In this document: positions 1 to 64,000 of the stretch, one piece after another
How the letters are laid out: the number at the start of each line of letters is the position of its first letter
Position numbering within the stretch: position 1 is the stretch's first letter
Assembly: GCA_963758535.1 (NCBI GenBank)
Contig: CAVWVT010000015.1
Location: 202,472 to 266,471 of the forward strand
Direction of reading: 5' to 3'
Source of the DNA: an uncultured Verrucomicrobiae bacterium
GTDB lineage: Bacteria > Verrucomicrobiota > Verrucomicrobiia > Chthoniobacterales > UBA10450
DNA: 64,000 nucleotides
Notes under the pieces: generated by a model
Databases searched by the model: none
What the model saw: the letters and a program-made list of their open reading frames with translations, nothing else
What the model was told of the DNA's origin: nothing
Translations under genes and position numbers: made by a program

Positions 1-483
1 ATTGAAACGATCAACAAGCTCATGCGTGTGCAAAAGCAGCTCGTCCAGGAATATGGACGGGAGCCGAGTCCCGAAGAAGTGGCGGAGGAAATTTTGCTGC
101 CGGTTGATCGCGTGCGTGCGGTGCTGAAGATGGCGCAGCAGCCGATTTCGCTGCAATCGCCAGTGGGCGAGAGCGAGGAAACGAATTTCGGCGACTTCAT
201 CGAAGACAAAGGCGCGGAAAATCCGAGCGACATGACCGCCATCGTGTTGCTAAAGGAGAAAATTAAGGATGTGCTCGAGACGTTAACCGAGCGCGAGCGC
301 CAGGTTCTCGAACAACGTTTTGGTTTGGTGGATGGCTACAGTCGCACCCTTGAAGAAGTCGGCCGGCAATTTCGGGTGACGCGCGAACGAATTCGCCAGA
401 TCGAGGCGAAGGCATTGCGCAAGATGCGGCATCCGACGCGTATCCGGCAGCTCGAAGGTTTCCTCGAAGCGGCCGAAACGTAA
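1..483 (+). CDS. rpoD: RNA polymerase sigma-70 factor RpoD, C-terminal part (5' end outside window)
   Basis: Frame 1 is open from nt 1 ([14 protein letters not shown]...). It shows sigma-70 region 3/4 sequence (...[44 protein letters not shown]) and stops at 481-483. Confidence 0.9.
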
Positions 484-489
484 CAAAAA

Positions 490-526
490 TTGAGCTGACC
501 GTTTGTCGCGATCAGCTCAAAATTTT
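490..526. terminator. Possible bidirectional hairpin terminator between convergent genes
   Basis: 9-bp inverted repeat TTGAGCTGA (490-498) / TCAGCTCAA (512-520) followed by AATTTTG. The loop is long (13 nt) and the T tract weak. Confidence 0.4.
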
Positions 527-544
527 GTCGGTGAATTGCCGTTG

Positions 545-826
545 TTATCGGACCCGTCGGCCACGGTAAACTCTATGACCACGGTGCCAGTAATAAGGCC
601 GGCTGTGGTAACGATACCCAACTGAATAATACGGCCGATAATATCCGTAGGGATAATATCCCGGATATCCATAGGCGTAATAACCCGGGTAGCCACATCC
701 GCCGTAATAACCGAAGCCGATCGGGAAACCGATTCCAACCGAAACGAAGGTTCGCGCCTCCGTGCGCGGCGTTGCTGCGAAAGCAAATCCAACTGCCACC
801 AAAACGATCAGAAGAAGTTTTTTCAT
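545..826 (-). CDS. Small secreted Gly/Tyr/Pro-rich basic protein (93 aa), unknown function
   Basis: Signal peptide MKKLLLIVLVAVGFAFAA, then low-complexity GYYGGCGYPGYYAYGYPGYYPYGYYRPYY and a basic tail. AAGGAA lies upstream of the ATG. Confidence 0.55.
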   Translation of the reverse strand: MKKLLLIVLVAVGFAFAATPRTEARTFVSVGIGFPIGFGYYGGCGYPGYYAYGYPGYYPYGYYRPYYSVGYRYHSRPYYWHRGHRVYRGRRVR

Positions 827-893
827 TTTGTTCCAGTTCCTTTAGCTATGTTTACGTTTCTCCAATAATAAGTCTGACGCGATTTTTTTCAAT

Positions 894-1907
894 TTATTCA
901 GGCTCATCTTTCGCTCGATTAGCCGGATAACCGCTGATGCAAACGTCACTGCCGATCCGTTCGTAGCGCATTTTTTCCAAACGGAGAGCATCCCCGGTCG
1001 AGTCTGCGCCTTTGCCGGGAAACGCAACCGCAGGCCCGCCCGTGAGAAGTGGCGCTAAATAGATTTGCACCTTGTCGATCAAGCGCGCATCGAGCGCCTG
1101 CGAGAGGATTTGCCCACCGCCTTCAAGCAATACGCTGGTGATTTCTTTTTCTCCCAGCTCTTTCAGCACCGATTCCAATGTTTGATTGCGGAATATCAGC
1201 GTGCGATCGACGTGCCGATCGGTAAACAATTTCGCGTCGCGCGGCAGTTTTCCGGAACGAGTAAGAACTACGCGCCACGGTTGCCGCGTTGTCTTCGCGC
1301 CTCGAATTGTCAGGCGTGGATCGTCACGCCGCAATGTTTCGGCACCGATCAGGATTGCATCGACTTGCGCGCGAAGTGCATGTGCGTGCCGCCGCGATGC
1401 TGGACTGGTTAGCCATCTCGACTCGTTAGGCGGTCGCGTCAAACGTCCGTCGAGACTCATCCCGCACTTTGCGATGACAAAGGGCTCCCGCGTTTGAATC
1501 CACTTATTGAAACTCTCGTTAATCGCTGTGCATTCCTCGCGTAGCACACCGTCGCGCACCTGCACTCCCGCTTCCTGCAATTCCGTAATCCCCCGTCCCG
1601 CGTGTCGCGGATTTGGATCGGTGGCGCCGATTACAACTTGTTTAATTCCTGCAGCAACGATGGCTTCCGTGCATGGCGGCGTCCGACCGGCTGTCGAACA
1701 GGGCTCCAAAGTAACGTAAAGTTCAGCGTCCTTCGGCACCGCTCCATGAAGTTGTGCAAGGCATTCAATCTCCGCGTGGGGAAGACCAGCGCCCCGATGA
1801 TGACCGCGCGACACTATCTTTCCGTTCGCAACGAGAAGCGCTCCGACGGCTGGGTTGGGGCTGGTTTGTCCCAGGCCTTTCCTTGCTTCGGCCAACGCCG
1901 CGTGCAT
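894..1907 (-). CDS. ribD: Bifunctional riboflavin biosynthesis deaminase/reductase RibD
   Basis: Deaminase zinc motifs HAEIECL and PCSTAGRTPPC are followed by a RibD C-terminal reductase domain. 337 aa. Confidence 0.9.
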   Translation of the reverse strand: MHAALAEARKGLGQTSPNPAVGALLVANGKIVSRGHHRGAGLPHAEIECLAQLHGAVPKDAELYVTLEPCSTAGRTPPCTEAIVAAGIKQVVIGATDPNPRHAGRGITELQEAGVQVRDGVLREECTAINESFNKWIQTREPFVIAKCGMSLDGRLTRPPNESRWLTSPASRRHAHALRAQVDAILIGAETLRRDDPRLTIRGAKTTRQPWRVVLTRSGKLPRDAKLFTDRHVDRTLIFRNQTLESVLKELGEKEITSVLLEGGGQILSQALDARLIDKVQIYLAPLLTGGPAVAFPGKGADSTGDALRLEKMRYERIGSDVCISGYPANRAKDEPE

Positions 1908-2179
1908 AAAAAATTCCGGGCCACAGAGTACCGCTCATCGCACGAATATAATGTCGAATACGGCGAATTTACATCACGCCGTTTTGTCCCAATTCAAACT
2001 CCTTGTGATGATTAATTGTTGTGTCAAAATTTCACATTGCGTCGATGGAATCCTTTGCTTCCGAGTTTCTTTAAGCCTCAAATTTCCAAGCAATTACAAA
2101 CCGAAAGCAGCAGGATCTGAGGCGCGGCATTGCAGTCGCTTAAATATTTGCCAAACAATTTTAACACGAAAGGAAATCT

Positions 2180-2647
2180 ATGAGTTTAATTCGTTATCAA
2201 ACACCTACCATGGCGGCTTGGCCGTCGCTCGATCGCTGGGCTAATTTGCGAGACGAGATGAGCGACATCCTCGAGTTGCCATTTTGGTCGAACTTCGGTC
2301 GCCAGGCACAACTCTTTAACGGTTGGAGTCCCGCGCTCGATCTTTATCAGAACAACGACAATGTAGTCGCTGTTGTTGAACTTCCCGGTATGCGGAAGGA
2401 GGACATCGAAATCTCGCTTCACGATGGCACGCTGACTATCAGCGGCGAGCGTGAAAGCACCACGACGAATGGCGAGAACGCCGAACGCACGGAGCGTTTT
2501 TCCGGAAAATTCCGTCGCAGTATCACACTGCCGACGCGAGTCGACGCCGGGAAAGTGAGCGCGACTTACAAAGACGGGATTCTGACGGTGACACTTCCGA
2601 AAGCGGAGGAAGCCAAGCCGAAGCAAATCAAAGTTAACGTCAGCTAA
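2180..2647 (+). CDS. Hsp20/alpha-crystallin family small heat-shock protein
   Basis: Alpha-crystallin domain (PALDLYQNNDNVVAVVELPGMRKEDIEISL...GILTVTLPK). RBS AAAGGAAA upstream. Confidence 0.9.
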   Translation: MSLIRYQTPTMAAWPSLDRWANLRDEMSDILELPFWSNFGRQAQLFNGWSPALDLYQNNDNVVAVVELPGMRKEDIEISLHDGTLTISGERESTTTNGENAERTERFSGKFRRSITLPTRVDAGKVSATYKDGILTVTLPKAEEAKPKQIKVNVS

Positions 2648-2667
2648 TCCTAAGGAGGAAGAAAATT

Positions 2668-3039
2668 ATGAATACTTTAGTTCGTGATGATCGAAGCAAC
2701 GAGCGCGCGCAGCGCGAGCAGTTTGTCGCGCCTTCTGCGAGCGTGCTCGAGAACAACGATGGTTACACGTTGCAGGTGGAAATGCCGGGCGTGAACAAGG
2801 ATGGTCTTGAGATCTCGGTGGAAAATAACCAGCTCACGATTACGGGACGTCGTTCGATCCCGAACATCGACGGCACGGTTCTCCATCGTGAGTCACGCAC
2901 GGAAAATTTCCGGCGCACGTTCGAGTTGGATCCGTCGATCGATAGTGGAAAGATTAACGCAAAGATCGATCAGGGCGTGGTCACGCTACATCTGCCGAAG
3001 GCAGAACACGTGAAACCGCGCAAGATCACGGTTTCGTAA
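2668..3039 (+). CDS. Hsp20/alpha-crystallin family small heat-shock protein (second tandem copy)
   Basis: GYTLQVEMPGVNKDGLEISVENNQLTITGRR...GVVTLHLPK. RBS AGGAGG upstream. Confidence 0.9.
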   Translation: MNTLVRDDRSNERAQREQFVAPSASVLENNDGYTLQVEMPGVNKDGLEISVENNQLTITGRRSIPNIDGTVLHRESRTENFRRTFELDPSIDSGKINAKIDQGVVTLHLPKAEHVKPRKITVS

Positions 3040-3062
3040 TCGAAATCGAATTTTTGATCCGT

Positions 3063-3096
3063 GAGCCGCAGTCCGAAAGGGGCTGCGGCTCTTTTT
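3063..3096 (+). terminator. Rho-independent terminator after the hsp20 pair
   Basis: GAGCCGCAG (3063-3071) / CTGCGGCTC (3083-3091) stem followed by TTTTT. Confidence 0.75.
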
Positions 3097-3212
3097 GCGC
3101 GCGCAAGACGACATCTTCGATAACCTTTTTTGAGTTGTAGCGGAAAAAAGCGAATTGCCAAAAGCCGTTCGTTAGGATTGAATCGCGCAGTCAACCCTGA
3201 GGAACAATCCAA

Positions 3213-4871
3213 ATGAAAATCGCGAAAATCACGTCCCTTCTGTTGGTGCTAGCCGCGTCTACGACACTCGCCCGCAGCCCGTTCGATGTTCCTTTTAAAC
3301 TTTCCGATTTGCCGCGACCGACGACCACTGCCGCGCCATCCGGTGCGCCGGCGGTTTATCCTTTCGAGTTTCGAACGATCGATGGCTCCGGCAATAATCC
3401 CATTGATCCACTTCGCGGCGCCGCAGGCACGCCGCTCCTTCGTCTGATGGCTCCCGATTACGCCGACGGCGTGGGTGCGCCGGCGGGCGTTGGTCAGAAA
3501 AGCGCGCGAGAGATCAGCAACCTGGTCGTCGCGCAAGAACATGACGTCCCGAGTCCCGCGCATACGTCCGATTATCTCTGGCAGTGGGGACAGTTCATTG
3601 ATCACGACATGGACCTGACACCGGCCGCGAGCCCCCTCGAGCTTTTCAATATTCCAGTGCCAATTGGCGATCCGCAGTTCGACCCGCTCGGCACCGGTAC
3701 GCAAACCATCGAGCTCGACCGTTCGCTCTATCAGATGATCGATGGCGTTCGCCAGCAGATGAATGCCGACACGGCGTTCATCGACGCGTCGCAGGTTTAC
3801 GGCTCGGATGTAGCCCGCGCCATGGAACTGCGCACGCTGGATGGCACCGGCCGTTTGAAAACAAGTGCGGGCAATTTGCTGCCCTACAACGTGAACGGTT
3901 TCCCCAACGCACCTTCCACCGATCCGAGCTACTTCCTCGCCGGAGATGTGCGGGCTAACGAACAAGTAGGCCTGACTGCGATTCAGACTCTTTTCGTGCG
4001 CGAACATAATTACTGGGCCGGCGTGATCGCGCAGAGCCTGCGGGCCCCCGATGAAGACACCATCTATCATCGTGCCCGTGCCATGGTCGGAGCCGAGATG
4101 CAGATCGTCACCTATCGGGAATTTCTTCCGCTCTTGCTGGGTCCGAATGCGCTTCCGCCTTACACTGGCTATCAGCCGACGGTTAATCCTGGAATCTCCA
4201 ACGTTTTCTCCACCGCAGCGTATCGCGTGGGGCACACCATGCTTTCACCAACGCTCCGCCGGCTTGATGCGAATTTCGTATCGATCGGCGACCTCAGTCT
4301 CGCGTCATCATTTTTCAATCCAATCGAGATAAGCGTTCCCGGCATTGAGCCGTATCTTCGCGGTCTGGCGAAGCAAGTCGATCAGGAGGTGGATTGCTAC
4401 CTCGTGGATGGCGTGCGCAATTTCCTCTTCGGTCCTCCCGGCGCGGGTGGATTCGATCTCGCCTCTTTGAATATTCAACGTGGGCGAGATCATGGTCTGC
4501 CTCGTTATAACGTCGCGCGTCAAGGTTTTGGTCTCGCGCCGAAGGCGACCTTTGCAGACGTAACATCCGATCTCGAACTGCAAGCCAAGCTCGCCGCTGC
4601 TTATGCTTCGCCGGACGACATGGATGTCTGGGTCGGCGGACTGGCCGAGGATCATGTGAACGGCGGCCTTGTCGGCGAATTTTTCTTTACCGTTTTGCGC
4701 GATCAATTTACCCGCCTGCGCGATGGCGATCGCTTTTGGTATCAGACGTATCTTCCGCCGGGTCTCGTGCAGAAGCTGGAGAGCCAAACTTTGAGTGATA
4801 TTGTGAAGCGCAACACACCGATCGGTCGCGGGCTGCGACCCGACGTCTTCACCTATACCGAGACTCGGTAG
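3213..4871 (+). CDS. Secreted animal-type haem peroxidase family protein
   Basis: Signal peptide, then [38 protein letters not shown] and [21 protein letters not shown], typical of the An_peroxidase family. 552 aa, intact. Confidence 0.85.
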
Positions 4872-4944
4872 ACAATCACTCGTATCAGTTCGTTACTTTT
4901 CTGCTTGGCGCGGCGAGCGGGCCGACGTACCTAAGGAGCGCATT

Positions 4945-5982
4945 ATGGCCTCCAAAACAGAAGAAAAACCTGCCGTCGATAAAGTCACGGCTGCGCGAAA
5001 TAAAAATCTCGATCTCGCCATTCAGCAGATCGCCAAGGATTATGGCGACGGCGCGATCATGCGACTCGGCGACGATCAGATCGTCGACATCGATGTCATC
5101 CCCACCGGAAATATTTTGATCGATCGTGCGCTCGGCGTCGGCGGTTTTCCGCGCGGCCGGGTCGTTGAAGTTTTCGGACCGGAATCTTCCGGTAAAACGA
5201 CGCTGACTCTGACCGTGATCGCGCAGGCGCAAAAACGCGGTGGTCTCGCTGCGTTCATCGATGTCGAGCACGCGCTCGATCCGCAGTATGCGCGGAGACT
5301 CGGCGTGAATCTCGACGATCTACTCGTCTCGCAACCAAATTCCGGCGAAGAAGCGCTCCGTATTTGCGAGACGCTCGTTCGCTCAAACGCACTCGATGTC
5401 ATCGTCATCGATTCGGTCGCCGCGCTCGTGACGAAGGCGGAACTCGAAGGCGAAATCGGTGACGTTACGGTCGGCGCGCAGGCACGATTGATGAGTGCTG
5501 CCTTGCGCAAACTTACCTCGCTCATTTCCAAAGCACGCACGTGTTGCGTTTTCACGAACCAGATCCGCGAAAAAATCGGCGTGATGTTTGGTAATCCCGA
5601 AACAACTCCGGGTGGTAAGGCGCTGAAATTTTACGCTAGCGTGCGCGTGGACATTCGTCGCATCGGCGCGATCAAGCAGACCGATGGCGTCGTCACCGGA
5701 AATCGCACGCGCGTAAAAATCGTGAAGAACAAGGTCGCGCCGCCATTCACCGAAGCCGAATTCGACATCATGTATAACGAGGGAATTTCTTCGACGGGTG
5801 CATTGCTCGATCTCGCGCTCGAACAACAAATCGTCGAGAAACGCGGTTCGTGGTTGAATTACAAGGGGACGCAACTGGCGCAGGGTCGCGACGCCGCGAA
5901 AGAGGCGTTGAAGAATGATCCCGCTCTCTACGAAGAGATCGAGACCGCAGTCAAAGCCAAGCTCGAGGAAGATAAAAGTTAA
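4945..5982 (+). CDS. recA: Recombinase RecA
   Basis: Walker [13 protein letters not shown] and the full-length RecA pattern ([23 protein letters not shown]). 345 aa. Confidence 0.97.
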
Positions 5983-6513
5983 GGCAACGCCGCTGTTCGG
6001 TTGCGGCGAAACGTCTTCACCAAATTTCTTTCCGAGCGCCGTGAGATATTTTTCGATCGTGCCGCTTTGTCCAAAGACGAAGCGCGACATGAATCTGAAA
6101 AGTATGTTTGAAACTTCACCTGCTTCGGTGATTTGAACGCGGGTGCCGTCTGCGTCTTTCGCGAAAACGTAGGTCCAAGTCCCCGAATAGCCGAGATCCA
6201 GATCGGCGATGCGAGTAACGATTCTCTTACCCGGCTGGTCTTCAACCAGATCGTACGTAGTCGCGCCATGCTTCGTGTGTTCGCGAAACTGAACGTGATT
6301 GTCCGCCGTAGCGATCATCTCCACGCGCTCCAGATCGGCGCGCCAACTCGGCGCTGTCTTAAAATCCCGAACGGTCTGGTAAATTTCATCCGGCGATCGA
6401 TGAAGGATTATTTCGCGGGATACGACATGCTTTCTCGGCAGCGCTGCGCCAATAAGGAGAATTACTGCGACGATTGCGAAAACGAAAACTGCTGCGATGA
6501 GGACCAGTTTCAT
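5979..6513 (-). CDS. SRPBCC (START/polyketide-cyclase-like) family protein with N-terminal TM helix; 3' end uncertain
   Basis: [22 protein letters not shown]...[26 protein letters not shown]... The frame has no stop and runs on antisense through recA to 5383. The real end is presumably near 5979-6000. Confidence 0.55.
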
Positions 6514-6956
6514 CCTGGTTGTTTCATTTGCCGTGCTGCCCGCGCGAGAAGTTGAAGCCCTCGCAGGGCGGCCCCGCGTTCTTGAGCATTGAGGCGCTTC
6601 AATAATTCTCGGACGCGATCCTTATCCAAGACCGATGTAGACGCAGTGGCTTCCGCGCCCCGAGCTGTCAGACGCAACTCCCGTTGTCGCCTGTCCGAAC
6701 ACGATGGTTTACTCGTCAGGTAACCGAGACGACTGAGCCGCGAAATAGCAGCGGAAAGGGTGGACGCTGCCACACCGAGATGGGCCGCCAGCGCACGGGG
6801 ACTTATTGGATTCTCGAGGTCGAGATGGACGAGGATGGAGGCATCGTGAGATGAAAGGTCCCACGCAGTAGATGCGGCGCGCACATGATCGACGTGGCAC
6901 GCGATGTAAATTTGCGGGAAGAGCCGCTGGACTTCAAAAATAGCTTCAGGGCGCAT
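6510..6956 (-). CDS. MarR family transcriptional regulator
   Basis: Winged-helix MarR pattern (ISPRALAAHLGVAASTLSAAISRLSRLGYLT...DRRQRELRLTARG). Its stop overlaps the SRPBCC start (ATGA), implying an operon. Confidence 0.85.
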   Translation of the reverse strand: MRPEAIFEVQRLFPQIYIACHVDHVRAASTAWDLSSHDASILVHLDLENPISPRALAAHLGVAASTLSAAISRLSRLGYLTSKPSCSDRRQRELRLTARGAEATASTSVLDKDRVRELLKRLNAQERGAALRGLQLLARAARQMKQPG

Positions 6957-7935
6957 ACGCTCATCGTCGAAGCCGAAAATCGTTCGTCAACCCGAACGGT
7001 TGTTTGCCGGCCAACATTTCCATTTGGAGATTTTCTCTGGCTCCATCACTGTGACCTGCAATGACCTCGGCCCAAATTCGGCAATCCTTTCTCGATTTCT
7101 TCCGCGAGAAACAGCACACCATCGTGCCCTCGTCATCGCTCCTGCCGGACGCGCCGAATTTGCTCTTCACCAATGCCGGCATGAACCAATTCGTGCCGAT
7201 CTTCCTCGGTCAGCAAAAACCTTCGTGGAATCCGCCGCGCGTGGCCGACACGCAGAAATGCATTCGCGCCGGTGGCAAACACAACGATCTCGAAGACGTC
7301 GGCCTCGACACCTATCACCACACATTTTTCGAAATGCTCGGCAACTGGAGCTTCGGCGATTATTTCAAAAAAGAAGCGATCGAATGGGCGTGGGAATTGG
7401 TCGTTAGGCGCTGGGGTCTTCCGCCGCAGCGCCTTTACGCCACCGTTTACAAACCCGGGCCTGACGAGCCGAGCGAGTTTGATCAGGAAGCGCACGATCA
7501 CTGGGCACGCTTGTTTCGCGAAGCCGATCTCGACCCCGCGATCCACATCGTTAACGGAAACAAGAAGGATAATTTCTGGATGATGGGCGACACCGGCCCA
7601 TGCGGTCCCTGTTCCGAACTGCACGTCGATCTTACGCCGGATGGCGACACGCGCGGTGCGCTCGTGAATCAGGACGATCCGCGCTGCATCGAGATTTGGA
7701 ATCTGGTTTTCATTCAGTTCAACGCCGACGCCGATGGCAATTTTACGCCGCTGCCGCAGCGACATGTCGATACCGGGATGGGATTTCGAGCGCGCGGTTG
7801 CGATTATTCAGGGAACAAAAAACTTCACTGATTTTTCCGGCACCATCTCAAACTACGAGACCGACGTTTTCCGCCCAATCTTCGATGAGATCGAAAAACT
7901 CAGCGGGAAGAAATACGGATCGACATTGCCAAAGT

Positions 7936-8038
7936 GGAGGACAGGCTTCCAGCCTGTCTCGGCCGGCAGGCTTCCAGCCTGTCGAAAAAGGACGGGCAAG
8001 ATGCCCATCTGCCGGGACAGGCAGGATGTCTAACCTCC
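7936..8038. repeat. Cluster of four short GC-rich hairpins (unit GACAGGCT-TCC-AGCCTGTC) inserted inside alaS
   Basis: Bounded by GGAGG...CCTCC. Perfect 8-bp stem with 3-nt loop at 7940-7958, a second at 7965-7983, and two degenerate copies. Same unit type as 27904-28016. Confidence 0.75.
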
Positions 8039-8377
8039 GAACAGGAGAAAATCGACATCGCATTCCGTGTGATTGCGGATCACATCCGCACGCTAACGTT
8101 TGCAATCGCCGACGGAATCATTCCGTCGAACGAAGGCCGCGGTTATGTCTTGCGCCGGATTCTTCGTCGCGCCGTGCGCTACGGGCGGACGCTTGGATTT
8201 CACGAACCATTTTTCTTCAAACTGGTGGATGTGGTTGCGCTCACGCTTGGTGAAGTCTTTCCCGAAGTCCGGAATAATCAGTCCCGCGTTAAAGAGACGA
8301 TCGCGCGCGAAGAAGACTCTTTCAATAGAACGCTGGACAAAGGCATTGATTTGTTCGAACGCGAGGTCGGGCGCATT

Positions 8378-8985
8378 CTGGGGAGCGCACGCGACTCGCG
8401 TGCCGTTTCCGGCGACTCGCCGGAAACCTCTTCGCTCGCAGCGCAAATAAAGTACGCCAAGCGCCGACTTCCACATTTCGAACGTCCATGGGGCAAATAC
8501 GCCGTCGCCTTTAGCACACACGGGCGACAGCAACTCTCCGAAGAGGAGCGTGATATTGTCCTCGAGTGCATTCTTTTTCCGGCGAAACAAAATCATTTCG
8601 AGCTCTATGTCGCCTGCGTAATGCCGGATCATGTGCATCTGCTTCTTGAGCCGCAAGTCCGCGAACAGGATGCCAAAGGCGATCCGGTTTTTTATTCGCT
8701 GACCGAAATATTACAGAATATCAAATCGGTTTCCGCGCATCGGATCAACAAGAGTCGGAGCGCGAGTGGGCCCGTCTGGGAAAAAGAATCGTTTGACCGT
8801 TTGATTCGATCGGAGAGCGATCTGCAGGAAAAATATCTCTATATCGCGGGCAATCCGTGGGCGGCGGGAGTCGCGGCTCCCGGGAGTGATTATCGATGGT
8901 TGTGGACGTGGGATGTGGAGATTGGGATGAAGAAGGCGTCCGGCGAGTCGCCGGACGCGGCACGCGAGTCGCGTGCGCTCCCCAG
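8378..8985 (+). mobile_element. REPtron-like unit: RAYT (REP-associated Y1 transposase) flanked by inverted REP hairpin doublets, embedded in alaS
   Basis: Terminal inverted repeats at 8378-8427 and 8938-8985 (CTGGGGAGC + GCACGCG-nnn-CGCGTGC + GTTTCCGGCG-nnn-CGCCGGAAAC). The outer ~27 nt are identical. An HUH/Y1 transposase coding region lies between them. Confidence 0.8.
8453..8905 (+). CDS. REP-associated tyrosine transposase (IS200-like Y1/HUH) domain, no start or stop of its own, in frame with alaS
   Basis: [25 protein letters not shown]..., HUH motif [11 protein letters not shown], catalytic-Tyr helix [15 protein letters not shown]. Part of the continuous ORF 7934..9181. Confidence 0.75.
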
Positions 8986-10561
8986 CATTTCTGGCGCGTT
9001 CGCATTTCGGCTTTATGACGAGCAGGGATTTCCGCTCGACCTGACTCAGTTGATGGCACGAGAGCGTGGCTTGAGTGTTGATGTCGCTGGTTTTGAGAAA
9101 TTGATGGACGAACAGCGTTCCCGCGCGCGCGCTGCTCAAAAGAAAGCGGCACTTACTGTTCAGCACACTGGTGTACTTTGAGACAAAATTCATCGGATAT
9201 GACTGCCTGAAAGCAGATGATGCACGTCTATGTAACGTTGTTGAGAAGATTCGGAGGAATTGGGAGTGGTGATATATGGGCAATCGTTGATGTATCGCCG
9301 TTTTACGCGGAGATGGGCGGTCAGGTCGGAGATACGGGTGAATTGAGATTTGTTGAAGATGGCAAGATTTCTGGAAATCGTTAATACGCTGAAGCAGGGC
9401 GGTACGTTCTATTTAAAGCTTGCCGATACGGAGGGTTTCGACTGGTCTCCTGGTCAGCGCCAGTTACGAACTGAGCGTTGATGCGCCGCGTCGCCGCGCG
9501 ATCGAGCGACACCATACCGTCACACATATTTTGCACTGGGCGCTGCACGAACTCGTTAGTCGCGAGGCGGTGCAGAAGGGAAGCTACGTGGGACCGGAGA
9601 AGTTGACGTTCGATTTTTCGAGCGCGGCGCTGACGAAGAAGCAGGTGCGTGATCTCGAGAAAATGGTGAACGAGAAGGTCGCGGAGAACGCGGCGGTTTC
9701 GTGGACCGAAGTTCCCTACGTAGAAGCGAAGAAGCGCTCCGATATTCAGCAATTCTTTGGTGACAAGTATGGCGACGTCGTGCGCGTCGTGCAGATCGGC
9801 GGCGGCCCTAACGAGTTGAATGGATACTCCATGGAACTCTGCGGCGGCACGCATGTGCGCGCGACGGGAGAGATTGGTGCGTTCCGCATCGTGCGCGAAG
9901 AAGCGATCGCGGCGGGTATTCGAAGAATTGAAGCGGTTGCGGGTGGCGCGGCGAAAGAATGGGCGATGAACGAGGCGAAGCGGCAGGAAGAAAAGTTCCA
10001 GACTCTCGGGCGGAAGAAATCTGGCATCGCGGCGCTGCCGGCGTTCACAGATGACGCCGAAGCGAACTGTGATGCTGCAACAGATCGATGCGCGGGCGGC
10101 GCACTTGGAAAAATTGGAAGCGGAAGTTCGCGATTGGGAAAAGCAGAATGCGAAAGCAAACGAAGCGAATCTGCGAAGTCGCGCAGCGGCGATCGCGAAA
10201 GAGCTCGCGGAATCGCATGCTGGAAAGAAGTCGTTAGTCGCGCAGGTGGCGGATGGCGATGGAAAATTGCTGCAGGCGGTTGCGGATTCGCTCAAAACGA
10301 AATTCAACGGCCCGATCTTTCTGGCGGGTGCGACGGATGGAACCGTTGCCTTAATTGCATCCGTTCCGAATGAGCTCGTTTCGAAAATTCCCGCAAACAA
10401 ATTAATTCAGGAAGTCGCGCCGATTGTCGGTGGCAAAGGCGGTGGCCGGCCAGAAAACGCGCGGGGTGCCGGTACGGATGTCGCGAAAATCGAAGAAGCT
10501 CTCGCCAGCGCGCGCGCCTTTTTTGAATAGAAAAAACCGTGAAGAGAACAGCGTCGGGTAG

Positions 10562-11641
10562 GTGCCGCTGTCGGTGAGTCCGATGAAGTCGCTTTCCCGG
10601 TATGCGTTCAGTTGGTTGATCGGCGTTCTCGTTTTCATTCTCGTTTGTGCGGGCATTAACAAGTTCTTCCCGCGGCCAGTGAATTGGATTTCGCTCAAGG
10701 TGCACCGATTTACCGAGAAGAAGGATGACGTCGATATCGTCTTTATCGGATCGAGCAGGAGTTATCATGGGATTGCGCCAAAGGTTTTCGATCAAACGCT
10801 GCTCGCGAGTGGCCACGAATGGCGGTCTTTCAACATGGCGATGGATGGGATGACCACGGCGGAAAGTTTCGCCATGGTGCGACGGCTGCTCGCGTTGCAT
10901 CCGCGAAAACTTAAGTTCATTTTTTTTGAAACTCAGTCCGTCATCACGGCAGGCACTCCGACTGGGGACCAGAAGGTGACGGAGCGAGACGTTTATTGGC
11001 GCGATTGGGAATCGCTGCTGTCCGGTTTCCGGATGTTCGATATGGGTCTCGCCCTGCCGAGCGGCGTTGTTGCTGGAACTCCTTATTCCTTTCGGCGTTG
11101 GAACGATTTCGGGACGCTTCTTTTCGCAAATGTCCATCTTTGGATACGGAACGTAACTAACGTCGGAATCGCGATGGAAATTCTTCGGGGCGCAATCGAT
11201 GTGCTTCCTCCGCGGCCTCCACCATCCCGACAAGAATCCAACGAAGCCAGTTTGCCGTCGAATTGGGATGGCTACTATGCCATGTCGAATCCAATGTCGG
11301 CAGCTACCCTAACGACTTACCGCAAGGCTTTCGCGAGCATGCAGGATCGACCGGTTCGACCTCGACCCAGCCCAATGATGCGCAGCGAACTGGAGCGCTT
11401 CGTGCAAGAAATGACTGCAAAAAATATCGAAGTGGTTTTCGTGGTCCCTCCTTCTGCCAAAGGGGGCCGGGGAGCCGGGATTAATGTTCCCTCGGGAAGC
11501 CGGCTTTTAGCTTATGACGACTTCACTCGTTATCCGCAGTTTTACGAGGAAGAAAACCGACTGGATACCGAACATCTTAATGCTCGCGGCGCGGAGATCT
11601 TTACCCGTGTTCTGGCGCAGAGAGTTTGTCCATTCGCTTGA
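10562..11641 (+). CDS. Membrane-anchored SGNH/DltD-like protein, probable partner of the adjacent MBOAT acyltransferase
   Basis: N-terminal TM helix, block-I-like IVFIGSSRSYHG and C-terminal DTEHLNARGAEIF (DxxH). Sits immediately upstream of the MBOAT gene. The functional call is an inference. Confidence 0.5.
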   Translation: MPLSVSPMKSLSRYAFSWLIGVLVFILVCAGINKFFPRPVNWISLKVHRFTEKKDDVDIVFIGSSRSYHGIAPKVFDQTLLASGHEWRSFNMAMDGMTTAESFAMVRRLLALHPRKLKFIFFETQSVITAGTPTGDQKVTERDVYWRDWESLLSGFRMFDMGLALPSGVVAGTPYSFRRWNDFGTLLFANVHLWIRNVTNVGIAMEILRGAIDVLPPRPPPSRQESNEASLPSNWDGYYAMSNPMSAATLTTYRKAFASMQDRPVRPRPSPMMRSELERFVQEMTAKNIEVVFVVPPSAKGGRGAGINVPSGSRLLAYDDFTRYPQFYEEENRLDTEHLNARGAEIFTRVLAQRVCPFA

Positions 11642-11679
11642 CTCGGCAGGTCGTTAGGTCATTCCGATAGTTCCTTCCT

Positions 11680-13176
11680 GTGCTCTTCGTCGAGTCTCGT
11701 TTTTTCTTTTTCTTTGCGGTCGTCTTCAGCGTCGCCTGGGCGTTGCGGTCGAACACCGCCCGGAAAGCCTTTCTGCTCGCCTGCAGTTATTTCTTTTACT
11801 CCTGCTTTTTCGTCGGCGCTCCGCTTCCTTTCTTCTCGCACTTAATGGCGGGGCAATTGGGCTGCGCTCCCGCCCGGCTGGTGGTTCCCGTTTGTCCTGC
11901 TGGGCTCGACTTGTGTGGACTATTTCGTCGGCCTCAAAATCGAAGACGCCTCCAGCAATGCCCGTCGCCGCGCTTTTTTACTCGTTAGTCTGGTCGGGAA
12001 TCTCGGGACCTTGTGCATCTTCAAATACCTGAACTTTTTCGTCAGCTCGGCCGGCGAATTTCTCGCCTGGATCGGATTGCCAGCTTCAATCCACACGCTC
12101 CGCATCATTCTTCCCTACGCCGTCAGTTTCTACACGTTCCAATCGATCAGCTATACCGTTGAGGTCTATCGACGGCATCTCCGCGCCGAACGCAGCTTTC
12201 TCGATCTGGCGTTTTTCATCTCCTTTTTCCCTCCGCTGGTGGCGGGACCAATCGTGCGGGCCATGCATTTTCTGCCGCAAACAAAAACCCGGCCGCAATG
12301 GTCCCACGTCGACGCGCGGGGAGCGCTCGTTCTTTTTCTAGGAGGTTTCGTCAAGAAAGCCTGCATAGCCGACAGCGTGGCGCCATTTGTCGACCAATAT
12401 TTTGCCAATCCGCGGAGCTACGGCGTGGCGAGCGCGTGGATCGGCGTCCTGCTTTATGCAGTGCAAATTTATTGCGATTTCTCAGGCTATACCGATATGG
12501 CGATCGCCGTTGCCCGTCTCCTTGGTTATTCCCTAACGATCAATTTTAACTTTCCTTATTTCGCCTCATCGATCGCGGATTTTTGGCACCGGTGGCATAT
12601 CAGCCTTTCGAGCTGGTTGCGCGATTATCTTTATATTCCGTTAGGCGGAAATCGGGGTTCGCGCATTTTCACGTATCGCAACATTCTCCTTACGATGCTG
12701 CTTGGCGGTCTCTGGCACGGCGCGTCGTGGGTCTTCGTCCTTTGGGGAGGACTGCATGGCTTGGGCCTGATCGTGCACCGGCAATGGTTGCAGTCGCGGG
12801 CGAGATTAGCTCTCAGCCTCGAGAACATGCCGCGAGTGCCCAGCTGATTTATCACGTCCTTGCCGTGGCGCTCACGTTCTATTTTGTCTGTGTGTGCTGG
12901 ATTTTCTTTCGATCCGTCGAACTGCACAAAGCCGAGATTATCGTGCGCCGTTTCGTCTTCTTGAGAGGACACGGTCGTCAAACCCTGGACCTGCGACTGT
13001 GGTGGCTCCTGGGCGGGTTGGCGTTCGTGCACTGGTTAAACTATAGGAAAGTGTTCGCTACGTGGTGGCGTCGCTTGCCCGATCCAGCGTTTGCCGCGGT
13101 CTACGGCGCGGGTTGGGCGGTCGTTTTGCTTTTCATACCGGCGCACTATGTGCCGTTCATCTATTTCCAGTTTTGA
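11680..13176 (+). pseudogene. MBOAT family O-acyltransferase (AlgI/DltB-like), two frame changes (~11851, ~12840)
   Basis: Pieces 11680..11988, 11915..12847 and 12583..13176. MBOAT motifs FWHRWHISLSSWLRDYLYIPLGGNRG and LLGGLWHGASW. Both shifts lie at G/C homopolymer runs. Confidence 0.85.
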
Positions 13177-13219
13177 GCCAGGTTGTCTCCTAACGAATAG
13201 AATTAGAACCGCTAATGCT

Positions 13220-14218
13220 TCACGGAAGCAGCAAGGTAACAGCGGCGGTGATGCCAAAGGCGATAATGAGCACGCACAAATAAATCACGCTTCCCAGGGC
13301 AAATTTGAAAACTGTCGCGAACCAATTTTGCCTGTAAACCCGGCGGATCGCGACCAACAAATTGATCACGACTGCGAAACCCAGAAAGGTGCAAACCAGC
13401 GGGGTAAGCGGGCCCGGAAGTTGCCAGTTCAGCAGAAGACCGATCCCGATGATTATGAGCGTGGAAAGAAAGACAAACGCGTGCGTGTGCAGGGCGAAGA
13501 TAAGATGTTCGATATAGTATCTTCGTTTGAAGATGTAGAGAAGTTTTAGGACAAACGTAAAGAGCGGAATACAACACAGGACCATCGGACCGAGATTGTC
13601 GATCAGCGCCTTGAGAAAAAGATCTCCGCGAGCGCCTGTAGGTCCGAGTTTTTCTTTCGCGCGTTTCTCTATCCATGATTCGAACGGTGACTTCGGCCGT
13701 CCGTCATCAGAGTCGAAACGAAAGTTGATACCGCTTTTTTCCTCAGTCGCTTTTTTTTCAAACGGATTGGGCGCCGGTGAGGGCGACGCCGTGGTCGCCT
13801 TCTTGGTGTCGCTATCGAAGATGATTGGTTGTTCGTGATGCGGCGGGTGAAGATCATATAGACCTCGGATCAAGAAGAAGAACGCGACGCTTGCGAGCAG
13901 GTAGAGTCGCAGCGGATGAACGTAGCGCTGCCGGCGACCGGCCAAAAATTCGTTCGTTAGGCGCCAGGGTTTTATCAGAACAAGTCCAAACGTTTTCAGG
14001 AAACGTTCGTCCAGATTGAGAAAGGCATCGGCGGCATCGGCCAGGAGCGTGCCGAAGGAGCGATGATAATCGATTGCAGGCTGACCGCATTGCGCGCAGT
14101 AGCGGCCGGTCAAAGCCGCGCCGCAATTTTCGCAATGCGTGAGGAGCGGGCCCGCTTTCTTTTTGCGCCAACCCCAGCGCCGCCGCGGGTATTGTTCCAT
14201 CTCGGCCGCTGTCGGCAT
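13220..14218 (-). CDS. DUF3667-like membrane protein with N-terminal zinc ribbon
   Basis: CENCGAALTGRYCAQCGQP followed by several TM segments. 332 aa. Confidence 0.7.
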   Translation of the reverse strand: MPTAAEMEQYPRRRWGWRKKKAGPLLTHCENCGAALTGRYCAQCGQPAIDYHRSFGTLLADAADAFLNLDERFLKTFGLVLIKPWRLTNEFLAGRRQRYVHPLRLYLLASVAFFFLIRGLYDLHPPHHEQPIIFDSDTKKATTASPSPAPNPFEKKATEEKSGINFRFDSDDGRPKSPFESWIEKRAKEKLGPTGARGDLFLKALIDNLGPMVLCCIPLFTFVLKLLYIFKRRYYIEHLIFALHTHAFVFLSTLIIIGIGLLLNWQLPGPLTPLVCTFLGFAVVINLLVAIRRVYRQNWFATVFKFALGSVIYLCVLIIAFGITAAVTLLLP

Positions 14219-14339
14219 CGCCGACGATCAACGGCGTCGTGTCATCGGACATAGCGCAGTGAAGTTATTGAAAACCGTCAGCCTGCGTCTACGGCGAAGT
14301 CGCTCTCTTAGAGATGGATCTTTTGCGCTTCGCGTTGCT

Positions 14340-14570
14340 CTAGTTACGCAGCAGGAAAAGCAATGCGGTCCCGAAAATGCCGGTCGCAAAAAGCCAGGTG
14401 GTATTTCCAATGAAGTAGGGAAAGACCATGAGCGCGAGGCCGAGGAACATCGGTTTCCAGACGTTCATACGCTTCCCGTAAATGAAGGCGACGAATCCGA
14501 TCGATCCGAAGATCAGTCCGGCCATTAAGTTTGCAAAGCTAAGGGCGGGCATTGGAGGCAGACCAGGCAT
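14340..14570 (-). CDS. Small hydrophobic membrane protein (76 aa), unknown function
   Basis: Two or three predicted TM helices ([18 protein letters not shown]..., [14 protein letters not shown]...). No recognisable family. Confidence 0.45.
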
Positions 14571-14707
14571 GCGCCCCTAGCAGCTTAAGTCAGGCCAATG
14601 CGGCGCGGTCCCGCGCAGAGCACGAACTAAACATTGACCGCGCTCGGGATGGGATGTCACGATGCCGCCCGCCAAAGCAGGTATTTAGCCTAACGAATCA
14701 AAAAAAC

Positions 14708-16318
14708 ATGAATCTTCTCCGAACCAAAAGTCCCGACCTGCTCATCCGCGAATCGGAGGCGCCGGAACGCAAGATGAAGCGCGCGCTCACCGCATTCGAT
14801 CTCACCTGTCTCGGCATCGGCGCGATCATCGGCGCGGGAATATTCGCACTCGCGGGCACTGCGGCGGCCGGAGAATCCGCGCATGTCGGCGAGTCGATCG
14901 TGAAAACGCCGATCATCAATTTTATCATCGCGTTTCTGCATCACAGTGATCTGGTGTTCGGCCGGCCGGCCGCGGGACCCGCTGTCGCGCTTTCGTTCGT
15001 CGTCGCCGCATTGGCTTGTGCATTCGCCGCGCTTTGCTACAGCGAGCTTGCTGCGATGATTCCGGTGTCGGGCTCGGCCTACACTTATTCCTACGCGACC
15101 CTGGGCGAACTGATCGCCTGGATTATCGGTTGGGATTTGATTCTCGAATACGCGGTCGGCAACATGGCCGTGGCAAAGGGTTGGTCGGATTATTTCGTAA
15201 AATTTCTCTACAGTCTAAGTCACGGGGCGATAAGACTTCCACTTTGGCTCGTATCCGATCCGACTACCGCGGCGACCAAAATCTCCCAAGGCGGCGAGAG
15301 TGCGCAGTATTATTCGCCGCTAACTTTGCCCCATCTCTTCGGATATCCCGTCGCTATCGATCTTCCGGCGTTGCTGATTGTCGCGGGGGTGACGGTGCTT
15401 TTGATTTATGGAATTCGCGAGAGCGCGACCACAAACACGACCATTGTCCTGATCAAGCTCGCCGTTGTCGTGTTCGTGATCGCGTTCGGCGCGTTCATGG
15501 TTAACCCGACAAACTGGCACCCATTCATGCCGAGCGGTTTTGGTGGTGTAATGAGCGGCGCGGCGATTGTCTTTTTTGCCTTCATCGGGTTTGATGCAGT
15601 TTCAACTACGGCGGAGGAAACGAAAAACCCACAACGCGATCTTCCGATTGGAATGATCGCGAGCCTGATCATCTGCACGGTGCTCTACGTTTTGATGTCG
15701 GGAATTTTAACCGGCATTAAGAAATACACAGTTTATCTCGGTGATTCTGCGGCGGTCGCGACGGCATTCGCAAGCAAGCCGTGGGCGCAGGCGCTCATCA
15801 GCGCAGGCGCGCTCGCCGGTCTCACGTCCGTGTTGCTCGTTTTCCAACTCGGCCAGCCGCGGATCTTCATGGCGATGGGGCGAGACGGTTTGCTTCCGCA
15901 ATATTTTTCGCGCATTCATCCGCGCTTTCGCACGCCGCACATCACGACCATTTGGACTGGTATCGCTGTTGGTGGCGTGGCGATGTTTACCGACATCGGT
16001 TCGTTAGCCGATCTGACAAACATCGGCACGCTCTTCGCGTTCATCCTCGTTTGTTGCGGGGTCATCGTTTTGCGTCGCAAAGAACCCGGCCGCCCGCGAC
16101 CGTTTCGCGTTCCGCTGGTTCCACTTTTTCCGATCATCGGCGTTCTGCTCTGCTTCGCTCTGATGCTCAGCCTGCCGATTGAAACTTGGATTCGGTTCTT
16201 TGTCTGGCTCGCGATTGGCCTGGTGATTTATTTCTTGTACGGAATTCGCAACAGCAAGCTGGCGCGTGGTATTGATACTGGCGAAACGGAAAACACTCTT
16301 CCGCCGATCGAGCCTTGA
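14708..16318 (+). CDS. APC superfamily amino acid permease (cationic amino acid transporter-like)
   Basis: [17 protein letters not shown]...[20 protein letters not shown], ...[22 protein letters not shown]. The ATG at 14708 is preferred over the upstream TTG of the ORF track. Confidence 0.88.
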
Positions 16319-16325
16319 AGATGCT

Positions 16326-16406
16326 GTCATCTGGAGCGGATGCGGGGCGTCGCTAGTTACTACGCGTGTAGTTGTTCGTGAGGTCCCTCGCGGACGCTGG
16401 GATGAC
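16326..16406. repeat. Degenerate copy of the GTCATCCTGAGCGAAGCGAAGGA inverted-repeat element (family 2)
   Basis: GTCATCTGGAGCGGATGCGGGG ... GAGGTCCCTCGCGGACGCTGGGATGAC. Overlaps the 3' end of the S9 peptidase frame. Confidence 0.6.
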
Positions 16407-18380
16407 AAGCGTGCTTCGCGATGCTGTTAGTGCGAGCCCGATGCACCGGCGCTCGACGCCGTTCGCTGTCTCCGGATGCAAATGGTCGTCGAGGAATTTT
16501 TCCATGGCTCCGTAGAAGTCGAAGCGGTTTTCTTCGTTGTGGAAACCGTGGCCTTCATTTTCCTTCACCATGTATTCGACATCGACGCCGCGTTTCTTTA
16601 ACGCTGCGACCATCTGATCCGATTCCGCCTTGTTCACGCGCGGATCATGCGCGCCCTGCGCGACAAAAAGCGGCGTCTTGATCTTGTCGGCGTGCATAGA
16701 CCGGCGAGGCGGCTTCCATCATCGCCTTGTCTTTTTCCGGATCGCCCACCATCTCGTGGAACATGTCGAGGAACGGTTTCCAATAAGGCGGAATCGTTTT
16801 CATGAAAGTAAACATGTTGGCCACGCCAACGTAATCGACCGCCGCCGCATAGAGATCAGGCGTAAAAGTGACGCCGGCGAGCGTGGCGTAACCGCCATAG
16901 CTGCCGCCGTAAATCGCGACGCGTTTCGGATCGGCGATGCCTTGCTTGATCAGCCACTGCACGCCGTCGGTGATATCGTCCTGCATCTTCTTGCCCCATT
17001 GTTTGAACGAGGCTTCCCAGAATTTGCGACCGTAACCGGTCGAGCCGCGGAAGTTCATCTGCAGAACGGCGTAGCCGCGGTTGGCAAGGAATTGCACTTC
17101 CGGATTGAAGCCCCAGGTGTCGCGATACCACGGTCCGCCGTGCGGATTGACGACGACCGGGAAGGTTTTTCGCCTCGCGTCCGAGCGGCAAGCGTGAGGT
17201 AACCATGAATCGTCAGGCCATCGCGGCTCTTGTATTCGATCGGCTTCATCGGCGCGAGTTGATTTTCCTTCAGCCAGGGCGCGACCTCGGCGAGCTTGGT
17301 CAGCTCTTTACTTTTCACGTCGTAAAGATTGCGCGTGCCGGGCGTGCGATCGTTGCTCGCCATGACGATGAACTTGTCCTCGGCCTTATCGTTCGCGACA
17401 GTCTCGACCTCATAGCCAGGCAGTTTTTGCTGCAAGCGTCTTGTACATTTCTTCGCTCTGCTGGATCGAAGAACTTGCGATCCGTTTTCCAGGTCGTCGA
17501 ACGTGGCAAAGGTCACAACCTTCCGCTTTTTCGAATAGGCGAGTGCATCAACATCGACATCCGGATTCTGCATAAAGCATCTCCGTCTCTTTGCCGGTAG
17601 CGGGATCAATCGTGACCACCGCCTGTTTGTCGCTGCCGATGTTGGAAACGGCATAGAGTTCTTGTTATCGAAAGTGTAGAACTGCGGGGCGAGCGTGTTC
17701 GCGGAAATTTGTCGTCAGCACAGTCTTGAATTTGCTCTTTTCGTCCGGACGCGTGAGAAGCTTGGAGTTCACACCATCGGTCTCGATCGCGGCCCGGAAT
17801 GCGGACCTGCGTGATCGGTGACCCATTGCGAAACTTTGCCCGGGTTTTCCGCTACCATTTTCATTTCGCCGGTCGACACGTTAAGCCGGAAAGCGTCGAA
17901 GATTTCCGGATTGCGCTTGTTCAACGTGATAAGGACATCGGTGTTGGAAATGTCCTCCAGATCGTCGATCACGCCGGCGCGCACTTTCGGAAACGGCGTC
18001 AGATCTTTCACCTCGCCGCCCTTCAGATCGACGCGTTTGAGGTGAAAATTCTCGTCGCCTTTGTTGTCCTGCGCATAGAGGAGAAAGGTATTCCCCTTCC
18101 AGCCGTAATCGCGAATGTCGCGATCTTTCTCTGAGGTTAGGCGCTTCGCTTCGCCGCCTTCTACCGGTCGCACGAAAATGTTCATGCGCGATTCCCATGG
18201 CTGCAGGAACGAAAGCATCTTGCCGTCGGGCGAGAGTTGGTAATCGCGGCTCTCTGGATTGCGGAAAAAGTCGCGCAGCGGAATTTTCGGCGGGATGGCG
18301 CTGGCGGAGGGGGCTGGATTTTCGGCGAAAGTGAAATTGGCCGCAGCCAGAAAACAGAAGAGAGCGAGAACTTTTTTCAT
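16353..18380 (-). pseudogene. S9 family serine peptidase (prolyl oligopeptidase/dipeptidyl aminopeptidase-like), many frame changes
   Basis: Signal peptide MKKVLALFCFLAAANFTFA. Pieces 17769..18413, 17055..17654, 16645..17097 and 16353..16697 plus unlisted short frames. Catalytic region [12 protein letters not shown] and ...AQGAHDPRV...GHGF. Confidence 0.85.
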
Positions 18381-18554
18381 AAGCTTGTCAGGTAGATGCG
18401 CATCATGGCGCATTTGGATTCAAGTTTTTTACGTAGTCGGTTGTTATTTTGAAATCATCGTTCTGAGATTTTGTTCAAACGGCGGCTCGCGTCGCGTTGA
18501 CGCAAGCCGCCGTTGTGAAAACCAATACCGCTTCGCAGCGGCTGGAGTTTCAAG

Positions 18555-19020
18555 TTACCGCGTAGCCTCAACCATCGTGAAGCTCGCTTTGTCATCCGCA
18601 TCGAGCCAGTCGAAAAGCGGTGTCGTCGCCGGATCGAGCCCGAGCTTTTTCGTTTCCTCGATATAATAATCGCGCTTCTCCGGATTGTTGTAGAGAGGAT
18701 TCGCTTTCTCCATTCCGTCCGACCAGATCTTTTATTTCATCGGACGTTTTCTCTTGGCCGTGGGTGTCGAGCCATTTCGCCATATCGGCGTCGCTGGCGC
18801 CTTTCTCCACTTCCGCCTTGAAGTCGTCACCTTTCACGCCTTTGAAACCGAAAAGCATGTTATCGAGCGGACAATCGAAATGATATTCGCCGATGTTTCC
18901 GGCGATGAGCGCGCGACACTTATCCAGCGTGCGCCCAAGAATTGCATAACCGCCGACGCGCGTGCGTGGACTGCGCGGCGCTTCCTTTGTCAGATCTTTA
19001 CCCGAGATTTTGTGTTCCAT
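18555..19020 (-). pseudogene. DUF5069-like protein, one frame change near a T/A run at ~18731
   Basis: MEHKISGKDLTKEAPRSPRTRVGGYAILGRTLDKCRA... continues after a shift as ...IWSDGMEKANPLYNNPEKRDYYIEETKKLGLDP... Confidence 0.65.
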
Positions 19021-19073
19021 GTTAGAGGCTAAAGCTAAATCGCGGGACCGACAACCGAGGCTACAGTGATGAT

Positions 19074-20124
19074 GTGACTAAGGTTCTGTGCGGCTTCGTC
19101 ATCGCCGTAATTTGCATTGCGCGCGCAGGGGCGGGCCCGATCGCAGTGCCGCCATCTGGCAAGCTGTATCACGGTTTTTATTACGATGGTCCGGCGCTGA
19201 ACGAGCACGACGTTACCCCGCAGGACGTCGCCAAATATGAAAATGCTGTCGGCAAGAAAACGGCGTGGATATTCTTTTCCGATAACTGGTTTGAATCGCG
19301 CAAATTCCCCGGCGCGATGTGCGAATGGATTCGCGGTCTCGGGAAAGTTCCATATGTCCGATTGATGTTGCGCTCGGATGTTGAGCAGAACCGTCCGGAG
19401 AAAATTTTTACGCTCGAGAAAATCATCCGCGGTGAATTTGACGAAGACCTGCGAAACTGGGCGCGCGAAGCAAAGACATTTCAGTCGCCGATTTTGATCG
19501 AGTGGGGGATGGAGCCGAACGGCGATTGGTTTTCCTGGAACGGAAAATGGAACGGTGGCGCGAAAACTGGACCGGCGAATTACATCGCCGCATATCGTCA
19601 CATCGTGGATCTGATGCGTGCGTGAAGGGGCGAACAATCTGCAGTGGGTCTGGCACGTGAACTGGTTCGATTCACCGGAAGCGAAATGGAACCGGTTCGA
19701 AAATTATTACCCGGGCGATGCCTATTGCGATTGGATTGGACTGAGCGCTTATGGCCCGCTCACGCCGACAACACCGGATGGAACAGAAAGCTTGCGCTTC
19801 AAGATGCACGAAGCCTATTCCCGCCTAACGAAACTGGCGCCGGGTAAGCCGATCGTGATCGCGGAGTTTGGTTGCGATCTGCACAACCGCAGAGTGAGCG
19901 CGGATGCGTGGGCGAAATCGGCGCTGGAAGATCTGTTCTCCGGCCGCTGGCCCGCCGTGATCGGTTTCTGTTGGTGGAATGAGGCGTGGGAGAACGATGA
20001 TCACAAGAAACACGATACCGACATGAATATTTTGCACGATCGCGCCCTAACGAATGTTTTTCGCACAGAATTCGCGCGGCATACCGACAAGATTCAGGAA
20101 GTACCGATTTTCAGTGCGCGCTGA
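19074..20124 (+). pseudogene. Glycoside hydrolase (GH26-like) with signal peptide, one frame change at ~19615
   Basis: ORFs 19074..19625 and 19618..20124 join as ...YRHIVDLMR/EGANNLQWVWHVNW... IEWGMEPNGDWFSWNG is GH26-like. The family call is from memory. Confidence 0.55.
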
Positions 20125-20128
20125 ATTC

Positions 20129-20244
20129 CTATGCTCTGGGGAGCGCAGGCAGCTTGCCTGCAGTCGTCGGCACCTTGCCGACGACACTCTTTCGGCAAGC
20201 TGCCGAAAAGCACAGGCTGGCAGCCTGCGCTCCCCAGAGCATAG
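20129..20244. repeat. REP/BIME-like palindromic element, family 1 (CTGGGGAGCGCAGGC ends, four internal hairpins)
   Basis: Outer arms CTATGCTCTGGGGAGCGCAGGC / GCCTGCGCTCCCCAGAGCATAG. Internal hairpins GTCGTCGGCAcctTGCCGACGAC and CTTTCGGCAagcTGCCGAAAAG. Reverse orientation relative to the 32256 and 55447 copies. Confidence 0.85.
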
Positions 20245-20291
20245 ATGTCATCCGGCATGACAAACGAAGAAACGCGCCGCATAATCATTTC

Positions 20292-20702
20292 ATGGTCAAC
20301 ATTTCCATTCGTTACGATGGCCACTTGCACTGCTCGGCGACACACGGTCCGTCGCAATCGAAGCTCCCGACCGATGCGCCGACTGATAACAAGGGTAAAG
20401 GAGAATCGTTTTCGCCGACAGATCTCGTCGCGACCGCGCTCGGCACCTGCATTAGCACAACCATGGGAATTAAGGCCGAAAGTCTCGGCGTCGATCTCCG
20501 CGGAATGACGGTGTCGGTAAGAAAGGAAATGTCACAGGACGCTCCGCGCCGGATTGTCGGCTTACCTTCGGAAGTTCACATCCCGCTGCCCGCGAATTCA
20601 CCGCACCGTGAAATTCTCGAACAGACCGCGCTCAATTGTCCCGTGCACAAAAGTCTTCCGCCGGAAATTAATCGCCCCACGAAGTTCTTCTGGGAAGGGT
20701 AG
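20292..20702 (+). CDS. OsmC/Ohr family peroxiredoxin-like protein
   Basis: MVNISIRYDGHLHCSATHGPS...SFSPTDLVATALGTCISTT...LNCPVHKSL. The ATG at 20292 lies downstream of the repeat that inflates ORF 20154. Confidence 0.85.
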   Translation: MVNISIRYDGHLHCSATHGPSQSKLPTDAPTDNKGKGESFSPTDLVATALGTCISTTMGIKAESLGVDLRGMTVSVRKEMSQDAPRRIVGLPSEVHIPLPANSPHREILEQTALNCPVHKSLPPEINRPTKFFWEG

Positions 20703-20789
20703 CGCGTTGGCAGCCGGCGCATCTTGCCTAACGAGAGCAAGGTGCGCAGTTGCCGTTTTGTAGGGAAGGCGCCTCGCTTGTAGTGTTTC

Positions 20790-21839
20790 TTACTGCCCGA
20801 GCACCCAGGCGAAGATCAAGGGCGCGCAAATTGTGGCATCGCTTTCGACCAGGAACTTCGGAGTCGAAGGTGCGAGCTTGCCCCATGTAATTTTCTCGTT
20901 CGGCACAGCGCCGGAGTAGCTTCCGTAGCTCGTCGTCGAATCGCTGATCTGGCAGAAATAACCCCACAGCGGCACGCCGGTGCGCTCAAGATCCTGGTGC
21001 AGCATTGGGACAACGCAGATCGGAAAATCCCCGGCAATGCCGCCGCCGATCTGGAAAAAACCGATTGAGCCCTCTCGGTTGCGCAGCCTCTTCGCGTTTT
21101 TCGTGTAGTAGTCCGCCAGCCAGGTCATGTATTCGATGCCCGGTGCGCACGGTGTGCACGTTCTTCACGTCACCGCGCATCACCGCCGCCGCATACATGT
21201 TACCGAGCGTCGCATCCTCCCAGCCCGGCACGATGATCGGCAGCTTCTTTTCGCAAGCCGCCAACATCCAGGAATGCTTCGGGTCGATCTGATAGCTCTT
21301 CTTCAGCTTTCCGCTTCGAAGAATCTTGTACATAAACTCATGCGGGAAATAATGCTCTCCGGCGCGGTCGGCCGCGATCCACTCTTCGAGCACTACCTTC
21401 TCGATCCGCCGCATCGCCTCCATCTCCGGGATGCACGTGTCGGTCACGCGATTCATGTGCCGGGCGAGCAGTTGCTGCTTCGTCCCGCGGCGTAAGCTGC
21501 CGGTAGTGCGGCACTCGCTCGTAGTGGTCGATGCGCAACGAGATTGAAAATATCCTCTTCGAGGTTCGCGCCGGTGCAGACGATCAGGTGCACCTTTTCG
21601 CGACGGATCATCTCCGCCAACGAGATGCCGAGTTCAGCGGTCGACATTGCGCCCGCGATTGTCATCAACATCTTGCCGCCGGCGGCGAGGTGTTCCTCGT
21701 ATCCCTTGGCGGCGTCGAGCAACGCGGCTGCGTTAAAGTGGCGATAATTCTGCGCGATGAATTTCGAGACGGGACCTTTTCTTGCCGCGAGCGTGGCGTT
21801 GATCTCTTCCGGGCTTTTTGCGTGCCGTTTGGCTTTCAT
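20790..21839 (-). pseudogene. Deoxyhypusine synthase-like (homospermidine synthase-like) protein, >=3 frame changes
   Basis: Pieces 21453..21875, 21338..21538, 20986..21456 and 20790..21128 (MKAKRHAKSPEE..., IVCTGANLEEDIFNL, DHYERVPHYRQL, IIVPGWEDATLGNMY, IGFFQIGGGIAGDFPICVVPML). Confidence 0.8.
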
Positions 21840-21856
21840 CGTTTGGGCAACTTGGA

Positions 21857-22798
21857 TCAGGCGGGATACAACCACTTCATGTAATCGGCCACGCCACGCT
21901 CGAGAGAATACTGCGGCTGGTAATCGATCGCGTTGCGAACTTTGCTCAAATCAGCCTGCGTGAAATTCTGGTAGTGCGCGTGCGGATTGTCGATGTAATC
22001 GGCCTCAAAATTGGTGCCTAACGAACGATTAAGAATGTCAATCAGCTCATTGAACGAACGCGCCTGGCCGTAGCCGAGATTGTAAATCCCGCTTTGGCCC
22101 GCTTCGAGGCATCGAATGCTTCCTTCGACGATGTCTTTCACGTAAACGAAGTCGCGCTTCTGTTCGCCATGTTTGAAAATACGCGGCCGCTGTCCCGCTT
22201 TCATCTGCTTCGATAAATGGAAGATCATGCTCGCGGGCACGCCTTTGTGCGCTTCACGCGGGCCGTAGACATTGAAGTAACGCAGACCGACGATAATCCA
22301 GTCCGGACTCTCGTGCGCTGCGCGCCGCGCCAGATTATCCATGATCACTTTGGAAAACGCGTAAACATTCGCGGGCGCGGCGCCATTCGACTCCGTGCTG
22401 GCTTCGCTCGCCGCTCCGTAAGTAGAGGCCGATGACGCGTAGATAACGCGCGTTTTCGTCGGCTTCGCGAAACGCAGCAGTCGTCGAAAACTCTCCACGT
22501 TGTCGTGCACCTGCACGAACTGATCGTGGAGCGTCGTGTCGGTGATGGAAGCGAGATGAAAAATCGCGTCGAACTTTTCGTCGCCGAACTGCTTGTGCCA
22601 ATCGAGCTTTGCCAAATCCTGCGCGATAAAATCGCCGGCGTAACCTTCGAGATTCTTGAAATCGCCCGAACGGAAATCGTCGATGATGGTGAGGCGACCG
22701 CTGGGAAATTTTTCCTGTAACGTAAGAGCAAGGTTCGACCCGATGAAGCCGGCGCCGCCGGTCACGAGCAAATTGAGATTGGATTCGGGCGAAAACAC
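21857..22798 (-). CDS. hldD: ADP-L-glycero-D-manno-heptose 6-epimerase
   Basis: LLVTGGAGFIGSN, YASSASTYG, LRYFNVYGPREAHKG, KRDFVYVKD, YQNFTQADL. The GTG start at 22798 gives ~313 aa. The ORF-track extension to 22987 lies over the riboswitch region. Confidence 0.85.
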   Translation of the reverse strand: MFSPESNLNLLVTGGAGFIGSNLALTLQEKFPSGRLTIIDDFRSGDFKNLEGYAGDFIAQDLAKLDWHKQFGDEKFDAIFHLASITDTTLHDQFVQVHDNVESFRRLLRFAKPTKTRVIYASSASTYGAASEASTESNGAAPANVYAFSKVIMDNLARRAAHESPDWIIVGLRYFNVYGPREAHKGVPASMIFHLSKQMKAGQRPRIFKHGEQKRDFVYVKDIVEGSIRCLEAGQSGIYNLGYGQARSFNELIDILNRSLGTNFEADYIDNPHAHYQNFTQADLSKVRNAIDYQPQYSLERGVADYMKWLYPA

Positions 22799-22899
22799 GA
22801 AAAGAGAGATGCGACTGACTAAATAAATCTTGAACGCCGAAGCGCAAGCCGCTACTTCTGCCGCATTAGTTCTTTGCGAGTTTGACCCCGAAAGCATTC

Positions 22900-23075
22900 G
22901 GGGTTGATCAGTGGATCGGCGCAAGAAATCCCGTGTGAATCGGGAGCAGTTGCGCTGCTGTAACTGGATACGACTTCCCAGGGCCAATCTCCGAAAAGTT
23001 TCGGGGGTGAAGGCGGGAAGAAGGTGTGTGCTTACTCGTTAGGCGCCGCAAGCCAGGAGCCAGAATATTTGCCCG
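22900..23075 (+). promoter_or_regulatory. Cobalamin (B12) riboswitch upstream of the BtuB-like receptor
   Basis: Conserved core AAATCCCGTGTGAATCGGGAGCAGTTGCGCTGCTGTAACTGG, GGGAAG, and B12-box-like CAAGCCAGGAGCC. Correct strand and position for the TonB-dependent receptor at 23469. Confidence 0.7.
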
Positions 23076-23432
23076 CTCCACCTCATTCGTGCGTGTAGAG
23101 GCGCTTGTGTCAAGCGCCTTGGGTTGGATCGGCGTTTGACACAAACGCCGCTACATCCGCCGCACGAAAAAACTTCTTCGCAAAAAGAAGAATGAGAGTC
23201 GTGGACGATTCCGCTTTGGCGACAAGTCCGCCTCTCAACAAATGGAGGAAACTTGTTATGTGGAAATCACGCCGTTCGACTGCGGACTCAGGGAAACTCG
23301 GTTGGAGCGCAGCGCGCTCTCGGTGCGCGGCGATCTGGCAGCCTCGCCATCGCGAACTTGTTTCGGCGATCGCCGACTCTTCAGAGTGGTACAAGGTAAT
23401 ACATCCTCGTTCTCAAGTCTTACGGAAAGAAA

Positions 23433-23481
23433 GTTGCGGCGAGGCGCCGCAACCAGCACGCGAGGCGCGTGCGCTCCCCAG
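23433..23481. repeat. REP hairpin doublet of the RAYT-flanking type
   Basis: GTTGCGGCGaggCGCCGCAAC + GCACGCGaggCGCGTGC + GCTCCCCAG. Same architecture and orientation as the right arm of the alaS REPtron. Overlaps the receptor start codon. Confidence 0.8.
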
Positions 23482-25381
23482 AGTCGTGGCGCTACACACA
23501 GCTATTGGCGCTCGCCCTTGTGAGTGCTCTTTCATCTTCAATCTGCTACGCGCAAGATGCGACACCGTCGCCTTCTCCCACGCCGGCTGAAACGGAAAAC
23601 GCGTCCATAGTTGTCAGCGCGACGCGTATTCCGATTCCGGAAGAGAATTCTCCCGCGACGATCAGCGTGATTTCCGCGGAAGATTTGGAGCAAAAACAAA
23701 TCGAACGTGTTGCCGACGCGTTGCGCGAAGTGCCCGGGCTCTCGGTCGTGCAGACCGGAACACCTGGTCAACTCACGTCTGTCTTCACGCGCGGTTTGCG
23801 CAGCCAACACACGCAAGTGCTGCTCGATGGCATTCCGATTAATCAAGGTCTGCAGGGCGCATTTGATTTTGCCAGCCTGACGACGGACAACATCGATCGA
23901 ATCGAAATTGTCCGCGGTCCGCAAAGCACGATCTACGGTCCGCGAGCGCTCGCGGGTGTGATTCAAATCTTCACCAAGCAGGGAAATGGAACTCCCACCG
24001 CTGAAGCAACTGCGGAAGGAGGATCATACGGAACTTTCCGTGAAGCGCTGCAAAGCTCCGGTTCCTGGCAGCAATTCGACTATTCGTTAGGCTTGAGCCG
24101 ACTCGATACTGACAACGCCCGACCGAACAATCAGTATCGGCTCAGCAATGGCATTGCCAATGTCGGTTGGTCCCCTAACGAGCAACTACGGATCAGCAGT
24201 TTGTTTCTCTATTCAAATGCAGATACGGGAAATCCGAACACCATCTTCAGCCCGAAACCGCTCGATAATTTTCTGACCGAAAAGTGGCTCGTCGCGCCGC
24301 ATGTCGATTTCAAACCGGTCGATTGGTGGGAGCACAAATTCATTCTTAGTTACGATCACGAGCGGCAGCTGAACGATCCGAACGACGATGGGTTTGTCGG
24401 ACCGACGCGCGCATTATTTGAACGAACAACGGTCGATTATCAGAACGATCTGCGACCAGCGTCGTGGCTAACTCTCACAAGCGGATTTTTCTACAGCCGC
24501 GTCAATGCAGGGCAGGAACGTCCTTTCGTTTCGCAGGCTTTCGGTCCGCAGCCGAAATTTCTCAGCGATCACACAAATGAGGTCGCGGGATTTCTGCAAG
24601 CGAGTGTGATGCCGCTCGATGGATTGAACCTGGTTGCCGGTGGACGCTACGATCACTTCAATCAATTCGGCGATGTTTGGACTTATCGCGTGGCGGGAAG
24701 TTACCTGGTCAAACCAACCGACACGACGCTGCATGCGAGTTACGCTACCGGTTTCAGCCCACCGAGCAGCCAGGATAAAATCTTCGGGAATAATTTTGGA
24801 TTGGAGCCGGAACGCGATCGCGGCTTTGACGCAGGAATTGAGCAGCGCTTTTGCAACGGTCGCGTGCGAATCGGCGCGACTTACTTTCACAATCATTTGT
24901 CGAATATCATTGGGTTCAATGGACTGTTCGACACTTTGAATCTTGGTGCGGCGCGCACGCAGGGTTTGGAATTCGAAGCGCACGTTACGCCGATCAGCAA
25001 TCTCACTTTCTCAGCGAGCTACACGTATCTTGATGCGGAAAAAACTTCAGTCGCCGACATTTCGCAATTGCAGGGCGCGCGATTGCCGCGCCGGCCGCGC
25101 AATGAAGTTTACGTCTCCGCGTCCTATCTTTGGTGCAAGAAATTGCGCACGACCGCCGAGGCGAAGTTTGTTAATGCGCGCGAGGAATTGAGTTTCGGTG
25201 CGCCGAATTTCGATATTGAAGATTATTCATTCGTGAATTTCGCGGCCGAATACGAAGTGAATTCGCACATGTCTCCGTTTTCGGCCGGGTCGACAATTTA
25301 ACGAACGAACATTACTCGGAAGTGTTCGGTTTTCCCGCGCTCGGCCGCGCGGCGTATGGCGGAGTGAAGGTTCGGTTTTAA
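23469..25381 (+). pseudogene. TonB-dependent receptor, BtuB-like (vitamin B12 uptake), one frame change ~25276 near the 3' end
   Basis: Signal peptide, plug (IVVSATRIPIPEENSPATISVISAEDLE, VPGLSVVQTG) and barrel. The canonical C-terminus VFGRVDNLTNEHYSEVFGFPALGRAAYGGVKVRF* is reached only after a 1-nt shift at a CC run. Confidence 0.85.
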
Positions 25382-25493
25382 TTTGCCCCGCTGCCATCCC
25401 CGAATTTCTCAATTCCCGGCCCTGCGTATTGACGCCGCAGCCAGCCTCGGAAACAGTAAGTGAACCGCTTCGTGGTTACACAAACCATCGACC

Positions 25494-26342
25494 ATGTCCC
25501 TCAAACTTTCTGACAAGAAACTGGCTGTGCTCGGCATTGGCAAGCTGGGTGGCATCCTGCTGCGTGCGTACCTGAAGCAAGGACTGTTTTTAGCCAAGCG
25601 CGTTACCGCGACTGTGAAGCACGCGGAAAAGGCAGCCGCGCTTGCAAAAGAGCTAGGCGTCGCCGTAACAAACGACAATCGCAAGGCCGTGAAAGGTGCC
25701 GACATCATTCTGCTGAGCGTAAAGCCCCAAGCCGTGACGGAGCTGTTGAAGGAGATCGCTCCTGAAATTGGCGCCAAGACGCTGGTTCTTTCCGTCGCGG
25801 CTTCCGTGCCAACGAGCTATCTGGAGCAGCAGCTGGCTGCGGCAAGTGGCCGCGAGGGTAACAAAGTGGCGGTCGTTCGAGCGATGCCAAACACACCCGC
25901 CGCTATCGGCTGCGGCATGACGGGAATTTGTCGAGGTGCTCATGCGGGGCCAGCCGATGTCGAAATTGCTCGGACCATGTTTGACGCTGTGGGCCGTACC
26001 GTTGTGGTCGATGAAAAGAACATGGACGCAGTGACGGGTCTTTCGGCGAGCGGGCCTGCGTTCGTATACATTATTCTGGAATCGCTTGCCGAAGCCGGCG
26101 TGAAGGTTGGTTTACCGCGCGATGTGGCCACCCTTCTAGCGGCGCAGACCATGAAGGGTGCGGCGAGTGTTGTTTTGGAAACCGGCGACCATCCCGCGCT
26201 TCTAAAGGACGCTGTCACCACGCCGGCCGGCTGCACTATTGACGGCATCCTTGAACTCGAAGACGGGAAACTCCGCGTTACGCTAATCAAGGCGGTCGTC
26301 AAGGCCACGAGCCGCGCCGGCGAACTGCTATTTGAAAAGTAG
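25494..26342 (+). CDS. proC: Pyrroline-5-carboxylate reductase
   Basis: KLAVLGIGKLGGIL..., ILLSVKPQ, VRAMPNTPAAIGCGMT, TTPAGCTIDGI. 282 aa. Confidence 0.93.
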   Translation: MSLKLSDKKLAVLGIGKLGGILLRAYLKQGLFLAKRVTATVKHAEKAAALAKELGVAVTNDNRKAVKGADIILLSVKPQAVTELLKEIAPEIGAKTLVLSVAASVPTSYLEQQLAAASGREGNKVAVVRAMPNTPAAIGCGMTGICRGAHAGPADVEIARTMFDAVGRTVVVDEKNMDAVTGLSASGPAFVYIILESLAEAGVKVGLPRDVATLLAAQTMKGAASVVLETGDHPALLKDAVTTPAGCTIDGILELEDGKLRVTLIKAVVKATSRAGELLFEK

Positions 26343-26414
26343 GCGCGTGCCGGAAGGGAAGAATCGCGGCGGTTCATCGCAGGCATCGCAGCTGCGCCTG
26401 CCATCGTTGCCCTT

Positions 26415-26439
26415 GTCATTCCGAGCGAAGTCGAGGAAT
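26415..26439. repeat. Solo arm of family-2 element
   Basis: GTCATTCCGAGCGAAGTCGAGGAAT, identical to the left arm at 26611. No partner arm nearby. Confidence 0.6.
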
Positions 26440-26504
26440 GGAGCGAGCGAGGCGAGCGACATGGACGGTTGCGCTGCGAGGGTAGCAGCGAGAGAGTCGG
26501 GAGA

Positions 26505-26599
26505 CGAACGAACAACCTGACCGGGAGCATTACGCCGAGGTTTTCGGTTTCCCCGCGCTCGGCCGCGCGGGTTATGGCGGAGTAAAGTTGCGGTTCTGA
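26505..26599 (+). pseudogene. Relic of a TonB-dependent receptor 3' end (~30 codons)
   Basis: Encodes ...NNLTG/EHYAEVFGFPALGRAGYGGVKLRF*, closely similar at DNA level to 25283-25381. No upstream barrel sequence. Confidence 0.7.
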
Positions 26600-26610
26600 C
26601 GCTGCTTCTT

Positions 26611-26682
26611 GTCATTCCGAGCGAAGTCGAGGAATCTCTTACTGTTCGGCGAAAAGAGATGTCTCGACTTCGCTCGAATGAC
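26611..26682. repeat. Family-2 inverted-repeat element
   Basis: GTCATTCCGAGCGAAGTCGAGGAATCTCT ... AGAGATGTCTCGACTTCGCTCGAATGAC. The right arm contains the upstream ATG of the rmuC ORF. Confidence 0.8.
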
Positions 26683-26685
26683 GGA

Positions 26686-27897
26686 ATGTTGGACTCGCAT
26701 ATCTATCTAATTGCTGGCCTGGTTCTCGGCGCCGCCGTTGCCGGTTGTTTTTTCTTTCTCACGCGCCGCAATCGGTCAGGCGAGTCGGAATTATTGCAGC
26801 GCCTGGAATTGCTCGATCGCGCGCAGGAGCGCGCGGAGCGGATGTTGCGCGAGGAGATGTCGCGTGGCCGCGAAGAAAATGCGACTGCCGCAAAAACCCA
26901 ACGTGATGAGTTGACCGCGTCTCTCGAAAGTGTGCGGTCGATTGTCGATCTGCGTTTGAAACAATTGCAGGACGACAATTCCAAACAAATCGACAAGATG
27001 CGCGCCACCGTTGATGAAAAATTGCAGGGAACGCTCGAGCGCCGCCTTGGCGAATCGTTCAAGCTCGTAAGCGATCGGCTGGAACAAGTGCATCAGGGGC
27101 TCGGCGCAATGCAGCAACTCGCGAGTGACGTCGGCGGTTTGCAAAAAGTCTTGAGCAATGTGAAGACGCGCGGCGGCTGGGGGGAAGTGCAGCTCGGCGC
27201 GTTGCTCGAGCAGGTGCTGACGCAGGATCAATTTGCTCGAAATGTGAAGCTGCGGCCGGAGAGTGGTGAACGCGTCGATTTCGCGATCAAGCTACCGGGC
27301 GACGAAAATGGTGCGCCCGTCTGGTTGCCGATCGATGCAAAATTTCCGACGGAAGATTATCAACGTCTCATCGAAGCGCAGGAGAAAGGAAATGTGCCGG
27401 CGATCGATGAAGCGATGAAAAGTCTGGAAACGGAATTGAAACGCGGCGCGAAAGATATTTGCGCGAAGTATATCAATCCGCCGAGAACAACGGATTTCGC
27501 GCTGATGTTTTTGCCGACGGAAGGATTGTACGCGGAAGCGATACGGCGCGTCGGTTTGGTGGAACAGGTGCAGCGCGATTGCAAAGTAGTCTTCGCTGGA
27601 CCGACGACACTGGTCGCGCTGCTCAACAGTTTGCAGATGGGATTCCGAACGCTCGCGATCCAAAAACGCTCGAGTGAAGTCTGGAATTTGCTCGCCGGAG
27701 TGAAATCGGAATTCGGAAAATTTGGCGAAGCGTTGGCAGCAGTGCGGGACAAACTCGATCAGGCGGCGCGCAAGATGGAAGATGTCGATGTGCGTTCGCG
27801 GGCTCTGACACGAAAATTACGCGATGTGGAAGAACTTCCGTCAAATCCGCAGCCGATGCTGCGAGAGTTGATCTCACCAGAGGAAGGGGAGGATTAA
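26686..27897 (+). CDS. rmuC: DNA recombination protein RmuC
   Basis: N-terminal TM helix, long coiled-coil, then the RmuC C-terminal domain (FALMFLPTEGLYAE, VVFAGPTTLVALLNSLQMGF). The ATG at 26686 is preferred over 26659, which lies inside the repeat. Confidence 0.85.
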   Translation: MLDSHIYLIAGLVLGAAVAGCFFFLTRRNRSGESELLQRLELLDRAQERAERMLREEMSRGREENATAAKTQRDELTASLESVRSIVDLRLKQLQDDNSKQIDKMRATVDEKLQGTLERRLGESFKLVSDRLEQVHQGLGAMQQLASDVGGLQKVLSNVKTRGGWGEVQLGALLEQVLTQDQFARNVKLRPESGERVDFAIKLPGDENGAPVWLPIDAKFPTEDYQRLIEAQEKGNVPAIDEAMKSLETELKRGAKDICAKYINPPRTTDFALMFLPTEGLYAEAIRRVGLVEQVQRDCKVVFAGPTTLVALLNSLQMGFRTLAIQKRSSEVWNLLAGVKSEFGKFGEALAAVRDKLDQAARKMEDVDVRSRALTRKLRDVEELPSNPQPMLRELISPEEGED

Positions 27898-27903
27898 CGG
27901 ATT

Positions 27904-28016
27904 GGAAGTCAGCCATCCTGGCTGACTCGGCGGACAAGCTTCCAGCTTGTTCTCTGTATTTATTGATCGACGGCCTGGAAGGCCGTCGGCCGAGTCAGGC
28001 TGGAAGCCCGACCTCC
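27904..28016. repeat. Cluster of four hairpins (GTCAGCCAtccTGGCTGAC type), family 4
   Basis: Two hairpins with TCC loops and two with GGA loops, giving overall dyad symmetry. Fills the whole gap between the convergent rmuC and DUF885 stops. Confidence 0.8.
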
Positions 28017-28017
28017 A

Positions 28018-29784
28018 TCACAGCACTTCGTCCCACTTCGATTTATCTTTGAGCAGGATTTCACGGAGCAACCGAATCTGCGGCATTCCGTGATCGAGAA
28101 TTTCGTCGTGGAATTTTTGCAGCGAAAACTTGTCGCCTTCCTGTGCCTTGTAATCCTCGCGCAGTTTAAGGATCTGCAATTTGCCTAACGTGTAATTCAG
28201 GTAACCCGGATCGAACGTTCCGCGCATCGCTTCCGAACGCGACGGCTTCGCCGCGTAATAGCAGTTGTCCTGGAAAAACTTCGTCGCTTCATCCACCGAC
28301 ATTTTCTGCGTGTGCAACTTGATCGAGACGCAAAGCCGGCAGAGTCGAAGCAATGCTTCGTCCGCTTGCGCCATGCGATATTTCGCCGCGGTCCTGGCCT
28401 CCTCGTCGGTCGGTGTCATCTTGTTACCGCCACCGTAGCCTTCATCGATCATCATTTTTTCGCAGTAATGCGCCCAGCCTTCGACGAAGGCGTAACTCCC
28501 GAAAATCTTCTCGACTCTGGTTGCGGAGGAAGCATTGAGATGAAGGAACTGCACGTAGTGCCCAGGATATGCCTCATGAATTGTCACCACGTCGGTCGTG
28601 TAACGATTGAATGAAGTCAGCCATTCATTCTTCTGCGCGTCCGTCCAGTCGCTCTCCACCGGCGTAACGTAATAATAAGCTTCCTTCGCTTTGTTCTCGA
28701 ACGGTCCGGGCGTGTCCATCGAAGCAAACGTCGTCGCGTGACGGTATGACGGCGTTTCTTTTACCTGCGCGCGGACATCGGATGGAATTTTGACGAGCTT
28801 ATGCTCGATCACATACTTCCGAATCTGCTCGAGATTTTTTGTGACGTCGGGAATCAAACTCGCCGCCGTGGGGTGCTCGTTTTGTATTTGCCTAAAAACT
28901 TCAATCGCCGGCTTGTTCGGATCGATCGCCTTGGCGGCTTTGGCGAAAATCTCCTGTTCCTCTTTCAGCTTTTGCAATCCGATCTCGAGAATTTTCTCTG
29001 GCGCAAGATCGACAAATTCGGTCTCCGCGAGCATGCGGTGATATTTTTCTTCGCCGAGCGCAAAGTCGGCCGTTGCCTTCGGCAATTTTTCCCGCTCCAG
29101 CCAGTTTGCGTAATCATTCAATGCCGCAATGGCTTTGCGATTCGAGCTGCCGAATGCGGCCATCACCTTCTCGTCCTTTAAATCTTTGACGGCTTCGAGC
29201 AGATCTTTCTGGAGAAAATGGGCCGCGCCGCGTGCGATTTGGATCGCGAGTTCGACGTATGGTTTCGGGAGGTTCTCCGCGAGATTGGTTTTGCCCGCGA
29301 TCATGATGTTAGGGATCTGCGCTTCGATGGCAACGATGCTGCGCACGCGATCGTCCAGGGGCGCAAACTTGCGCGAGATATAAATATTCAGGTCGACCGC
29401 GTTCGCGTAAGTCATCGGATTGCGCTCGAAGATGGCCATATCCTGAATCATAAACAGCTCTTTGCTGATAGCCGCCTGGAGGATGCGCAGATCGATGGAG
29501 TTGCGCGCGTTCAGTTTCGAAAGATCGAATTTCTTGAGGCGATCGTCGAAGCGTTTCAAGCGCGACACTTCCGCATCAATCGAAAGGCGCGTGTAGTCGT
29601 TGATCTTGCCATCGAATTCGTGGAAGCCGAGGGCGACCGCTTCGAGGGGACGAGCAGCGAGATATCCCCTGATGAATTCATCGGACACGCTCGCGAATTC
29701 GGCGTCGCTATCCTGCGCGTGGAGATTGGGGGCAAGAGAGAGCAGAAGCAGCGAAATGCACGCGAGCAATCGTGGTAATTTCAT
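28018..29784 (-). CDS. DUF885 family (putative metallopeptidase-like) secreted protein
   Basis: Signal peptide MKLPRLLACISLLLLSLAPNLHA. HEAYPGHYVQ motif. Intact. Confidence 0.85.
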   Translation of the reverse strand: MKLPRLLACISLLLLSLAPNLHAQDSDAEFASVSDEFIRGYLAARPLEAVALGFHEFDGKINDYTRLSIDAEVSRLKRFDDRLKKFDLSKLNARNSIDLRILQAAISKELFMIQDMAIFERNPMTYANAVDLNIYISRKFAPLDDRVRSIVAIEAQIPNIMIAGKTNLAENLPKPYVELAIQIARGAAHFLQKDLLEAVKDLKDEKVMAAFGSSNRKAIAALNDYANWLEREKLPKATADFALGEEKYHRMLAETEFVDLAPEKILEIGLQKLKEEQEIFAKAAKAIDPNKPAIEVFRQIQNEHPTAASLIPDVTKNLEQIRKYVIEHKLVKIPSDVRAQVKETPSYRHATTFASMDTPGPFENKAKEAYYYVTPVESDWTDAQKNEWLTSFNRYTTDVVTIHEAYPGHYVQFLHLNASSATRVEKIFGSYAFVEGWAHYCEKMMIDEGYGGGNKMTPTDEEARTAAKYRMAQADEALLRLCRLCVSIKLHTQKMSVDEATKFFQDNCYYAAKPSRSEAMRGTFDPGYLNYTLGKLQILKLREDYKAQEGDKFSLQKFHDEILDHGMPQIRLLREILLKDKSKWDEVL

Positions 29785-29877
29785 AAGGCGAAGTCTTGGC
29801 AGAAGCGACGGGACCTTAGCTGACGCTTTGTCCGTTGCCAAAAATTTCCGCATGCACGATCATCCTTACTCATCCCT

Positions 29878-31179
29878 ATGAAGAGGCGTTTAGTTCTGAG
29901 CGCAGTGGTCGGTGTAATCGCGGGCGCGGTTCTTTTCGGTGCGGTTTTCCATTCCGCACACGCAGCAGACGCTGATGACGACAGCGGCTACGCGCAGATT
30001 TCCATTTTCGCCAAAGCCATTCAGTTGATCCGGCAGGATTATGTCGACGGCAACAAAGTGAGTTACCACGACCTCATTTACGCGGCGATGAAAGGCATGC
30101 TCGCCTCGCTCGATCCGCATAGCGGATTCATGGATCCCGACGATTTCAAAGACATGCAGGAGGATACGCGCAGTCGTTTCAATGGTCTCGGTATCGAAGT
30201 GTCGGTGAAAAACGGATTGCTCACCGTCGTCTCGCCGATGGAAGGCACGCCCGCGGCCAAGGCCGGGATTATTTCCGGCGACGAGATTTTGAAGATCAAC
30301 GGCAGCTCGACCGAAAAGATGGAATTGCAGGATGCGGTCAATCTTCTGCGCGGACATCCCGGCCAGAAAGTCACGCTGACGGTTCTGCGGCCGGCGACGA
30401 AAGAGATTAAAGAATACGGGCTGGAGCGCACCGAAATAAAAATACAGAGCGTGAAGAGCGCGAAACTGATCGACCCCGAACTGACGGGAAATTTTAAGAT
30501 CGGTTACGTGCGGCTCGTGCAATTTAACGAGCCGACGGCGGATGAATTGGCGAAGGCGCTCGATCAATTGCAGAAGCAAGGGATGCAAGCGCTCGTGCTC
30601 GATTTGCGCAATAACCCGGGCGGCTTGCTCAACAGCGCCGTTGATGTTTGTGCGCAATTTTTGCCGCCGGGAACAAAAGTCGTTTCCACACAGGGCCGCA
30701 CATCTTCACAGCGACATGATTATTCGACGTCCGTGACCGCGAAGGAGCGGCCGCGTTTTCCGCTCGCCGTGCTCGTTAACGAAGGTAGCGCGAGCGGTTC
30801 GGAAATCGTTTCCGGCGCGCTTAAGGATTTGCGACGCGCAATCCTCGTCGGCGAGACCACGTTCGGAAAAGGATCGGTCCAGAACGTAATGCAGTTACCG
30901 GATGGATCGGCGCTTCGTTTTACGACCGCGAAATACTACACACCCGGCATGCAGGTGATTCAGGGAAATGGCGTCGTGCCAAATATTCGCGTGCCGATGA
31001 CGGCGGAGCAGGAGCGTGTGCTTTTCTCGATGCGCAGCGCGGAAAACGTGAAGCCCGAAGACGAGAAAAACATCACCAAGACGAGAGATCCGCAAATGAT
31101 GCGCGCAATCGACGCGCTTAAAGGCGTGATGATTTACGCGGAGCAAACATCGCCAAAAGCGGACGCGGCGAAGAAGTAA
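29878..31179 (+). CDS. ctpA: Carboxy-terminal processing protease (S41 family)
   Basis: PDZ domain plus LDLRNNPGGLL and GETTFGKGSVQ. 433 aa. Confidence 0.9.
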   Translation: MKRRLVLSAVVGVIAGAVLFGAVFHSAHAADADDDSGYAQISIFAKAIQLIRQDYVDGNKVSYHDLIYAAMKGMLASLDPHSGFMDPDDFKDMQEDTRSRFNGLGIEVSVKNGLLTVVSPMEGTPAAKAGIISGDEILKINGSSTEKMELQDAVNLLRGHPGQKVTLTVLRPATKEIKEYGLERTEIKIQSVKSAKLIDPELTGNFKIGYVRLVQFNEPTADELAKALDQLQKQGMQALVLDLRNNPGGLLNSAVDVCAQFLPPGTKVVSTQGRTSSQRHDYSTSVTAKERPRFPLAVLVNEGSASGSEIVSGALKDLRRAILVGETTFGKGSVQNVMQLPDGSALRFTTAKYYTPGMQVIQGNGVVPNIRVPMTAEQERVLFSMRSAENVKPEDEKNITKTRDPQMMRAIDALKGVMIYAEQTSPKADAAKK

Positions 31180-31251
31180 TGGACCGCGGAGAACGCCGAG
31201 TGGCGAGTCCCCAAAAATCTCTGGACACGCCGCGACGCTGCGTCCCTCGCA

Positions 31252-32244
31252 GTGAATTTCAGCACAATTCTGGCGATCGAGACGTCGTGTGACGAAACCG
31301 CCGTCGCCATCTTGCGCGACCGCGAATTGCTCGCGAGTGAAGTCGCATCGCAGGTCAAGGAGCATGAGCGCTATGGCGGCGTCGTGCCGGAAGTAGCGTC
31401 GCGAAATCACCTCGTCCATGCGCCGCGCCTGCTCGAGCATGCGCTGCGATCCAGCGACATTTCGCTCGATGAAGTCGATGCGTTTGCTGCGACTGCAGGT
31501 CCCGGGCTTGCCAGTTCTCTCATGATTGGTGCGTCAATTGCCAAAGGCCTCGCTCTCAGTCGAAGCAAACCTTATCTCGCGATTAATCATCTCGAAGGTC
31601 ACTTGCTCTCGCCGTTCTTCGGAAGCGACATTGAACCGAACGTGTCGCTTATCGTTAGCGGCGGCCACACACTTCTCGTCGAAGTGCGTGGCGTAAGTGA
31701 TTATCGCGTGCTTGGACGCACGGTCGATGACGCTGCTGGAGAAGCGTTCGACAAAGTGGCGAAACTGCTCGGACTCGGGTATCCGGGCGGACCTGAGGTT
31801 GAGCAACGTGCGCGTACCGGCGATGCGACGCGCTTCGATTTGCCGCGAAGCATGCTCGATTCGCGTGATCACAATTTCAGCTTCAGCGGATTGAAAACGG
31901 CCGTGCGCTACTTGTTGCCGAAACTAGAGGGCGATTACGTGGCTGACGTGTGTGCGTCTTTTCAACGCGCCGTCGTCGATGTGCTCGTTCAAAAGACATT
32001 GCGTGCAGCGCATGAAGTTGGCGCGAAAATTATCGCGCTCAGTGGCGGGGTCAGCTGCAATCGTGAATTGCGTGATCAAATGTGCATCGCGTGTGAAGGG
32101 GCGGGCATAAAGTTTGTCAGCGCGAAGCCGGAACTCTGCACGGATAACGCGGCCATGATTGCGTTTGTCGCGTTACTCCGATTGCCAAGCGGACTGGCAT
32201 CCTCGGTTACGGACGAAATCGATCCGAATCTCGTCCTCGCGTAA
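31252..32244 (+). CDS. tsaD: tRNA N6-adenosine threonylcarbamoyltransferase TsaD
   Basis: ILAIETSCDETAVAIL, INHLEGHL, LIVSGGHT, GEAFDKVAKLLGLGYPGGP. Confidence 0.92.
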   Translation: MNFSTILAIETSCDETAVAILRDRELLASEVASQVKEHERYGGVVPEVASRNHLVHAPRLLEHALRSSDISLDEVDAFAATAGPGLASSLMIGASIAKGLALSRSKPYLAINHLEGHLLSPFFGSDIEPNVSLIVSGGHTLLVEVRGVSDYRVLGRTVDDAAGEAFDKVAKLLGLGYPGGPEVEQRARTGDATRFDLPRSMLDSRDHNFSFSGLKTAVRYLLPKLEGDYVADVCASFQRAVVDVLVQKTLRAAHEVGAKIIALSGGVSCNRELRDQMCIACEGAGIKFVSAKPELCTDNAAMIAFVALLRLPSGLASSVTDEIDPNLVLA

Positions 32245-32255
32245 TTTCCTGATAT

Positions 32256-32382
32256 CTGGGGAGCGCAGGCTGCCAGCCTGCTCTTTTCGGCAGCTTGCCG
32301 AAAAGCGCCTGCACAATCGACTCGCAGAAGGTGTCGCCGGCAAGCTGCCGGCGACTGCAGGCTAGCAGCCTGCGCTCCCCAG
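32256..32382. repeat. REP/BIME-like palindromic element, family 1
   Basis: CTGGGGAGCGCAGGCTGCCAGCCTGC ... GCAGGCTAGCAGCCTGCGCTCCCCAG with internal hairpins CTTTTCGGCAgctTGCCGAAAAG and GTCGCCGGCAagcTGCCGGCGAC. Lies between convergent tsaD and ispA. Confidence 0.85.
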
Positions 32383-32389
32383 CAAGACG

Positions 32390-33272
32390 CTAATAATCGC
32401 GTTCGAGTAGATAGTTCGCGAGCGCGTGCAGCCGTGTCGCCTTTGCACCGAAGACATCGAGCGCGGAATGTGCCTTTCTCGTTAGGCGCTGCGCTTCCTT
32501 GCGCGATTTTTCCAAACCAATGACGGACGGATACGTTGCTTTATGCGCGGCGATATCTTTGCCTGCGCTCTTGCCAAGTTTTTCGCTCGTTTGTGTGACG
32601 TCGAGAATGTCATCGATCACCTGAAAGGCGAGCCCAAGTGCGCGACCGAATTGTGTTATGGCGCCGAGTTGTTTCTCGGTCGCGTTCGCGCTCATCGCGC
32701 CAAGACGAACTGAGGTCGTCAAAATCGCGGCGGTTTTGTTTTCGTGAATGTAGCGGAGTTGTGTGCGCGTAACCTTTTTGCCTTCAGCTTCCAGATCGGC
32801 TACCTGACCGGCGATCAGTTTTCGACTACTTGCTGCGTCGGAAAGTTCGCGCAGCATCGCGCGCAAATCATAACGACGCGTTTCCTGCGCTTGCGCGGCA
32901 ATCTCGAACGCAACCGTCAAAAGTGCGTCGCCTGCGAGCACCGCAATTCCGTCGCCGAAAACTTTGTGACACGTCGGTCGACCGCGCCGGAAATCGTCGT
33001 TGTCCATGCTGGGAAGATCATCGTGCACTAACGAATAGGTGTGAATGCACTCGAGCGCGCAGGCGAGGGGAAGAGCAGCTTTGGTTTTTCCGCCGCACGC
33101 TTCGTTCGCGGCCAGGCAGAGAATTGGTCGCAGCCGCTTTCCACCGGCAAACAAACTGTAGCGCATCGCCTTGTGAATGGTGGCGGGCGGGCACGTTTGC
33201 TTTCGGCAGGTAACGATCCAGCGCGCGATCAATTTCCTTTTGCCGGGACTTCAAATAGGGCGCGAGCTGCAT
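32390..33272 (-). pseudogene. ispA: Polyprenyl (farnesyl/geranylgeranyl) diphosphate synthase, one frame change near the 5' end (~33195)
   Basis: MQLAPYLKSRQKEIDRALDRYLP... joins ...IHKAMRYSLFAGGKRLRP. Asp-rich motifs LVHDDLPSMDNDDFRRG and QVIDDILD. Confidence 0.85.
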
Positions 33273-33334
33273 CGAGCGCGAATGTGAAAAGCTGTGGGCG
33301 GGACGCAATGAAAAAAGCGCGATAATCCTATTGT

Positions 33335-33362
33335 TTACATTGTTGTGTGTGTAACAATGTAA
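33335..33362. promoter_or_regulatory. Perfect 10-bp inverted repeat (putative operator) just upstream of the RHH gene
   Basis: TTACATTGTT-gtgtgtgt-AACAATGTAA, ending 3 nt before the ATG at 33365. Confidence 0.4.
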
Positions 33363-33364
33363 CT

Positions 33365-33640
33365 ATGAAACAAGCGAGAACCACCAAGACCGTCGAGCGG
33401 ATTCAAATTGGCGCACGCATGGAAAAAACATTGGTGAAGACGCTCAAAGCGCTGGCGGAATATCTCGATCTTTCTCTCGGCGATTTGCTCGAAGGCATAA
33501 CTTTGCACGCGCTCGAGGGGAAGCCCGCTTTCAGCGCGAAGACGCTCGGGCACGTAAAAAAATTAAAGAGCATTTACAACCTGAGCCTTACGGCACGTGA
33601 TAGTCACCGACTGGTGGAAACGGATCATGACGACAAATAA
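33365..33640 (+). CDS. Small ribbon-helix-helix-like DNA-binding protein (possible autoregulator/antitoxin-like)
   Basis: ERIQIGARMEKTLVKTLKALAEYLDLSLGDLLEGI fits a beta-strand plus two helices. Overlaps the next ORF by 14 nt. Confidence 0.5.
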   Translation: MKQARTTKTVERIQIGARMEKTLVKTLKALAEYLDLSLGDLLEGITLHALEGKPAFSAKTLGHVKKLKSIYNLSLTARDSHRLVETDHDDK

Positions 33641-34030
33641 TTCCTCGATCGCAAATGAGCTTTGCGATCTTGAAAACGGCCGACTCGATCCGAAACAATT
33701 TCCGCATCGCGAGCATGTGCGTCTCGGTTTCGAGATGCTGGGTCGGTATCCGTTTCCAGAAGCGCTGGCGCGTTTTCCAATGGACTGCGCCAGCTTGCGA
33801 TCAAGGGTGGGCGGCCCGAGGCGTATCATGAGACGATCACCGCGGCTTTTCTTGCGCTCATCGGAGAACGGCGCCTGAGCGGTGACTACGGAATTGGGAG
33901 GAGTTTGCCGCGCATAACCCGATCTATTCGACAAGAATTTGCTGCGTGAATGGTACGAGCCGGAGGTTCTCGCATTCGGCGGTGGCGCGCCGAACGTTTG
34001 TGCTTCCGAGAGTCGAGAGCTTGTTGCGCG
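33627..34030 (+). pseudogene. Hypothetical protein, several frame changes
   Basis: MTTNNSSIANELCDLENGRLDPKQFPHREHVRLGFEML... continues in other frames (...GGRPEAYHETITAAFLALIGERR..., WEEFAAHNPDLFDKNLLREWYEPEVLAS...). Confidence 0.35.
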
Positions 34031-34050
34031 TGAATGCAGAGAACTCGTGG

Positions 34051-34386
34051 ATGAATCCGAGCCGGGCGTTGGCGGCATACGCCGTCGTTTTTTCCCTGTT
34101 CATCATTTGGGCAAGCGTGCGCACGGCGATCAATCCCGGACCGCACGGATGTCGGCATTCGGTATCTGGCTGTGGTTGAGATCGCTGGCGCAATTTTGTT
34201 CGCTGGCGAAAAACCCGCTTTTTGGGTCTCGTTATTCTGCTCGCTGTTTTTGCGATCGCCGCAGTGATCGAACTGCACTTGCGTGAATGGCCGGTGCGGT
34301 TTGTGTTTTACGCTGCCTCTGCGCTCTTCGTGCATTACCTTTCTGGTTATTTTCGCGATCACGCCACCGAATTCAGGTCATCCTGA
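34051..34386 (+). pseudogene. Small membrane protein, several frame changes
   Basis: Hydrophobic pieces appear in three frames (MNPSRALAAYAVVFSLFIIWASV..., VEIAGAILFAGEKPAFWVSLF..., AIAAVIELHLREWPVRFVFYAASALFVHYL). Confidence 0.3.
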
Positions 34387-34455
34387 GCGAAAGCGAAGGA
34401 TCTCACAACGTTTGCGCCTGAGATTGCGGGATCCCTCGCTCACGCTCGGGATGAC
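34377..34455. repeat. Family-2 inverted-repeat element
   Basis: GTCATCCTGAGCGAAAGCGAAGGATCTC ... GGGATCCCTCGCTCACGCTCGGGATGAC. Confidence 0.8.
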
Positions 34456-34525
34456 AACACCCAGAGCCGACGCGCGATTTCTCCTAATAAATCGCGCGCT
34501 GGCGGGTCAAAGCTAGTGAGAAGCC

Positions 34526-35079
34526 ATGCGTGAACAGAACAGCGCGAACGGAGCCGCAGACATGCAAAGCTTCTCCGGCGTTTTGAAATGCCGCTTTTAC
34601 ATTATGCCACCCGCATTATCGGCGATCGCGACCGCGCGCGCGATGTCGTTCAGGAAACGTTCATCGAAATACCAGCGAGCGGCGTATCGCGAAAATCTGA
34701 TCAGAGCCGGCGAAATGGCTCTTCACTGTTTGCCGCAATCGTGCCCTCAACATTTGCCGCAAAGGAGAAGCGCATGACCTATCTCGATGAAGAATTCTCG
34801 AGAAGCGCGAGGAGCGAACAGCCGATGCCTACGAACGAATCGAGCAGGAGCGAGGCGCGTGGATTTTTGATGCGCATTGTCGCGACGCTTCCGCCGCGGC
34901 AACAGGAAGTGCTGCAATTGAAATTTCAAAACGATCTTAGCTATCAACAAATTGCCGAGATCACGAAAACCACGGCGAACAATGTTGGCGTTTGCATTCA
35001 CACCGCACTGAAAACGTTGCGGCAAAAATACTCAGCAGCGTCAAAAGACTTTTTGCCGTTCGAAACTACCACAACCTAA
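34526..35079 (+). pseudogene. ECF (sigma-24 family) RNA polymerase sigma factor, >=3 frame changes in the first half
   Basis: MPLLHYATRIIGDRDRARDVVQETFI / KYQRAAYRE / WLFTVCRNRALNICRK lie in three frames. The region-4 part is intact (LPPRQQEVLQLKFQNDLSYQQIAEITKTTANNVGVCIHTALKTLR). Confidence 0.8.
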
Positions 35080-35081
35080 CG

Positions 35082-35936
35082 ATGAAGATTGATGCGAAAC
35101 TCACCGCCTTTGCGCTCGATGAGTTGCAGGAGCCGGAAAGATCGACAGTCGCACGCGCAGTCGCGGCCTCGCCCGACGCACAACGTTATGTCGACGAAAC
35201 GCGCGAGCTGGCGCGCTCTTTGAAAAACGAATTTGCTGCCGAATTGGATCGGACAACGGGCGCACATTCGCCAAACCTTATCAGCATCCGAGACGATCCT
35301 TGGTTCTGGTCGATCGCGCGGCCATTAGCGATTGCGGCAGTCCTTGCGTTATGCGCCATCGTCGTCGCCGTCACGCTTGGAACGTATAGATCGCACCATC
35401 TTTCGATTGCGGCCCAGCGGGCCAAGCCCGTGTATGAGGTTGAAGCGGAAATGGGTGCAACGCCCGAAGCTTCGTCGGAAATTCTCAGCGCAGCGACCGT
35501 ACCTAACCCATTGCCGGTTCAGTCGCTCGCTCGGGTGAATCGCGTCGTCGTTGCTGAGCGTGCCAGCGAACCGAATGGCGAGATGCGCGTAGTTGAAGTT
35601 ATCGCGGATAGCTACCGACTTCACAGCCTGCGTGAGTCATTGCTGACGCCGGTTCTCTCGAGAAAGCCGCCGGCTGGTGTGATTGGTAGAAAATACGAGT
35701 TGCTGTTCCTTGATGAGGAAGGTCATGTCATAGCGAGCGCGAGTTTCTATCGTGCACCACGCGTCGGTTTTGTTTTGCAGCTGTCTCAACATGTACCGCA
35801 AAACGTCCCTCATAATTTGGGGATCCAAGTAACGAACGCATTGCCCGGGCGCTGGGATTCGCGCGTCGATTATTCGGCTTACGCTGTACTCTTTCCAAAC
35901 TGGCCGGACTCGATTGGTTATTCTCCCGGAGCGTAA
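35082..35936 (+). CDS. Putative anti-sigma factor (single TM)
   Basis: Starts 3 nt after the sigma stop. MKIDAKLTAFALDELQEPERSTVARAVA..., TM segment WSIARPLAIAAVLALCAIVVAVTL. Confidence 0.6.
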   Translation: MKIDAKLTAFALDELQEPERSTVARAVAASPDAQRYVDETRELARSLKNEFAAELDRTTGAHSPNLISIRDDPWFWSIARPLAIAAVLALCAIVVAVTLGTYRSHHLSIAAQRAKPVYEVEAEMGATPEASSEILSAATVPNPLPVQSLARVNRVVVAERASEPNGEMRVVEVIADSYRLHSLRESLLTPVLSRKPPAGVIGRKYELLFLDEEGHVIASASFYRAPRVGFVLQLSQHVPQNVPHNLGIQVTNALPGRWDSRVDYSAYAVLFPNWPDSIGYSPGA

Positions 35937-35957
35937 TCATGCGGATGAAAATGGTGG

Positions 35958-36921
35958 TTAGATATTTTCTGCCGCTTCAGGCGAGCCCGCCGGCTTCACG
36001 CGCATAGCCAGAAAAGCGCCGAATAGCAGAACCGCCGCGCTACAAAATTGAAGCATCGTCAGGCGTTCGCCAAAAATAAACGCAGAGAGAATGAGCGCGC
36101 CGATCGGACACAAGCAGTTGCAGCGTCTGCGAGAGGGCGACGCCGATTTCGCGAATAGCAATGTAATAGAGAACGTGCGCAATGCTGATGCAGAGAACCG
36201 CGGAAATGATCAGCACGATGTTAACGTGAAGTCCGACGTGCAACGGCGTGGCGATGTTCCCAAACAATAATGTGAGCGGCAGGAGCAGTCCTGAAGTTAA
36301 GAAACTGATGATGCCGAAACTGCGAACAGGACCGAGTTGCGCGGAGGGGCGTTTGACGAGCACTCCATAGAGCGCCCAGCAAAATGTCGCGGTGAAAGCA
36401 ACGCCCAAGCCGCGCAGCGGTACGCCGCCGGTTTCCCACCGGGCCTGGAACCAAAAAACGCCGACCGCGCCAAGCAGGCCGAGCAATGTCCCTACTTGAA
36501 ATTGCCACTGGCGAATGATCCAGCGTTCTTCGGGAAAAAATGCGAGCGCGAGAAGTGCGGTGATGATGACGGATGTGCGCGTAAAAATCGCATAGACGCC
36601 CGGCCCCATGTAAAAGAGGGCGATCACCTGTGTCACTTGATGAACGACATTTGGAAGGGTGGGCACCAGACACACGCCGATCAGACGGAGATTAATTTTA
36701 GGTCCGCGTGTTCTGAGACGTCCGATGACAAACGGCGCAACTGCAACGCATGCGACGCTGTAACGGAAGAAATTTTGCGCCCACGGATCGTAAAAGCGAT
36801 TGAGATAAAATTGAAAAAGCGAGGGCGTCGACCAGATGAAGATGGTGGCAAATACCGCGGCATATCCCGTCGAAAGCCTGGTTTGCGTGATCTTTCTTAT
36901 GCTTGCTCGATCTGGGACCAT
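35958..36921 (-). pseudogene. EamA/DMT family transporter, one frame change (~36110-36130)
   Basis: ORFs 36040..36921 and 35958..36182 join into a 10-TM EamA-like protein. Confidence 0.78.
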
Positions 36922-37003
36922 GATCCGGAGCTGATTGAGCAGTTAAATTTGCTCGCCTACAAGCGATTCATCGCTCAGAAACAAAGGGATCGAGGAAAAG
37001 ATT

Positions 37004-37930
37004 ATGAACCGAACAACGACAATCATTGCGATCGCGTCGATCCTGTTTGCCTTTGATGCTGCCAACGCAGCGCCGAAGAACGCCGACCCCGGAGGTCATC
37101 TTAAGAAGGCAGATGAGCTGGCGCACCAGGGTCAATTCGATGCGGCCATCGCGGAAATGAACAAGGCCATCGAGGCCAAAGGCAGCGCGACCAATTACAT
37201 CAGTCGGGGCAGCGTCTACCGAGCTGCGGAAAAACTCCCCGAAGCCATTGCAGATTACACAAAAGCCATCGAGCTCGATCCGAAAGATGCCGTGGCCTAT
37301 TTCGAACGCGGCCAGACGCTCGTGATGCAGAAGCAATACGATCCTGCTATCGCTGACCTTGATAAAGCGATCGAATTACGACCCAAAGAGGGAACGTTTT
37401 TCCGCAACCGCGGATTCGCCGATATCGGAAAGTTCGATTACGGCAGAGCGCTGGATGATTTTAGCAAAGCCATTGAGCTGGATCCCAAGGATGCCGTCAG
37501 CTACGAGCGTCGTGGTTTGGCGAACCGAAGTTTGAGGAATTATGATGCCGCGATCGCGGATTATTCGAAATCGCTCGAGCTCAATCCGAACGATGGCGAG
37601 ACGTGGGCGCGCCGTGGTTACACTTACACGTTTCTTGGGCAGTACGAGAAAGCGATCGCCGATTACGAGCAGGCGATGAAGGTGAATCCTAACGATACGG
37701 AGACACCGCAACGTTTGCTTTATGCGAAGTCGCAACTGGCCCAGAAGAACGCGCCGCCGCCCGCGCCGACCGTTGCCGCCACGCCGACGCCAACTCCGAA
37801 GAGCGCGATGACCCCGCTGACCATCGGCATCGGGATCGTGGTCGCTGTCGTTATCATTGTGGTCATCGTTATCATGGCAATGCGCCGTCGACCCCTGCCA
37901 GTGGACGAGAATTCAAAGCGAATTCGGTAG
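37004..37930 (+). CDS. Tetratricopeptide (TPR) repeat protein with signal peptide and C-terminal TM anchor
   Basis: Repeated AIADY.KAIELDPKDAV.Y..RG units. C-terminal LTIGIGIVVAVVIIVVIVIMAM. Confidence 0.85.
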   Translation: MNRTTTIIAIASILFAFDAANAAPKNADPGGHLKKADELAHQGQFDAAIAEMNKAIEAKGSATNYISRGSVYRAAEKLPEAIADYTKAIELDPKDAVAYFERGQTLVMQKQYDPAIADLDKAIELRPKEGTFFRNRGFADIGKFDYGRALDDFSKAIELDPKDAVSYERRGLANRSLRNYDAAIADYSKSLELNPNDGETWARRGYTYTFLGQYEKAIADYEQAMKVNPNDTETPQRLLYAKSQLAQKNAPPPAPTVAATPTPTPKSAMTPLTIGIGIVVAVVIIVVIVIMAMRRRPLPVDENSKRIR

Positions 37931-38118
37931 CCTTTAACGGCGTTGATTAGCTTTTGTAGCGGCGGTCCCGGGCCAAGAAATTTCTTTGACACCAGAGGGC
38001 GCGCTGGTAGCTTGCGCACTGCTTTTTGCGGGAACGAGATGGTCCCATGGTCGTTCAACTTGGAAGGTTTGACGGCTCTGGGATTTTTCCTTCTTTAGCG
38101 AGAAGCGAGACCGGTCGT

Positions 38119-38194
<76 letters not shown>

Positions 38195-38244
38195 GAGCGA
38201 GCGCGCGATCGGCCAGAGAGTAGATTAAGAAAGAAACCCAGTTT

Positions 38245-39429
38245 ATGGCAAAGGAAGCATTTAAACGCGATAAGCCGCACATCAACGTCGGCACAATCGG
38301 ACACGTGGACCACGGCAAAACAACGCTGACGGCCGCGATCACCAGCGTACTGGCCAAGAAAGGCATGGCGGAAGTGCGCGCTTACGATTCAATCGATAAC
38401 GCGCCGGAAGAAAAAGAGCGCGGTATCACGATCAACACCGCGCACGTGGAATATCAAAGCGACAAGCGCCATTACGCGCACGTCGATTGCCCCGGCCACG
38501 CGGACTACGTCAAGAACATGATCACGGGTGCGGCGCAGATGGACGGCGCGATTCTCGTCGTTAGCGCGGCGGACGGCCCGATGCCGCAAACTCGCGAACA
38601 CATTCTGCTCGCGCGCCAGGTTGGCGTGCCGGCGATCGTCGTTTTCCTGAACAAGGTCGACATGGTCGACGATCCGGAATTGCTCGATCTCGTTGAGATG
38701 GAAGTGCGCGATCTGCTCACGCAATACGAATTTCCCGGAGACAAAATTCCGATCGTCAAAGGCAGCGCGCTTAAGGCGCTCAATGGCGATCCTGAGCAGG
38801 AGCAGAAGATTCTCGATCTCGTCGCTGCGGTGGACGATTACATCCCCGTGCCGGATCGGCCGATCGATCAGCCGTTCCTGATGCCGGTGGAAGACGTGTT
38901 CAACATTGAAGGCCGCGGCACCGTCGCGACTGGTCGTGTCGAGCGCGGCATTCTCAAGAAAATGGAGGAAGTCGAAATCGTCGGCATCAGAGATACCGCG
39001 AAGACGACCGCAACCGACATCGAAATGTTCCGCAAGCTTCTCGACGAAGCGCGCGCGGGCGACAACGTCGGTGTGCTGCTCCGCGGCACGAAGAAAGAGG
39101 ACGTGGAGCGCGGACAGGTCATTGCCAAGCCGGGGACGATCAAACCGCACAAGAAATTTAAGGCGGAAGTTTACGTGTTGAGCAAAGAGGAGGGTGGCCG
39201 TCACACGCCGTTCTTCACCAACTACCGGCCGCAATTTTATTTCCGAACCACGGACGTGACTGGGACAGTGAAATTGCCGGACGGCGTCGAAATGGTTATG
39301 CCGGGCGACAACGTGGCGGTCGAAGTGGAATTGATCACACCGATCGCGATGGAAAAGACAATCCGCTTCGCTATTCGCGAGGGCGGCAAAACCGTCGGCG
39401 CTGGTCGCGTAAGTGAAATTGCGGACTAA
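38245..39429 (+). CDS. tuf: Elongation factor Tu
   Basis: [22 protein letters not shown] and full-length EF-Tu identity. 394 aa. Confidence 0.98.
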
Positions 39430-39434
39430 TTGAT

Positions 39435-39516
39435 CTTCCTCTACCTCTCCCTTTTCTCTGCTCTCTGAGCGGAGCCAGGGGAGAGGAGATTAAGAGGAAG
39501 CGGAAGAGGAAGAATA
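39435..39516. other. Polypyrimidine/polypurine inverted repeat (long imperfect hairpin) between tuf and tRNA-Trp
   Basis: CTTCCTCTACCTCTCCCTTTTCTCTGCTCTCT ... GGGGAGAGGAGATTAAGAGGAAGCGGAAGAGGAAG. CCTCTCCC pairs with GGGAGAGG and CTTCCTCT with AGAGGAAG. Confidence 0.4.
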
Positions 39517-39520
39517 AATT

Positions 39521-39593
39521 ACGCCAGTAGCTCAATTGGTAGAGTTGCGGTCTCCAAAACCGTCGGTTGGGGGTTCGAGTCCCTCCTGGCGTG
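39521..39593 (+). tRNA. tRNA-Trp (anticodon CCA)
   Basis: Acceptor ACGCCAG/CTGGCGT, anticodon arm GCGGT-CTCCAAA-ACCGT, T loop TTCGAGT. 73 nt. Confidence 0.95.
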
Positions 39594-39612
39594 TTGTTAA
39601 TCGAAAAAGAAA

Positions 39613-39831
39613 ATGATCACCAAAGCCAAGAACTTTTTCAGCGAAGTGAAGGTCGAGCTGCAAAAGGCTTCATGGCCGTGGGACATGAAGGAGCGCGGCT
39701 TTCGTCGCTACAAAGAGCTGACCGATTCCACACTCGTCGTTCTCATCGCCATGCTACTGCTCGGCGGTTACGTCGCGCTCTTTGATTTCGTTCTCGTGAA
39801 CGTCGTGCATTACTTCACCCGCTTGCATTGA
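39613..39831 (+). CDS. secE: Preprotein translocase subunit SecE
   Basis: FFSEVKVELQKASWP plus a single C-terminal TM. Conserved position between tRNA-Trp and nusG. Confidence 0.9.
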   Translation: MITKAKNFFSEVKVELQKASWPWDMKERGFRRYKELTDSTLVVLIAMLLLGGYVALFDFVLVNVVHYFTRLH

Positions 39832-39833
39832 TT

Positions 39834-40403
39834 ATGGCGCACACGCTCTCCGCAAAAGATCAGTGGTTCGTCGTGCACGTGCTTTCCGGTCAGGAAAACA
39901 AAGTGCGCGAGAACATCGAGAAACGCGTCAAGACGGAAGAGATGAGCGACGTGATTTTCGAAGTTCTCGTTCCGACTGAGCGCGTTTCGGAAATCAAGAA
40001 GGGAAAGAAAAGCGAGACGACGCGAAAATTTTTCCCAGGCTATCTCATCGTGAACATGCATTTGCTCGATGAGAATAATCAGCTGGTCGGTCGCACATGG
40101 TACTTCATTCGCGATACTCCCGGAGTGATTGGATTCGCTGGAACGAAAGACAAACCGATCCCGATGCGGCAATCGGAAGTCGACAACATGCTCGCGCAAA
40201 TGAAAGAGCGCGAAGAAAAGGTAAAACCGAAAGTCAGTTTCGAGGTCGGCGAAACCGTCAAAGTCGCAGACGGTCCTTTCCAAAATCAAAACGGCATTGT
40301 CGAAGAGATCGATCCGGAGCGCGGGAAGTTGCGCGTGTCGGTCACGATTTTCGGCCGCGCTACGCCAGTCGAATTGGAATACTGGCAGGTAGAGCGCGGA
40401 TGA
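39834..40403 (+). CDS. nusG: Transcription termination/antitermination factor NusG
   Basis: WFVVHVLSGQENKVRENIEKR, KFFPGYLIVNM, KOW motif FEVGETVKVADGPFQNQNGIVEEID. Confidence 0.95.
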   Translation: MAHTLSAKDQWFVVHVLSGQENKVRENIEKRVKTEEMSDVIFEVLVPTERVSEIKKGKKSETTRKFFPGYLIVNMHLLDENNQLVGRTWYFIRDTPGVIGFAGTKDKPIPMRQSEVDNMLAQMKEREEKVKPKVSFEVGETVKVADGPFQNQNGIVEEIDPERGKLRVSVTIFGRATPVELEYWQVERG

Positions 40404-40429
40404 GCATGAAACATCAGGGCGCGCGATGT

Positions 40430-40502
40430 GTCATGCTCGAAGCGAAGCGAAGCATCTCACATTATCTGAGATCGCGAGATCCTTCACTTCGTTCAGGATG
40501 AC
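40430..40502. repeat. Family-2 inverted-repeat element between nusG and rplK
   Basis: GTCATGCTCGAAGCGAAGCGAAGCATCTC ... GAGATCCTTCACTTCGTTCAGGATGAC. Confidence 0.8.
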
Positions 40503-40511
40503 AAATTAAGT

Positions 40512-40937
40512 ATGGCAAAAGAAATTGTCGCTCACATCAAATTGCAGATTCCCGCGGGACAGGCGAACCCCGCGCCTCCCGTCGGCACCGCCCTCGGACC
40601 GCGCGGCGTCAACATCATGGCGTTCTGCAAGGAATTTAATGCCGCCACCCAAAAGCAGGCCGGCGACATTTTGCCTGTCGTCATTACGGTTTTTAAAGAC
40701 AAGTCGTTTACTTTCATCACCAAAAGTCCGCCGGCGGCGATCCTGCTGAAGAAAGCTGCGAATATCGCGGCTGGTTCCAAGGAGCCTAACAAGATAAAGG
40801 TCGGCAAAGTCACCCGTAAACAGGTGATGGACATCGTAAAGACGAAGCAGAAGGACCTGAACTCGCGCAGCGACGAAGCCGCGTTTCGCGTCATTGCCGG
40901 CACTGCTCGCCAGATGGGTCTCGAGATCGTAGATTAA
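40512..40937 (+). CDS. rplK: 50S ribosomal protein L11
   Basis: [35 protein letters not shown]. 141 aa. Confidence 0.97.
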
Positions 40938-41008
40938 TTCAGCCGCGGATCGGGGAGAAGTCGCCGAAACGACCTTCTACAATCTAGAGGTATTCCAAGC
41001 TGGGTCTT

Positions 41009-42697
41009 TCAATTTCCTGGCTCAGCCCTGCCTAAATATTCCCATTGCTGCAGCGCAATCGGCACATTGCCGTTTTTCCAGACGAAATCGTGGAAGGCGC
41101 GGAGGCTGAACTTGTCTCCCTGCTGCATTCGTGCTTCGGCAAGAAATTTCATGATTTGAAGTTTGCCGATCTGGTAGGTGAGCGCCTGTCCCGGGCCCGT
41201 TGAAAAGGCGATTGCTTCCTGGCGCGCGGTGCCTGTGTCCATCGGCACTTTTTGTTCGAGATATTTCGCGGCCTGCTCGAGCGTGAATTCGCCGAGCGCC
41301 AGTTTCACATCCACTTCCACGCGCAGCGCACGCAAACGCATGAAATTGTAAATGATCTCGCGTGTATGCGGACTGTCGTCGAACAAACCGGCCTGCAACA
41401 TCATTTCTTCGGCGTAAAAACCGATCCCTTCGTTCGCCCCCGAGTCGTAATAATGGCGCCGGATCGCGTCTTCGTGTTTCCACGAAAGGCAGAGTTGAAA
41501 ATAATGGCCGGGAATTCCTTCGTGCACGGTGATCGGTCGCGGATCCTGCGCAGTTGCGCGCCAGAAATAACCGAGATGCGGTGACGGCGGGTCGAGATAG
41601 CGGATGCAGTTCTCTCCTAAACGCGACGCCGAAGTGAAGTCATCCAATTCGCCAAATCCTTCAAGCGCGTGCAAATACCCTGGCATCGGTCGCAGCGTGT
41701 AGTGTTGAACCCAATCGGGAACAGTGAGGACGCCGTGCTCGTCAAGAAATCTGCGGATCTCATTTTCCTTTGCGGCGGTGTCCTTTATCCAGCTGTCAGT
41801 GTCTTTCGCTAAAGAAAGCGGTGGAACTTTGCGATTCCGTTCCTTCTCGTAGGTCTCGAATGCGACCGCGCGATTCCATTCCTGCCGGCCCATCGCCAGG
41901 ATTTCTTCTGGTGAATAGGGATAGAGCGCGACGTTTTTGAGAAAGAAGACGTAAGCATCGCGGCCGAGCGCCGTTTCGTTAGGGAGCGACGGTAACCACT
42001 CCTGCAACTTTTGCCGAAAATGTTCGAGCGCATCTGCGGCGCGATCAGTTGCGCCGTTTAATGCATCTTGTTTGAGAGTTGTCGATTTTACCAATGCGAG
42101 CGCCATCTCCCGCAGCCGTGGCCGGATATTTTCAAGCGCATCAATCGCAACACTGGCAAATGGTGCCGGTGGCGTGACGAGGTTCGCTTCGCCCTCCTTT
42201 AAAATTACCGGAATGTTTTCAATGCGGACAAGAATCTCGCGACTGCGCGCTTCATCGTACGGCGCCGGAACGGTCAGCGCTTCAACCAGCGCCGTGAGCG
42301 TCTGTTCGATGTAGAAATTAGGATCGCGTTTCCAGCGTGGATTAATGTCGAGCTCCCAACGCACGCGCGCCAAAGCGGAACCGATCAGCCGATAATCGAC
42401 TTGCTTGGGAATCGGCCAGCCGCTGATCTCGACTTTCTTCCATCGCGCTTCAAACTCAGATAACTCCTCACGGTGTTTGTCGATTGCGGCTTGCGACCAG
42501 TCGCGCATCCCGCCCGGACGCTCGATTCGATTCACATCGTCACCGGTGAACGGCGCGTATTTTGCGCGCCACGTCCAGAAATCCGCCGCCAGAACCTTCA
42601 AATCGCGATCATCCGAAATGCTGGCAGATGGTTGAGAGTTCGCGCTGGAAATCAATGCGGTGACGAACAGAATTGATAGTGTCGGATTATTTCTCAT
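41009..42697 (-). CDS. DUF885 family secreted protein (second copy)
   Basis: Signal peptide MRNNPTLSILFVTALISSANS. HEGIPGHYFQ motif. Intact. Confidence 0.85.
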   Translation of the reverse strand: MRNNPTLSILFVTALISSANSQPSASISDDRDLKVLAADFWTWRAKYAPFTGDDVNRIERPGGMRDWSQAAIDKHREELSEFEARWKKVEISGWPIPKQVDYRLIGSALARVRWELDINPRWKRDPNFYIEQTLTALVEALTVPAPYDEARSREILVRIENIPVILKEGEANLVTPPAPFASVAIDALENIRPRLREMALALVKSTTLKQDALNGATDRAADALEHFRQKLQEWLPSLPNETALGRDAYVFFLKNVALYPYSPEEILAMGRQEWNRAVAFETYEKERNRKVPPLSLAKDTDSWIKDTAAKENEIRRFLDEHGVLTVPDWVQHYTLRPMPGYLHALEGFGELDDFTSASRLGENCIRYLDPPSPHLGYFWRATAQDPRPITVHEGIPGHYFQLCLSWKHEDAIRRHYYDSGANEGIGFYAEEMMLQAGLFDDSPHTREIIYNFMRLRALRVEVDVKLALGEFTLEQAAKYLEQKVPMDTGTARQEAIAFSTGPGQALTYQIGKLQIMKFLAEARMQQGDKFSLRAFHDFVWKNGNVPIALQQWEYLGRAEPGN

Positions 42698-42800
42698 GTC
42701 GACGAAGCTGTTTTCGGAATTACATCTCGGAATTTTGCGCACGGCAATGTAATCTGCGCCGCGTGGTAATCTTGATTAAAGCATGGTTGGTTCAGGCCTG

Positions 42801-43268
42801 ATGAAAAGACGCGATGAGCACGTGTACCGACGCGGCGAAGGCCTCGTTCTTGTCATTGTCATTATCGCGGTCCTCGGCGGAGTCGCCTGGTATCTCTATT
42901 CAAGTCGGCGCAGCACCGAAAAAGAAGCCTGGGCTTACGCGCGCGAAGTAGCAGAACACATCGCCTTGCAGAGAGACGCGCGCTTCATCGACCTAAATCT
43001 GTCTCCTGAGGCGCAGGTTGATTTTCCACCGTCGTTCCGAGAACGAATCCTGACCAAGCTTGGCGAATTAGGTCCACCGGACAAACGAATCCATCTGACG
43101 GGTAGGGTTACTTTCAGCTCTTACTTTTTTGAACCGCATGGGTCCTTTCGGGCGGAGGTGGGATTTCCAAATGGTCGAGCCTACCTGGATATGGGTCTCT
43201 CTCCCAGCCATGGCCCGTGGCAGATCGAAGCACTTAATCTGACTTGGAATCCGGAGCGAAACTTCTGA
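42801..43268 (+). CDS. Hypothetical membrane-anchored protein
   Basis: MKRRDEHVYRRGEGLVLVIVIIAVLGGVAWYLY then a soluble domain. No recognisable family. Confidence 0.45.
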   Translation: MKRRDEHVYRRGEGLVLVIVIIAVLGGVAWYLYSSRRSTEKEAWAYAREVAEHIALQRDARFIDLNLSPEAQVDFPPSFRERILTKLGELGPPDKRIHLTGRVTFSSYFFEPHGSFRAEVGFPNGRAYLDMGLSPSHGPWQIEALNLTWNPERNF

Positions 43269-45331
43269 GACGTCTTGCCAGAGCGGATCTTCTTTATCCG
43301 GGCATTGTCTTCATCGTCTCGCTGCTGCTCTATACCTGGACGCTGGCACCGACGGTAACACTGGTCGATAGCGGCGAACTCATTGTTGCAGCACACTTTC
43401 TCGGCGTAGCGCATCCGCCCGGTTTTCCCCTTTACATTCTCTTGGCACACATCGCGTCGCTTGTTCCGATTGGGAACATCGCGCAGCGAATCCATTTCGC
43501 TTCGGCGTTTTTCGCGGCGCTGGCTACCGCACTGTTAACACTGGTCACTGCGGAGTTGATTACAACTCATGCCCGCGTTCAAGCGCAGCGTAGACCAAAA
43601 AAGAAAAAAGAACGCCAACCAGTGTCATTACCTTCAGATAATCCTTCTTATATGGCTCTCGCCCCTGCGTTAGCGGCCGGCTTGTTGCTGGCCTGTTCGC
43701 GCACGCTTTGGTCCTACGCCACGATCGCCGAAGTATATACGCTCAACGCGCTCCTCATTATTGCTATTTTTTGGCTTATGGTTAAGTGGCGCCGAAAGAT
43801 TCTGGAGGATGACAGGACGTCTGTTTCAAAACGGCCACCTCCTATTCGTGATCACGATTGGTTGCTTTATCTTGCCGCTGGAGTCTTTGGATTGGCGCTC
43901 GGTGTCCACCACGTCACTGTCGCCTTGATGTTGCCGGCCATGGCGCTGCTGGTTTGGGCGACGCAAGGCGCGCAATTTTTCGCAAGCAAAAGAATACTCT
44001 ACGCTGCGATCCTGGCATTCGGGGCGTTATTTATCGTTTATAGCTACCTGCCGATCGCGGCATCGCGCGATCCGATAATAAACTGGGGAAACCCACGCTC
44101 GCTCCAGGCGATTTGGGCGCATATTACAGGCAAACAGTATCAGGTATTCTTATCTTTCGACTCTAAGATAATCGGCGGGCAGTTAGTTACGTTTGGCAGA
44201 CTTCTCTTGCGTGAATTTGGTCCGTGGTGGCTACCAATCACGCCAACTCTGGCGATCGTCGGTCTGGTGCAGCTATTCAAGCACGATCGAGTTACCTTTT
44301 GGTTTCTCAGTTTGCTAGTGATAAGTGATGTCGCTTACGGTGTCAGCTACGTCATTGCAGAAGATAAGGACGCCTATTATTTGCCGGCCTTTATCACGGT
44401 GGCCATCGCCGCCGCTTTTGGTTTGCGCTGGTTGCTCGTCCTGTCTGTCTGCAAACGAAAATCTCTAGCAATGCTGTCGCTGATCACGGCGGTCTGTGTC
44501 TCGGTTCTTCCGGCGGTCGCCTTTGCAGCCAACTGGCCTTTCAACAATCGCCGTCACTATCTTATAGCGCACGATTATGTGGAAAATATCCTCCGATCGA
44601 TGACGCGCGACAGCCTGTTGCTCACGTTAGACTGGCAGGTTGCTTCTCCTATGCTTTACGCCCGTGAGATCGAGCACTTGCGACTCGATGTGAAAGTGGT
44701 GGACATTAATCTGCTGCGACGTTCGTGGTATTTCGATTACCTCAAGCACGCATATCCTAAGATGATCGAACGATCGCGCGATAAGGTAGACAGCTTTGTC
44801 GTTGAGTTGAAACGATGGGATAACGATCCGAAAGCCTACGCCAACGATCCAGCGTTGGCGCAGAAGATTACATCGAAATTCCAGGATATGATCTTCTCGT
44901 TCATCACAAAAGAACAGGAAATCGCGCCCGTTTACATCACCTACGACGTTGTGTTTCAAACAGAACAGAGGGACAAAGAGTTGACTGAGTGGTTAACGAA
45001 TCGATATCAACTTGTCCCCCACGGCCTGATCTTCAAATTGGAAGAAGATCGGAGTTTTCACGATCCCGGTCAGCTGCATCTGGAGACTCGTGGACTCGCT
45101 GACGGAACATTAAAGTTCGAACCGGACGATGTCGTAAGCCTCAAGGTATTACCGGCGTATGAGACCATGCTTATCAATCGCGGGCGTTACCTTAGGTTTT
45201 ACAACCGAAACGAAGAGGCAGCCAAAGCCTTTAAAGATGCGTTGGCGCTTGATCCGAAGCTCGAAGTCGCGCGGAACGGGCTGAATGATAGCACGGAGGA
45301 GCTGCGCAATTCGAGAAGCTCTGTGCCCTGA
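43244..45331 (+). CDS. DUF2723 (TMEM260-like putative glycosyl/mannosyl-transferase) membrane protein with C-terminal TPR
   Basis: TLAPTVTLVDSGELIVAAHFLGVAHPPGFPLYILLAH, multiple TM segments, TPR-like tail. 695 aa, intact. Confidence 0.75.
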   Translation: MESGAKLLRRLARADLLYPGIVFIVSLLLYTWTLAPTVTLVDSGELIVAAHFLGVAHPPGFPLYILLAHIASLVPIGNIAQRIHFASAFFAALATALLTLVTAELITTHARVQAQRRPKKKKERQPVSLPSDNPSYMALAPALAAGLLLACSRTLWSYATIAEVYTLNALLIIAIFWLMVKWRRKILEDDRTSVSKRPPPIRDHDWLLYLAAGVFGLALGVHHVTVALMLPAMALLVWATQGAQFFASKRILYAAILAFGALFIVYSYLPIAASRDPIINWGNPRSLQAIWAHITGKQYQVFLSFDSKIIGGQLVTFGRLLLREFGPWWLPITPTLAIVGLVQLFKHDRVTFWFLSLLVISDVAYGVSYVIAEDKDAYYLPAFITVAIAAAFGLRWLLVLSVCKRKSLAMLSLITAVCVSVLPAVAFAANWPFNNRRHYLIAHDYVENILRSMTRDSLLLTLDWQVASPMLYAREIEHLRLDVKVVDINLLRRSWYFDYLKHAYPKMIERSRDKVDSFVVELKRWDNDPKAYANDPALAQKITSKFQDMIFSFITKEQEIAPVYITYDVVFQTEQRDKELTEWLTNRYQLVPHGLIFKLEEDRSFHDPGQLHLETRGLADGTLKFEPDDVVSLKVLPAYETMLINRGRYLRFYNRNEEAAKAFKDALALDPKLEVARNGLNDSTEELRNSRSSVP

Positions 45332-45403
45332 AACGGATAGCTTGCACTCCCCTGTCGAAATCCAGTCTTTTAGTCGACTGCGGACTTAGGACCGTTTTGT
45401 TCA

Positions 45404-48389
45404 TTAGAACGTTTTCGTCAGGCGAGCGTAAACAAATCTGCCGGTCGCGTCGTAGAGAAAGCCGGGATAGTTGATGCTGTTGCCAGACAGGAAGCCAAAC
45501 GCATTCGGCGGATCCTGCCCCAACAGGTTATTGCAACCGACAGTTATGGTCGTGTTGTTTAACAGATTCTTCCAGCAAGGCATGGAGTAGTTTGCCGCTT
45601 GCCCGGTCGCGATAGCCCTGCCATCCTTGCCGCGTGCTACTTCTGCTGCGCCCTTCGAGTACCCGGGGACGGGCTGCGGTTCCACTGGCGAGACGAAGGT
45701 CAGTTCATACGAACCTTGCACATCAAAGAACCATGTTGCATCAACCCAGTGAAACTTACCGGGGCTTGTACCTCCAAACTGAATGCTGTTCAGGAATTGT
45801 TCACGAAACCCGCCCGTGTAGCGAACGGTTCCAGTAATGTCGAAACCATTCCAGGACCATGTCAGATCCGAACGGCCTTTCCATTTTATGTAACCTTCAT
45901 TGCTAAAGTCGTCGGATGGGCGGCTGCTCAGTTCGGGAGCTCGATCGCCCGCGCTTTCCGCGAGACGAAACGAATCCAAATACGTTGCTTCTGTGCGAGA
46001 AGCGAACTCGCCGAAGGATGTTTTCACCTTATATTCGGCAGCAAGGTCAATCCCACGCGCTTGCTCGCGTCCATCGTTGGTAAAAATTCCTTCAACTAAA
46101 GAGATAGACCCGTTTTCGATTAGGACTGTTTCTCCCGGGTGTACGCTGTCCAGAGTTGAACCTCTCGACGATTTCCTGAGGAGAGGGATTCATATTGATC
46201 CGGCCGGTAATCTCCACGTCAAAGAGATCCGCGCTTAGAGTCAATCCGGGAAGGAATTTTGGTGAGTAATCGAATCCGGCGTTAAAGCTCCGCGACCTTT
46301 CTGGTTGTAGGTTGGGATTGCTCTTAACTCTAAACGGCACCCGGGTCGGGAATGGGGTCTCAAATGGGAGCGAAGGGAAGAGATCTATGATTGCGCTCTG
46401 CGAAGTCTGATAAAGCTCTTGCAGGGATGGCTCACGAAAGCCTTCCTGCCAATTCACTCGGATCGTGAACGAGTTGTCGAACGGGTTCCAACGCAGACCT
46501 AGATCAGGCACGGCTGCGTTAGTATCGTTATTTCTCCAGTCTTCGAAGCGTCCCGCCACTTTGAAAGACAGATCATGAAAGCCCGGGATTGCATTTTCGG
46601 TGCTAAAAATAGGGATGTCGGTTTCCGCATAAAGGGCTAGGACCGTTCTGTTCGCATTCGTAAAAGGATCAGGACTAATGATGGGAAAGTTGGGGACGGA
46701 GTTAAAGAATCTCGCAGTTTGCCCGATCAAATCTTTTTCCAGTGCCAGGGTGTCCGGTGCCTGCGAGAGAGTCTCCCGACGAAATTGACCACCGAAGGCG
46801 AATCCGACACCGCCGGCGGGCAGCTTTAAGAGTTGAGTTGCGTAAATGTTCAAATCGATGATAGCTAGCTTCGAAGTATCGACTTCTTTTGGACGGACGG
46901 TCGCAAAAGCAATGGAAGGCGCGTTCGACGGAATCGGCACGCGGAAATCCCCGAATGGATTGTAAGGGATTGTCGTCCCGATGAATTCGGAGGAGGCGGG
47001 ATCAAAGATGAGGTCAGCTGCATTCAGGATGCGATTGAAGCGCGAAACGGAAACGCCGTTCCGGGTTTCTGTATTCTTCACCTGGCTGTAACGGAACGCG
47101 GCGTCATATCCCCAGGTCCCATTGACGAAACCATCTCCTTTGATTCCAATGGTTGAGAAAAAAGCGTCGGTCTCGTTTCGAAAAATTTGATTGCCAAACT
47201 CAGCGAGGCGAGCACGCGTGCTACCGGATATGATTTGGTTGAAAGGATTGAATGGATTGAATGCGTTGGCAGGAACCCCCGTTTCGGCGTGCGTTGGAGT
47301 ATATGGCGGCTCAAGACCCGGCGCGATTGGGGTCCGCGGCGGGATGGCGAGAGTCGTTTGTCCATCGCTTTGGAAATAACCTGTCGGCGGCGGTGCCAGC
47401 TCATTTCGGGTCTTTACATTTTGGTAAAACGCATCTCCATAGACAACCATGGCTTGGTCCCCAAACACCTCGTGTTCGAAGTTGACATAGCCGCCATAGC
47501 GCTCGGACTCGGGAAATGATCCGGTAAACTGATTGGGGTTGAACAAGTTCTTCCTGTTAGCATCATAAACATAATTCGATGCGGGGGCGGTTCCGTTTGT
47601 GAAGGAGGGTGCTTGAGCGAAAGTAAGTGTGGAGAAGTGGGGGCTACCGCCTGCTGCCAGCGCGACCGCCGAACTTACCTGAAGAATGAAAGGACTTGTG
47701 TTCGGGCTGAGACCAGGCGGCTTCGCGGAGTAACCTCGGTCCCGGTTGAAGATCGAGTTTCGATGATAGTAGTCGACAAAGCCGCTGACGTTCGTGTCTT
47801 CGTTACCGACACCAAAGACTAACGAGGCAGACCACTCACTTGAATCTTTGTCGAGAGCATTGCCATACTCGGTCGTCGTTTCGGTACCACGATAATTCTG
47901 GCGCAATACGAGATTTACTGTTCCGGCGACGGCGTTGGCACCGTGTATCGCTGTGCTGCCACCTTTGAGGAGGTCTATACTTTCTATTCCGGCCAGGGGT
48001 ATGGAATAAAGATCAACAAAAGGTTGAGTAAATCCTGCCCCGACAGGATATGGCGCTACGCGTCGAAAATTAACGAGGACTAGCGTGTCGCCCGGGTCCA
48101 TTCCGCGTAGCGAGATCGATGATGCGCCACGGGTCGGATTAGCGGCGCTATTGGAGAGCGGAACGCCGTTAGCATTGGCTAACGGAAGATCGCGCAATAA
48201 TTGTTCGGTCGTGCGTTCCCCGGAGTGGACGATATCTTCAGAATCAAGCCCCGAAACGATTTCCTGCGCGAACACGTTCCATGTCAGAAAGTAAGAAAGC
48301 GCAAACGCCGCGATTAACGTTCTGCTGTAAGAATGTTGGGCGGCTGCGCGGCTACAAATCGATTGAGCAGTCGAGGGGAACGGCCTCAC
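45404..48389 (-). pseudogene. TonB-dependent receptor (~990 aa), one frame change (~46160-46190)
   Basis: ORFs 46092..48389 and 45404..46027 join via ...STLDSVHPGETVLIENGSISLVEGIFTNDGREQARGIDLAAEYKVKTSFGEF... C-terminus GRFVYARLTKTF*. Confidence 0.82.
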
Positions 48390-48468
48390 GCGTCGATAAT
48401 GACCAGCGCGTTAGCATAATGCAAGGGTGTTTAATAAGGTGGTGTTTTGTCTTCTTACTATTTCGTCA

Positions 48469-48762
48469 TTAGCACGGCACACCTTCCACGACGATCATGT
48501 TGGTGTTCGCCGTGCGATGCCGCATCTTGCGCGGTTCGCGATATTCTTCGCAGTTTAGCCATTCTTTCGCACGCGCCACGCTCTCGAACTGAAGAATAAC
48601 AATACGCTTAGGGTGCCAATCGCCTTCGAGTGTCTCGGTTGCGCCGCCGCGCACGATGTATTTGCCGCCGTACTTTTCTACGGTCGCTCCTGCTAGCTTC
48701 TTGTATTCCTCGTAACCAACCGGATCGGTTACGTCGATCTCGACAATGATGTAGCCTGCCAT
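48469..48762 (-). CDS. DUF1330 domain protein
   Basis: MAGYIIVEIDVTDPVGYEEYKKLAGATVEKYGGKYIVRGG...VILQFESVARAKEW. 97 aa. Confidence 0.85.
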   Translation of the reverse strand: MAGYIIVEIDVTDPVGYEEYKKLAGATVEKYGGKYIVRGGATETLEGDWHPKRIVILQFESVARAKEWLNCEEYREPRKMRHRTANTNMIVVEGVPC

Positions 48763-48769
48763 GTTGCAA

Positions 48770-48847
48770 TTGTAGCGACGGTCTCTGACCGTCGCATTTA
48801 TTTTCTCTGGATTCGATTCAGGCGACGGTCATAGACCACCGCTACAA
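48770..48847. repeat. Family-3 palindromic element (TTGTAGCG + GCGACGGTC-nnn-GACCGTCGC arms)
   Basis: TTGTAGCGACGGTCTCTGACCGTCGC ... GGCGACGGTCATAGACCACCGCTACAA. Confidence 0.75.
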
Positions 48848-48899
48848 CAACAGAAAAGTCGCTGGCGCGTATTCAACGACTGCTTTAGAAGAGCTAACG

Positions 48900-49869
48900 A
48901 TGCCTGCAACCCTTGACCCTGTTCGTCCCATAGAGCTGAGTGAAATACGCGAAGCGCGTAAGCGCATCGCAGACATAATTGTCCGCACGCCGCTCATTCG
49001 CCTGGAGCTTGGTCCGGACTTCCCTGACATTCGGCTTAAGCTGGAAAATCTGCAGCCGATCAACGCGTATAAGCTCCGCGGCGCGGCTAACGCGGTCGCG
49101 ATGCTTTCCGATGAGGAACGCAGGCGCGGCGTCTGGACGATCAGCGCGGGAAATGCAGGGCAGGGCGTCGCCTATGCGGCCAGACAGGCGGGCATTCCCT
49201 GCGCGGTCGTCGCGATTGAGACGGCGCCGAAAGCGAAGCTTGAGCGAATGCGCGCTCTAGGGGCGAAGCTCTTCGCGGTTTCGTACGAAAGGGCCTGGAA
49301 AGCTCTGGAAGAGCGTGCCTTTCCCGGAATCGACGCAACCTTTGTCCATCCCTTTGACGATCACAATTTCATCGCCGGACATGCAACGATGGGTCTTGAA
49401 ATCCTTGAAGATGCTCCTGAAACCGAAGCGGTGATTGCAGGCATCGGCGGTGGCGGCCTCATCACCGGTGTAGCCAGTCGGCATCAAGGCCCTTAGGCCC
49501 GACATCAAAGTCTGGGGGGCTGAGCCGGAAACCGCTGCGCCTGCCGCCTTATCATTTGAGAAAGGTTCGCCACAGGTTTTCAAGGATTGGAAAGCTTCGT
49601 TTGTCGACGGCGCTGGTGGCCAGAGCATGTTTCCGCGCATGTGGGAACGAATGAAACCATTGGTCGACGGTTACATTGTTGTCGGTCTCGACGAGACGAA
49701 AAGCGCCATGCGACTCATGGCGGAGAAGGTTCGTGTTATTTCAGAAGGCGCGGGTGCCTTGCCACTTGCCGCAGCGCTTACCGGGAAGGCTGGCAAAGGC
49801 CCGATTGTTGCAATCGTTTCTGGAGGTAACATCGACTTGGCGACGTTTAGCGACATCATCTCCGTTTAG
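48900..49869 (+). pseudogene. PLP-dependent threonine ammonia-lyase / serine dehydratase-like enzyme, one frame change (~49480)
   Basis: LENLQPINAYKLRGA (PLP Lys), ISAGNAGQGVAYAA, GIGGGGLITGVAS. Continues in another frame as ...IKALRPDIKVWGAEPE...IVAIVSGGNID. Confidence 0.8.
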
Positions 49870-49958
49870 TCAGTTGTCATTCTGAGCGCGGCGTGGAACC
49901 TCACCAGTTATGATTTCGCCAGGCCACTCGCAGAGAGTATGAGACCTAACGAGATTAG

Positions 49959-50882
49959 CTACTGCGGAGGGGGGACGATCTTATCTACTTCGGCCATCTC
50001 CTCCGGCGTCAGTTTCCAACCGTCAACTTCTGGAGCATTTATTTTTACCTGGTCCGCCGTGCTCGCGCCCGCGATGACGGAAGCAACAGGCTTATGTGCG
50101 AGCAACCAACCGAATGCCAGTTCGAGAATCGTGTGATTACGAGATTGTGCGAAGTCGATTAGCCTTTCCACGACATCGAGGTTCTTACGCGTCACCACCT
50201 TTGGGCCAAAACCTTCACTCGCCCGGCTGCCTTCTGGTGGTTTTTGGCCTTTGCGATACTTGCCGGTAAGTAAACCGCTCGCGAGCGGAAAGTAGGGCAG
50301 AAACGCAATCCCAGCGTGCTCGCAGTCGACCATGATGTCCTTTTCCGGCTCACGGTGAAAGAGACTGAATTCATTTTGAATGCTGACAAAGTGCGCGCCA
50401 TTCATCGCCGCAACTTCCGCTTCGCGCAGCTGCTTGACGCTGAAGTTCGAGCACCCGATCTCGCGCACTTTGCCAGCTCGCACTGCTTCATTGAGCGCGT
50501 AAAGCGTGTCGCCGATCGGCGTGTCCGGATCGGGCTGATGTAGCTGATAGAGATCGATCCAGTCCGTTCCAAGCCGCTGCAGACTCGCTTCTAATGCCCG
50601 TGCCACGTAGTCCGGTTTCGCGCCTTTCCGTTTTTTGTCCATCTCCATCCCAAACTTCGTCGCGATAAAGATCTGATCGCGGCGCGAACCAAGAGCACGG
50701 CTAAGGAATTCTTCGCTTTGTCCCTTGCCGTAAATGTCGGCGGTATCGAAAAAGTTAATACCGGCATCGAGCGCGGCATCGACGACTTTCTTCGTCGCGG
50801 CGGCATCAATGCGCCAGCCAAAATTATTGCAACCAAGTCCCAGAATTGTGACATCGAGGGATCCGATCTTGCGTTTCTCCAT
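49959..50882 (-). CDS. Aldo/keto reductase
   Basis: LGLGCNNFG, FFDTADIYGKGQSEE, IDLYQLHQPD, IGCSNF. 307 aa. Confidence 0.9.
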   Translation of the reverse strand: MEKRKIGSLDVTILGLGCNNFGWRIDAAATKKVVDAALDAGINFFDTADIYGKGQSEEFLSRALGSRRDQIFIATKFGMEMDKKRKGAKPDYVARALEASLQRLGTDWIDLYQLHQPDPDTPIGDTLYALNEAVRAGKVREIGCSNFSVKQLREAEVAAMNGAHFVSIQNEFSLFHREPEKDIMVDCEHAGIAFLPYFPLASGLLTGKYRKGQKPPEGSRASEGFGPKVVTRKNLDVVERLIDFAQSRNHTILELAFGWLLAHKPVASVIAGASTADQVKINAPEVDGWKLTPEEMAEVDKIVPPPQ

Positions 50883-51041
50883 TGTTGTCAGTGTTGCCCG
50901 ATTCGCAGGAATTTTCCATTAACGAATAAGAGCCTGGCGCACCAGCCGAGCACGGCCGCGACAATCCCTGATTGGCCTCTGCCGCCCGTGACGGCGGCAG
51001 CTACAACGGCTGACACGTAAGGGATGCGCAAGTAGGATGAG

Positions 51042-51593
51042 ATGATGGAAAGCACAGCAGCGATTCTCCTGCGCAAACGGAAGCTGAGCGACACGAGCCT
51101 GATTGTATCGTGGTGCACAGCGTCGTTAGGCTGCATTCAGACGGTGGCCAAAGGCGCGCGTCGCGCCCGGAGCCCGTTTGCTGGAAAACTTGATCTGTTT
51201 TTCGAAACGGAGATTCAGATTGCGCGCAGCCGGAGGTCGAACCTGCATACGCTAACGGAGGTAGTGTTGCGCAATCCGTTTGGAGGAATTCGCAAAACGC
51301 ATTTGCGCGCGCAGACTGCCGCCTACTTTGTGGAGTTGATCGAGATTTGCACAGAGTCCGATCACCACGAGCCGGAACTTTTCACGTTATTGCAACGCGC
51401 CTTTGGCTATCTCGATAAACACGATCCCACTTCGAAAGTGGTCGCGCATTTTGAGACCGAGCTCGCGCGAATCGCGGGCGTTCACGATGCGAAAATGCTG
51501 AAGAACGAAGCGGCATTCGCGCTTGGAAATTTGTTCGGCCGTTTGCCTCTCTCGCGCACACCGCTTTTAAGAGCGATAAATTCCGCCGGATGA
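51042..51593 (+). CDS. recO: DNA repair protein RecO (short form)
   Basis: AILLRKRKLSDTSLIVSWCTASLGCIQTVAKGARRARSPFAGKLDLFFE. 183 aa. Confidence 0.78.
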   Translation: MMESTAAILLRKRKLSDTSLIVSWCTASLGCIQTVAKGARRARSPFAGKLDLFFETEIQIARSRRSNLHTLTEVVLRNPFGGIRKTHLRAQTAAYFVELIEICTESDHHEPELFTLLQRAFGYLDKHDPTSKVVAHFETELARIAGVHDAKMLKNEAAFALGNLFGRLPLSRTPLLRAINSAG

Positions 51594-51597
51594 CTTC

Positions 51598-51683
51598 TGT
51601 AGCGGCGGTCTATGACCGCCGCATTAATTCTCTGGCGACGTTGCAAGACCAAATGAATGCGACGGTCATAGACCGCCGCTACA
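51598..51683. repeat. Family-3 palindromic element
   Basis: TGTAGCGGCGGTCTATGACCGCCGC ... GCGACGGTCATAGACCGCCGCTACA. Confidence 0.8.
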
Positions 51684-51735
51684 AGAGAAAGGCTCAAATT
51701 TGTTGACCGGTAGCGAGAAGCGACGCGAATCTCAG

Positions 51736-52317
51736 ATGATGAGCACAAGGATTTTCGTCGCGGTGGTGGCGTTATCGTTCGCGATGGTTTTGAGGGCGAC
51801 TTCGGCCACGGAAACGTTTCAGATCGATTCAGCGCACTCGAGAATCGGCTTCAAAGTGCACCAGGCTTTCGCTTCGGTGACAGGGCGCTTTAAACAATTT
51901 GGCGGCACAATCGAACTCGATCGACAGCATCCGGAAAAATCGTCGGTTACGGCAACGATTCAGGTCAAGAGCATCGATACGGGCATCGCGAAACGCGATG
52001 CGCATTTATGCAAGGCGGAATTTTTTGACGCAGACAAGTTTCCTGAGATCGCATTTAAGAGCCGCAGCGTGAGACAGACTGGACCGGAGGCGGGCGATAT
52101 TCTTGGCGATTTCACCATGCACGGCGTGACAAAGCCGATAACGCTGCACGTCAAACTATTGAATAAGGACGACAAATCTACGCGCTGGCAGGTAACGACC
52201 GAGTCGCTGAGTCGCCGCGAGTTCGGCACGCAATTCGGTAGGACGCTCGAAGGCATCTCGATGATTAGCGACAAGGTCTCCGTGGATATTGAGATTGTCG
52301 CGAATTCTGTGCGTTAG
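51736..52317 (+). CDS. YceI family periplasmic polyisoprenoid-binding protein
   Basis: Signal peptide. FQIDSAHSRIGFKVHQAFASVTGRFKQFGG, TMHGVTKPITL. Confidence 0.85.
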   Translation: MMSTRIFVAVVALSFAMVLRATSATETFQIDSAHSRIGFKVHQAFASVTGRFKQFGGTIELDRQHPEKSSVTATIQVKSIDTGIAKRDAHLCKAEFFDADKFPEIAFKSRSVRQTGPEAGDILGDFTMHGVTKPITLHVKLLNKDDKSTRWQVTTESLSRREFGTQFGRTLEGISMISDKVSVDIEIVANSVR

Positions 52318-52868
52318 AATTTTCGCGACGGAATCAGTTTTCGCGCGAAAAGGAAAACCACGATCGGCCCTACGCTCATACCGCTCGAAGCGGCGACAAG
52401 AAACGGCCAGTTTAGACTGGTGATGCCGTCACGGAAAATCTCTGCCGATCGCGCCAGGAAATATCCGGCGCTGGCTATCGAGATAAGAATCCCGAGGGTT
52501 AACAGTGCTGGCCTAACCAGTGGTAAGACAACGTGCCAATAGATGCCGAACGGTCCGCAGCCGTCCATTGTCGCAGCATCTGCGCGATCGCGTGAAACGT
52601 CTTTGAGAGCGTGCCACAAAAGCACAACGCTGAAACAACCGCACAGCCAATCGATAAACCAGATCCAATCGAGAATGACATTTCCGTTGAAAATAAATGC
52701 ACTGATGAGTTGGGGAACGAACCAGATTTGTGCGGAAAGGAAGATTGCGACGAGGGCGGAAACAGTGCCACGGCCAGTCCAACGAATCCGAGCCAGCGCG
52801 CAGGCAACAAATGTGTAGCTCAATAGCGCGCAAGTCAGATTCGCCACTGCGAGAATTGTCCAGACCAT
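52314..52868 (-). CDS. Short orphan ABC-transporter permease-like protein (MalG/binding-protein-dependent TMD type)
   Basis: EAA-loop-like DAATMDGCGPFGIYWHVVLPLVRPAL. Only 184 aa, and no ATPase or binding protein nearby. Confidence 0.55.
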   Translation of the reverse strand: MVWTILAVANLTCALLSYTFVACALARIRWTGRGTVSALVAIFLSAQIWFVPQLISAFIFNGNVILDWIWFIDWLCGCFSVVLLWHALKDVSRDRADAATMDGCGPFGIYWHVVLPLVRPALLTLGILISIASAGYFLARSAEIFRDGITSLNWPFLVAASSGMSVGPIVVFLFARKLIPSRKF

Positions 52869-52927
52869 GATGTGGGACAGTTTCTAACTTGCCTTCTATT
52901 GTTCGCAAGTTGGAAGCTTGCGCCACA

Positions 52928-53644
52928 ATGCAAGTTGTTATCCCACTTGGAGACTCGGCGCTGCTGATTCGGCTGGAGGAGGATTTTGCTGATTCATCCG
53001 ACCAATCTCTCGGGAACGTGCTCGACGCATTGGCGCGATTGCAGACGGCGCAGATCCCGGGAGTCATCGATCTCGCTCCGGCGTATGCAACCGTTGCTGT
53101 ATTCTTCGACCCGGTTCGTGTCGTCGCAGCTGGGGCGCCGACGACCGGTGTGATCGACTGGTTAACAACAAAAATTCAGGCGGCGCTGCGTAAAGACACG
53201 AAGCGAAAACGAAAAAAGACGGAGCCGCGCGTTGTAGAAATTCCAGTTTGTTACGACGATGAATTCAGTCCTGATCTCGGTGATGTTGCGCAACGCGCCA
53301 AAATCTCGGTGCAGGAAGTGATGAAAATTCATGCCGCGCCGGATTATCGCGTGGCATGCGTGGGTTTCACGCCAGGCTTCGGGTTTTTGAGCGGACTCGA
53401 TCCGAAGATTGCGACGCCGCGGCGTGCGACGCCGCGAAAGGAAGTCCCGGTCGGCTCAGTTGCCATTGGTGGAACTCAGACTGGCGTGTATCCGATTCGT
53501 TCGCCAGGGGGCTGGAACATCATCGGTCGTACTCCGTTTCGAATGTTTGATGTAAAGCGCGATCCTCCGGCTTTGCTTTGTGCGGGTGATCGAGTGCGGT
53601 TTCGCAACATAACGCGTGAAGAATTCGAAAATTTGAAGAAGTGA
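52928..53644 (+). CDS. pxpB: 5-oxoprolinase subunit B (KipI/allophanate hydrolase subunit 1 family)
   Basis: IPVCYDDEFSPDL, VGFTPGFGFL, GSVAIGGTQTGVYPIRSPGGWNIIGRTP. Confidence 0.85.
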   Translation: MQVVIPLGDSALLIRLEEDFADSSDQSLGNVLDALARLQTAQIPGVIDLAPAYATVAVFFDPVRVVAAGAPTTGVIDWLTTKIQAALRKDTKRKRKKTEPRVVEIPVCYDDEFSPDLGDVAQRAKISVQEVMKIHAAPDYRVACVGFTPGFGFLSGLDPKIATPRRATPRKEVPVGSVAIGGTQTGVYPIRSPGGWNIIGRTPFRMFDVKRDPPALLCAGDRVRFRNITREEFENLKK

Positions 53645-53680
53645 GTGCAACGCGAACGTTGATTGTGATTCGTTAGGCAA

Positions 53681-54667
53681 ATGATTGTGCAAGTTCTCCG
53701 GGCGGGACCACTGGCGAGTGTACAGGATCTCGGGCGTTTTGGTCATCGCGCTATCGGCGTCGGTAGCGGCGGAGCGCTCGATCCGTTTGCCGCGCGCGTT
53801 GCAAATCTTCTGGCCGGTAATGAAGAAACGGCCGCGCTGATCGAAATTACGCTCGGTAATTTCCGAATTCGTTTTACGGATGAGCGTGTCATCGCATGGT
53901 GCGGTGGCGCATTCCAGACGCAGGTCGGTCAGGAAAAGGCTTCAGCTGGTCACGCTTTTCTCGTTCATGCAGGCGACGAGCTTGTTGCCAATGCACCTCA
54001 AATTGGGTGTCGGATGTGGCTCGCAATCTCAGGTGGCATTGCTGTTCCATCAATCCTCGGAAGTCGATCCACTGACCTGCGCGCTGGATTCGGCGGTCTC
54101 GATGGCCGCTCGTTACGCGACGGCGATGACTTGCCGCTTGGTGCAATAAATTCGATGAATGACGCGCGCGCGGAGACATTGCGCGAAAAACCGTCATCAA
54201 ATTGGAGCGCGCAGCGCGAATGGGCGATTCCCGCGCTGCGCTACCCAAAGCTACGGATTGTGCGCGGCGTTGATTGGAACCGCTTTGACATTTCTACACA
54301 TCAAAGCCTAACGAGTGAAAAATTTGCCGTTACGCAAGAAGCCGATCGAATGGGAGTTCGTTTGGATGGGCCGGAATTGGAACGAAAGGATTCGGGCGAT
54401 CTGTTGTCGGAAGCAGTCGCACCTGGGACGATGCAAGTTCCTCCAAACGGCCAACCGATTCTTTTGCTCGGAGATTGCCAAACGATTGGTGGTTATCCGA
54501 AGATCGCGCATGTGATCACAGTTGATCTGCCGATCGCGGCGCAACTTTCCACCGGAGATAAAGTGCAGTTTCGAGAAACTTCCCTGGCTGAAGCGCATTC
54601 GCTTTTGCTGCAACGAGAGGAAGACCTCGATCGATTTCGAATCGGCCTCGATCTAAGAACCTCATGA
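53681..54667 (+). CDS. pxpC: 5-oxoprolinase subunit C (KipA/allophanate hydrolase subunit 2 family)
   Basis: VLRAGPLASVQDLGRFGHRAIGVGSGGALD, GTMQVPPNGQPILLLGDCQTIGGYPKIA. Confidence 0.88.
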   Translation: MIVQVLRAGPLASVQDLGRFGHRAIGVGSGGALDPFAARVANLLAGNEETAALIEITLGNFRIRFTDERVIAWCGGAFQTQVGQEKASAGHAFLVHAGDELVANAPQIGCRMWLAISGGIAVPSILGSRSTDLRAGFGGLDGRSLRDGDDLPLGAINSMNDARAETLREKPSSNWSAQREWAIPALRYPKLRIVRGVDWNRFDISTHQSLTSEKFAVTQEADRMGVRLDGPELERKDSGDLLSEAVAPGTMQVPPNGQPILLLGDCQTIGGYPKIAHVITVDLPIAAQLSTGDKVQFRETSLAEAHSLLLQREEDLDRFRIGLDLRTS

Positions 54668-55419
54668 GTCTCTCCGTCGATCTCAATGCGGACCTTGGTG
54701 AAGGCGCCGGTCACGATGAAGATATTCTCGAGTTCGTCAGCTCCGCTAACATCGCCTGCGGATTTCACGCTGGAGATCCGACATCGATTCTCGATTCAAT
54801 TCGCGCGGCGCACGAACTCGAGGTCGCGGTCGGTGCGCATCCGAGTTTTCCCGATCGCGAAAACTTCGGACGCCAGGAAATCGAACTGCCGCCGGAGGAG
54901 ATTTATTCAATCCTGCTTTATCAGCTCGGCGCGTTTCGGGCGCTCGCGTCTGCCGTGGGAGCGGAGGTGAATCACGTCAAGGCGCATGGCGCTCTTTACA
55001 ATATGGCGGCGCGCGATCGCTCGCTGGCAGATGTGATTGCCAACGCCGTTTTCGCGTTCGATCCGAAGCTGATCCTGTTCGTTCCGCCTGGCGGCGTGTT
55101 TGAACGCGCGGCGCAAGAACGCGGATTGCAAATCGCGCGCGAAGTTTTCGCGGATCGCAATTACATGCCGGATGGCACACTGGTGTCGCGGTCGTCGCCG
55201 GATGCTTTTGTGCGCGATCCGCTCGAAGCGGCGGAGCGAGTTATTCGGATGTTACGCGAACAAAAAGTGCGCGCGATCAACGGCGTCGATGTTCCAGTCG
55301 CTGCTGAAACAATTTGTGTGCATGGCGACAATCCAGAAGCGGTGGAGTTTGTGCAAAAATTGCGGGAGCGGCTTGCACGCGAACAGGTCATGATTGCAGC
55401 GCCGGTGCGACAACGATGA
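54664..55419 (+). CDS. pxpA: 5-oxoprolinase subunit A (LamB/YcsF family)
   Basis: DLNADLGEG, ANIACGFHAGDP, VKAHGALYN, ICVHGDNP. Start overlaps the pxpC stop. Confidence 0.9.
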   Translation: MSLSVDLNADLGEGAGHDEDILEFVSSANIACGFHAGDPTSILDSIRAAHELEVAVGAHPSFPDRENFGRQEIELPPEEIYSILLYQLGAFRALASAVGAEVNHVKAHGALYNMAARDRSLADVIANAVFAFDPKLILFVPPGGVFERAAQERGLQIAREVFADRNYMPDGTLVSRSSPDAFVRDPLEAAERVIRMLREQKVRAINGVDVPVAAETICVHGDNPEAVEFVQKLRERLAREQVMIAAPVRQR

Positions 55420-55446
55420 CATTCAAGTCGTTAGGCGATTCCCGGT

Positions 55447-55550
55447 TTGGGGAGCGCAGGCTGCCAGCCTGTGCTTTTCGGCAGCCTGCCGAAAAGATTT
55501 GTCGCCGGCAAGCTGCCGACGACTGCAGGCAAGCTGCCTGCGCTCCCCAG
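55447..55550. repeat. REP/BIME-like palindromic element, family 1
   Basis: TTGGGGAGCGCAGGCTGCCAGCCTGTG CTTTTCGGCAgccTGCCGAAAAG ... GTCGCCGGCAagcTGCCGACGAC TGCAGGCAAGCTGCCTGCGCTCCCCAG. Confidence 0.85.
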
Positions 55551-55566
55551 ACAAGAAAAGGCGACC

Positions 55567-57085
55567 ATGAGCGATTACATCGCTAATCCCGAAGAAGCGC
55601 GGTTGGTTCGGGGCCTCGGTTTGCTCGATGCCACAATGATCGTCGTCGGCTCGATGATCGGCTCCGGGATTTTCATCGTATCGGCAGAATCTTCACGTTT
55701 GATCGGTGCGCCGGGTTGGTTGCTGATGACCTGGGTCATTGCCGGCGTACTCACGATCACAGGCGCGCTTTGCTGCGCGGAACTTGCTGCGATGATGCCG
55801 CGCGCGGGCGGGCCGTACATTTTTCTGCGCGAGGCGTACGGACCGTCCACCGGATTTCTTTATGGTTGGGCGGTGTTTCTCGTTATCCAAACGGGAACGA
55901 TCGCCGCGGTTGCCGTCGCGTTTGCAAAATTCCTTGGCGTGCTCGCGCCGGCGATCGCGACGGAAAATTATCTGATCGCGCCCATTCAGGTCGGCGGTGG
56001 TTATGCGATCAGCCTTTCCACCGAACAACTCGTCGCCGTGCTGCTCATCTTTTTATTAACGTGGAGCAACACGCGCGGGCTTGAACTCGGCAAACTGGTC
56101 CAGAATGTTTTTACGTTCGCAAAAACGGCAGCATTGCTGGCGTTGATCGTGATTGGTCTCTCGTTAGGCTGGAAAGTCGGGTTGCGCGGCGCTTTCCGCA
56201 GATTGGTGGAATCCATCCGCGAACGGTTGGAATCCGCAGGTGGCGCAGCCTGGCCTTACTTTCGTCGGTGCGCTCGCGATTGCAGTTTTGTTAGGCAAAG
56301 CGATGACTGGTCCGCTCTTTGCGCAAACGGCCTGGAACAACGTCACGTTTACCGGCAGCGAGGTGCGCGATCCGGGAAGAAATTTGCCGCGCTCGTTGCT
56401 CATCGGTTGCGCGATTGTCGTGACGCTCTACGTGCTGGCCAACATCGCTTATCTCGCGACGCTTTCCTTTCCCGAGATTCAACATGCGCCACAAAATCGG
56501 GTCGCTGTCGCGGCGATGCGCGCGGTGCTCGGTGCTCCCGGCACGATCGCGATGGCTATCGCGATCATGATTTCCACTTTCGGATGCAACAACGGTCTAA
56601 TTCTCGCCGGCGCCCGCGTCTATTATGCGATGGCACGTGACGCACTTTTTTTCGGCGGCGCAGCGAAGACGAACAAACATCACGCGCCTGCGATCGCGCT
56701 GGCGACTCAAGGCTTGTGGGCTGCATTTCTCACCTTGCCGCGGACTGTGATTACGAATGCAACGAATGGCTCGGTGAGTTACGGCAATGTCTACACGCAG
56801 TTGCTCGAGTACATCGTCTCCGCCGATCTGATTTTTTATGTGCTAATGGTCGGCGCTGTCATTGTTCTCCGGAAAAAGATGCCCGCAGCCGAACGACCAT
56901 ATCGCACGTGGGGTTATCCCGTGGTGCCGCTCATTTATATTTTGATCGCCAGTTTGCTCATCATCGATCTCGCTTGGCTTTCGCCAACAACCTCGGGCAT
57001 TGGTGTGGCGATCGTGCTGACGGGAATTCCCGTTTATCTGATGTGGCGCAAAAGATCGGGTAGGGCGGATGTCTCGTCCGCCTAA
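55567..57085 (+). pseudogene. APC superfamily amino acid permease (LAT/SteT-like), one frame change (~56173, A run)
   Basis: MSDYIANPEEARLVRGLGLLDATMIVVGSMIGSGIF... joins ...FAQTAWNNVTFTGSEVRDPGRNLPRS... (ORFs 55447..56640 and 56240..57085). Confidence 0.85.
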
Positions 57086-57136
57086 CGGAGTGTCTCGCTC
57101 CGTTTCTTATTTGTAGAATCGGAACGAGACGTTCCG
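57086..57136. terminator. Pair of short hairpins between the convergent permease and OPT genes (possible bidirectional terminators)
   Basis: CGGAGtgtctcgCTCCG followed by TTTCTTATTT, and CGGAACGagaCGTTCCG (57120-57136). The two hairpins are also mutually inverted. Confidence 0.4.
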
Positions 57137-57159
57137 ATACACGGCGCGAGGCGACCGCG

Positions 57160-59537
57160 CTACCCGGATGATTTGCGTTTCGACGCGAGAAGCGCGTCGC
57201 GCCCGACGAGATAAAGCAGGACGCAAAGCGCAGCGAACGGAATCAGCGCGAGTACATCGGACGACGGGCCTTCGAAAAATGGATTGTGCGCCGTGCACCA
57301 TTTTTCGATGGCGTCGAAGGTGTCTTTCAACGGAATGTTCAGGAAGGCGAAAACGACTCCGGCCAGTGTCCCACCTGCAATGTAACCGGAGGCCAAGAGC
57401 ACTCCGTTGCTCTTGTCGCCTTCTGCGACGAGCTGATCTTCGGTGAAGTTCGCGCCGGCGTGTTTGCGACGCGTGTATTTGTCGACGAGCCCGCGAATCA
57501 CACCGCCGACCCAAACTGGTGCGGAAGTCGAGATCGGAAGATAAACGCCGACGGCAAAAGCGAGCGAAGGTATTCCGGAAAGCTCGAGCACGATCGAGAT
57601 GAAAACGCCGAGCAGCACGAGTCCCCACGGCAAATGGCCGCCGAGAATTCCCTTGATGATGTAGGACATCAACGTCGCTTTCGGCGCGGTGAACTTCTGC
57701 ACGCTCGAGCCGTCGGGGCGCTTGTCGTAAATGCCGTTGATGCCGGGATCGACGAGATAGACCGGGTGAACCCTGGTCGTTCACGAGGTAACGCCCGGCC
57801 GGTCCGTTATCAGTTGAGGTTTTGTGAAACACAAAATACTCGGTGGCGTCGGCGCCTGCCTGCGCACCAGCGAGGCGTTCACGCTTCGGCTGGCCGCTGG
57901 AATCTTTTTCGAAGTCGGCCGGATTTGCGTGATAAGCGGAGGCAAAGGTGAAGTCTTTGTTGCCCGCCACTGGAATGTAAACCGTGCCGGACTCGTTCAG
58001 CTTCATCAGAATCGGGCCCGATCACCAGGCACGACGCGAGTGTGCCGATGAGAATCGCGATTTGCTGATACTTCGGCGTCGAGCCGATCAGGAATCCCGT
58101 CTTGAGATCCTGCGAGGTCGTGCCGCCATTCGAGGATGCGATGCAAACGATACCGCCGATCGAAAGTGCCGTGACAAAATAGGGCGGCGCTGTCCAACCG
58201 ACGATAAGGAAGACGAGGCATGTTAAGAGCAGCGTCGCCACCGTGATGCCGGAAGTTGGACACGAAGAAGAACCCACTTCGCCGGTGAGACGGGACGAAA
58301 CGGTGGTAAAAAGAAATCCGATCCCGACGATGAGGAGCGCGCCTAACAAGTTGAAACGCAGGTTGAGCTGCGGCGCGAGCATGATGAGCACGAGCAGCAA
58401 AATGATTCCACCGATCACCCATTTCATCGAGAGATCCTGATCGGTGCGCGCGGCCGTGGCTGTTTCCGTGCGCGCGGCACGCAGGTCGGCGAGTCCGCCT
58501 TTTAATCCATGCCAGATCAAAGGCAGCGAACGAATGAGACTGATGATGCCGCCGGCCGCGACGGCGCCGGCACCAATGTAAAGAATGTAGCCGTGCTGGA
58601 TTTGATCGACGCTCATCTCCGCGATCGTGTGACCGGTTTCCGGCGCCACCGGTCCCGCGACTAACGAACCGAAATATTTGATCGCAGGAATCAGAACGAG
58701 ATACGACAAAACGCCGCCGCCCATCATCATCCCGGCGATGCGCGGTCCGATGATGTAACCGACGCCGAGCAATGCCGGATTGTTCTCGAGCGAGATCGAG
58801 GCACCCTGGAAAGGTTTCGCAAAGATCTTCTCGGGGATTTCCTTCATCGCTTTCAGCATTTCGAGCGCGGCGTAATAAAGGAAACCGATGCCAAAACCGC
58901 TGATGATCACCTTGCCGCCGCTGACAGCTTCATCCGCGGCGATCGTGCTGCGCTCATCGGAACGCGCAGCCTCGCGCGATTCCGCCGACGCCCCGGCTTT
59001 CAAGACTTCCGCGCAGGCCGTGCCTTCCGGATACTTCAGATATCCGTGTTGATGAACGATGAGCGCGCGCCGGGTCGGGATCATCATCAGAATGCCCAGC
59101 AACCCGCCGAGAATCGCGACCAACATCACGCGCACGATCTCGAGATCGAACCCGAGGATCATGATCGCGGGCATCGTCACGCCGAGACCGAAAGCAATCG
59201 ATTCGCCCGCTGAGCCGGCAGTCTGGACGATGTTGTTCTCGAGAATGGTCGAATCGCGCAGGCCGAACTTCGAGAGCACCCGGAAGGTGGTGATTGCAAG
59301 AACCGCGACCGGAATCGACGCACTGACCGTGACGCCGACCTTGAGGACGAGATAAAGCGACGAGGCGCCGAAAACGATCCCGAGTAACGTGCCAATGATG
59401 ATGGGAAGCGGCGTAAACTCGCGCAGCTTTATGTTAGCCGGAATGAACGGGCGAAAGTTGGCGAGAATCGGATTCTCAGGTCTTGCGCCCACGATATCCG
59501 GCATTTCGTTAGGCGGATTTCGCGGGTCGATTTTCAA
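57160..59537 (-). pseudogene. OPT family oligopeptide transporter (copy 1), two frame changes (~58010, ~57780)
   Basis: Pieces 57879..59537, 57107..58006 (part) and 57160..57702. EFTPLPIIIGTLLGIVFGASSLYLVLKVG, ...GYIAGGTLAGVVFAF... Confidence 0.85.
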
Positions 59538-59567
59538 GACGGAACTTTCGCAGTGCTGCGCCCTGGC

Positions 59568-61613
59568 CTAACGAGTCGCGCCTGCTTGCCCGGTCCGCGT
59601 CCCCATTCCCAGGATCCAGCGATAAAGCACGAAACCGATGACCACGAAAGCAATCCCCCCGATGATAATTGCCGGCATTTCAAAGGATGGGCCCACCAAG
59701 GCGAGCGGGTTCTGGACGCCACTGAAACCTACGACGCCGGCATAGATCACGGCCAGGAGACTCTCCCCAACGATCAGGCCCGAGGCGAGCAGCACGCCCA
59801 GTTGCTTGATCGCCTCGGCATTCTCGCGGCGCTCTGCGTAGCGGTCGAACCATGCGCCCACCAGCGCTCCCACGACAACCATCAGCGTGGTCGAAGTGGG
59901 CAGGTAGATGCCGAGCCCGACCGCCAACGGCGGCAGGCGCGGACCTTTCTTCGCGAGCCCGAGAATTTCGTCGAGGAAGATAATGGCGACACCGATCACG
60001 GCGCCGAGCCCGATCATGTTCCAAGGCACATCGCCGGTAATGACGCCCTTGGCCAGCGCCGAGATCAGGCCCGCCTGGGGTGCTGGAAGGGCCCGCGCGG
60101 GATCAGCGCCCGGGGCTCCAAGGAACCCGTAAGTGTTCTGCAGCAACTGCATCACCGGCGGGATTACGACCGCGCCCGCCAGCACGCCGATGACCAGCGC
60201 CCACTGTTGCAGCGCCGGCGTGGCATCGACCAGTTGGCCGGTTTTGAGATCCTGGAGGTTGTTGTTTGCGATCGACGCCACCGCGAACACGATCGCGGTG
60301 ATGAACAACGCAAATCCGACCAGCGCTTTGTCCGCGCCCGGTGGCAGGAATGGCTTCACCGCCAGGACCAGCAACAGTGCCGCCACCACCACGACCAAAA
60401 TGCCGATCCCGGAAAGCGGGCTGTTGCTGGAGCCGATCAGGCCGGCCATGTAGCCGCACACGGCCGAGACAAGAAAACTCATCAGGACAACAAACGCCAC
60501 GCCGCCGATCACCAGCGTTAGCGACGGCAGCGCCCAACCCGTTTTGGATCGCGAAAGTCCACAGCAACCAGCCGATCGGGATAAAGCAGAGCAGCGAGAC
60601 CAGTCCGACGATGCCAATCGGTATGTCGTGCTCGGTGCGCGGCAGTTGATCGAGCGTGCCGGCCTTCCGTGCGCGCGAAGCGCGGAAGGATCCGGCGAGG
60701 CCGTCGGCCAGCGGCTTCACCAGCTTCGCCAGTGTCCAGATTGCGGCCACACCGATGGCACCCGCGCCCATGAAGCGCACATAGTGGGTCCATCCGGCGC
60801 GAGCCGCGTCGGCGGCCGGGCCCGCCGTCCAGTGGAGATGCGTGAAGTAGGGCACGGCCCACGCCCAACCGATCAGCGCACCGACCAGCATCGCGACGCC
60901 CACCCACAAGCCGACCAAATGCCCGATGGCCAGCAACGCGAACGACAACCCAAAATCGAACCCCGTCGCTCCGCTCCTCGCGCCACCCCGACGCGAAAGT
61001 AACTGGTCACGGCTTCGGCAAACACCTTGGTCTGCACCATCACATAAAACACCGCCGACACGATGGCACCCCACACGACGGCCTTAAGGCCAGCGCCGCT
61101 CGTTTCCACCCTTTCCGCCTCCGTGCCGCGCGCGTCACCCGATCCGACCTTTAGCACTTCCGCGCAGGCCACACCTTCCGGGTAGGGAAGATCCGAATCC
61201 GTGACCATCGCCCGCCGCAACGGGATCGTGTACATCACGCCGAGGATGCCGCCGGTGGCGCAGATCGCGGCCGATGTCCAGAATGGAAACCCCGACCAGT
61301 AGCCCACGATGACGAGACCGGGGAGCACGAAAATGATCGCCGAGAGCGTGCCGGCCGCGGAAGCGATCGTCTGCACGATGTTGTTTTCCTGAATGGTGGC
61401 GTCGCGCATCGCCTTCAAGATCGCCATCGAAATGACCGCCGCCGGGATGGAGGTCGAAAAGGTGAGGCCAGCTTTCAGTCCGAAGTAAACATTCGCTGCC
61501 GTGAAAACGATCGTGATGACGATGCCGATGATGATGCCGCGAAGGGTGAGTTCGGGACGCCGTTTTTCATCGATCATGTCGTTAGGCGAATTGGACGTGG
61601 TGATTGTTGCCAT
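59568..61613 (-). pseudogene. OPT family oligopeptide transporter (copy 2, tandem paralogue), two frame changes (~60990, ~60540)
   Basis: Pieces 60873..61703 (ATG at 61613), 60103..61074 and 59568..60617. ELTLRGIIIGIVITIVFTAANVYFGLKAGLTFSTSIPAAV... Confidence 0.85.
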
Positions 61614-61754
61614 GGGATTTTTTGAGCTGGAGCGCCTTCCTGATTGAGTGTTGTCCCGCTGTTCGCGCTTGGAGAGAACAACAGTTTTATCGCCAAAGGT
61701 CAAGAGCGCGCAATCGAGTGAGAAGTTTTGAAATAAGTGCAGTTCAAAGGGCAG

Positions 61755-61857
61755 GTCATCCTGAGCGAAGCGAAGGACCTCGCGAGTAAGGACAGATCTG
61801 AATTATGGGCGAACGTTTCGAACATTCGTAAGGTCCCTCGCTTTCGCTCGGGATGAC
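61755..61857. repeat. Family-2 inverted-repeat element
   Basis: GTCATCCTGAGCGAAGCGAAGGACCTCGCGAG ... AAGGTCCCTCGCTTTCGCTCGGGATGAC. Confidence 0.85.
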
Positions 61858-61982
61858 CAGCGGAAGTGACTCGTTAGGGCGTCGGCGTTGCGGATTGTTT
61901 TTTCCAACGCTGATCGAAGCGCCTTGATTCTTTAGTCGTCGCCTTGCAGGTGAGAATGCTTCGCACAGCGAAGCGGTTACAT

Positions 61983-64000
61983 TCACTCTTCGTGCAGCGC
62001 GACTATCGGATCGACCTTCGTCGCGCGTCGTGCGGGAAGATAATTGGCGAGCAACGCGACGCAGCCGAGCACGAGCACAACAAGCAGGAACGTTTCTGGG
62101 TCGCCGGTGCCGACACCGAAAAGTAATCCAGCAAGCAATCTCGTTAGTCCAAAAGAAGCAACCAACCCGACGGCGACACCAATCGCCGCAAGCTTGAGTC
62201 CATTTCCGATCACGAGGCGAAATACATCTGGCCGTTGCGCACCGAGTGCGAGGCGAATGCCGATCTCGCGCGTCCTTTGCGTCACACGCAACGCCATCAC
62301 GCCGAACAATCCGATTGCGGCAAGCGTTAAGGCGAGACCAGCAAAAGTGCCTACAAGTGTCATCGTCAGGCGACGCGAAGCCATGTCATTCGAAATTGCG
62401 CGCCGCATTGTGGTGATGTCGGAGACCGGCTGATCGGGATCAACAGCGAGCACTTCACGCTTCACCGTTTCGCCGTAGGAAAGCGGATCGCCGGACGCGA
62501 CACGCACCAGCAATATCTGTTCGGTCTGCGAAAACTGCTCGGTGGAATAATACATCTGCGGCATGTTGAGCTTTTCAAACGCATCCGCGGGATCCTCTGT
62601 GCGGACGCGGCCGACTACGCCGATCACCGTCAGCGGCGGCGGATTTTTTTCGAGCGTCTGGTTGTTATCGATGTGTTTGCCGATCGGATCCTCGCCGGGG
62701 AAGAATCGTTTCGCGAACGAATCGTCGATAATCACCGACCAATTCTTCCCCGGTCGATCTTCCGATCCAAAGACGCGGCCGCGCAATAGTGGGATGCCCA
62801 TTGTCTTGAAATAGTCGGAAGAAACGACGCTCACCTGTGCGGAAGGTTCTTTCCCGGGGGGATCGGCCGGCTTACCCGTGATGTGAAAGCTTGAATCCCA
62901 TTCGTCGCCATCGAACGGAATATTTTCCGCGGAGGTTGCAGTCAGAACGCCCGGCAATGCGCGCACGCGCTCGAGAACGAGACGGAAAAATTGCGTGACT
63001 TTCGCATCGTCGGCATAGCGCGCTTTTGGCAGCGCAATCGACATTTCGAGCAATTGGTCCGGATTAAATCCGTAAGCGAGACGATTTACTTCACGAAAAC
63101 TTTTCAGAAGCAGCCCTGCGCCAGTCAGCAACACCAGCGCGAGCGCAACCTGCGCAACCACCAATCCCGCGCGCAGACGCTGACGATCGGCGCCATCGCT
63201 GCTGCCGCGGCCGCCTTCGCGCAAAGCCAACGCCGGTGTCGCTGCGCCGGCGATACGCCACGCTGGCCAGACGCCAGCCATGAGACCGGCCAGAGTCGCG
63301 ACACCAGCGGTAAAAAGAAGCGCCGGCATGTTGATGTGAATGTTGTGAAAACGCAGCTCGTTCGCCGGACTTAAGGCGACGATGATATCGAGTCCCCACA
63401 CCGAAAGGAGCACGCCGGCAGCGGCGCCGACGAAAGCGAGGATCACGCTTTCAGTTACAAGCTGCATGGTGAGCCGAAATCGGCTCGCGCCTAACGCGGC
63501 GCGCACACCGAGTTCGCGTTGTCGCCCCGTTCCACGAGCGAGCAAAAGCCCGGCGACATTTGCGCACGCGATCAGGAGCACGCAGGCGACAGCGCCGAAG
63601 AGCACGTAAAGATTGCTGCGATAATTGCCCACGGCGCTTTCGAGAAGCGTATCCATCGTCACGCGGCGGCCGGTGTTGTTATCGGGATATTGTTTCTCCA
63701 AATTTCGCGCGATGGTGTCGAAGTCCGCGCGCGCTTGTTCCAAGGTCACGCCATTTTTCAAACGTCCAAGAACTCGAAAGCCCGGATGATTTCCGCGTTC
63801 GAGAATATTCGGATCGGCGCGCATGTCGGCGAGCGGCGTAAAGATTTGTGGTTCACGCGACAGCTGCATTTGCGGAGGCAGCACGCCGATGATTTCCGTC
63901 GGCACACCGTTGAGCGTGACGCGCCGACCGAGCACCGTCGGGCTCGCGCCAAAACGCTGGTGCCATAAACGGTCGCCGATCATCCCCACGTGCGGCGCGC
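61983..64000 (-). CDS. ADOP/MacB-like duplicated FtsX-domain ABC permease (5' end outside window)
   Basis: Two FtsX-type TM modules with MacB-like periplasmic domains (…LGASRFRLTMQLVTESVILAF…, …REIGIRLALGAQRPDVFRLVIGNGL…). Frame still open at nt 64000. Confidence 0.85.
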   Translation of the reverse strand, partial: APHVGMIGDRLWHQRFGASPTVLGRRVTLNGVPTEIIGVLPPQMQLSREPQIFTPLADMRADPNILERGNHPGFRVLGRLKNGVTLEQARADFDTIARNLEKQYPDNNTGRRVTMDTLLESAVGNYRSNLYVLFGAVACVLLIACANVAGLLLARGTGRQRELGVRAALGASRFRLTMQLVTESVILAFVGAAAGVLLSVWGLDIIVALSPANELRFHNIHINMPALLFTAGVATLAGLMAGVWPAWRIAGAATPALALREGGRGSSDGADRQRLRAGLVVAQVALALVLLTGAGLLLKSFREVNRLAYGFNPDQLLEMSIALPKARYADDAKVTQFFRLVLERVRALPGVLTATSAENIPFDGDEWDSSFHITGKPADPPGKEPSAQVSVVSSDYFKTMGIPLLRGRVFGSEDRPGKNWSVIIDDSFAKRFFPGEDPIGKHIDNNQTLEKNPPPLTVIGVVGRVRTEDPADAFEKLNMPQMYYSTEQFSQTEQILLVRVASGDPLSYGETVKREVLAVDPDQPVSDITTMRRAISNDMASRRLTMTLVGTFAGLALTLAAIGLFGVMALRVTQRTREIGIRLALGAQRPDVFRLVIGNGLKLAAIGVAVGLVASFGLTRLLAGLLFGVGTGDPETFLLVVLVLGCVALLANYLPARRATKVDPIVALHEE

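Follow-up and report, generated by a model that had tools for sequence, protein, structure and literature searches.

DNA uptake sequences let some bacteria recognise DNA of their own species, and we asked whether a short word iterated through the genome of a soil bacterium could be of this kind. The window, that is, the whole 64-kb stretch of DNA analysed, belongs to a soil MAG of the Chthoniobacterales (Verrucomicrobiota). Within this window the 7-mer core CGTTAGG/CCTAACG occurs 35 times; 31 copies extend to the 8-mer TCGTTAGG (16 on the plus and 15 on the minus strand) and 18 to the full 9-mer TCGTTAGGC. All counts and coordinates of a preliminary description of this DNA were thereby reproduced. 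The copies are listed below ("kept" refers to relatives, which carry L numbers).

1423-1430, plus, TCGTTAGGC: antisense within ribD (894-1907, minus)
3169-3176, plus, TCGTTAGG: intergenic, haem peroxidase gene (3213-4871) 36 nt downstream
7401-7408, plus, TCGTTAGGC: N-terminal part of alaS, sense, frame GTT-AGG
9807-9814, minus, TCGTTAGG: frameshifted middle part of alaS; kept in L004
11308-11315, minus, TCGTTAGG: ORF 10562-11641, antisense, read CTA-ACG
11651-11658, plus, TCGTTAGG: 9 nt past the TGA stop of ORF 10562-11641
12532-12539, minus, TCGTTAGG: MBOAT gene (11915-12847), antisense
12639-12645, plus, 7-mer only (CCGTTAGGC): MBOAT gene, sense, xCG-TTA-GGx
13189-13196, minus, TCGTTAGG: 23 nt past the stop of a DUF3667 gene (13220-14218, minus)
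13954-13961, plus, TCGTTAGGC: DUF3667 gene, antisense; kept in L002, L004
14689-14696, minus, TCGTTAGGC: just upstream of or within the N-terminus of an amino-acid permease (14552/14708-16318); kept in L002, L004
19824-19831, minus, TCGTTAGGC: GH26 fragment, antisense; kept in L003, one mismatch in L004
20046-20053, minus, TCGTTAGG: GH26, antisense; kept in L003, L004, L007, L028 though the flanks have diverged
20727-20734, minus, TCGTTAGGC: strong hairpin loop between convergent OsmC and deoxyhypusine synthase genes, 24 nt past the OsmC stop
22017-22024, minus, TCGTTAGGC: epimerase gene (21857-22987, minus), sense, xCG-TTA-GGx; kept in L002-L004
23036-23043, plus, TCGTTAGGC: variable hairpin loop of a cobalamin riboswitch (22884-23090)
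24084-24091, plus, TCGTTAGGC: TonB-dependent receptor (23469-25301), sense; kept in L002-L004
24174-24181, minus, TCGTTAGG: TonB-dependent receptor, antisense, CCT-AAC-GAx; kept in L003, L004, L007, L028
28184-28190, minus, 7-mer only (ACGTTAGGC): DUF885 gene (28018-29853, minus), sense
32479-32486, plus, TCGTTAGGC: polyprenyl synthetase gene, antisense; kept in L001, L003, L004; TCGTCAGG in L002
35075-35082, minus, TCGTTAGG: TAA (35077-35079) is the stop of an ECF sigma factor gene (34588-35079)
37688-37695, minus, TCGTTAGG: TPR protein gene (37004-37930), antisense; kept in L001-L003
41976-41983, plus, TCGTTAGG: DUF885 gene (41009-42742, minus), antisense
49945-49952, minus, TCGTTAGG: 6 nt past the TAG stop of an aldo/keto reductase gene (49959-50882, minus)
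51123-51130, plus, TCGTTAGGC: recO (51042-51593), sense, xCG-TTA-GGx
53670-53677, plus, TCGTTAGGC: pxpB/pxpC gap, 25 nt past the stop and 3 nt ahead of the next start
54307-54314, minus, TCGTTAGGC: pxpC (53681-54667), antisense
55428-55435, plus, TCGTTAGGC: 8 nt past the pxpA (54664-55419) stop, a REP-like element directly after
56161-56168, plus, TCGTTAGGC: frameshifted amino-acid permease (55447-57085), sense
57081-57087, minus, 7-mer only (CCGTTAGGC): TAA (57083-57085) is the amino-acid permease stop; AACG in a terminator-like stem
59506-59513, plus, TCGTTAGGC: OPT transporter gene (57879-59537, minus), antisense near the 5' end
59567-59574, minus, TCGTTAGGC: TAG is the stop of a second OPT gene (59568-60617, minus)
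61579-61586, plus, TCGTTAGGC: N-terminal OPT fragment (60873-61703, minus), antisense
61871-61878, plus, TCGTTAGG: intergenic, 104 nt past the stop of a MacB/FtsX gene
63490-63496, minus, 7-mer only (GCGTTAGGC): MacB/FtsX gene (61983-63989, minus), sense

TCGTTAGG is the top over-represented 8-mer of the window. Its 31 copies compare with 1.01 +/- 0.97 after dinucleotide shuffling (no more than 4 in any of 100 shuffles) and with 1.17 predicted by an order-3 Markov model, and the 17 copies within window ORFs with 1.06 +/- 1.0 after synonymous-codon shuffling. The over-representation claimed earlier thus holds, with observed/expected ratios of ~16-30 under codon-aware, dinucleotide and Markov nulls rather than near 1, and the genome of this soil Chthoniobacterales carries TCGTTAGGC ~30 times above chance. 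In pooled word-positive loci, 381 copies of TCGTTAGGC were observed versus 5.5 expected. The unit is a 9-mer, T-CGTTAGG-C, and is not a palindrome. Around the 35 core copies, flank information is limited to T at -1 (31/35) and C at +8 (22/35), and a logo of 98 + 375 sites (473 in total) revealed an isolated 9-mer whose flanks carry no information. As no flanking sequence is conserved, membership in a longer repeat is ruled out, and the word is an independent short one, as had been proposed. One-mismatch variants of TCGTTAGGC are enriched at the edge positions 1, 2, 8 and 9, together with T5->C, and somewhat depleted at core positions 3-4 (8 observed versus ~20 expected). The window carries 0.5 copies per kb; the highest density, 2.2 per kb or ~2% of the sequence, is reached in L019.

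Frameshifts break up many of the window's genes (alaS, deoxyhypusine synthase, which falls into three pieces, an amino-acid permease and an OPT transporter), so that naive ORF calls create false gene ends; these were corrected for, and gene models were corrected by Pfam. The earlier figure of 13 intergenic or gene-boundary copies out of 35 was borne out. Nine window copies lie at gene 3' ends, where ~1 is expected: three supply the stop codon (35075 TAA, 57081 TAA, 59567 TAG) and six sit 6-25 nt past a stop. This enrichment at gene ends, also part of the preliminary description, stands for the window (~9-11 fold) and is much weaker in relatives (~2-6 fold). Outside coding sequence the density of the word is ~2-fold higher, copies overlapping a stop codon are enriched ~6-fold, and 69-78% of copies lie in coding sequence. 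In the cobalamin riboswitch, word-positive lineages carry the word in the variable hairpin loop and word-negative lineages almost never do; the site of the copy at 23036-23043 is nearly always without it in low-density lineages, L031 being the exception. No consistent hairpin context was found around the copies (one occupies a hairpin loop and another a terminator stem). The window also carries a separate REP-like family (TCTGGGGAGCGCAGGCTGCCAGCCTGC...) with REP-type behaviour, which is not associated with the word.

Inside genes, the word is used in all four stop-free frames and on both strands. Frame tallies in the window with the corrected gene models were LG 7, PN[DE] 6-7 (the frame of the copy at 9807, in the frameshifted part of alaS, is uncertain), LT 7 and VR 1. 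These reproduce the earlier tallies and uphold the frame independence read from them; the imposition of rare TTA/CTA codons was likewise confirmed. In the densest clade, 83% of Ser-Leu-Gly (SLG) tripeptides are encoded by TCG-TTA-GGx versus 1.3% expected, and SLG tripeptides number 123 versus 10 in a word-free clade. The word encodes 44-83% of SLG, PN[DE] and LT. It reshapes the proteome, and is costly because it contains rare codons and alters amino acids.

Neither transcription nor replication determines how the word is oriented. Sense and antisense copies number 118:134 in the densest clade. Cumulative GC skew rises steadily over the 64-kb window while TCGTTAGG splits 16:15, and copies pooled across 29 loci split 200:248 relative to the G-rich strand; neither the window nor the 29 loci showed a replication-strand skew, and the strand symmetry claimed for the word holds. 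Spacing in the window is compatible with random (CV 1.03 versus 0.97 +/- 0.17). The word-free stretches pointed out before at 41984-49944 and 14697-19823 exist but, given this spacing, are not significant.

Of 80 related loci compared, 24 have the word as their top 8-mer, with 3-22 copies in 10 kb, and the MAGs containing it come from numerous independent projects and assemblers. It is restricted to certain clades, part of one order: density in related genomes sharing gene order ranges from ~0.5-1 to 22 per 10 kb, and a Ca. Udaeobacter-like clade is near background. One Udaeobacter-like subclade is enriched in another word, AAGATCGACA, and L009 and L022 are enriched in TCGTCAGG. At orthologous sites, 8/8 window copies are kept in L003, 9/11 in L004 and 6/8 in L002, versus fractions of 0.27, 0.17 and 0.32 for random 8-mers. 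Where relatives lack the word, their orthologous sites show substitutions and no indels, and the majority of copies sit in frame, free of indels, within conserved genes; copies arise by point substitution. TCGTTAGGC is a lineage-specific, highly iterated word maintained on the level of DNA, in either orientation.

Every short, highly iterated, strand-symmetric word known so far has been tied to transformation: DUS, USS and, more recently, HIP1. By analogy with DUS and USS, we tentatively read TCGTTAGGC as a DNA-uptake or self-recognition word, a reading that we favour while placing it somewhat short of an even chance. The genomic features of uptake sequences are present (preferential conservation at orthologous sites, lineage restriction, 0.5-2.2 copies per kb, a distorted proteome and a build-up of copies where they are tolerated), and to this extent the uptake-like character first proposed stands, as an analogy; the inverted-repeat terminator arrangement is absent, and the spacing, which is random and not even, also speaks against this reading. 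The Neisseriaceae DUS (core GCCGTCTGAA, 12-mer ATGCCGTCTGAA), whose receptor is the minor pilin ComP, has hundreds to thousands of copies at ~1 per kb. Like it, the present word is short (9-12 nt) and non-palindromic, lies on both strands, in genes and intergenic DNA and at permissive sites, and is conserved by related species with a lineage-specific distribution; its density falls in the range reported for DUS/USS. However, its sequence is unrelated and its phylum different, 69-78% of copies are coding versus ~35% for DUS in N. meningitidis, and the terminator-forming inverted pairs typical of DUS, which comprise about half of all DUS/USS (DUES) copies, are rare here (2/13 pairs within 40 nt).

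The Pasteurellaceae USS (9-mer core AAGTGCGGT or ACAAGCGGT) resembles the word in its 9-nt core, its use of all tolerated frames, its majority of copies inside genes (65% in H. influenzae) and its two subclades with different words. The inflated tripeptides match the doubling of encoded tripeptides described for USS/DUS, although the distortion is larger here (SLG ~10-fold). Whereas AT-rich flanks contribute to USS uptake, those of TCGTTAGGC are uninformative, and AAGATCGACA, the other clade's word, is unrelated in sequence, being neither a 1-2 nt dialect nor a 3-nt variant as in USS. Cyanobacterial HIP1 (GCGATCGC), which long lacked an explanation before its link to transformation, is likewise an 8-9-mer, reaching about one copy per 0.4 kb, found in all frames and evolutionarily conserved. 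Yet HIP1 is palindromic, methylated by known methyltransferases and phylum-wide; the non-palindromic TCGTTAGGC does not belong to the HIP1 type.

If TCGTTAGGC serves uptake, a surface DNA receptor, probably a type IV filament component, would bind the double-stranded word preferentially, and word-bearing fragments would enter the cell and recombine more frequently. Word-creating point mutations would therefore be over-transmitted (molecular drive) and existing copies preserved. Copies would accumulate where the protein code permits, in the four stop-free frames, at stop codons (the word contains TAG, its opposite strand TAA), in gene 3' flanks and in loops of structured RNAs, and the word would label DNA as 'self' at a sequence-specific stage in natural transformation. 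The close relatives L003 and L082 carry a four-gene minor-pilin-like cluster (N_methyl, PilX-like; type IV), the one such cluster detected, which is absent from the same site in the window. As homologous clusters also occur in the word-free genomes L083 and L084, this cluster does not track the word. The literature holds no report of natural transformation in Chthoniobacterales.

The preferential conservation at orthologous sites, the 9-bp specificity with an intolerant core, the orientation independent of transcription and replication and the clade-restricted distribution agree equally well with selection for binding sites and with drive. The word might thus be bound by an abundant protein with a chromosome-wide, non-uptake role (nucleoid organisation, or a self-marker in repair, recombination or defence), its density being under selection in either orientation. 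We consider this unlikely, as such a protein would need a non-palindromic 9-mer every 0.5-2 kb despite the rewriting of proteins, and we know of no nucleoid or defence system that needs one so specific. The spread of densities among relatives sharing gene order is easier to explain by variable drive than by essential architecture, and copies in tandem at a distance of 7 nt, as in L019, point to accumulation and not to a spacing-dependent function.

It is improbable, in our judgement, that the word is a functionless by-product of biased mutation or repair, in which a sequence-specific enzyme (a methyltransferase with a very-short-patch-like nuclease, or HIP1-like methylation) converts near-cognates. 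The origin of copies by point substitution, the slight depletion of variants at core positions 3-4 and the precedent of HIP1 as a methylated iterated word are consistent with such a process. However, the excesses known from Dcm/Vsr-type biases are small rather than 30-70 fold, methyltransferases seldom recognise as many as 9 defined non-palindromic bases, the word is costly, and HIP1 itself is now tied to transformation.

A Chi-like recombination hotspot or a KOPS/SRS-like orienting sequence is very improbable. Chi (GCTGGTGG) and KOPS (GGGNAGGG) are also over-represented 8-mers in core DNA, TCGTTAGGC occurs in core genes, and recA, recO and rmuC lie within the window. But Chi and KOPS are strongly co-oriented with replication (~75% for Chi, over 85% for KOPS), show a much lower fold-excess and rewrite no codons, and the density of TCGTTAGGC is far above that of Chi. 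Both are excluded because the word has no replication-strand skew.

Fragments of a dispersed repeat (REP, MITE or IS end), an effect of composition or codon usage, or an assembly or sequencing artefact can practically be dismissed: although copies are many, a REP-like family is present and the assembly is error-prone with many frameshifts, REP/BIME and MITE units are block-inserted, intergenic palindromes of 20-150 nt, whereas the logo, the predominantly coding location, the substitution-only differences, the in-frame copies, the failure of the nulls by 16-30 fold, the recurrence across independent assemblies and the lack of association with that family refute this reading.

An uptake-sequence-type genomic signature has not been described for Verrucomicrobiota. 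Chthoniobacterales, among the most abundant soil bacterial lineages and almost entirely uncultured, may possess an independently evolved system of sequence-specific uptake or self-recognition based on TCGTTAGGC, with other clades having switched words, for example to AAGATCGACA; we regard this as a real possibility, though not yet a probable one. If true, an uptake-sequence system would for the first time be known outside Proteobacteria, the proposed case of HIP1 aside, and it would provide direct genomic evidence of natural transformability and of preferential DNA exchange within lineages.

In the 64-kb window, TCGTTAGG is the most over-represented 8-mer, with 31 copies, of which 16 lie on the plus and 15 on the minus strand. 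Dinucleotide-preserving shuffles gave 1.01 ± 0.97 copies (maximum 4) and an order-3 Markov model predicted 1.17, and within ORFs 17 copies were observed compared with 1.06 ± 1.0 when synonymous codons were shuffled per ORF. An order-5 Markov model cannot serve as a null, since its 6-mer counts are dominated by the word itself. There are 35 copies of the 7-mer core CGTTAGG and 18 of the full 9-mer TCGTTAGGC, and the copy positions of the preliminary description matched exactly on recounting. Its claims of over-representation and strand symmetry also hold; all three valid nulls give about one copy. The nearly even orientation occurs in a window whose cumulative GC skew rises steadily, and over 29 loci orientation relative to the G-rich strand was 200:248. 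Word orientation is thus independent of replication, and Chi- and KOPS-type sequences were rejected for lack of a replication-strand skew. Spacing showed no sign of evenness, its coefficient of variation being close to that of random placement.

The information profile of the 35 window sites is confined to T(-1), the seven core bases and C(+8). The same profile was seen in 98 sites of the window's clade and in 375 sites of a denser clade with 59-62% G+C, and the logos showed no conservation in the flanks, as had been noted for the window before. This makes T-CGTTAGG-C a 9-mer that stands alone, and a longer repeat family is ruled out. In pooled word-positive loci, TCGTTAGGC was found 381 times compared with 5.5 expected; because pooled orthologous loci are non-independent, our conclusions rest on the counts of single loci and on the window. 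One-mismatch variants in these pooled loci were enriched at edge positions 1, 2, 8 and 9 and for T5->C, with no enrichment at core positions 3 and 4. Close word pairs are mostly direct (inverted in 2 of 13), and no common structure or general hairpin context was found among 13 folded non-coding window copies. As inverted pairs are rare and a common fold is missing, the inverted-repeat terminator arrangement of the Neisseriaceae DNA uptake sequence (DUS) is absent. Direct pairs in L019, the densest genome, include a tandem triplet at 7 nt. Head-to-tail core tandems with a 7-nt period (TCGTTAGGCGTTAGGCGTTAGGCG) lie in intergenic regions of this genome (7428-7465 and 8498-8512).

The window (55% G+C) carries ordinary chromosomal genes, including recA, recO, rmuC, alaS, ribD, two hsp20, pxpABC, several transporters, tuf-secE-nusG-rplK with tRNA-Thr and tRNA-Trp, and a cobalamin riboswitch upstream of a TonB receptor gene. 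A full-length animal haem peroxidase homologue (3213-4871; Pfam An_peroxidase, E = 6e-147) adjoins the two hsp20 genes and recA. Conserved genes for alaS, an S9 peptidase, GH26, deoxyhypusine synthase (three pieces), an amino-acid permease and an OPT transporter are split by frameshifts into 2-3 overlapping ORFs, which points to indel errors of error-prone long-read assembly or to genuine pseudogenes. Since frameshifts give false gene ends in naive ORF calls, gene models were corrected. The second most over-represented window word, CTGGGGAGCGCAG, belongs to a separate REP/MITE-like intergenic family unrelated to TCGTTAGG, with consensus TCTGGGGAGCGCAGGCTGCCAGCCTGC.GT.TTCGGC and an internal hairpin. 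Its copies are mostly intergenic (8380, 8975 and 23471 lie within ORFs) and form three inverted pairs ~90-115 nt apart, with 8380/8975 ~600 nt apart. An IS200/RAYT-like Y1 transposase domain (Y1_Tnp, ~8498-8765), flanked by the copies 8380+ and 8975-, shares an ORF with mid-alaS (7934-9181); the arrangement resembles a REP-associated transposase unit that has entered an essential gene by insertion or by mis-assembly.

Split genes and REP/MITE-like copies in the window
7061-10530, 16645-17654, 19074-20124, 20790-21875, 55447-57085, 59568-61703: genes split by frameshifts
8380, 20138, 32258, 55449, plus strand: REP/MITE-like copies
8975, 20227, 23471, 32372, 55540, minus strand: REP/MITE-like copies

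With corrected gene models, 22 window copies fall in coding sequence and 13 are non-coding or at gene boundaries. Coding copies are read as xCG-TTA-GGx (7), CCT-AAC-GAx (6-7, since the copy at 9807, in a frameshifted part of alaS, has an uncertain frame), CTA-ACG (7) and GTT-AGG (1), reproducing the frame tallies and the number of boundary copies reported earlier. In the dense clade, 118 sense and 134 antisense coding copies occupy all four stop-free frames. A codon or peptide effect is ruled out by the use of four frames and of both strands and by the failure of codon-shuffle nulls. In this clade, TCG-TTA-GGx encodes 83% of Ser-Leu-Gly tripeptides compared with 1.3% expected from codon usage, and CCT-AAC-GAx accounts for 66% of Pro-Asn-Asp/Glu tripeptides; Ser-Leu-Gly occurs 123 times, compared with 10 in the word-free clade. 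The word thus alters protein sequences, not synonymous sites alone. Enrichment at gene ends, likewise proposed from the window, was confirmed there, with 9 copies at 3' ends compared with ~1 expected. Three of these supply the stop codon (TAA at 35075 and 57081, TAG at 59567), and the other six lie 6-25 nt past a stop. The 3'-end enrichment is stronger in the window (3.8 vs 0.33 per kb) and weaker in its close relatives. Densities in the dense clade are 1.0 per kb in coding sequence, ~6 overlapping stop codons, 2.2 within 30 nt downstream of a stop and 1.6 in other intergenic DNA. Part of the preference for gene ends comes from the third frame of each orientation, which reads as a stop codon; overall, the word builds up wherever it is tolerated.

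Using the window's TonB-dependent receptor gene (23469-25301) as query, we gathered 80 loci, nearly all labelled as Chthoniobacterales, 'Spartobacteria', Verrucomicrobiota or Candidatus Udaeobacter soil MAGs, with a best receptor match of 89% amino-acid identity. L001, a contig ~96% nucleotide-identical to the window, was reached via an identical EF-Tu. The search for the word in related genomes, suggested in the preliminary description, showed it to be present in a clade-dependent manner: TCGTTAGG ranks first among 8-mers in 24 of 81 loci (per locus, ~21 kb each). In the 59-62% G+C clade, L019 holds 48 copies and L037 44, ~2% of sequence. Word-rich MAGs span many independent projects and assemblers, so a technical artefact is ruled out. 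Word-free stretches in the dense loci L066, L077 and L070 contain ordinary genes only, with no mobile-element genes by Pfam, and are uninformative.

Density of TCGTTAGG by clade (copies per 10 kb)
Window clade (window, L001-L004, L007, L028): 3-6
Clade with 59-62% G+C: 7-22
Third clade: 0.5-3
Ca. Udaeobacter-like clade, with a few others: 0-1 in most cases, maximum 2.3

In relatives alignable with window copies (79-84% nucleotide identity), the word was retained far more often than random 8-mers, and identity was 0.94-1.00 at word positions compared with 0.75-0.86 in the flanks. Where a relative has no copy, its orthologous site carries substitutions (TCGTTAGA, TCGTCAGG or TCCGTCGG, for instance) but in no case an indel, indicating that copies were born by point mutation and then preserved. 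The copy at 23036 sits within a variable hairpin loop of the cobalamin riboswitch; this loop reads TCGTTAGG in most word-rich lineages and, among low-density loci, in L031 only, the rest having unrelated loop sequences.

Conservation of window copies in three relatives
L003: word copies 8/8; random 8-mers 0.27
L004: word copies 9/11; random 8-mers 0.17
L002: word copies 6/8; random 8-mers 0.32

Other words were also seen among the relatives. TCGTCAGG, a one-mismatch variant, occurs beside TCGTTAGG at ~4 per 10 kb in L009 and L022 (also L058 and L078) and replaces it at some orthologous sites (for example, in L002 at window 32479 and in L070 in the riboswitch loop); relaxed specificity or a dialect in the making may lie behind it. 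In a Ca. Udaeobacter-like subclade (L014, L020, L023, L027, L031, L033, L044), a different word, AAGATCGACA, is found at 2-14 per 10 kb, on both strands, in three reading frames and with unconserved flanks; the TCGTTAGG-dense clade has 0 copies. Its pooled counts (79 vs 2.9 expected; 69 vs 8.2 after codon shuffling) are inflated by shared orthologous sites, and the signal is clear only in this one subclade. Two apparent dialects of other clades, CTGTAGCC and GTCATCCC, were rejected, being longer intergenic REP-like repeats and not short words; TATTCCAC (L053) is a repeated protein domain, and TACTCCAC (L021) is an 8-nt tandem repeat at the locus end (21692-21758; five perfect head-to-tail copies with degenerate ones alongside). 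REP-like families of other Chthoniobacterales clades mimic short iterated words in 8-mer statistics, and L012, L005, L017, L073, L011, L045, L053 and others have intergenic families of their own (..TTCTGTAGCCGC..CCCTGTGG and GTCATCCCGAGCCGCGCAGA).

As a receptor candidate, we considered a cluster of four type IV minor-pilin-like genes, located between GH26 and OsmC in the close relatives L003 (2905-6895) and L082 (8576-12497) and encoding proteins of ~178 aa, 310 aa (N_methyl, an N-terminal methylation motif), 619 aa (PilX-like) and 211 aa. It was not found in L002 or L004, and the window has a REP-like pair at the same site (~20125-20290) instead. Homologues are widespread in related MAGs, including the word-free genomes L083, with two adjacent copies, and L084. 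Because the window lacks the cluster at this site and word-free genomes have it, the cluster is no evidence for a receptor, and it was rejected as uncorrelated with the word.

Only two proteobacterial families, both living in association with animals, are known to have uptake sequences (2025 survey): the Neisseriaceae, with DUS, and the Pasteurellaceae, with the uptake signal sequence (USS), together DUES. Like these, the word is non-palindromic, within the 9-12 nt and 0.3-2 copies per kb of DUES, present in both orientations, in genic and intergenic DNA and in tolerated frames. It inflates its encoded peptides, as reported for USS and DUS, and is kept among related species, the words being lineage-specific. 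The likeness, known here from the genomic signature, has limits: the sequence is unrelated, the phylum is new and there is no terminator-pair habit. The only other comparably iterated short word is the cyanobacterial octamer HIP1, recently tied to transformation. Given the match to DUES and the link of HIP1 to transformation, we favour, tentatively and at somewhat short of even chances, a self-DNA recognition word that would act at uptake or transformation and whose copies would accumulate by molecular drive. A site bound by a protein or used for self-marking across the chromosome, with no relation to uptake, is unlikely, and a by-product of repair or methylation slightly more so. The balanced orientation, the unconserved flanks and the many independent assemblies all but exclude polar sequences, dispersed repeats and artefacts.

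In the full-text literature, we found neither the word nor Verrucomicrobia uptake sequences described, and no account of competence in Chthoniobacterales or Udaeobacter. What the analysis shows in this new phylum is an uptake-sequence-like genomic signature, of unrelated sequence and putative function. Should the word prove not to signal uptake, a 9-mer that rewrites proteins at a cost and is kept from species to species would indicate a genome-wide system not yet known. If self-DNA recognition is correct, sequence-biased transformation would be more widespread than thought, in a dominant uncultured soil lineage. The word would then provide a self-DNA tag for soil metagenomes (binning, host assignment and detection of recent transfer), and adding TCGTTAGGC to donor DNA would offer a handle for genetic manipulation.

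Follow-up and report, generated by a model that had tools for sequence, protein, structure and literature searches.

An in-frame RAYT-class transposase within alaS of a Verrucomicrobiota bacterium: a probable case of a transposon translated as part of its host protein

The DNA considered here, ‘the window’, is a stretch of 64,000 nucleotides from an uncultured Verrucomicrobiae bacterium. Within its alanyl-tRNA synthetase (AlaRS) gene, alaS, ORF 7934-9181 on the forward strand is a single frame which passes from AlaRS into a RAYT transposase and then back into AlaRS, with the Pfam domain tRNA-synt_2c matched in two stretches (E 1.5e-59) and with Y1_Tnp matched in between (Table 1). The original prediction had described a foreign block lying in frame and without a stop in alaS, and indeed all 415 codons of this ORF are free of stops. 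The block, i.e., 8378-8989, is 612 nt in length (608 + 4), and the CATT which had been claimed for both of its ends is present. It enters AlaRS at a surface loop of the helical domain, corresponding approximately to E. coli residues 385-388. In the predicted structure the RAYT domain is folded (pLDDT >90) and is tethered to that loop, with both of the repeat-encoded segments (pLDDT <50) appearing as disordered linkers.

Table 1. Features of the alaS locus, along with a solo repeat copy found elsewhere in the window.
Feature	Position	Strand	Basis and remarks
alaS (alanyl-tRNA synthetase), host gene	7061..10530	+	Pfam tRNA-synt_2c, tRNA_SAD and DHHA1 on pieces; tblastn with intact orthologue
RAYT-less miniature hairpin element (MITE/REPIN-like), alaS site A	7936..8038	+	48-nt inverted arms
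AlaRS helical (tRNA-recognition) domain up to insertion point	8039..8377	+	aligns with E. coli AlaRS residues 279-385; pLDDT 85-97
Left terminal inverted repeat, in translated frame	8378..8429	+	head CTGGGGAGC; hairpin 1 8387-8403; hairpin 2 8405-8427
Linker codons, left repeat to RAYT core	8430..8461	+	no ATG/GTG/TTG; disordered (residues 116-147, pLDDT ~30)
RAYT catalytic core, ends YRWLW	8462..8905	+	NF047646, PF01797, invariant residues, 4ER8 match, pLDDT >90
Right terminal inverted repeat plus CATT, in translated frame, no stop	8934..8989	+	hairpins 8936-8958 and 8960-8976; tail GCTCCCCAG; disordered linker residues 295-313
AlaRS resumes, frame unchanged	8990..9168	+	aligns with E. coli AlaRS residues 389-438
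Solo copy of repeat module (two hairpins + GCGCTCCCCAG)	23434..23482	+	at 5' end of ORF 23469..25301

That the insert encodes a RAYT-class Y1/HUH transposase, as was originally proposed, is borne out by residue conservation and by fold. Among family models, its 204 residues match NCBIfam NF047646 (REP_Tyr_transpos) over positions 4-145/146 with E 9e-22 and 77.5 bits, against a cut-off of 80, and match Pfam PF01797 with 34.4 bits, against a cut-off of 23. The HUH motif is intact, as DHVH at 8627-8638 (the HUH itself at 8630-8638), and intact as well is the catalytic tyrosine, supplied by codon 8840-8842 within the helix Y155-I-A-G-N-P. D84, H85 and H87 do not vary among 26 homologues (alignment A1), nor do Y155 and N159 of that alignment, with P160 kept in at least 90% of copies. 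The HUH and tyrosine residues along with 20 others are unchanged among copies which otherwise are 43-75% identical. Searching the PDB by plain sequence returned marginal ISDra2 matches only, a profile search being required to reach E. coli TnpA_REP (4ER8), which is the sole PDB match of the A1 profile (E 5.7e-5). In structural comparison by Foldseek, 4ER8 is matched with E 4e-7 and a target TM of 0.68 over 159 columns, and the top structural matches of the model overall are AlaRS catalytic fragments and this same E. coli protein.

The transposase possesses neither a start nor a stop of its own. Codons 8378-8464 include no ATG, GTG or TTG, in agreement with an earlier claim that RRLPH is not preceded by an in-frame start downstream of the left repeat. 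Nor does the element supply a stop past the RAYT. A hidden, independent start or stop was looked for and none was found in the window copy, with an ATG within 15 codons upstream seen in 0 of 70 copies. The ATA at 8447 was considered as a mutated ATG start and was ruled out, as no homologue has Met in that column. The distance from repeat head to RRLPH ranges from 72 to 166 nt, yet the phase is identical in 50 of 56 copies. Even in relatives which might be described as ‘stand-alone’ (~205 aa), the ORF begins ahead of the left repeat and ends beyond the right one. As the reading frame passes through both repeats, the element would be translated within its host ORF, with junction residues which vary between copies (L/P/S-G-S-A ... 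A-L-P-x; read as ...GRI/LGSA and ALPS/ISG).

Terminal inverted repeats of about 46 nt, each built of two hairpins, had been predicted. Their presence and the two hairpins per arm stand, but the arms as measured (8375-8429 and 8934-8988) are 55 nt long and 91% complementary, with arms of 40-57 nt seen in most related loci. The two hairpins of each arm have stems of 7 and 10 bp and loops of 3 nt, and the DNA folds with minimum free energies of -22 to -26 kcal/mol (z -3.4 to -5.2). Designation of these repeats as of the REP type holds in that hairpins bracket a RAYT, but not with regard to the head, which is GGGGAGC rather than the GTAG of classical REPs and which across loci reads YYGGGGAGC or GGGTAGC. 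Both the head and hairpin 1 are kept across loci, the stems with compensatory changes. For hairpin 1, standard pairs occupy 99.4% of cells, five of seven pairs display compensatory changes, and the covariation score is 0.455 versus 0.144 for shuffles (0 of 500 reaching 0.455) and at most 0.109 for slid registers, all as determined with a set pre-selected for the 3-nt-loop register, in which 89 of 111 sequences form seven of seven pairs. The flanks are less regular. CATT is found on both sides of the insert in the window and in two closely related contigs, L001 and L003, and AACAT on both sides in L043; among the flanks of approximately 55 copies compared, however, no consistent flanking repeat or target duplication was found, with most other loci lacking a repeat. 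Besides the full element, a solo repeat and RAYT-less miniatures are also present.

The host gene is not read in one frame. Its pieces are 7061-7831, 7734-8033, 7934-9181, ~9177-9270, 9217-9384, 9420-10373 and 10051-10530, i.e., outside of ORF 7934-9181 there are at least five frame changes, a point absent from the original prediction. Relative to L003, the window has extra single bases within alaS at 7783, 9174, 9248, 9375 and 10067. Indels of 1 nt are found, however, all along the 19 kb of synteny which is common to the window and L001, these running in both directions relative to L001, and the window indels are absent from both L001 and L003. As such indels extend throughout this shared 19 kb, the frame breaks in alaS are probably long-read assembly errors, and their reading as signs of a pseudogene is weakened. 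The downstream neighbours of alaS (DUF3667, an amino-acid permease and a peptidase S9) are alike in filled and empty genomes, and the window alaS is evidently the positional orthologue of insert-free alaS genes.

A second element is found within the same gene, at what can be described as site A (the RAYT insert occupying site B). This miniature, which was not mentioned in the original prediction, has a DNA fold of -33.7 kcal/mol (z -6.6), and its left half resembles the left terminal inverted repeat of RAYT elements embedded in RecG (L047/L045). Site A holds a full RAYT in other AlaRS proteins, including P0021, P0033 and P0036.

The arrangement recurs. RAYT-carrying AlaRS make up about 75 of the 120 best protein matches to ORF 7934-9181, and a scan of GTDB genomes found at least 493 loci encoding relatives. 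Among the best 80 of those loci, host ORFs that extend for hundreds of codons to either side hold 73 of 83 RAYT copies in frame, though ‘mostly embedded’ describes this 80-locus sample rather than the family as a whole, since the loci were picked by similarity to AlaRS-embedded copies and many family members are short ORFs. Fifteen of the 80 loci fell outside the motif regex, of which 14 proved on re-examination to be embedded as well. The host genes encode AlaRS (at two sites), RecG, MetH (with one or two copies), ThrRS and CarB, to which a separate protein search added ValRS and PriA. Uninterrupted AlaRS::RAYT ORFs of 1100-1200 aa are found in short-read MAGs, e.g., L005, L006, L020, L028, L043, L058 and L072. 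A RAYT in frame inside alaS is thus, as judged from these genomes, evidently a recurrent feature of many Verrucomicrobiota, with the window case a member of a large family rather than a singular accident, and this recurrence points to a transposon family which lives inside housekeeping reading frames. A cultured host of an embedded RAYT was looked for, and among the relatives only MAGs were found; a few relatives bear taxon labels which look wrong. In the literature searched, no description was found of a whole transposase in frame inside a host gene. Quentin et al. 2018, by their own statement, discarded unexpectedly long fused proteins.

Over the insert dN/dS is 0.10-0.19, and over its catalytic core 0.08-0.12, ratios by which the RAYT is evidently under purifying selection. 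The element also is polymorphic for presence, with empty site-B alleles in approximately 30 close AlaRS relatives, and with one allele retaining a 12-aa solo-hairpin remnant. The original prediction held that excision of 8378-8989 would recreate a normal-looking AlaRS join. This stands only in part, as the resulting loop would be 2-4 residues shorter than that of every empty allele seen. One site-B copy shares 90% identity with site-A copies of other genomes, and between a ThrRS copy and an AlaRS site-A copy the identity is 81%; copies, by these similarities, evidently have moved between sites and genes. RAYT copies nonetheless cluster mostly by host gene, with some host/site combinations spanning whole orders, and on account of this clustering it would appear that long vertical residence dominates, with jumps being rare. 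Between the window and L003, dS is 0.067 within the insert versus 0.44 and 0.64 in the alaS flanks. This tract of low divergence nevertheless overruns the element, by approximately 50-130 nt on the left and by at least 44 nt on the right. As it passes both ends, recent transposition is not supported as the source of this young, shared insert, which looks instead like the product of homologous recombination carrying the element along.

The insert, in our judgment, is probably a selfish TIR-RAYT transposon whose translation product forms a domain within the host protein. It would be an element of the IS200/IS605 (Y1 HUH) superfamily, RAYT class, consisting of a transposase core between two-hairpin inverted repeats, with the transposase presumably acting on those hairpins as single-stranded DNA. 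Having no start or stop of its own, such an element would be expressed as part of any ORF that harbours it. The product here would be one polypeptide, that is, an AlaRS N-part, a flexible linker of ~30 aa, the RAYT domain, a linker of ~20 aa, and an AlaRS C-part. The AlaRS presumably is still functional, given that flexible tethers join it to an insert which forms a domain by itself. The essential gene would supply expression to the element, and the element would be shielded from loss since imprecise deletion would destroy alaS. A wider formulation, on which we find our opinion evenly balanced, is that of a lineage of start- and stop-less RAYT-class HUH transposons, of Verrucomicrobiota and apparently also of Planctomycetota, which serve as translated insertion domains in the essential multidomain proteins AlaRS, ThrRS, ValRS, MetH, CarB, RecG and PriA. 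The repeats of that lineage would double as recognition hairpins and as peptide linkers, the fusion with the host would itself be the active transposase, and the whole would amount to a non-splicing counterpart of inteins.

Some of these same observations could be read as domestication, i.e., as a RAYT captured long ago, now immobile, and serving its host proteins in, for example, nucleic-acid binding. Clustering mainly by host gene, the order-wide host/site combinations, strong purifying selection, and a RAYT domain that is well folded in the model would all be in keeping with such service. A single benefit which is common to at least seven unrelated host proteins is hard to picture, however, and we consider domestication unlikely given as well the empty sites and remnants of close relatives, the movement of copies between sites and genes, the invariance of the catalytic HUH and Tyr, and the compensatory changes that maintain hairpins in both end repeats, changes of which a linker peptide has no need. 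Removal of the insert, whether by splicing of the RNA or the protein or by ribosomal bypass, would leave a normal mature AlaRS. It is the established solution of other mobile elements in essential genes (inteins, group I introns, IStrons), and the two repeats here could pair in mRNA. Nevertheless, removal seems quite improbable. The flanks are merely ~50 nt of simple hairpins, and across 6900-10700 there is no Rfam match, the search for group I or group II introns (E <=1) yielding none in that interval and one chance-level match elsewhere, by which an intron or IStron was ruled out. An intein was ruled out by a fold that is HUH rather than Hint and by junction residues that are variable and lack both a Cys/Ser start and a His-Asn end. 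Were removal to occur at the RNA level, then the stop-free, frame-preserving design of those 73 of 83 copies would be needless.

It is also very doubtful that the window alaS is dead or dying, tolerating insertions while a second alaS does the work. The several frame changes and the second inserted element could suggest as much, but the indels are contig-wide, go both ways versus L001, and are missing from L001 and L003, while the alaS flanks of the insert have a dN/dS of 0.06-0.15. The gene's standing as positional orthologue of insert-free alaS, together with full-length fusion ORFs in short-read MAGs, argues against a dead copy as well, and a second alaS which makes of this one a dead target is unlikely. 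Scarcely credible, lastly, is an artefact of assembly or binning whereby a repeated RAYT has been misjoined into alaS. Two database proteins, P0048 and P0059, do look chimeric, joined through a RAYT. The two junctions at issue are, however, identical in the window, L001 and L003, and recur free of indels in three contigs of close relationship. Equivalent junctions are known from dozens of independent assemblies, short-read and long-read alike, which come from different studies and platforms, and by these recurrences an assembly chimera is excluded here. Both AlaRS flanks, moreover, share one frame, and the contigs reach megabase size.

If the selfish, translated transposon is the correct reading, and if the fusion is both translated and active, then this would represent a new persistence strategy for bacterial transposons, a previously undescribed one and a counterpart of inteins that does not splice. 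Such an element borrows the expression of an essential gene, is protected from deletion, and has recognition hairpins which encode its own linkers. It would follow too that aminoacyl-tRNA synthetases, MetH, CarB, RecG and PriA accept domain insertions of 200 aa at defined loops, a tolerance of use in protein engineering. An embedded RAYT would account for the annotation labels of ‘alanine--tRNA ligase-related’ or ‘partial’ which such genes carry, and marker-gene and completeness estimates of Verrucomicrobiota MAGs may be affected likewise. The RAYT/REP field, for its part, would gain a natural example of a transposase and its repeats bound to a host gene both physically and through translation.

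In comparison with known systems, the insert shares with RAYTs and REPtrons (E. coli TnpA_REP, 4ER8, NF047646) the Y1 HUH fold, DHVH, the YIxxNP tyrosine, and inverted GC-rich hairpins which bracket the gene, with solo hairpin copies found elsewhere. It differs from them in that start and stop are lacking, the ORF continues through both repeats, and the location is inside a housekeeping ORF rather than intergenic; in addition, the head is not GTAG and the NF047646 score falls just below its cut-off. Elements of the IS200/IS605 family use single-stranded DNA whose ends form hairpins, and they enter beside a short target that is left unduplicated. The catalytic domain of the alaS insert is the same as theirs (IS608, ISDra2), and the no-duplication rule would be satisfied by a left-flank CATT together with a CATT that closes the element. 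IS200/IS605 ends are non-inverted and asymmetric, though, and these elements have their own expression signals, whereas the alaS insert has true inverted repeats and an expression which would depend upon the host ORF.

TIRtrons (TIRYT) are described in the consulted passages of Di Nocera et al. 2013 (PMC3733652). They consist of a RAYT-like gene and, on its two sides, long terminal inverted repeats whose G-rich head has the consensus GGGGWSAS; in some cases the repeats overlap the ends of the transposase ORF. The alaS insert likewise is a RAYT-like gene between long, highly complementary arms, but its head, GGGGAGCG/A or GGGTAGCG, departs from that consensus, GGGGAGCG having one mismatch (position 7) and GGGGAGCA two (positions 7 and 8). 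The same passages record short REPs inside ORFs, most in Opitutus terrae, but do not mention any host gene that contains an entire transposase gene in its frame. Rickettsia palindromic elements and intragenic REPs, which PMC3733652 cites, are palindromic selfish DNA which lies in frame in coding genes and is translated as surface peptides. The site-A miniatures, i.e., those of the window and of L003, are like these. Such elements are short and non-autonomous, however, whereas the site-B element is 612 nt long, with a complete transposase as a candidate domain of the host protein. With inteins, finally, the likeness is one of lifestyle: a selfish element in frame within conserved, essential proteins, imprecise loss of which is lethal, and which spreads between alleles with a flank co-conversion that resembles the window/L003 tract. 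Unlike an intein, the alaS insert has neither a Hint fold nor splicing-junction residues, displays no sign of removal, and presumably is kept in the mature protein.

The ORF at 7934-9181, 415 codons long and uninterrupted, is as the original prediction had it a single AlaRS-RAYT-AlaRS frame, with the Pfam Y1_Tnp match flanked on both sides by tRNA-synt_2c. The insert within it (8378-8989, 204 codons) matches, nearly end to end, the NCBIfam REP-associated tyrosine transposase profile (E 9e-22; 77.5 bits, cut-off 80) and carries both the DHVH motif and the YIxxNP tyrosine, such that its proposed identity as a RAYT-type Y1/HUH transposase holds. The hairpin inverted repeats said to bound it are indeed present, each arm folding into two hairpins (stems of 7 and 10 bp, 3-nt loops) of a stability far above that of shuffled sequence. 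Codon reading, likewise in agreement with what was claimed, finds no ATG, GTG or TTG among the window copy's codons from left repeat to RRLPH, i.e., the conserved N-terminus of the RAYT core, and no stop codon after the right repeat. CATT does flank the insert left and right, for the 612 nt total anticipated (608 + 4), and this pair may mark a target or a duplication, or may be coincidental. The embedded RAYT in alaS, that is, is real, and is more widely spread than was originally supposed.

Coordinates of insert features and of further repeat elements in the window
Feature	Position	Remarks
Inverted arms of insert	8375-8429 and 8934-8988	55 nt each, 91% complementary
HUH motif DHVH	8627-8638	present in insert
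YIxxNP tyrosine	8840-8842	present in insert
RAYT-less inverted-repeat element, 103 nt	7936-8038	alaS site A, second insertion in gene
Solo right-end repeat module (two hairpins + GCGCTCCCCAG)	23434-23482	

Taken as a whole (7061-10530), alaS in the window is not a single ORF, its frame changing near 7783, within 7936-8038, and near 9174, 9248, 9375 and 10067. These breaks could be viewed as gene decay or instead as assembly errors. The window's single extra bases in alaS are missing alike from L001, a locus of approximately 95% DNA identity with synteny from ribD through recA to alaS, and from L003, a close relative in a Microflora Danica long-read MAG. 1-nt indels between the window and L001 number in the dozens across 19 kb of shared synteny, affect every gene and run in either direction, a sign that both assemblies are of low base-level accuracy. 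As this indel pattern along with contig naming point to error-prone long-read assemblies, the alaS frame breaks therefore are probably assembly errors rather than decay. Base-level quality of the window contig is poor outside of ORF 7934-9181, and over 8040-9160 the window, L001 and L003 agree with zero indels. Single AlaRS::RAYT ORFs of 1100-1200 aa are found as well in several short-read MAGs, and thus the fusion ORF is real and is intact where sequence quality is good. As one example of the indels between window and L001, whose contigs are 95-98% identical over window positions 1-19444, the MBOAT gene (11915-13549) is in three frames in the window and intact in L001. In MAG GCA_003219095.1 (L084, 729-3498), which is empty at site B, i.e., at the AlaRS position of the window's RAYT, alaS is nonetheless divided ahead of the DHHA1 domain, into overlapping ORF calls of 719 and 212 aa.

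When compared with a protein collection, the ORF matches Verrucomicrobiota AlaRS, with RAYT present in approximately 75 of the best 120 matches, these being 50-98% identical to the ORF, with the spacing from the VIADH motif constant. Some proteins hold RAYT instead at a second AlaRS position, site A, just ahead of the AFRVIADH helix, and in some both sites are filled. A profile of 26 inserts (A1), scanned over one genome per GTDB species, finds RAYT relatives at at least 493 loci, the best 80 of which were fetched. Nearly all of those 80 are from Verrucomicrobiota MAGs (Chthoniobacterales, Limisphaerales, Terrimicrobiaceae, Akkermansiaceae, Prosthecobacter, Luteolibacter and Ereboglobus), with one labelled Kiritimatiellota. 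They contain 83 RAYT copies, 73 of which are embedded in frame, i.e., in ORFs that continue for 100 codons or more upstream of the RAYT and for 120 or more past it; four others are interrupted, only in long-read MAGs, and six are short ORFs. Clustering of masked flanks along with Pfam scans names the hosts among these best 80 loci as AlaRS (41 loci), RecG (18), MetH (11, with two RAYTs in one), ThrRS (4) and CarB (2). Outside of AlaRS, the insertion points fall between Pfam domains, except in RecG and ThrRS, where they separate conserved motifs of a single domain. ValRS, PriA and a DNA methylase join the list through an exhaustive search of representatives, in which 316 clusters at 50% identity have an E below 1e-30; of the best 150 representatives, at least 44 have a length of 400 aa or more. 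The ValRS fusions (P0185 and P0264) are from Phycisphaeraceae MAGs, and the embedded habit thus appears to reach into Planctomycetota. In two further proteins (P0048 and P0059) an FAD oxidoreductase or GlcF-like Fe-S N-terminal host is joined via RAYT to the AlaRS C-part, the GlcF-like left junction likewise in frame; these could be assembly chimeras across a repeated element or, alternatively, recombination between copies.

The distance from left-repeat head to RRLPH varies by copy, from 72 to 166 nt, but in multiples of three, which is the behavior of a coding region and not of an untranslated leader. Head phase is fixed in 50 of 56 copies (xxG GGG AGC GCx, for [L/P]-G-S-A), while a Verrucomicrobiales subgroup has the head in a different phase that also is stop-free. 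The 15 codons that precede the RAYT core are free of ATG in all of 70 copies checked, and in the copies examined neither a start nor a stop codon is located between both repeats. Even the seemingly stand-alone relatives of approximately 205 aa begin 6-25 codons ahead of the left repeat and end 2-6 codons past the right. More distant relatives, of approximately 165 aa, possess a normal Met a few residues ahead of RRNLPH, and therefore the embedded habit is derived. Conserved genes flank the short-ORF copies at five loci (L080, L077, L010, L014 and L023), in which an ATG on the host side precedes the left repeat by 6-25 codons and a stop follows the right one within a few codons; several share the same neighboring genes, and may thus occupy an intergenic residence site that is conserved.

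Among copies of 43-75% identity, 23 residues are invariant, including HUH and tyrosine, and dN/dS for the insert is 0.10-0.19 versus six relatives, similar to that of the AlaRS flanks (0.06-0.15). Hairpin 1 of the repeats is paired in 99.4% of cells, with five of seven pairs changed on both sides (for example in stems GCACGCG/CGCGTGC, GCGGGCG/CGCCCGC, GCGCCCG/CGGGCGC and ACAGGCTG/CAGCCTGT). Its covariation score, among sequences pre-selected for a common 3-nt-loop register, is 0.455, versus 0.144 for shuffles (0 of 500 reaching that observed) and at most 0.109 for slid registers. As a linker peptide needs no DNA or RNA hairpin, the repeats therefore are constrained as nucleic-acid structures. 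These patterns of sequence conservation are evidence that the insert would be functional rather than a relic.

Approximately 30 AlaRS proteins, 75-85% identical to that of the window, are empty at site B. Empty and filled alleles occupy the same gene neighborhood, and filled alaS is therefore the orthologue rather than a spare copy. One protein (P0068) retains at site B only a 12-aa single-hairpin remnant, which may have been left by excision or by deletion of the element. Copies group mostly by host gene, with clear exceptions: a site-B copy (L039) shares 90% identity with the site-A copies of L032 and L040, and a copy in ThrRS shares 81% with one at AlaRS site A. When the window is compared with L003, dS is 0.067 for the insert versus 0.44 and 0.64 for the flanks. 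Fresh transposition might be read from that difference. The low-divergence tract, however, continues beyond the element, to the left for approximately 50-130 nt and to the right for at least 44 nt, such that homologous recombination with co-converted flanks appears to fit better.

Repeats also occur without a RAYT. The site-A element is similar in its left half to the left repeats of RAYT elements embedded in recG (L047, L045), and the single frame change inside of it is probably due to a 1-nt assembly error. L003 has at site A a different miniature (3545-3660 in that locus; LGSAGVPPVGEGVSPSRTSESPSRRDTASNDRDGRATQ), cleanly in frame, its head (GGGTAGC) being typical of the recG type. The first possible start of ORF 23469..25301 (610 aa), a GTG at 23469, falls within the solo repeat. 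Also seen are an inverted pair of GTAG-type REPs at 23095-23154 (GTAGAGGCGCTTGTGTCAAGCGCC ... GGCGTTTGACACAAACGCCGCTAC), of another repeat family than those flanking RAYT, and inverted GACAGGCTTCCAGCCTGTC-type hairpin copies at 27933-28012, between convergent ORFs 26659..27897 (+) and 28018..29853 (-).

An AlphaFold model of the residues encoded by 8039-9168 (50 homologues; mean pLDDT 81) is confident for the AlaRS helices ahead of the insert (83-97), the RAYT domain (above 90) and AlaRS past the insert (83-86), with pLDDT below 50 for residues 116-147 (left repeat plus leader) and 295-313 (right repeat). Top Foldseek matches are AlaRS catalytic fragments, then E. coli TnpA_REP (4ER8; E 4e-7, target TM 0.68), followed by ISDra2, IS200 and IS608 transposases. 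By alignment, the insertion point corresponds to a loop of the E. coli AlaRS helical domain that joins two helices (residues 385-388). As read from sequence, what is shown is a RAYT-class, IS200/IS605-superfamily transposase between hairpin inverted repeats, sense and in frame within essential genes, with the transposase conserved as an enzyme and the repeats conserved as structures. The element presumably is translated as an internal domain of a host protein which would remain functional despite the insert, the repeats serving as flexible tethers. Peel-and-paste is the known mechanism of the IS200/IS605 family, with IS608 and ISDra2 acting on the lagging-strand template. By analogy, the RAYT domain may act in the same manner on hairpins in single-stranded DNA, and in co-directional genes the sense strand would be the lagging-strand template, favoring the orientation observed. 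In essential genes, survival would be limited to insertions that are sense, in frame and in tolerant loops, and such insertions would be hard to lose.

Rickettsia palindromic elements are the classical case of in-frame insertion. Automated annotation has already noticed the AlaRS-RAYT architecture, as 'alanyl-tRNA synthetase/REP element-mobilizing transposase RayT' (JGI) or 'alanine--tRNA ligase-related protein' (PGAP). No paper on it was found in the full-text literature searched, and 'unexpectedly long' fused proteins were left out of the superfamily survey of Quentin et al. (PMC6006769). Short REPs inside of ORFs, mostly of Opitutus terrae, are described by Di Nocera et al. (PMC3733652), and the insert's repeats are similar to those of the TIRtrons of that work, though outside of their GGGGWSAS consensus. 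From RAYTs the insert differs in that its repeat head is not GTAG, its gene is not free-standing, and its NCBIfam score lies just below threshold, while in motifs, profile and fold it agrees with them.
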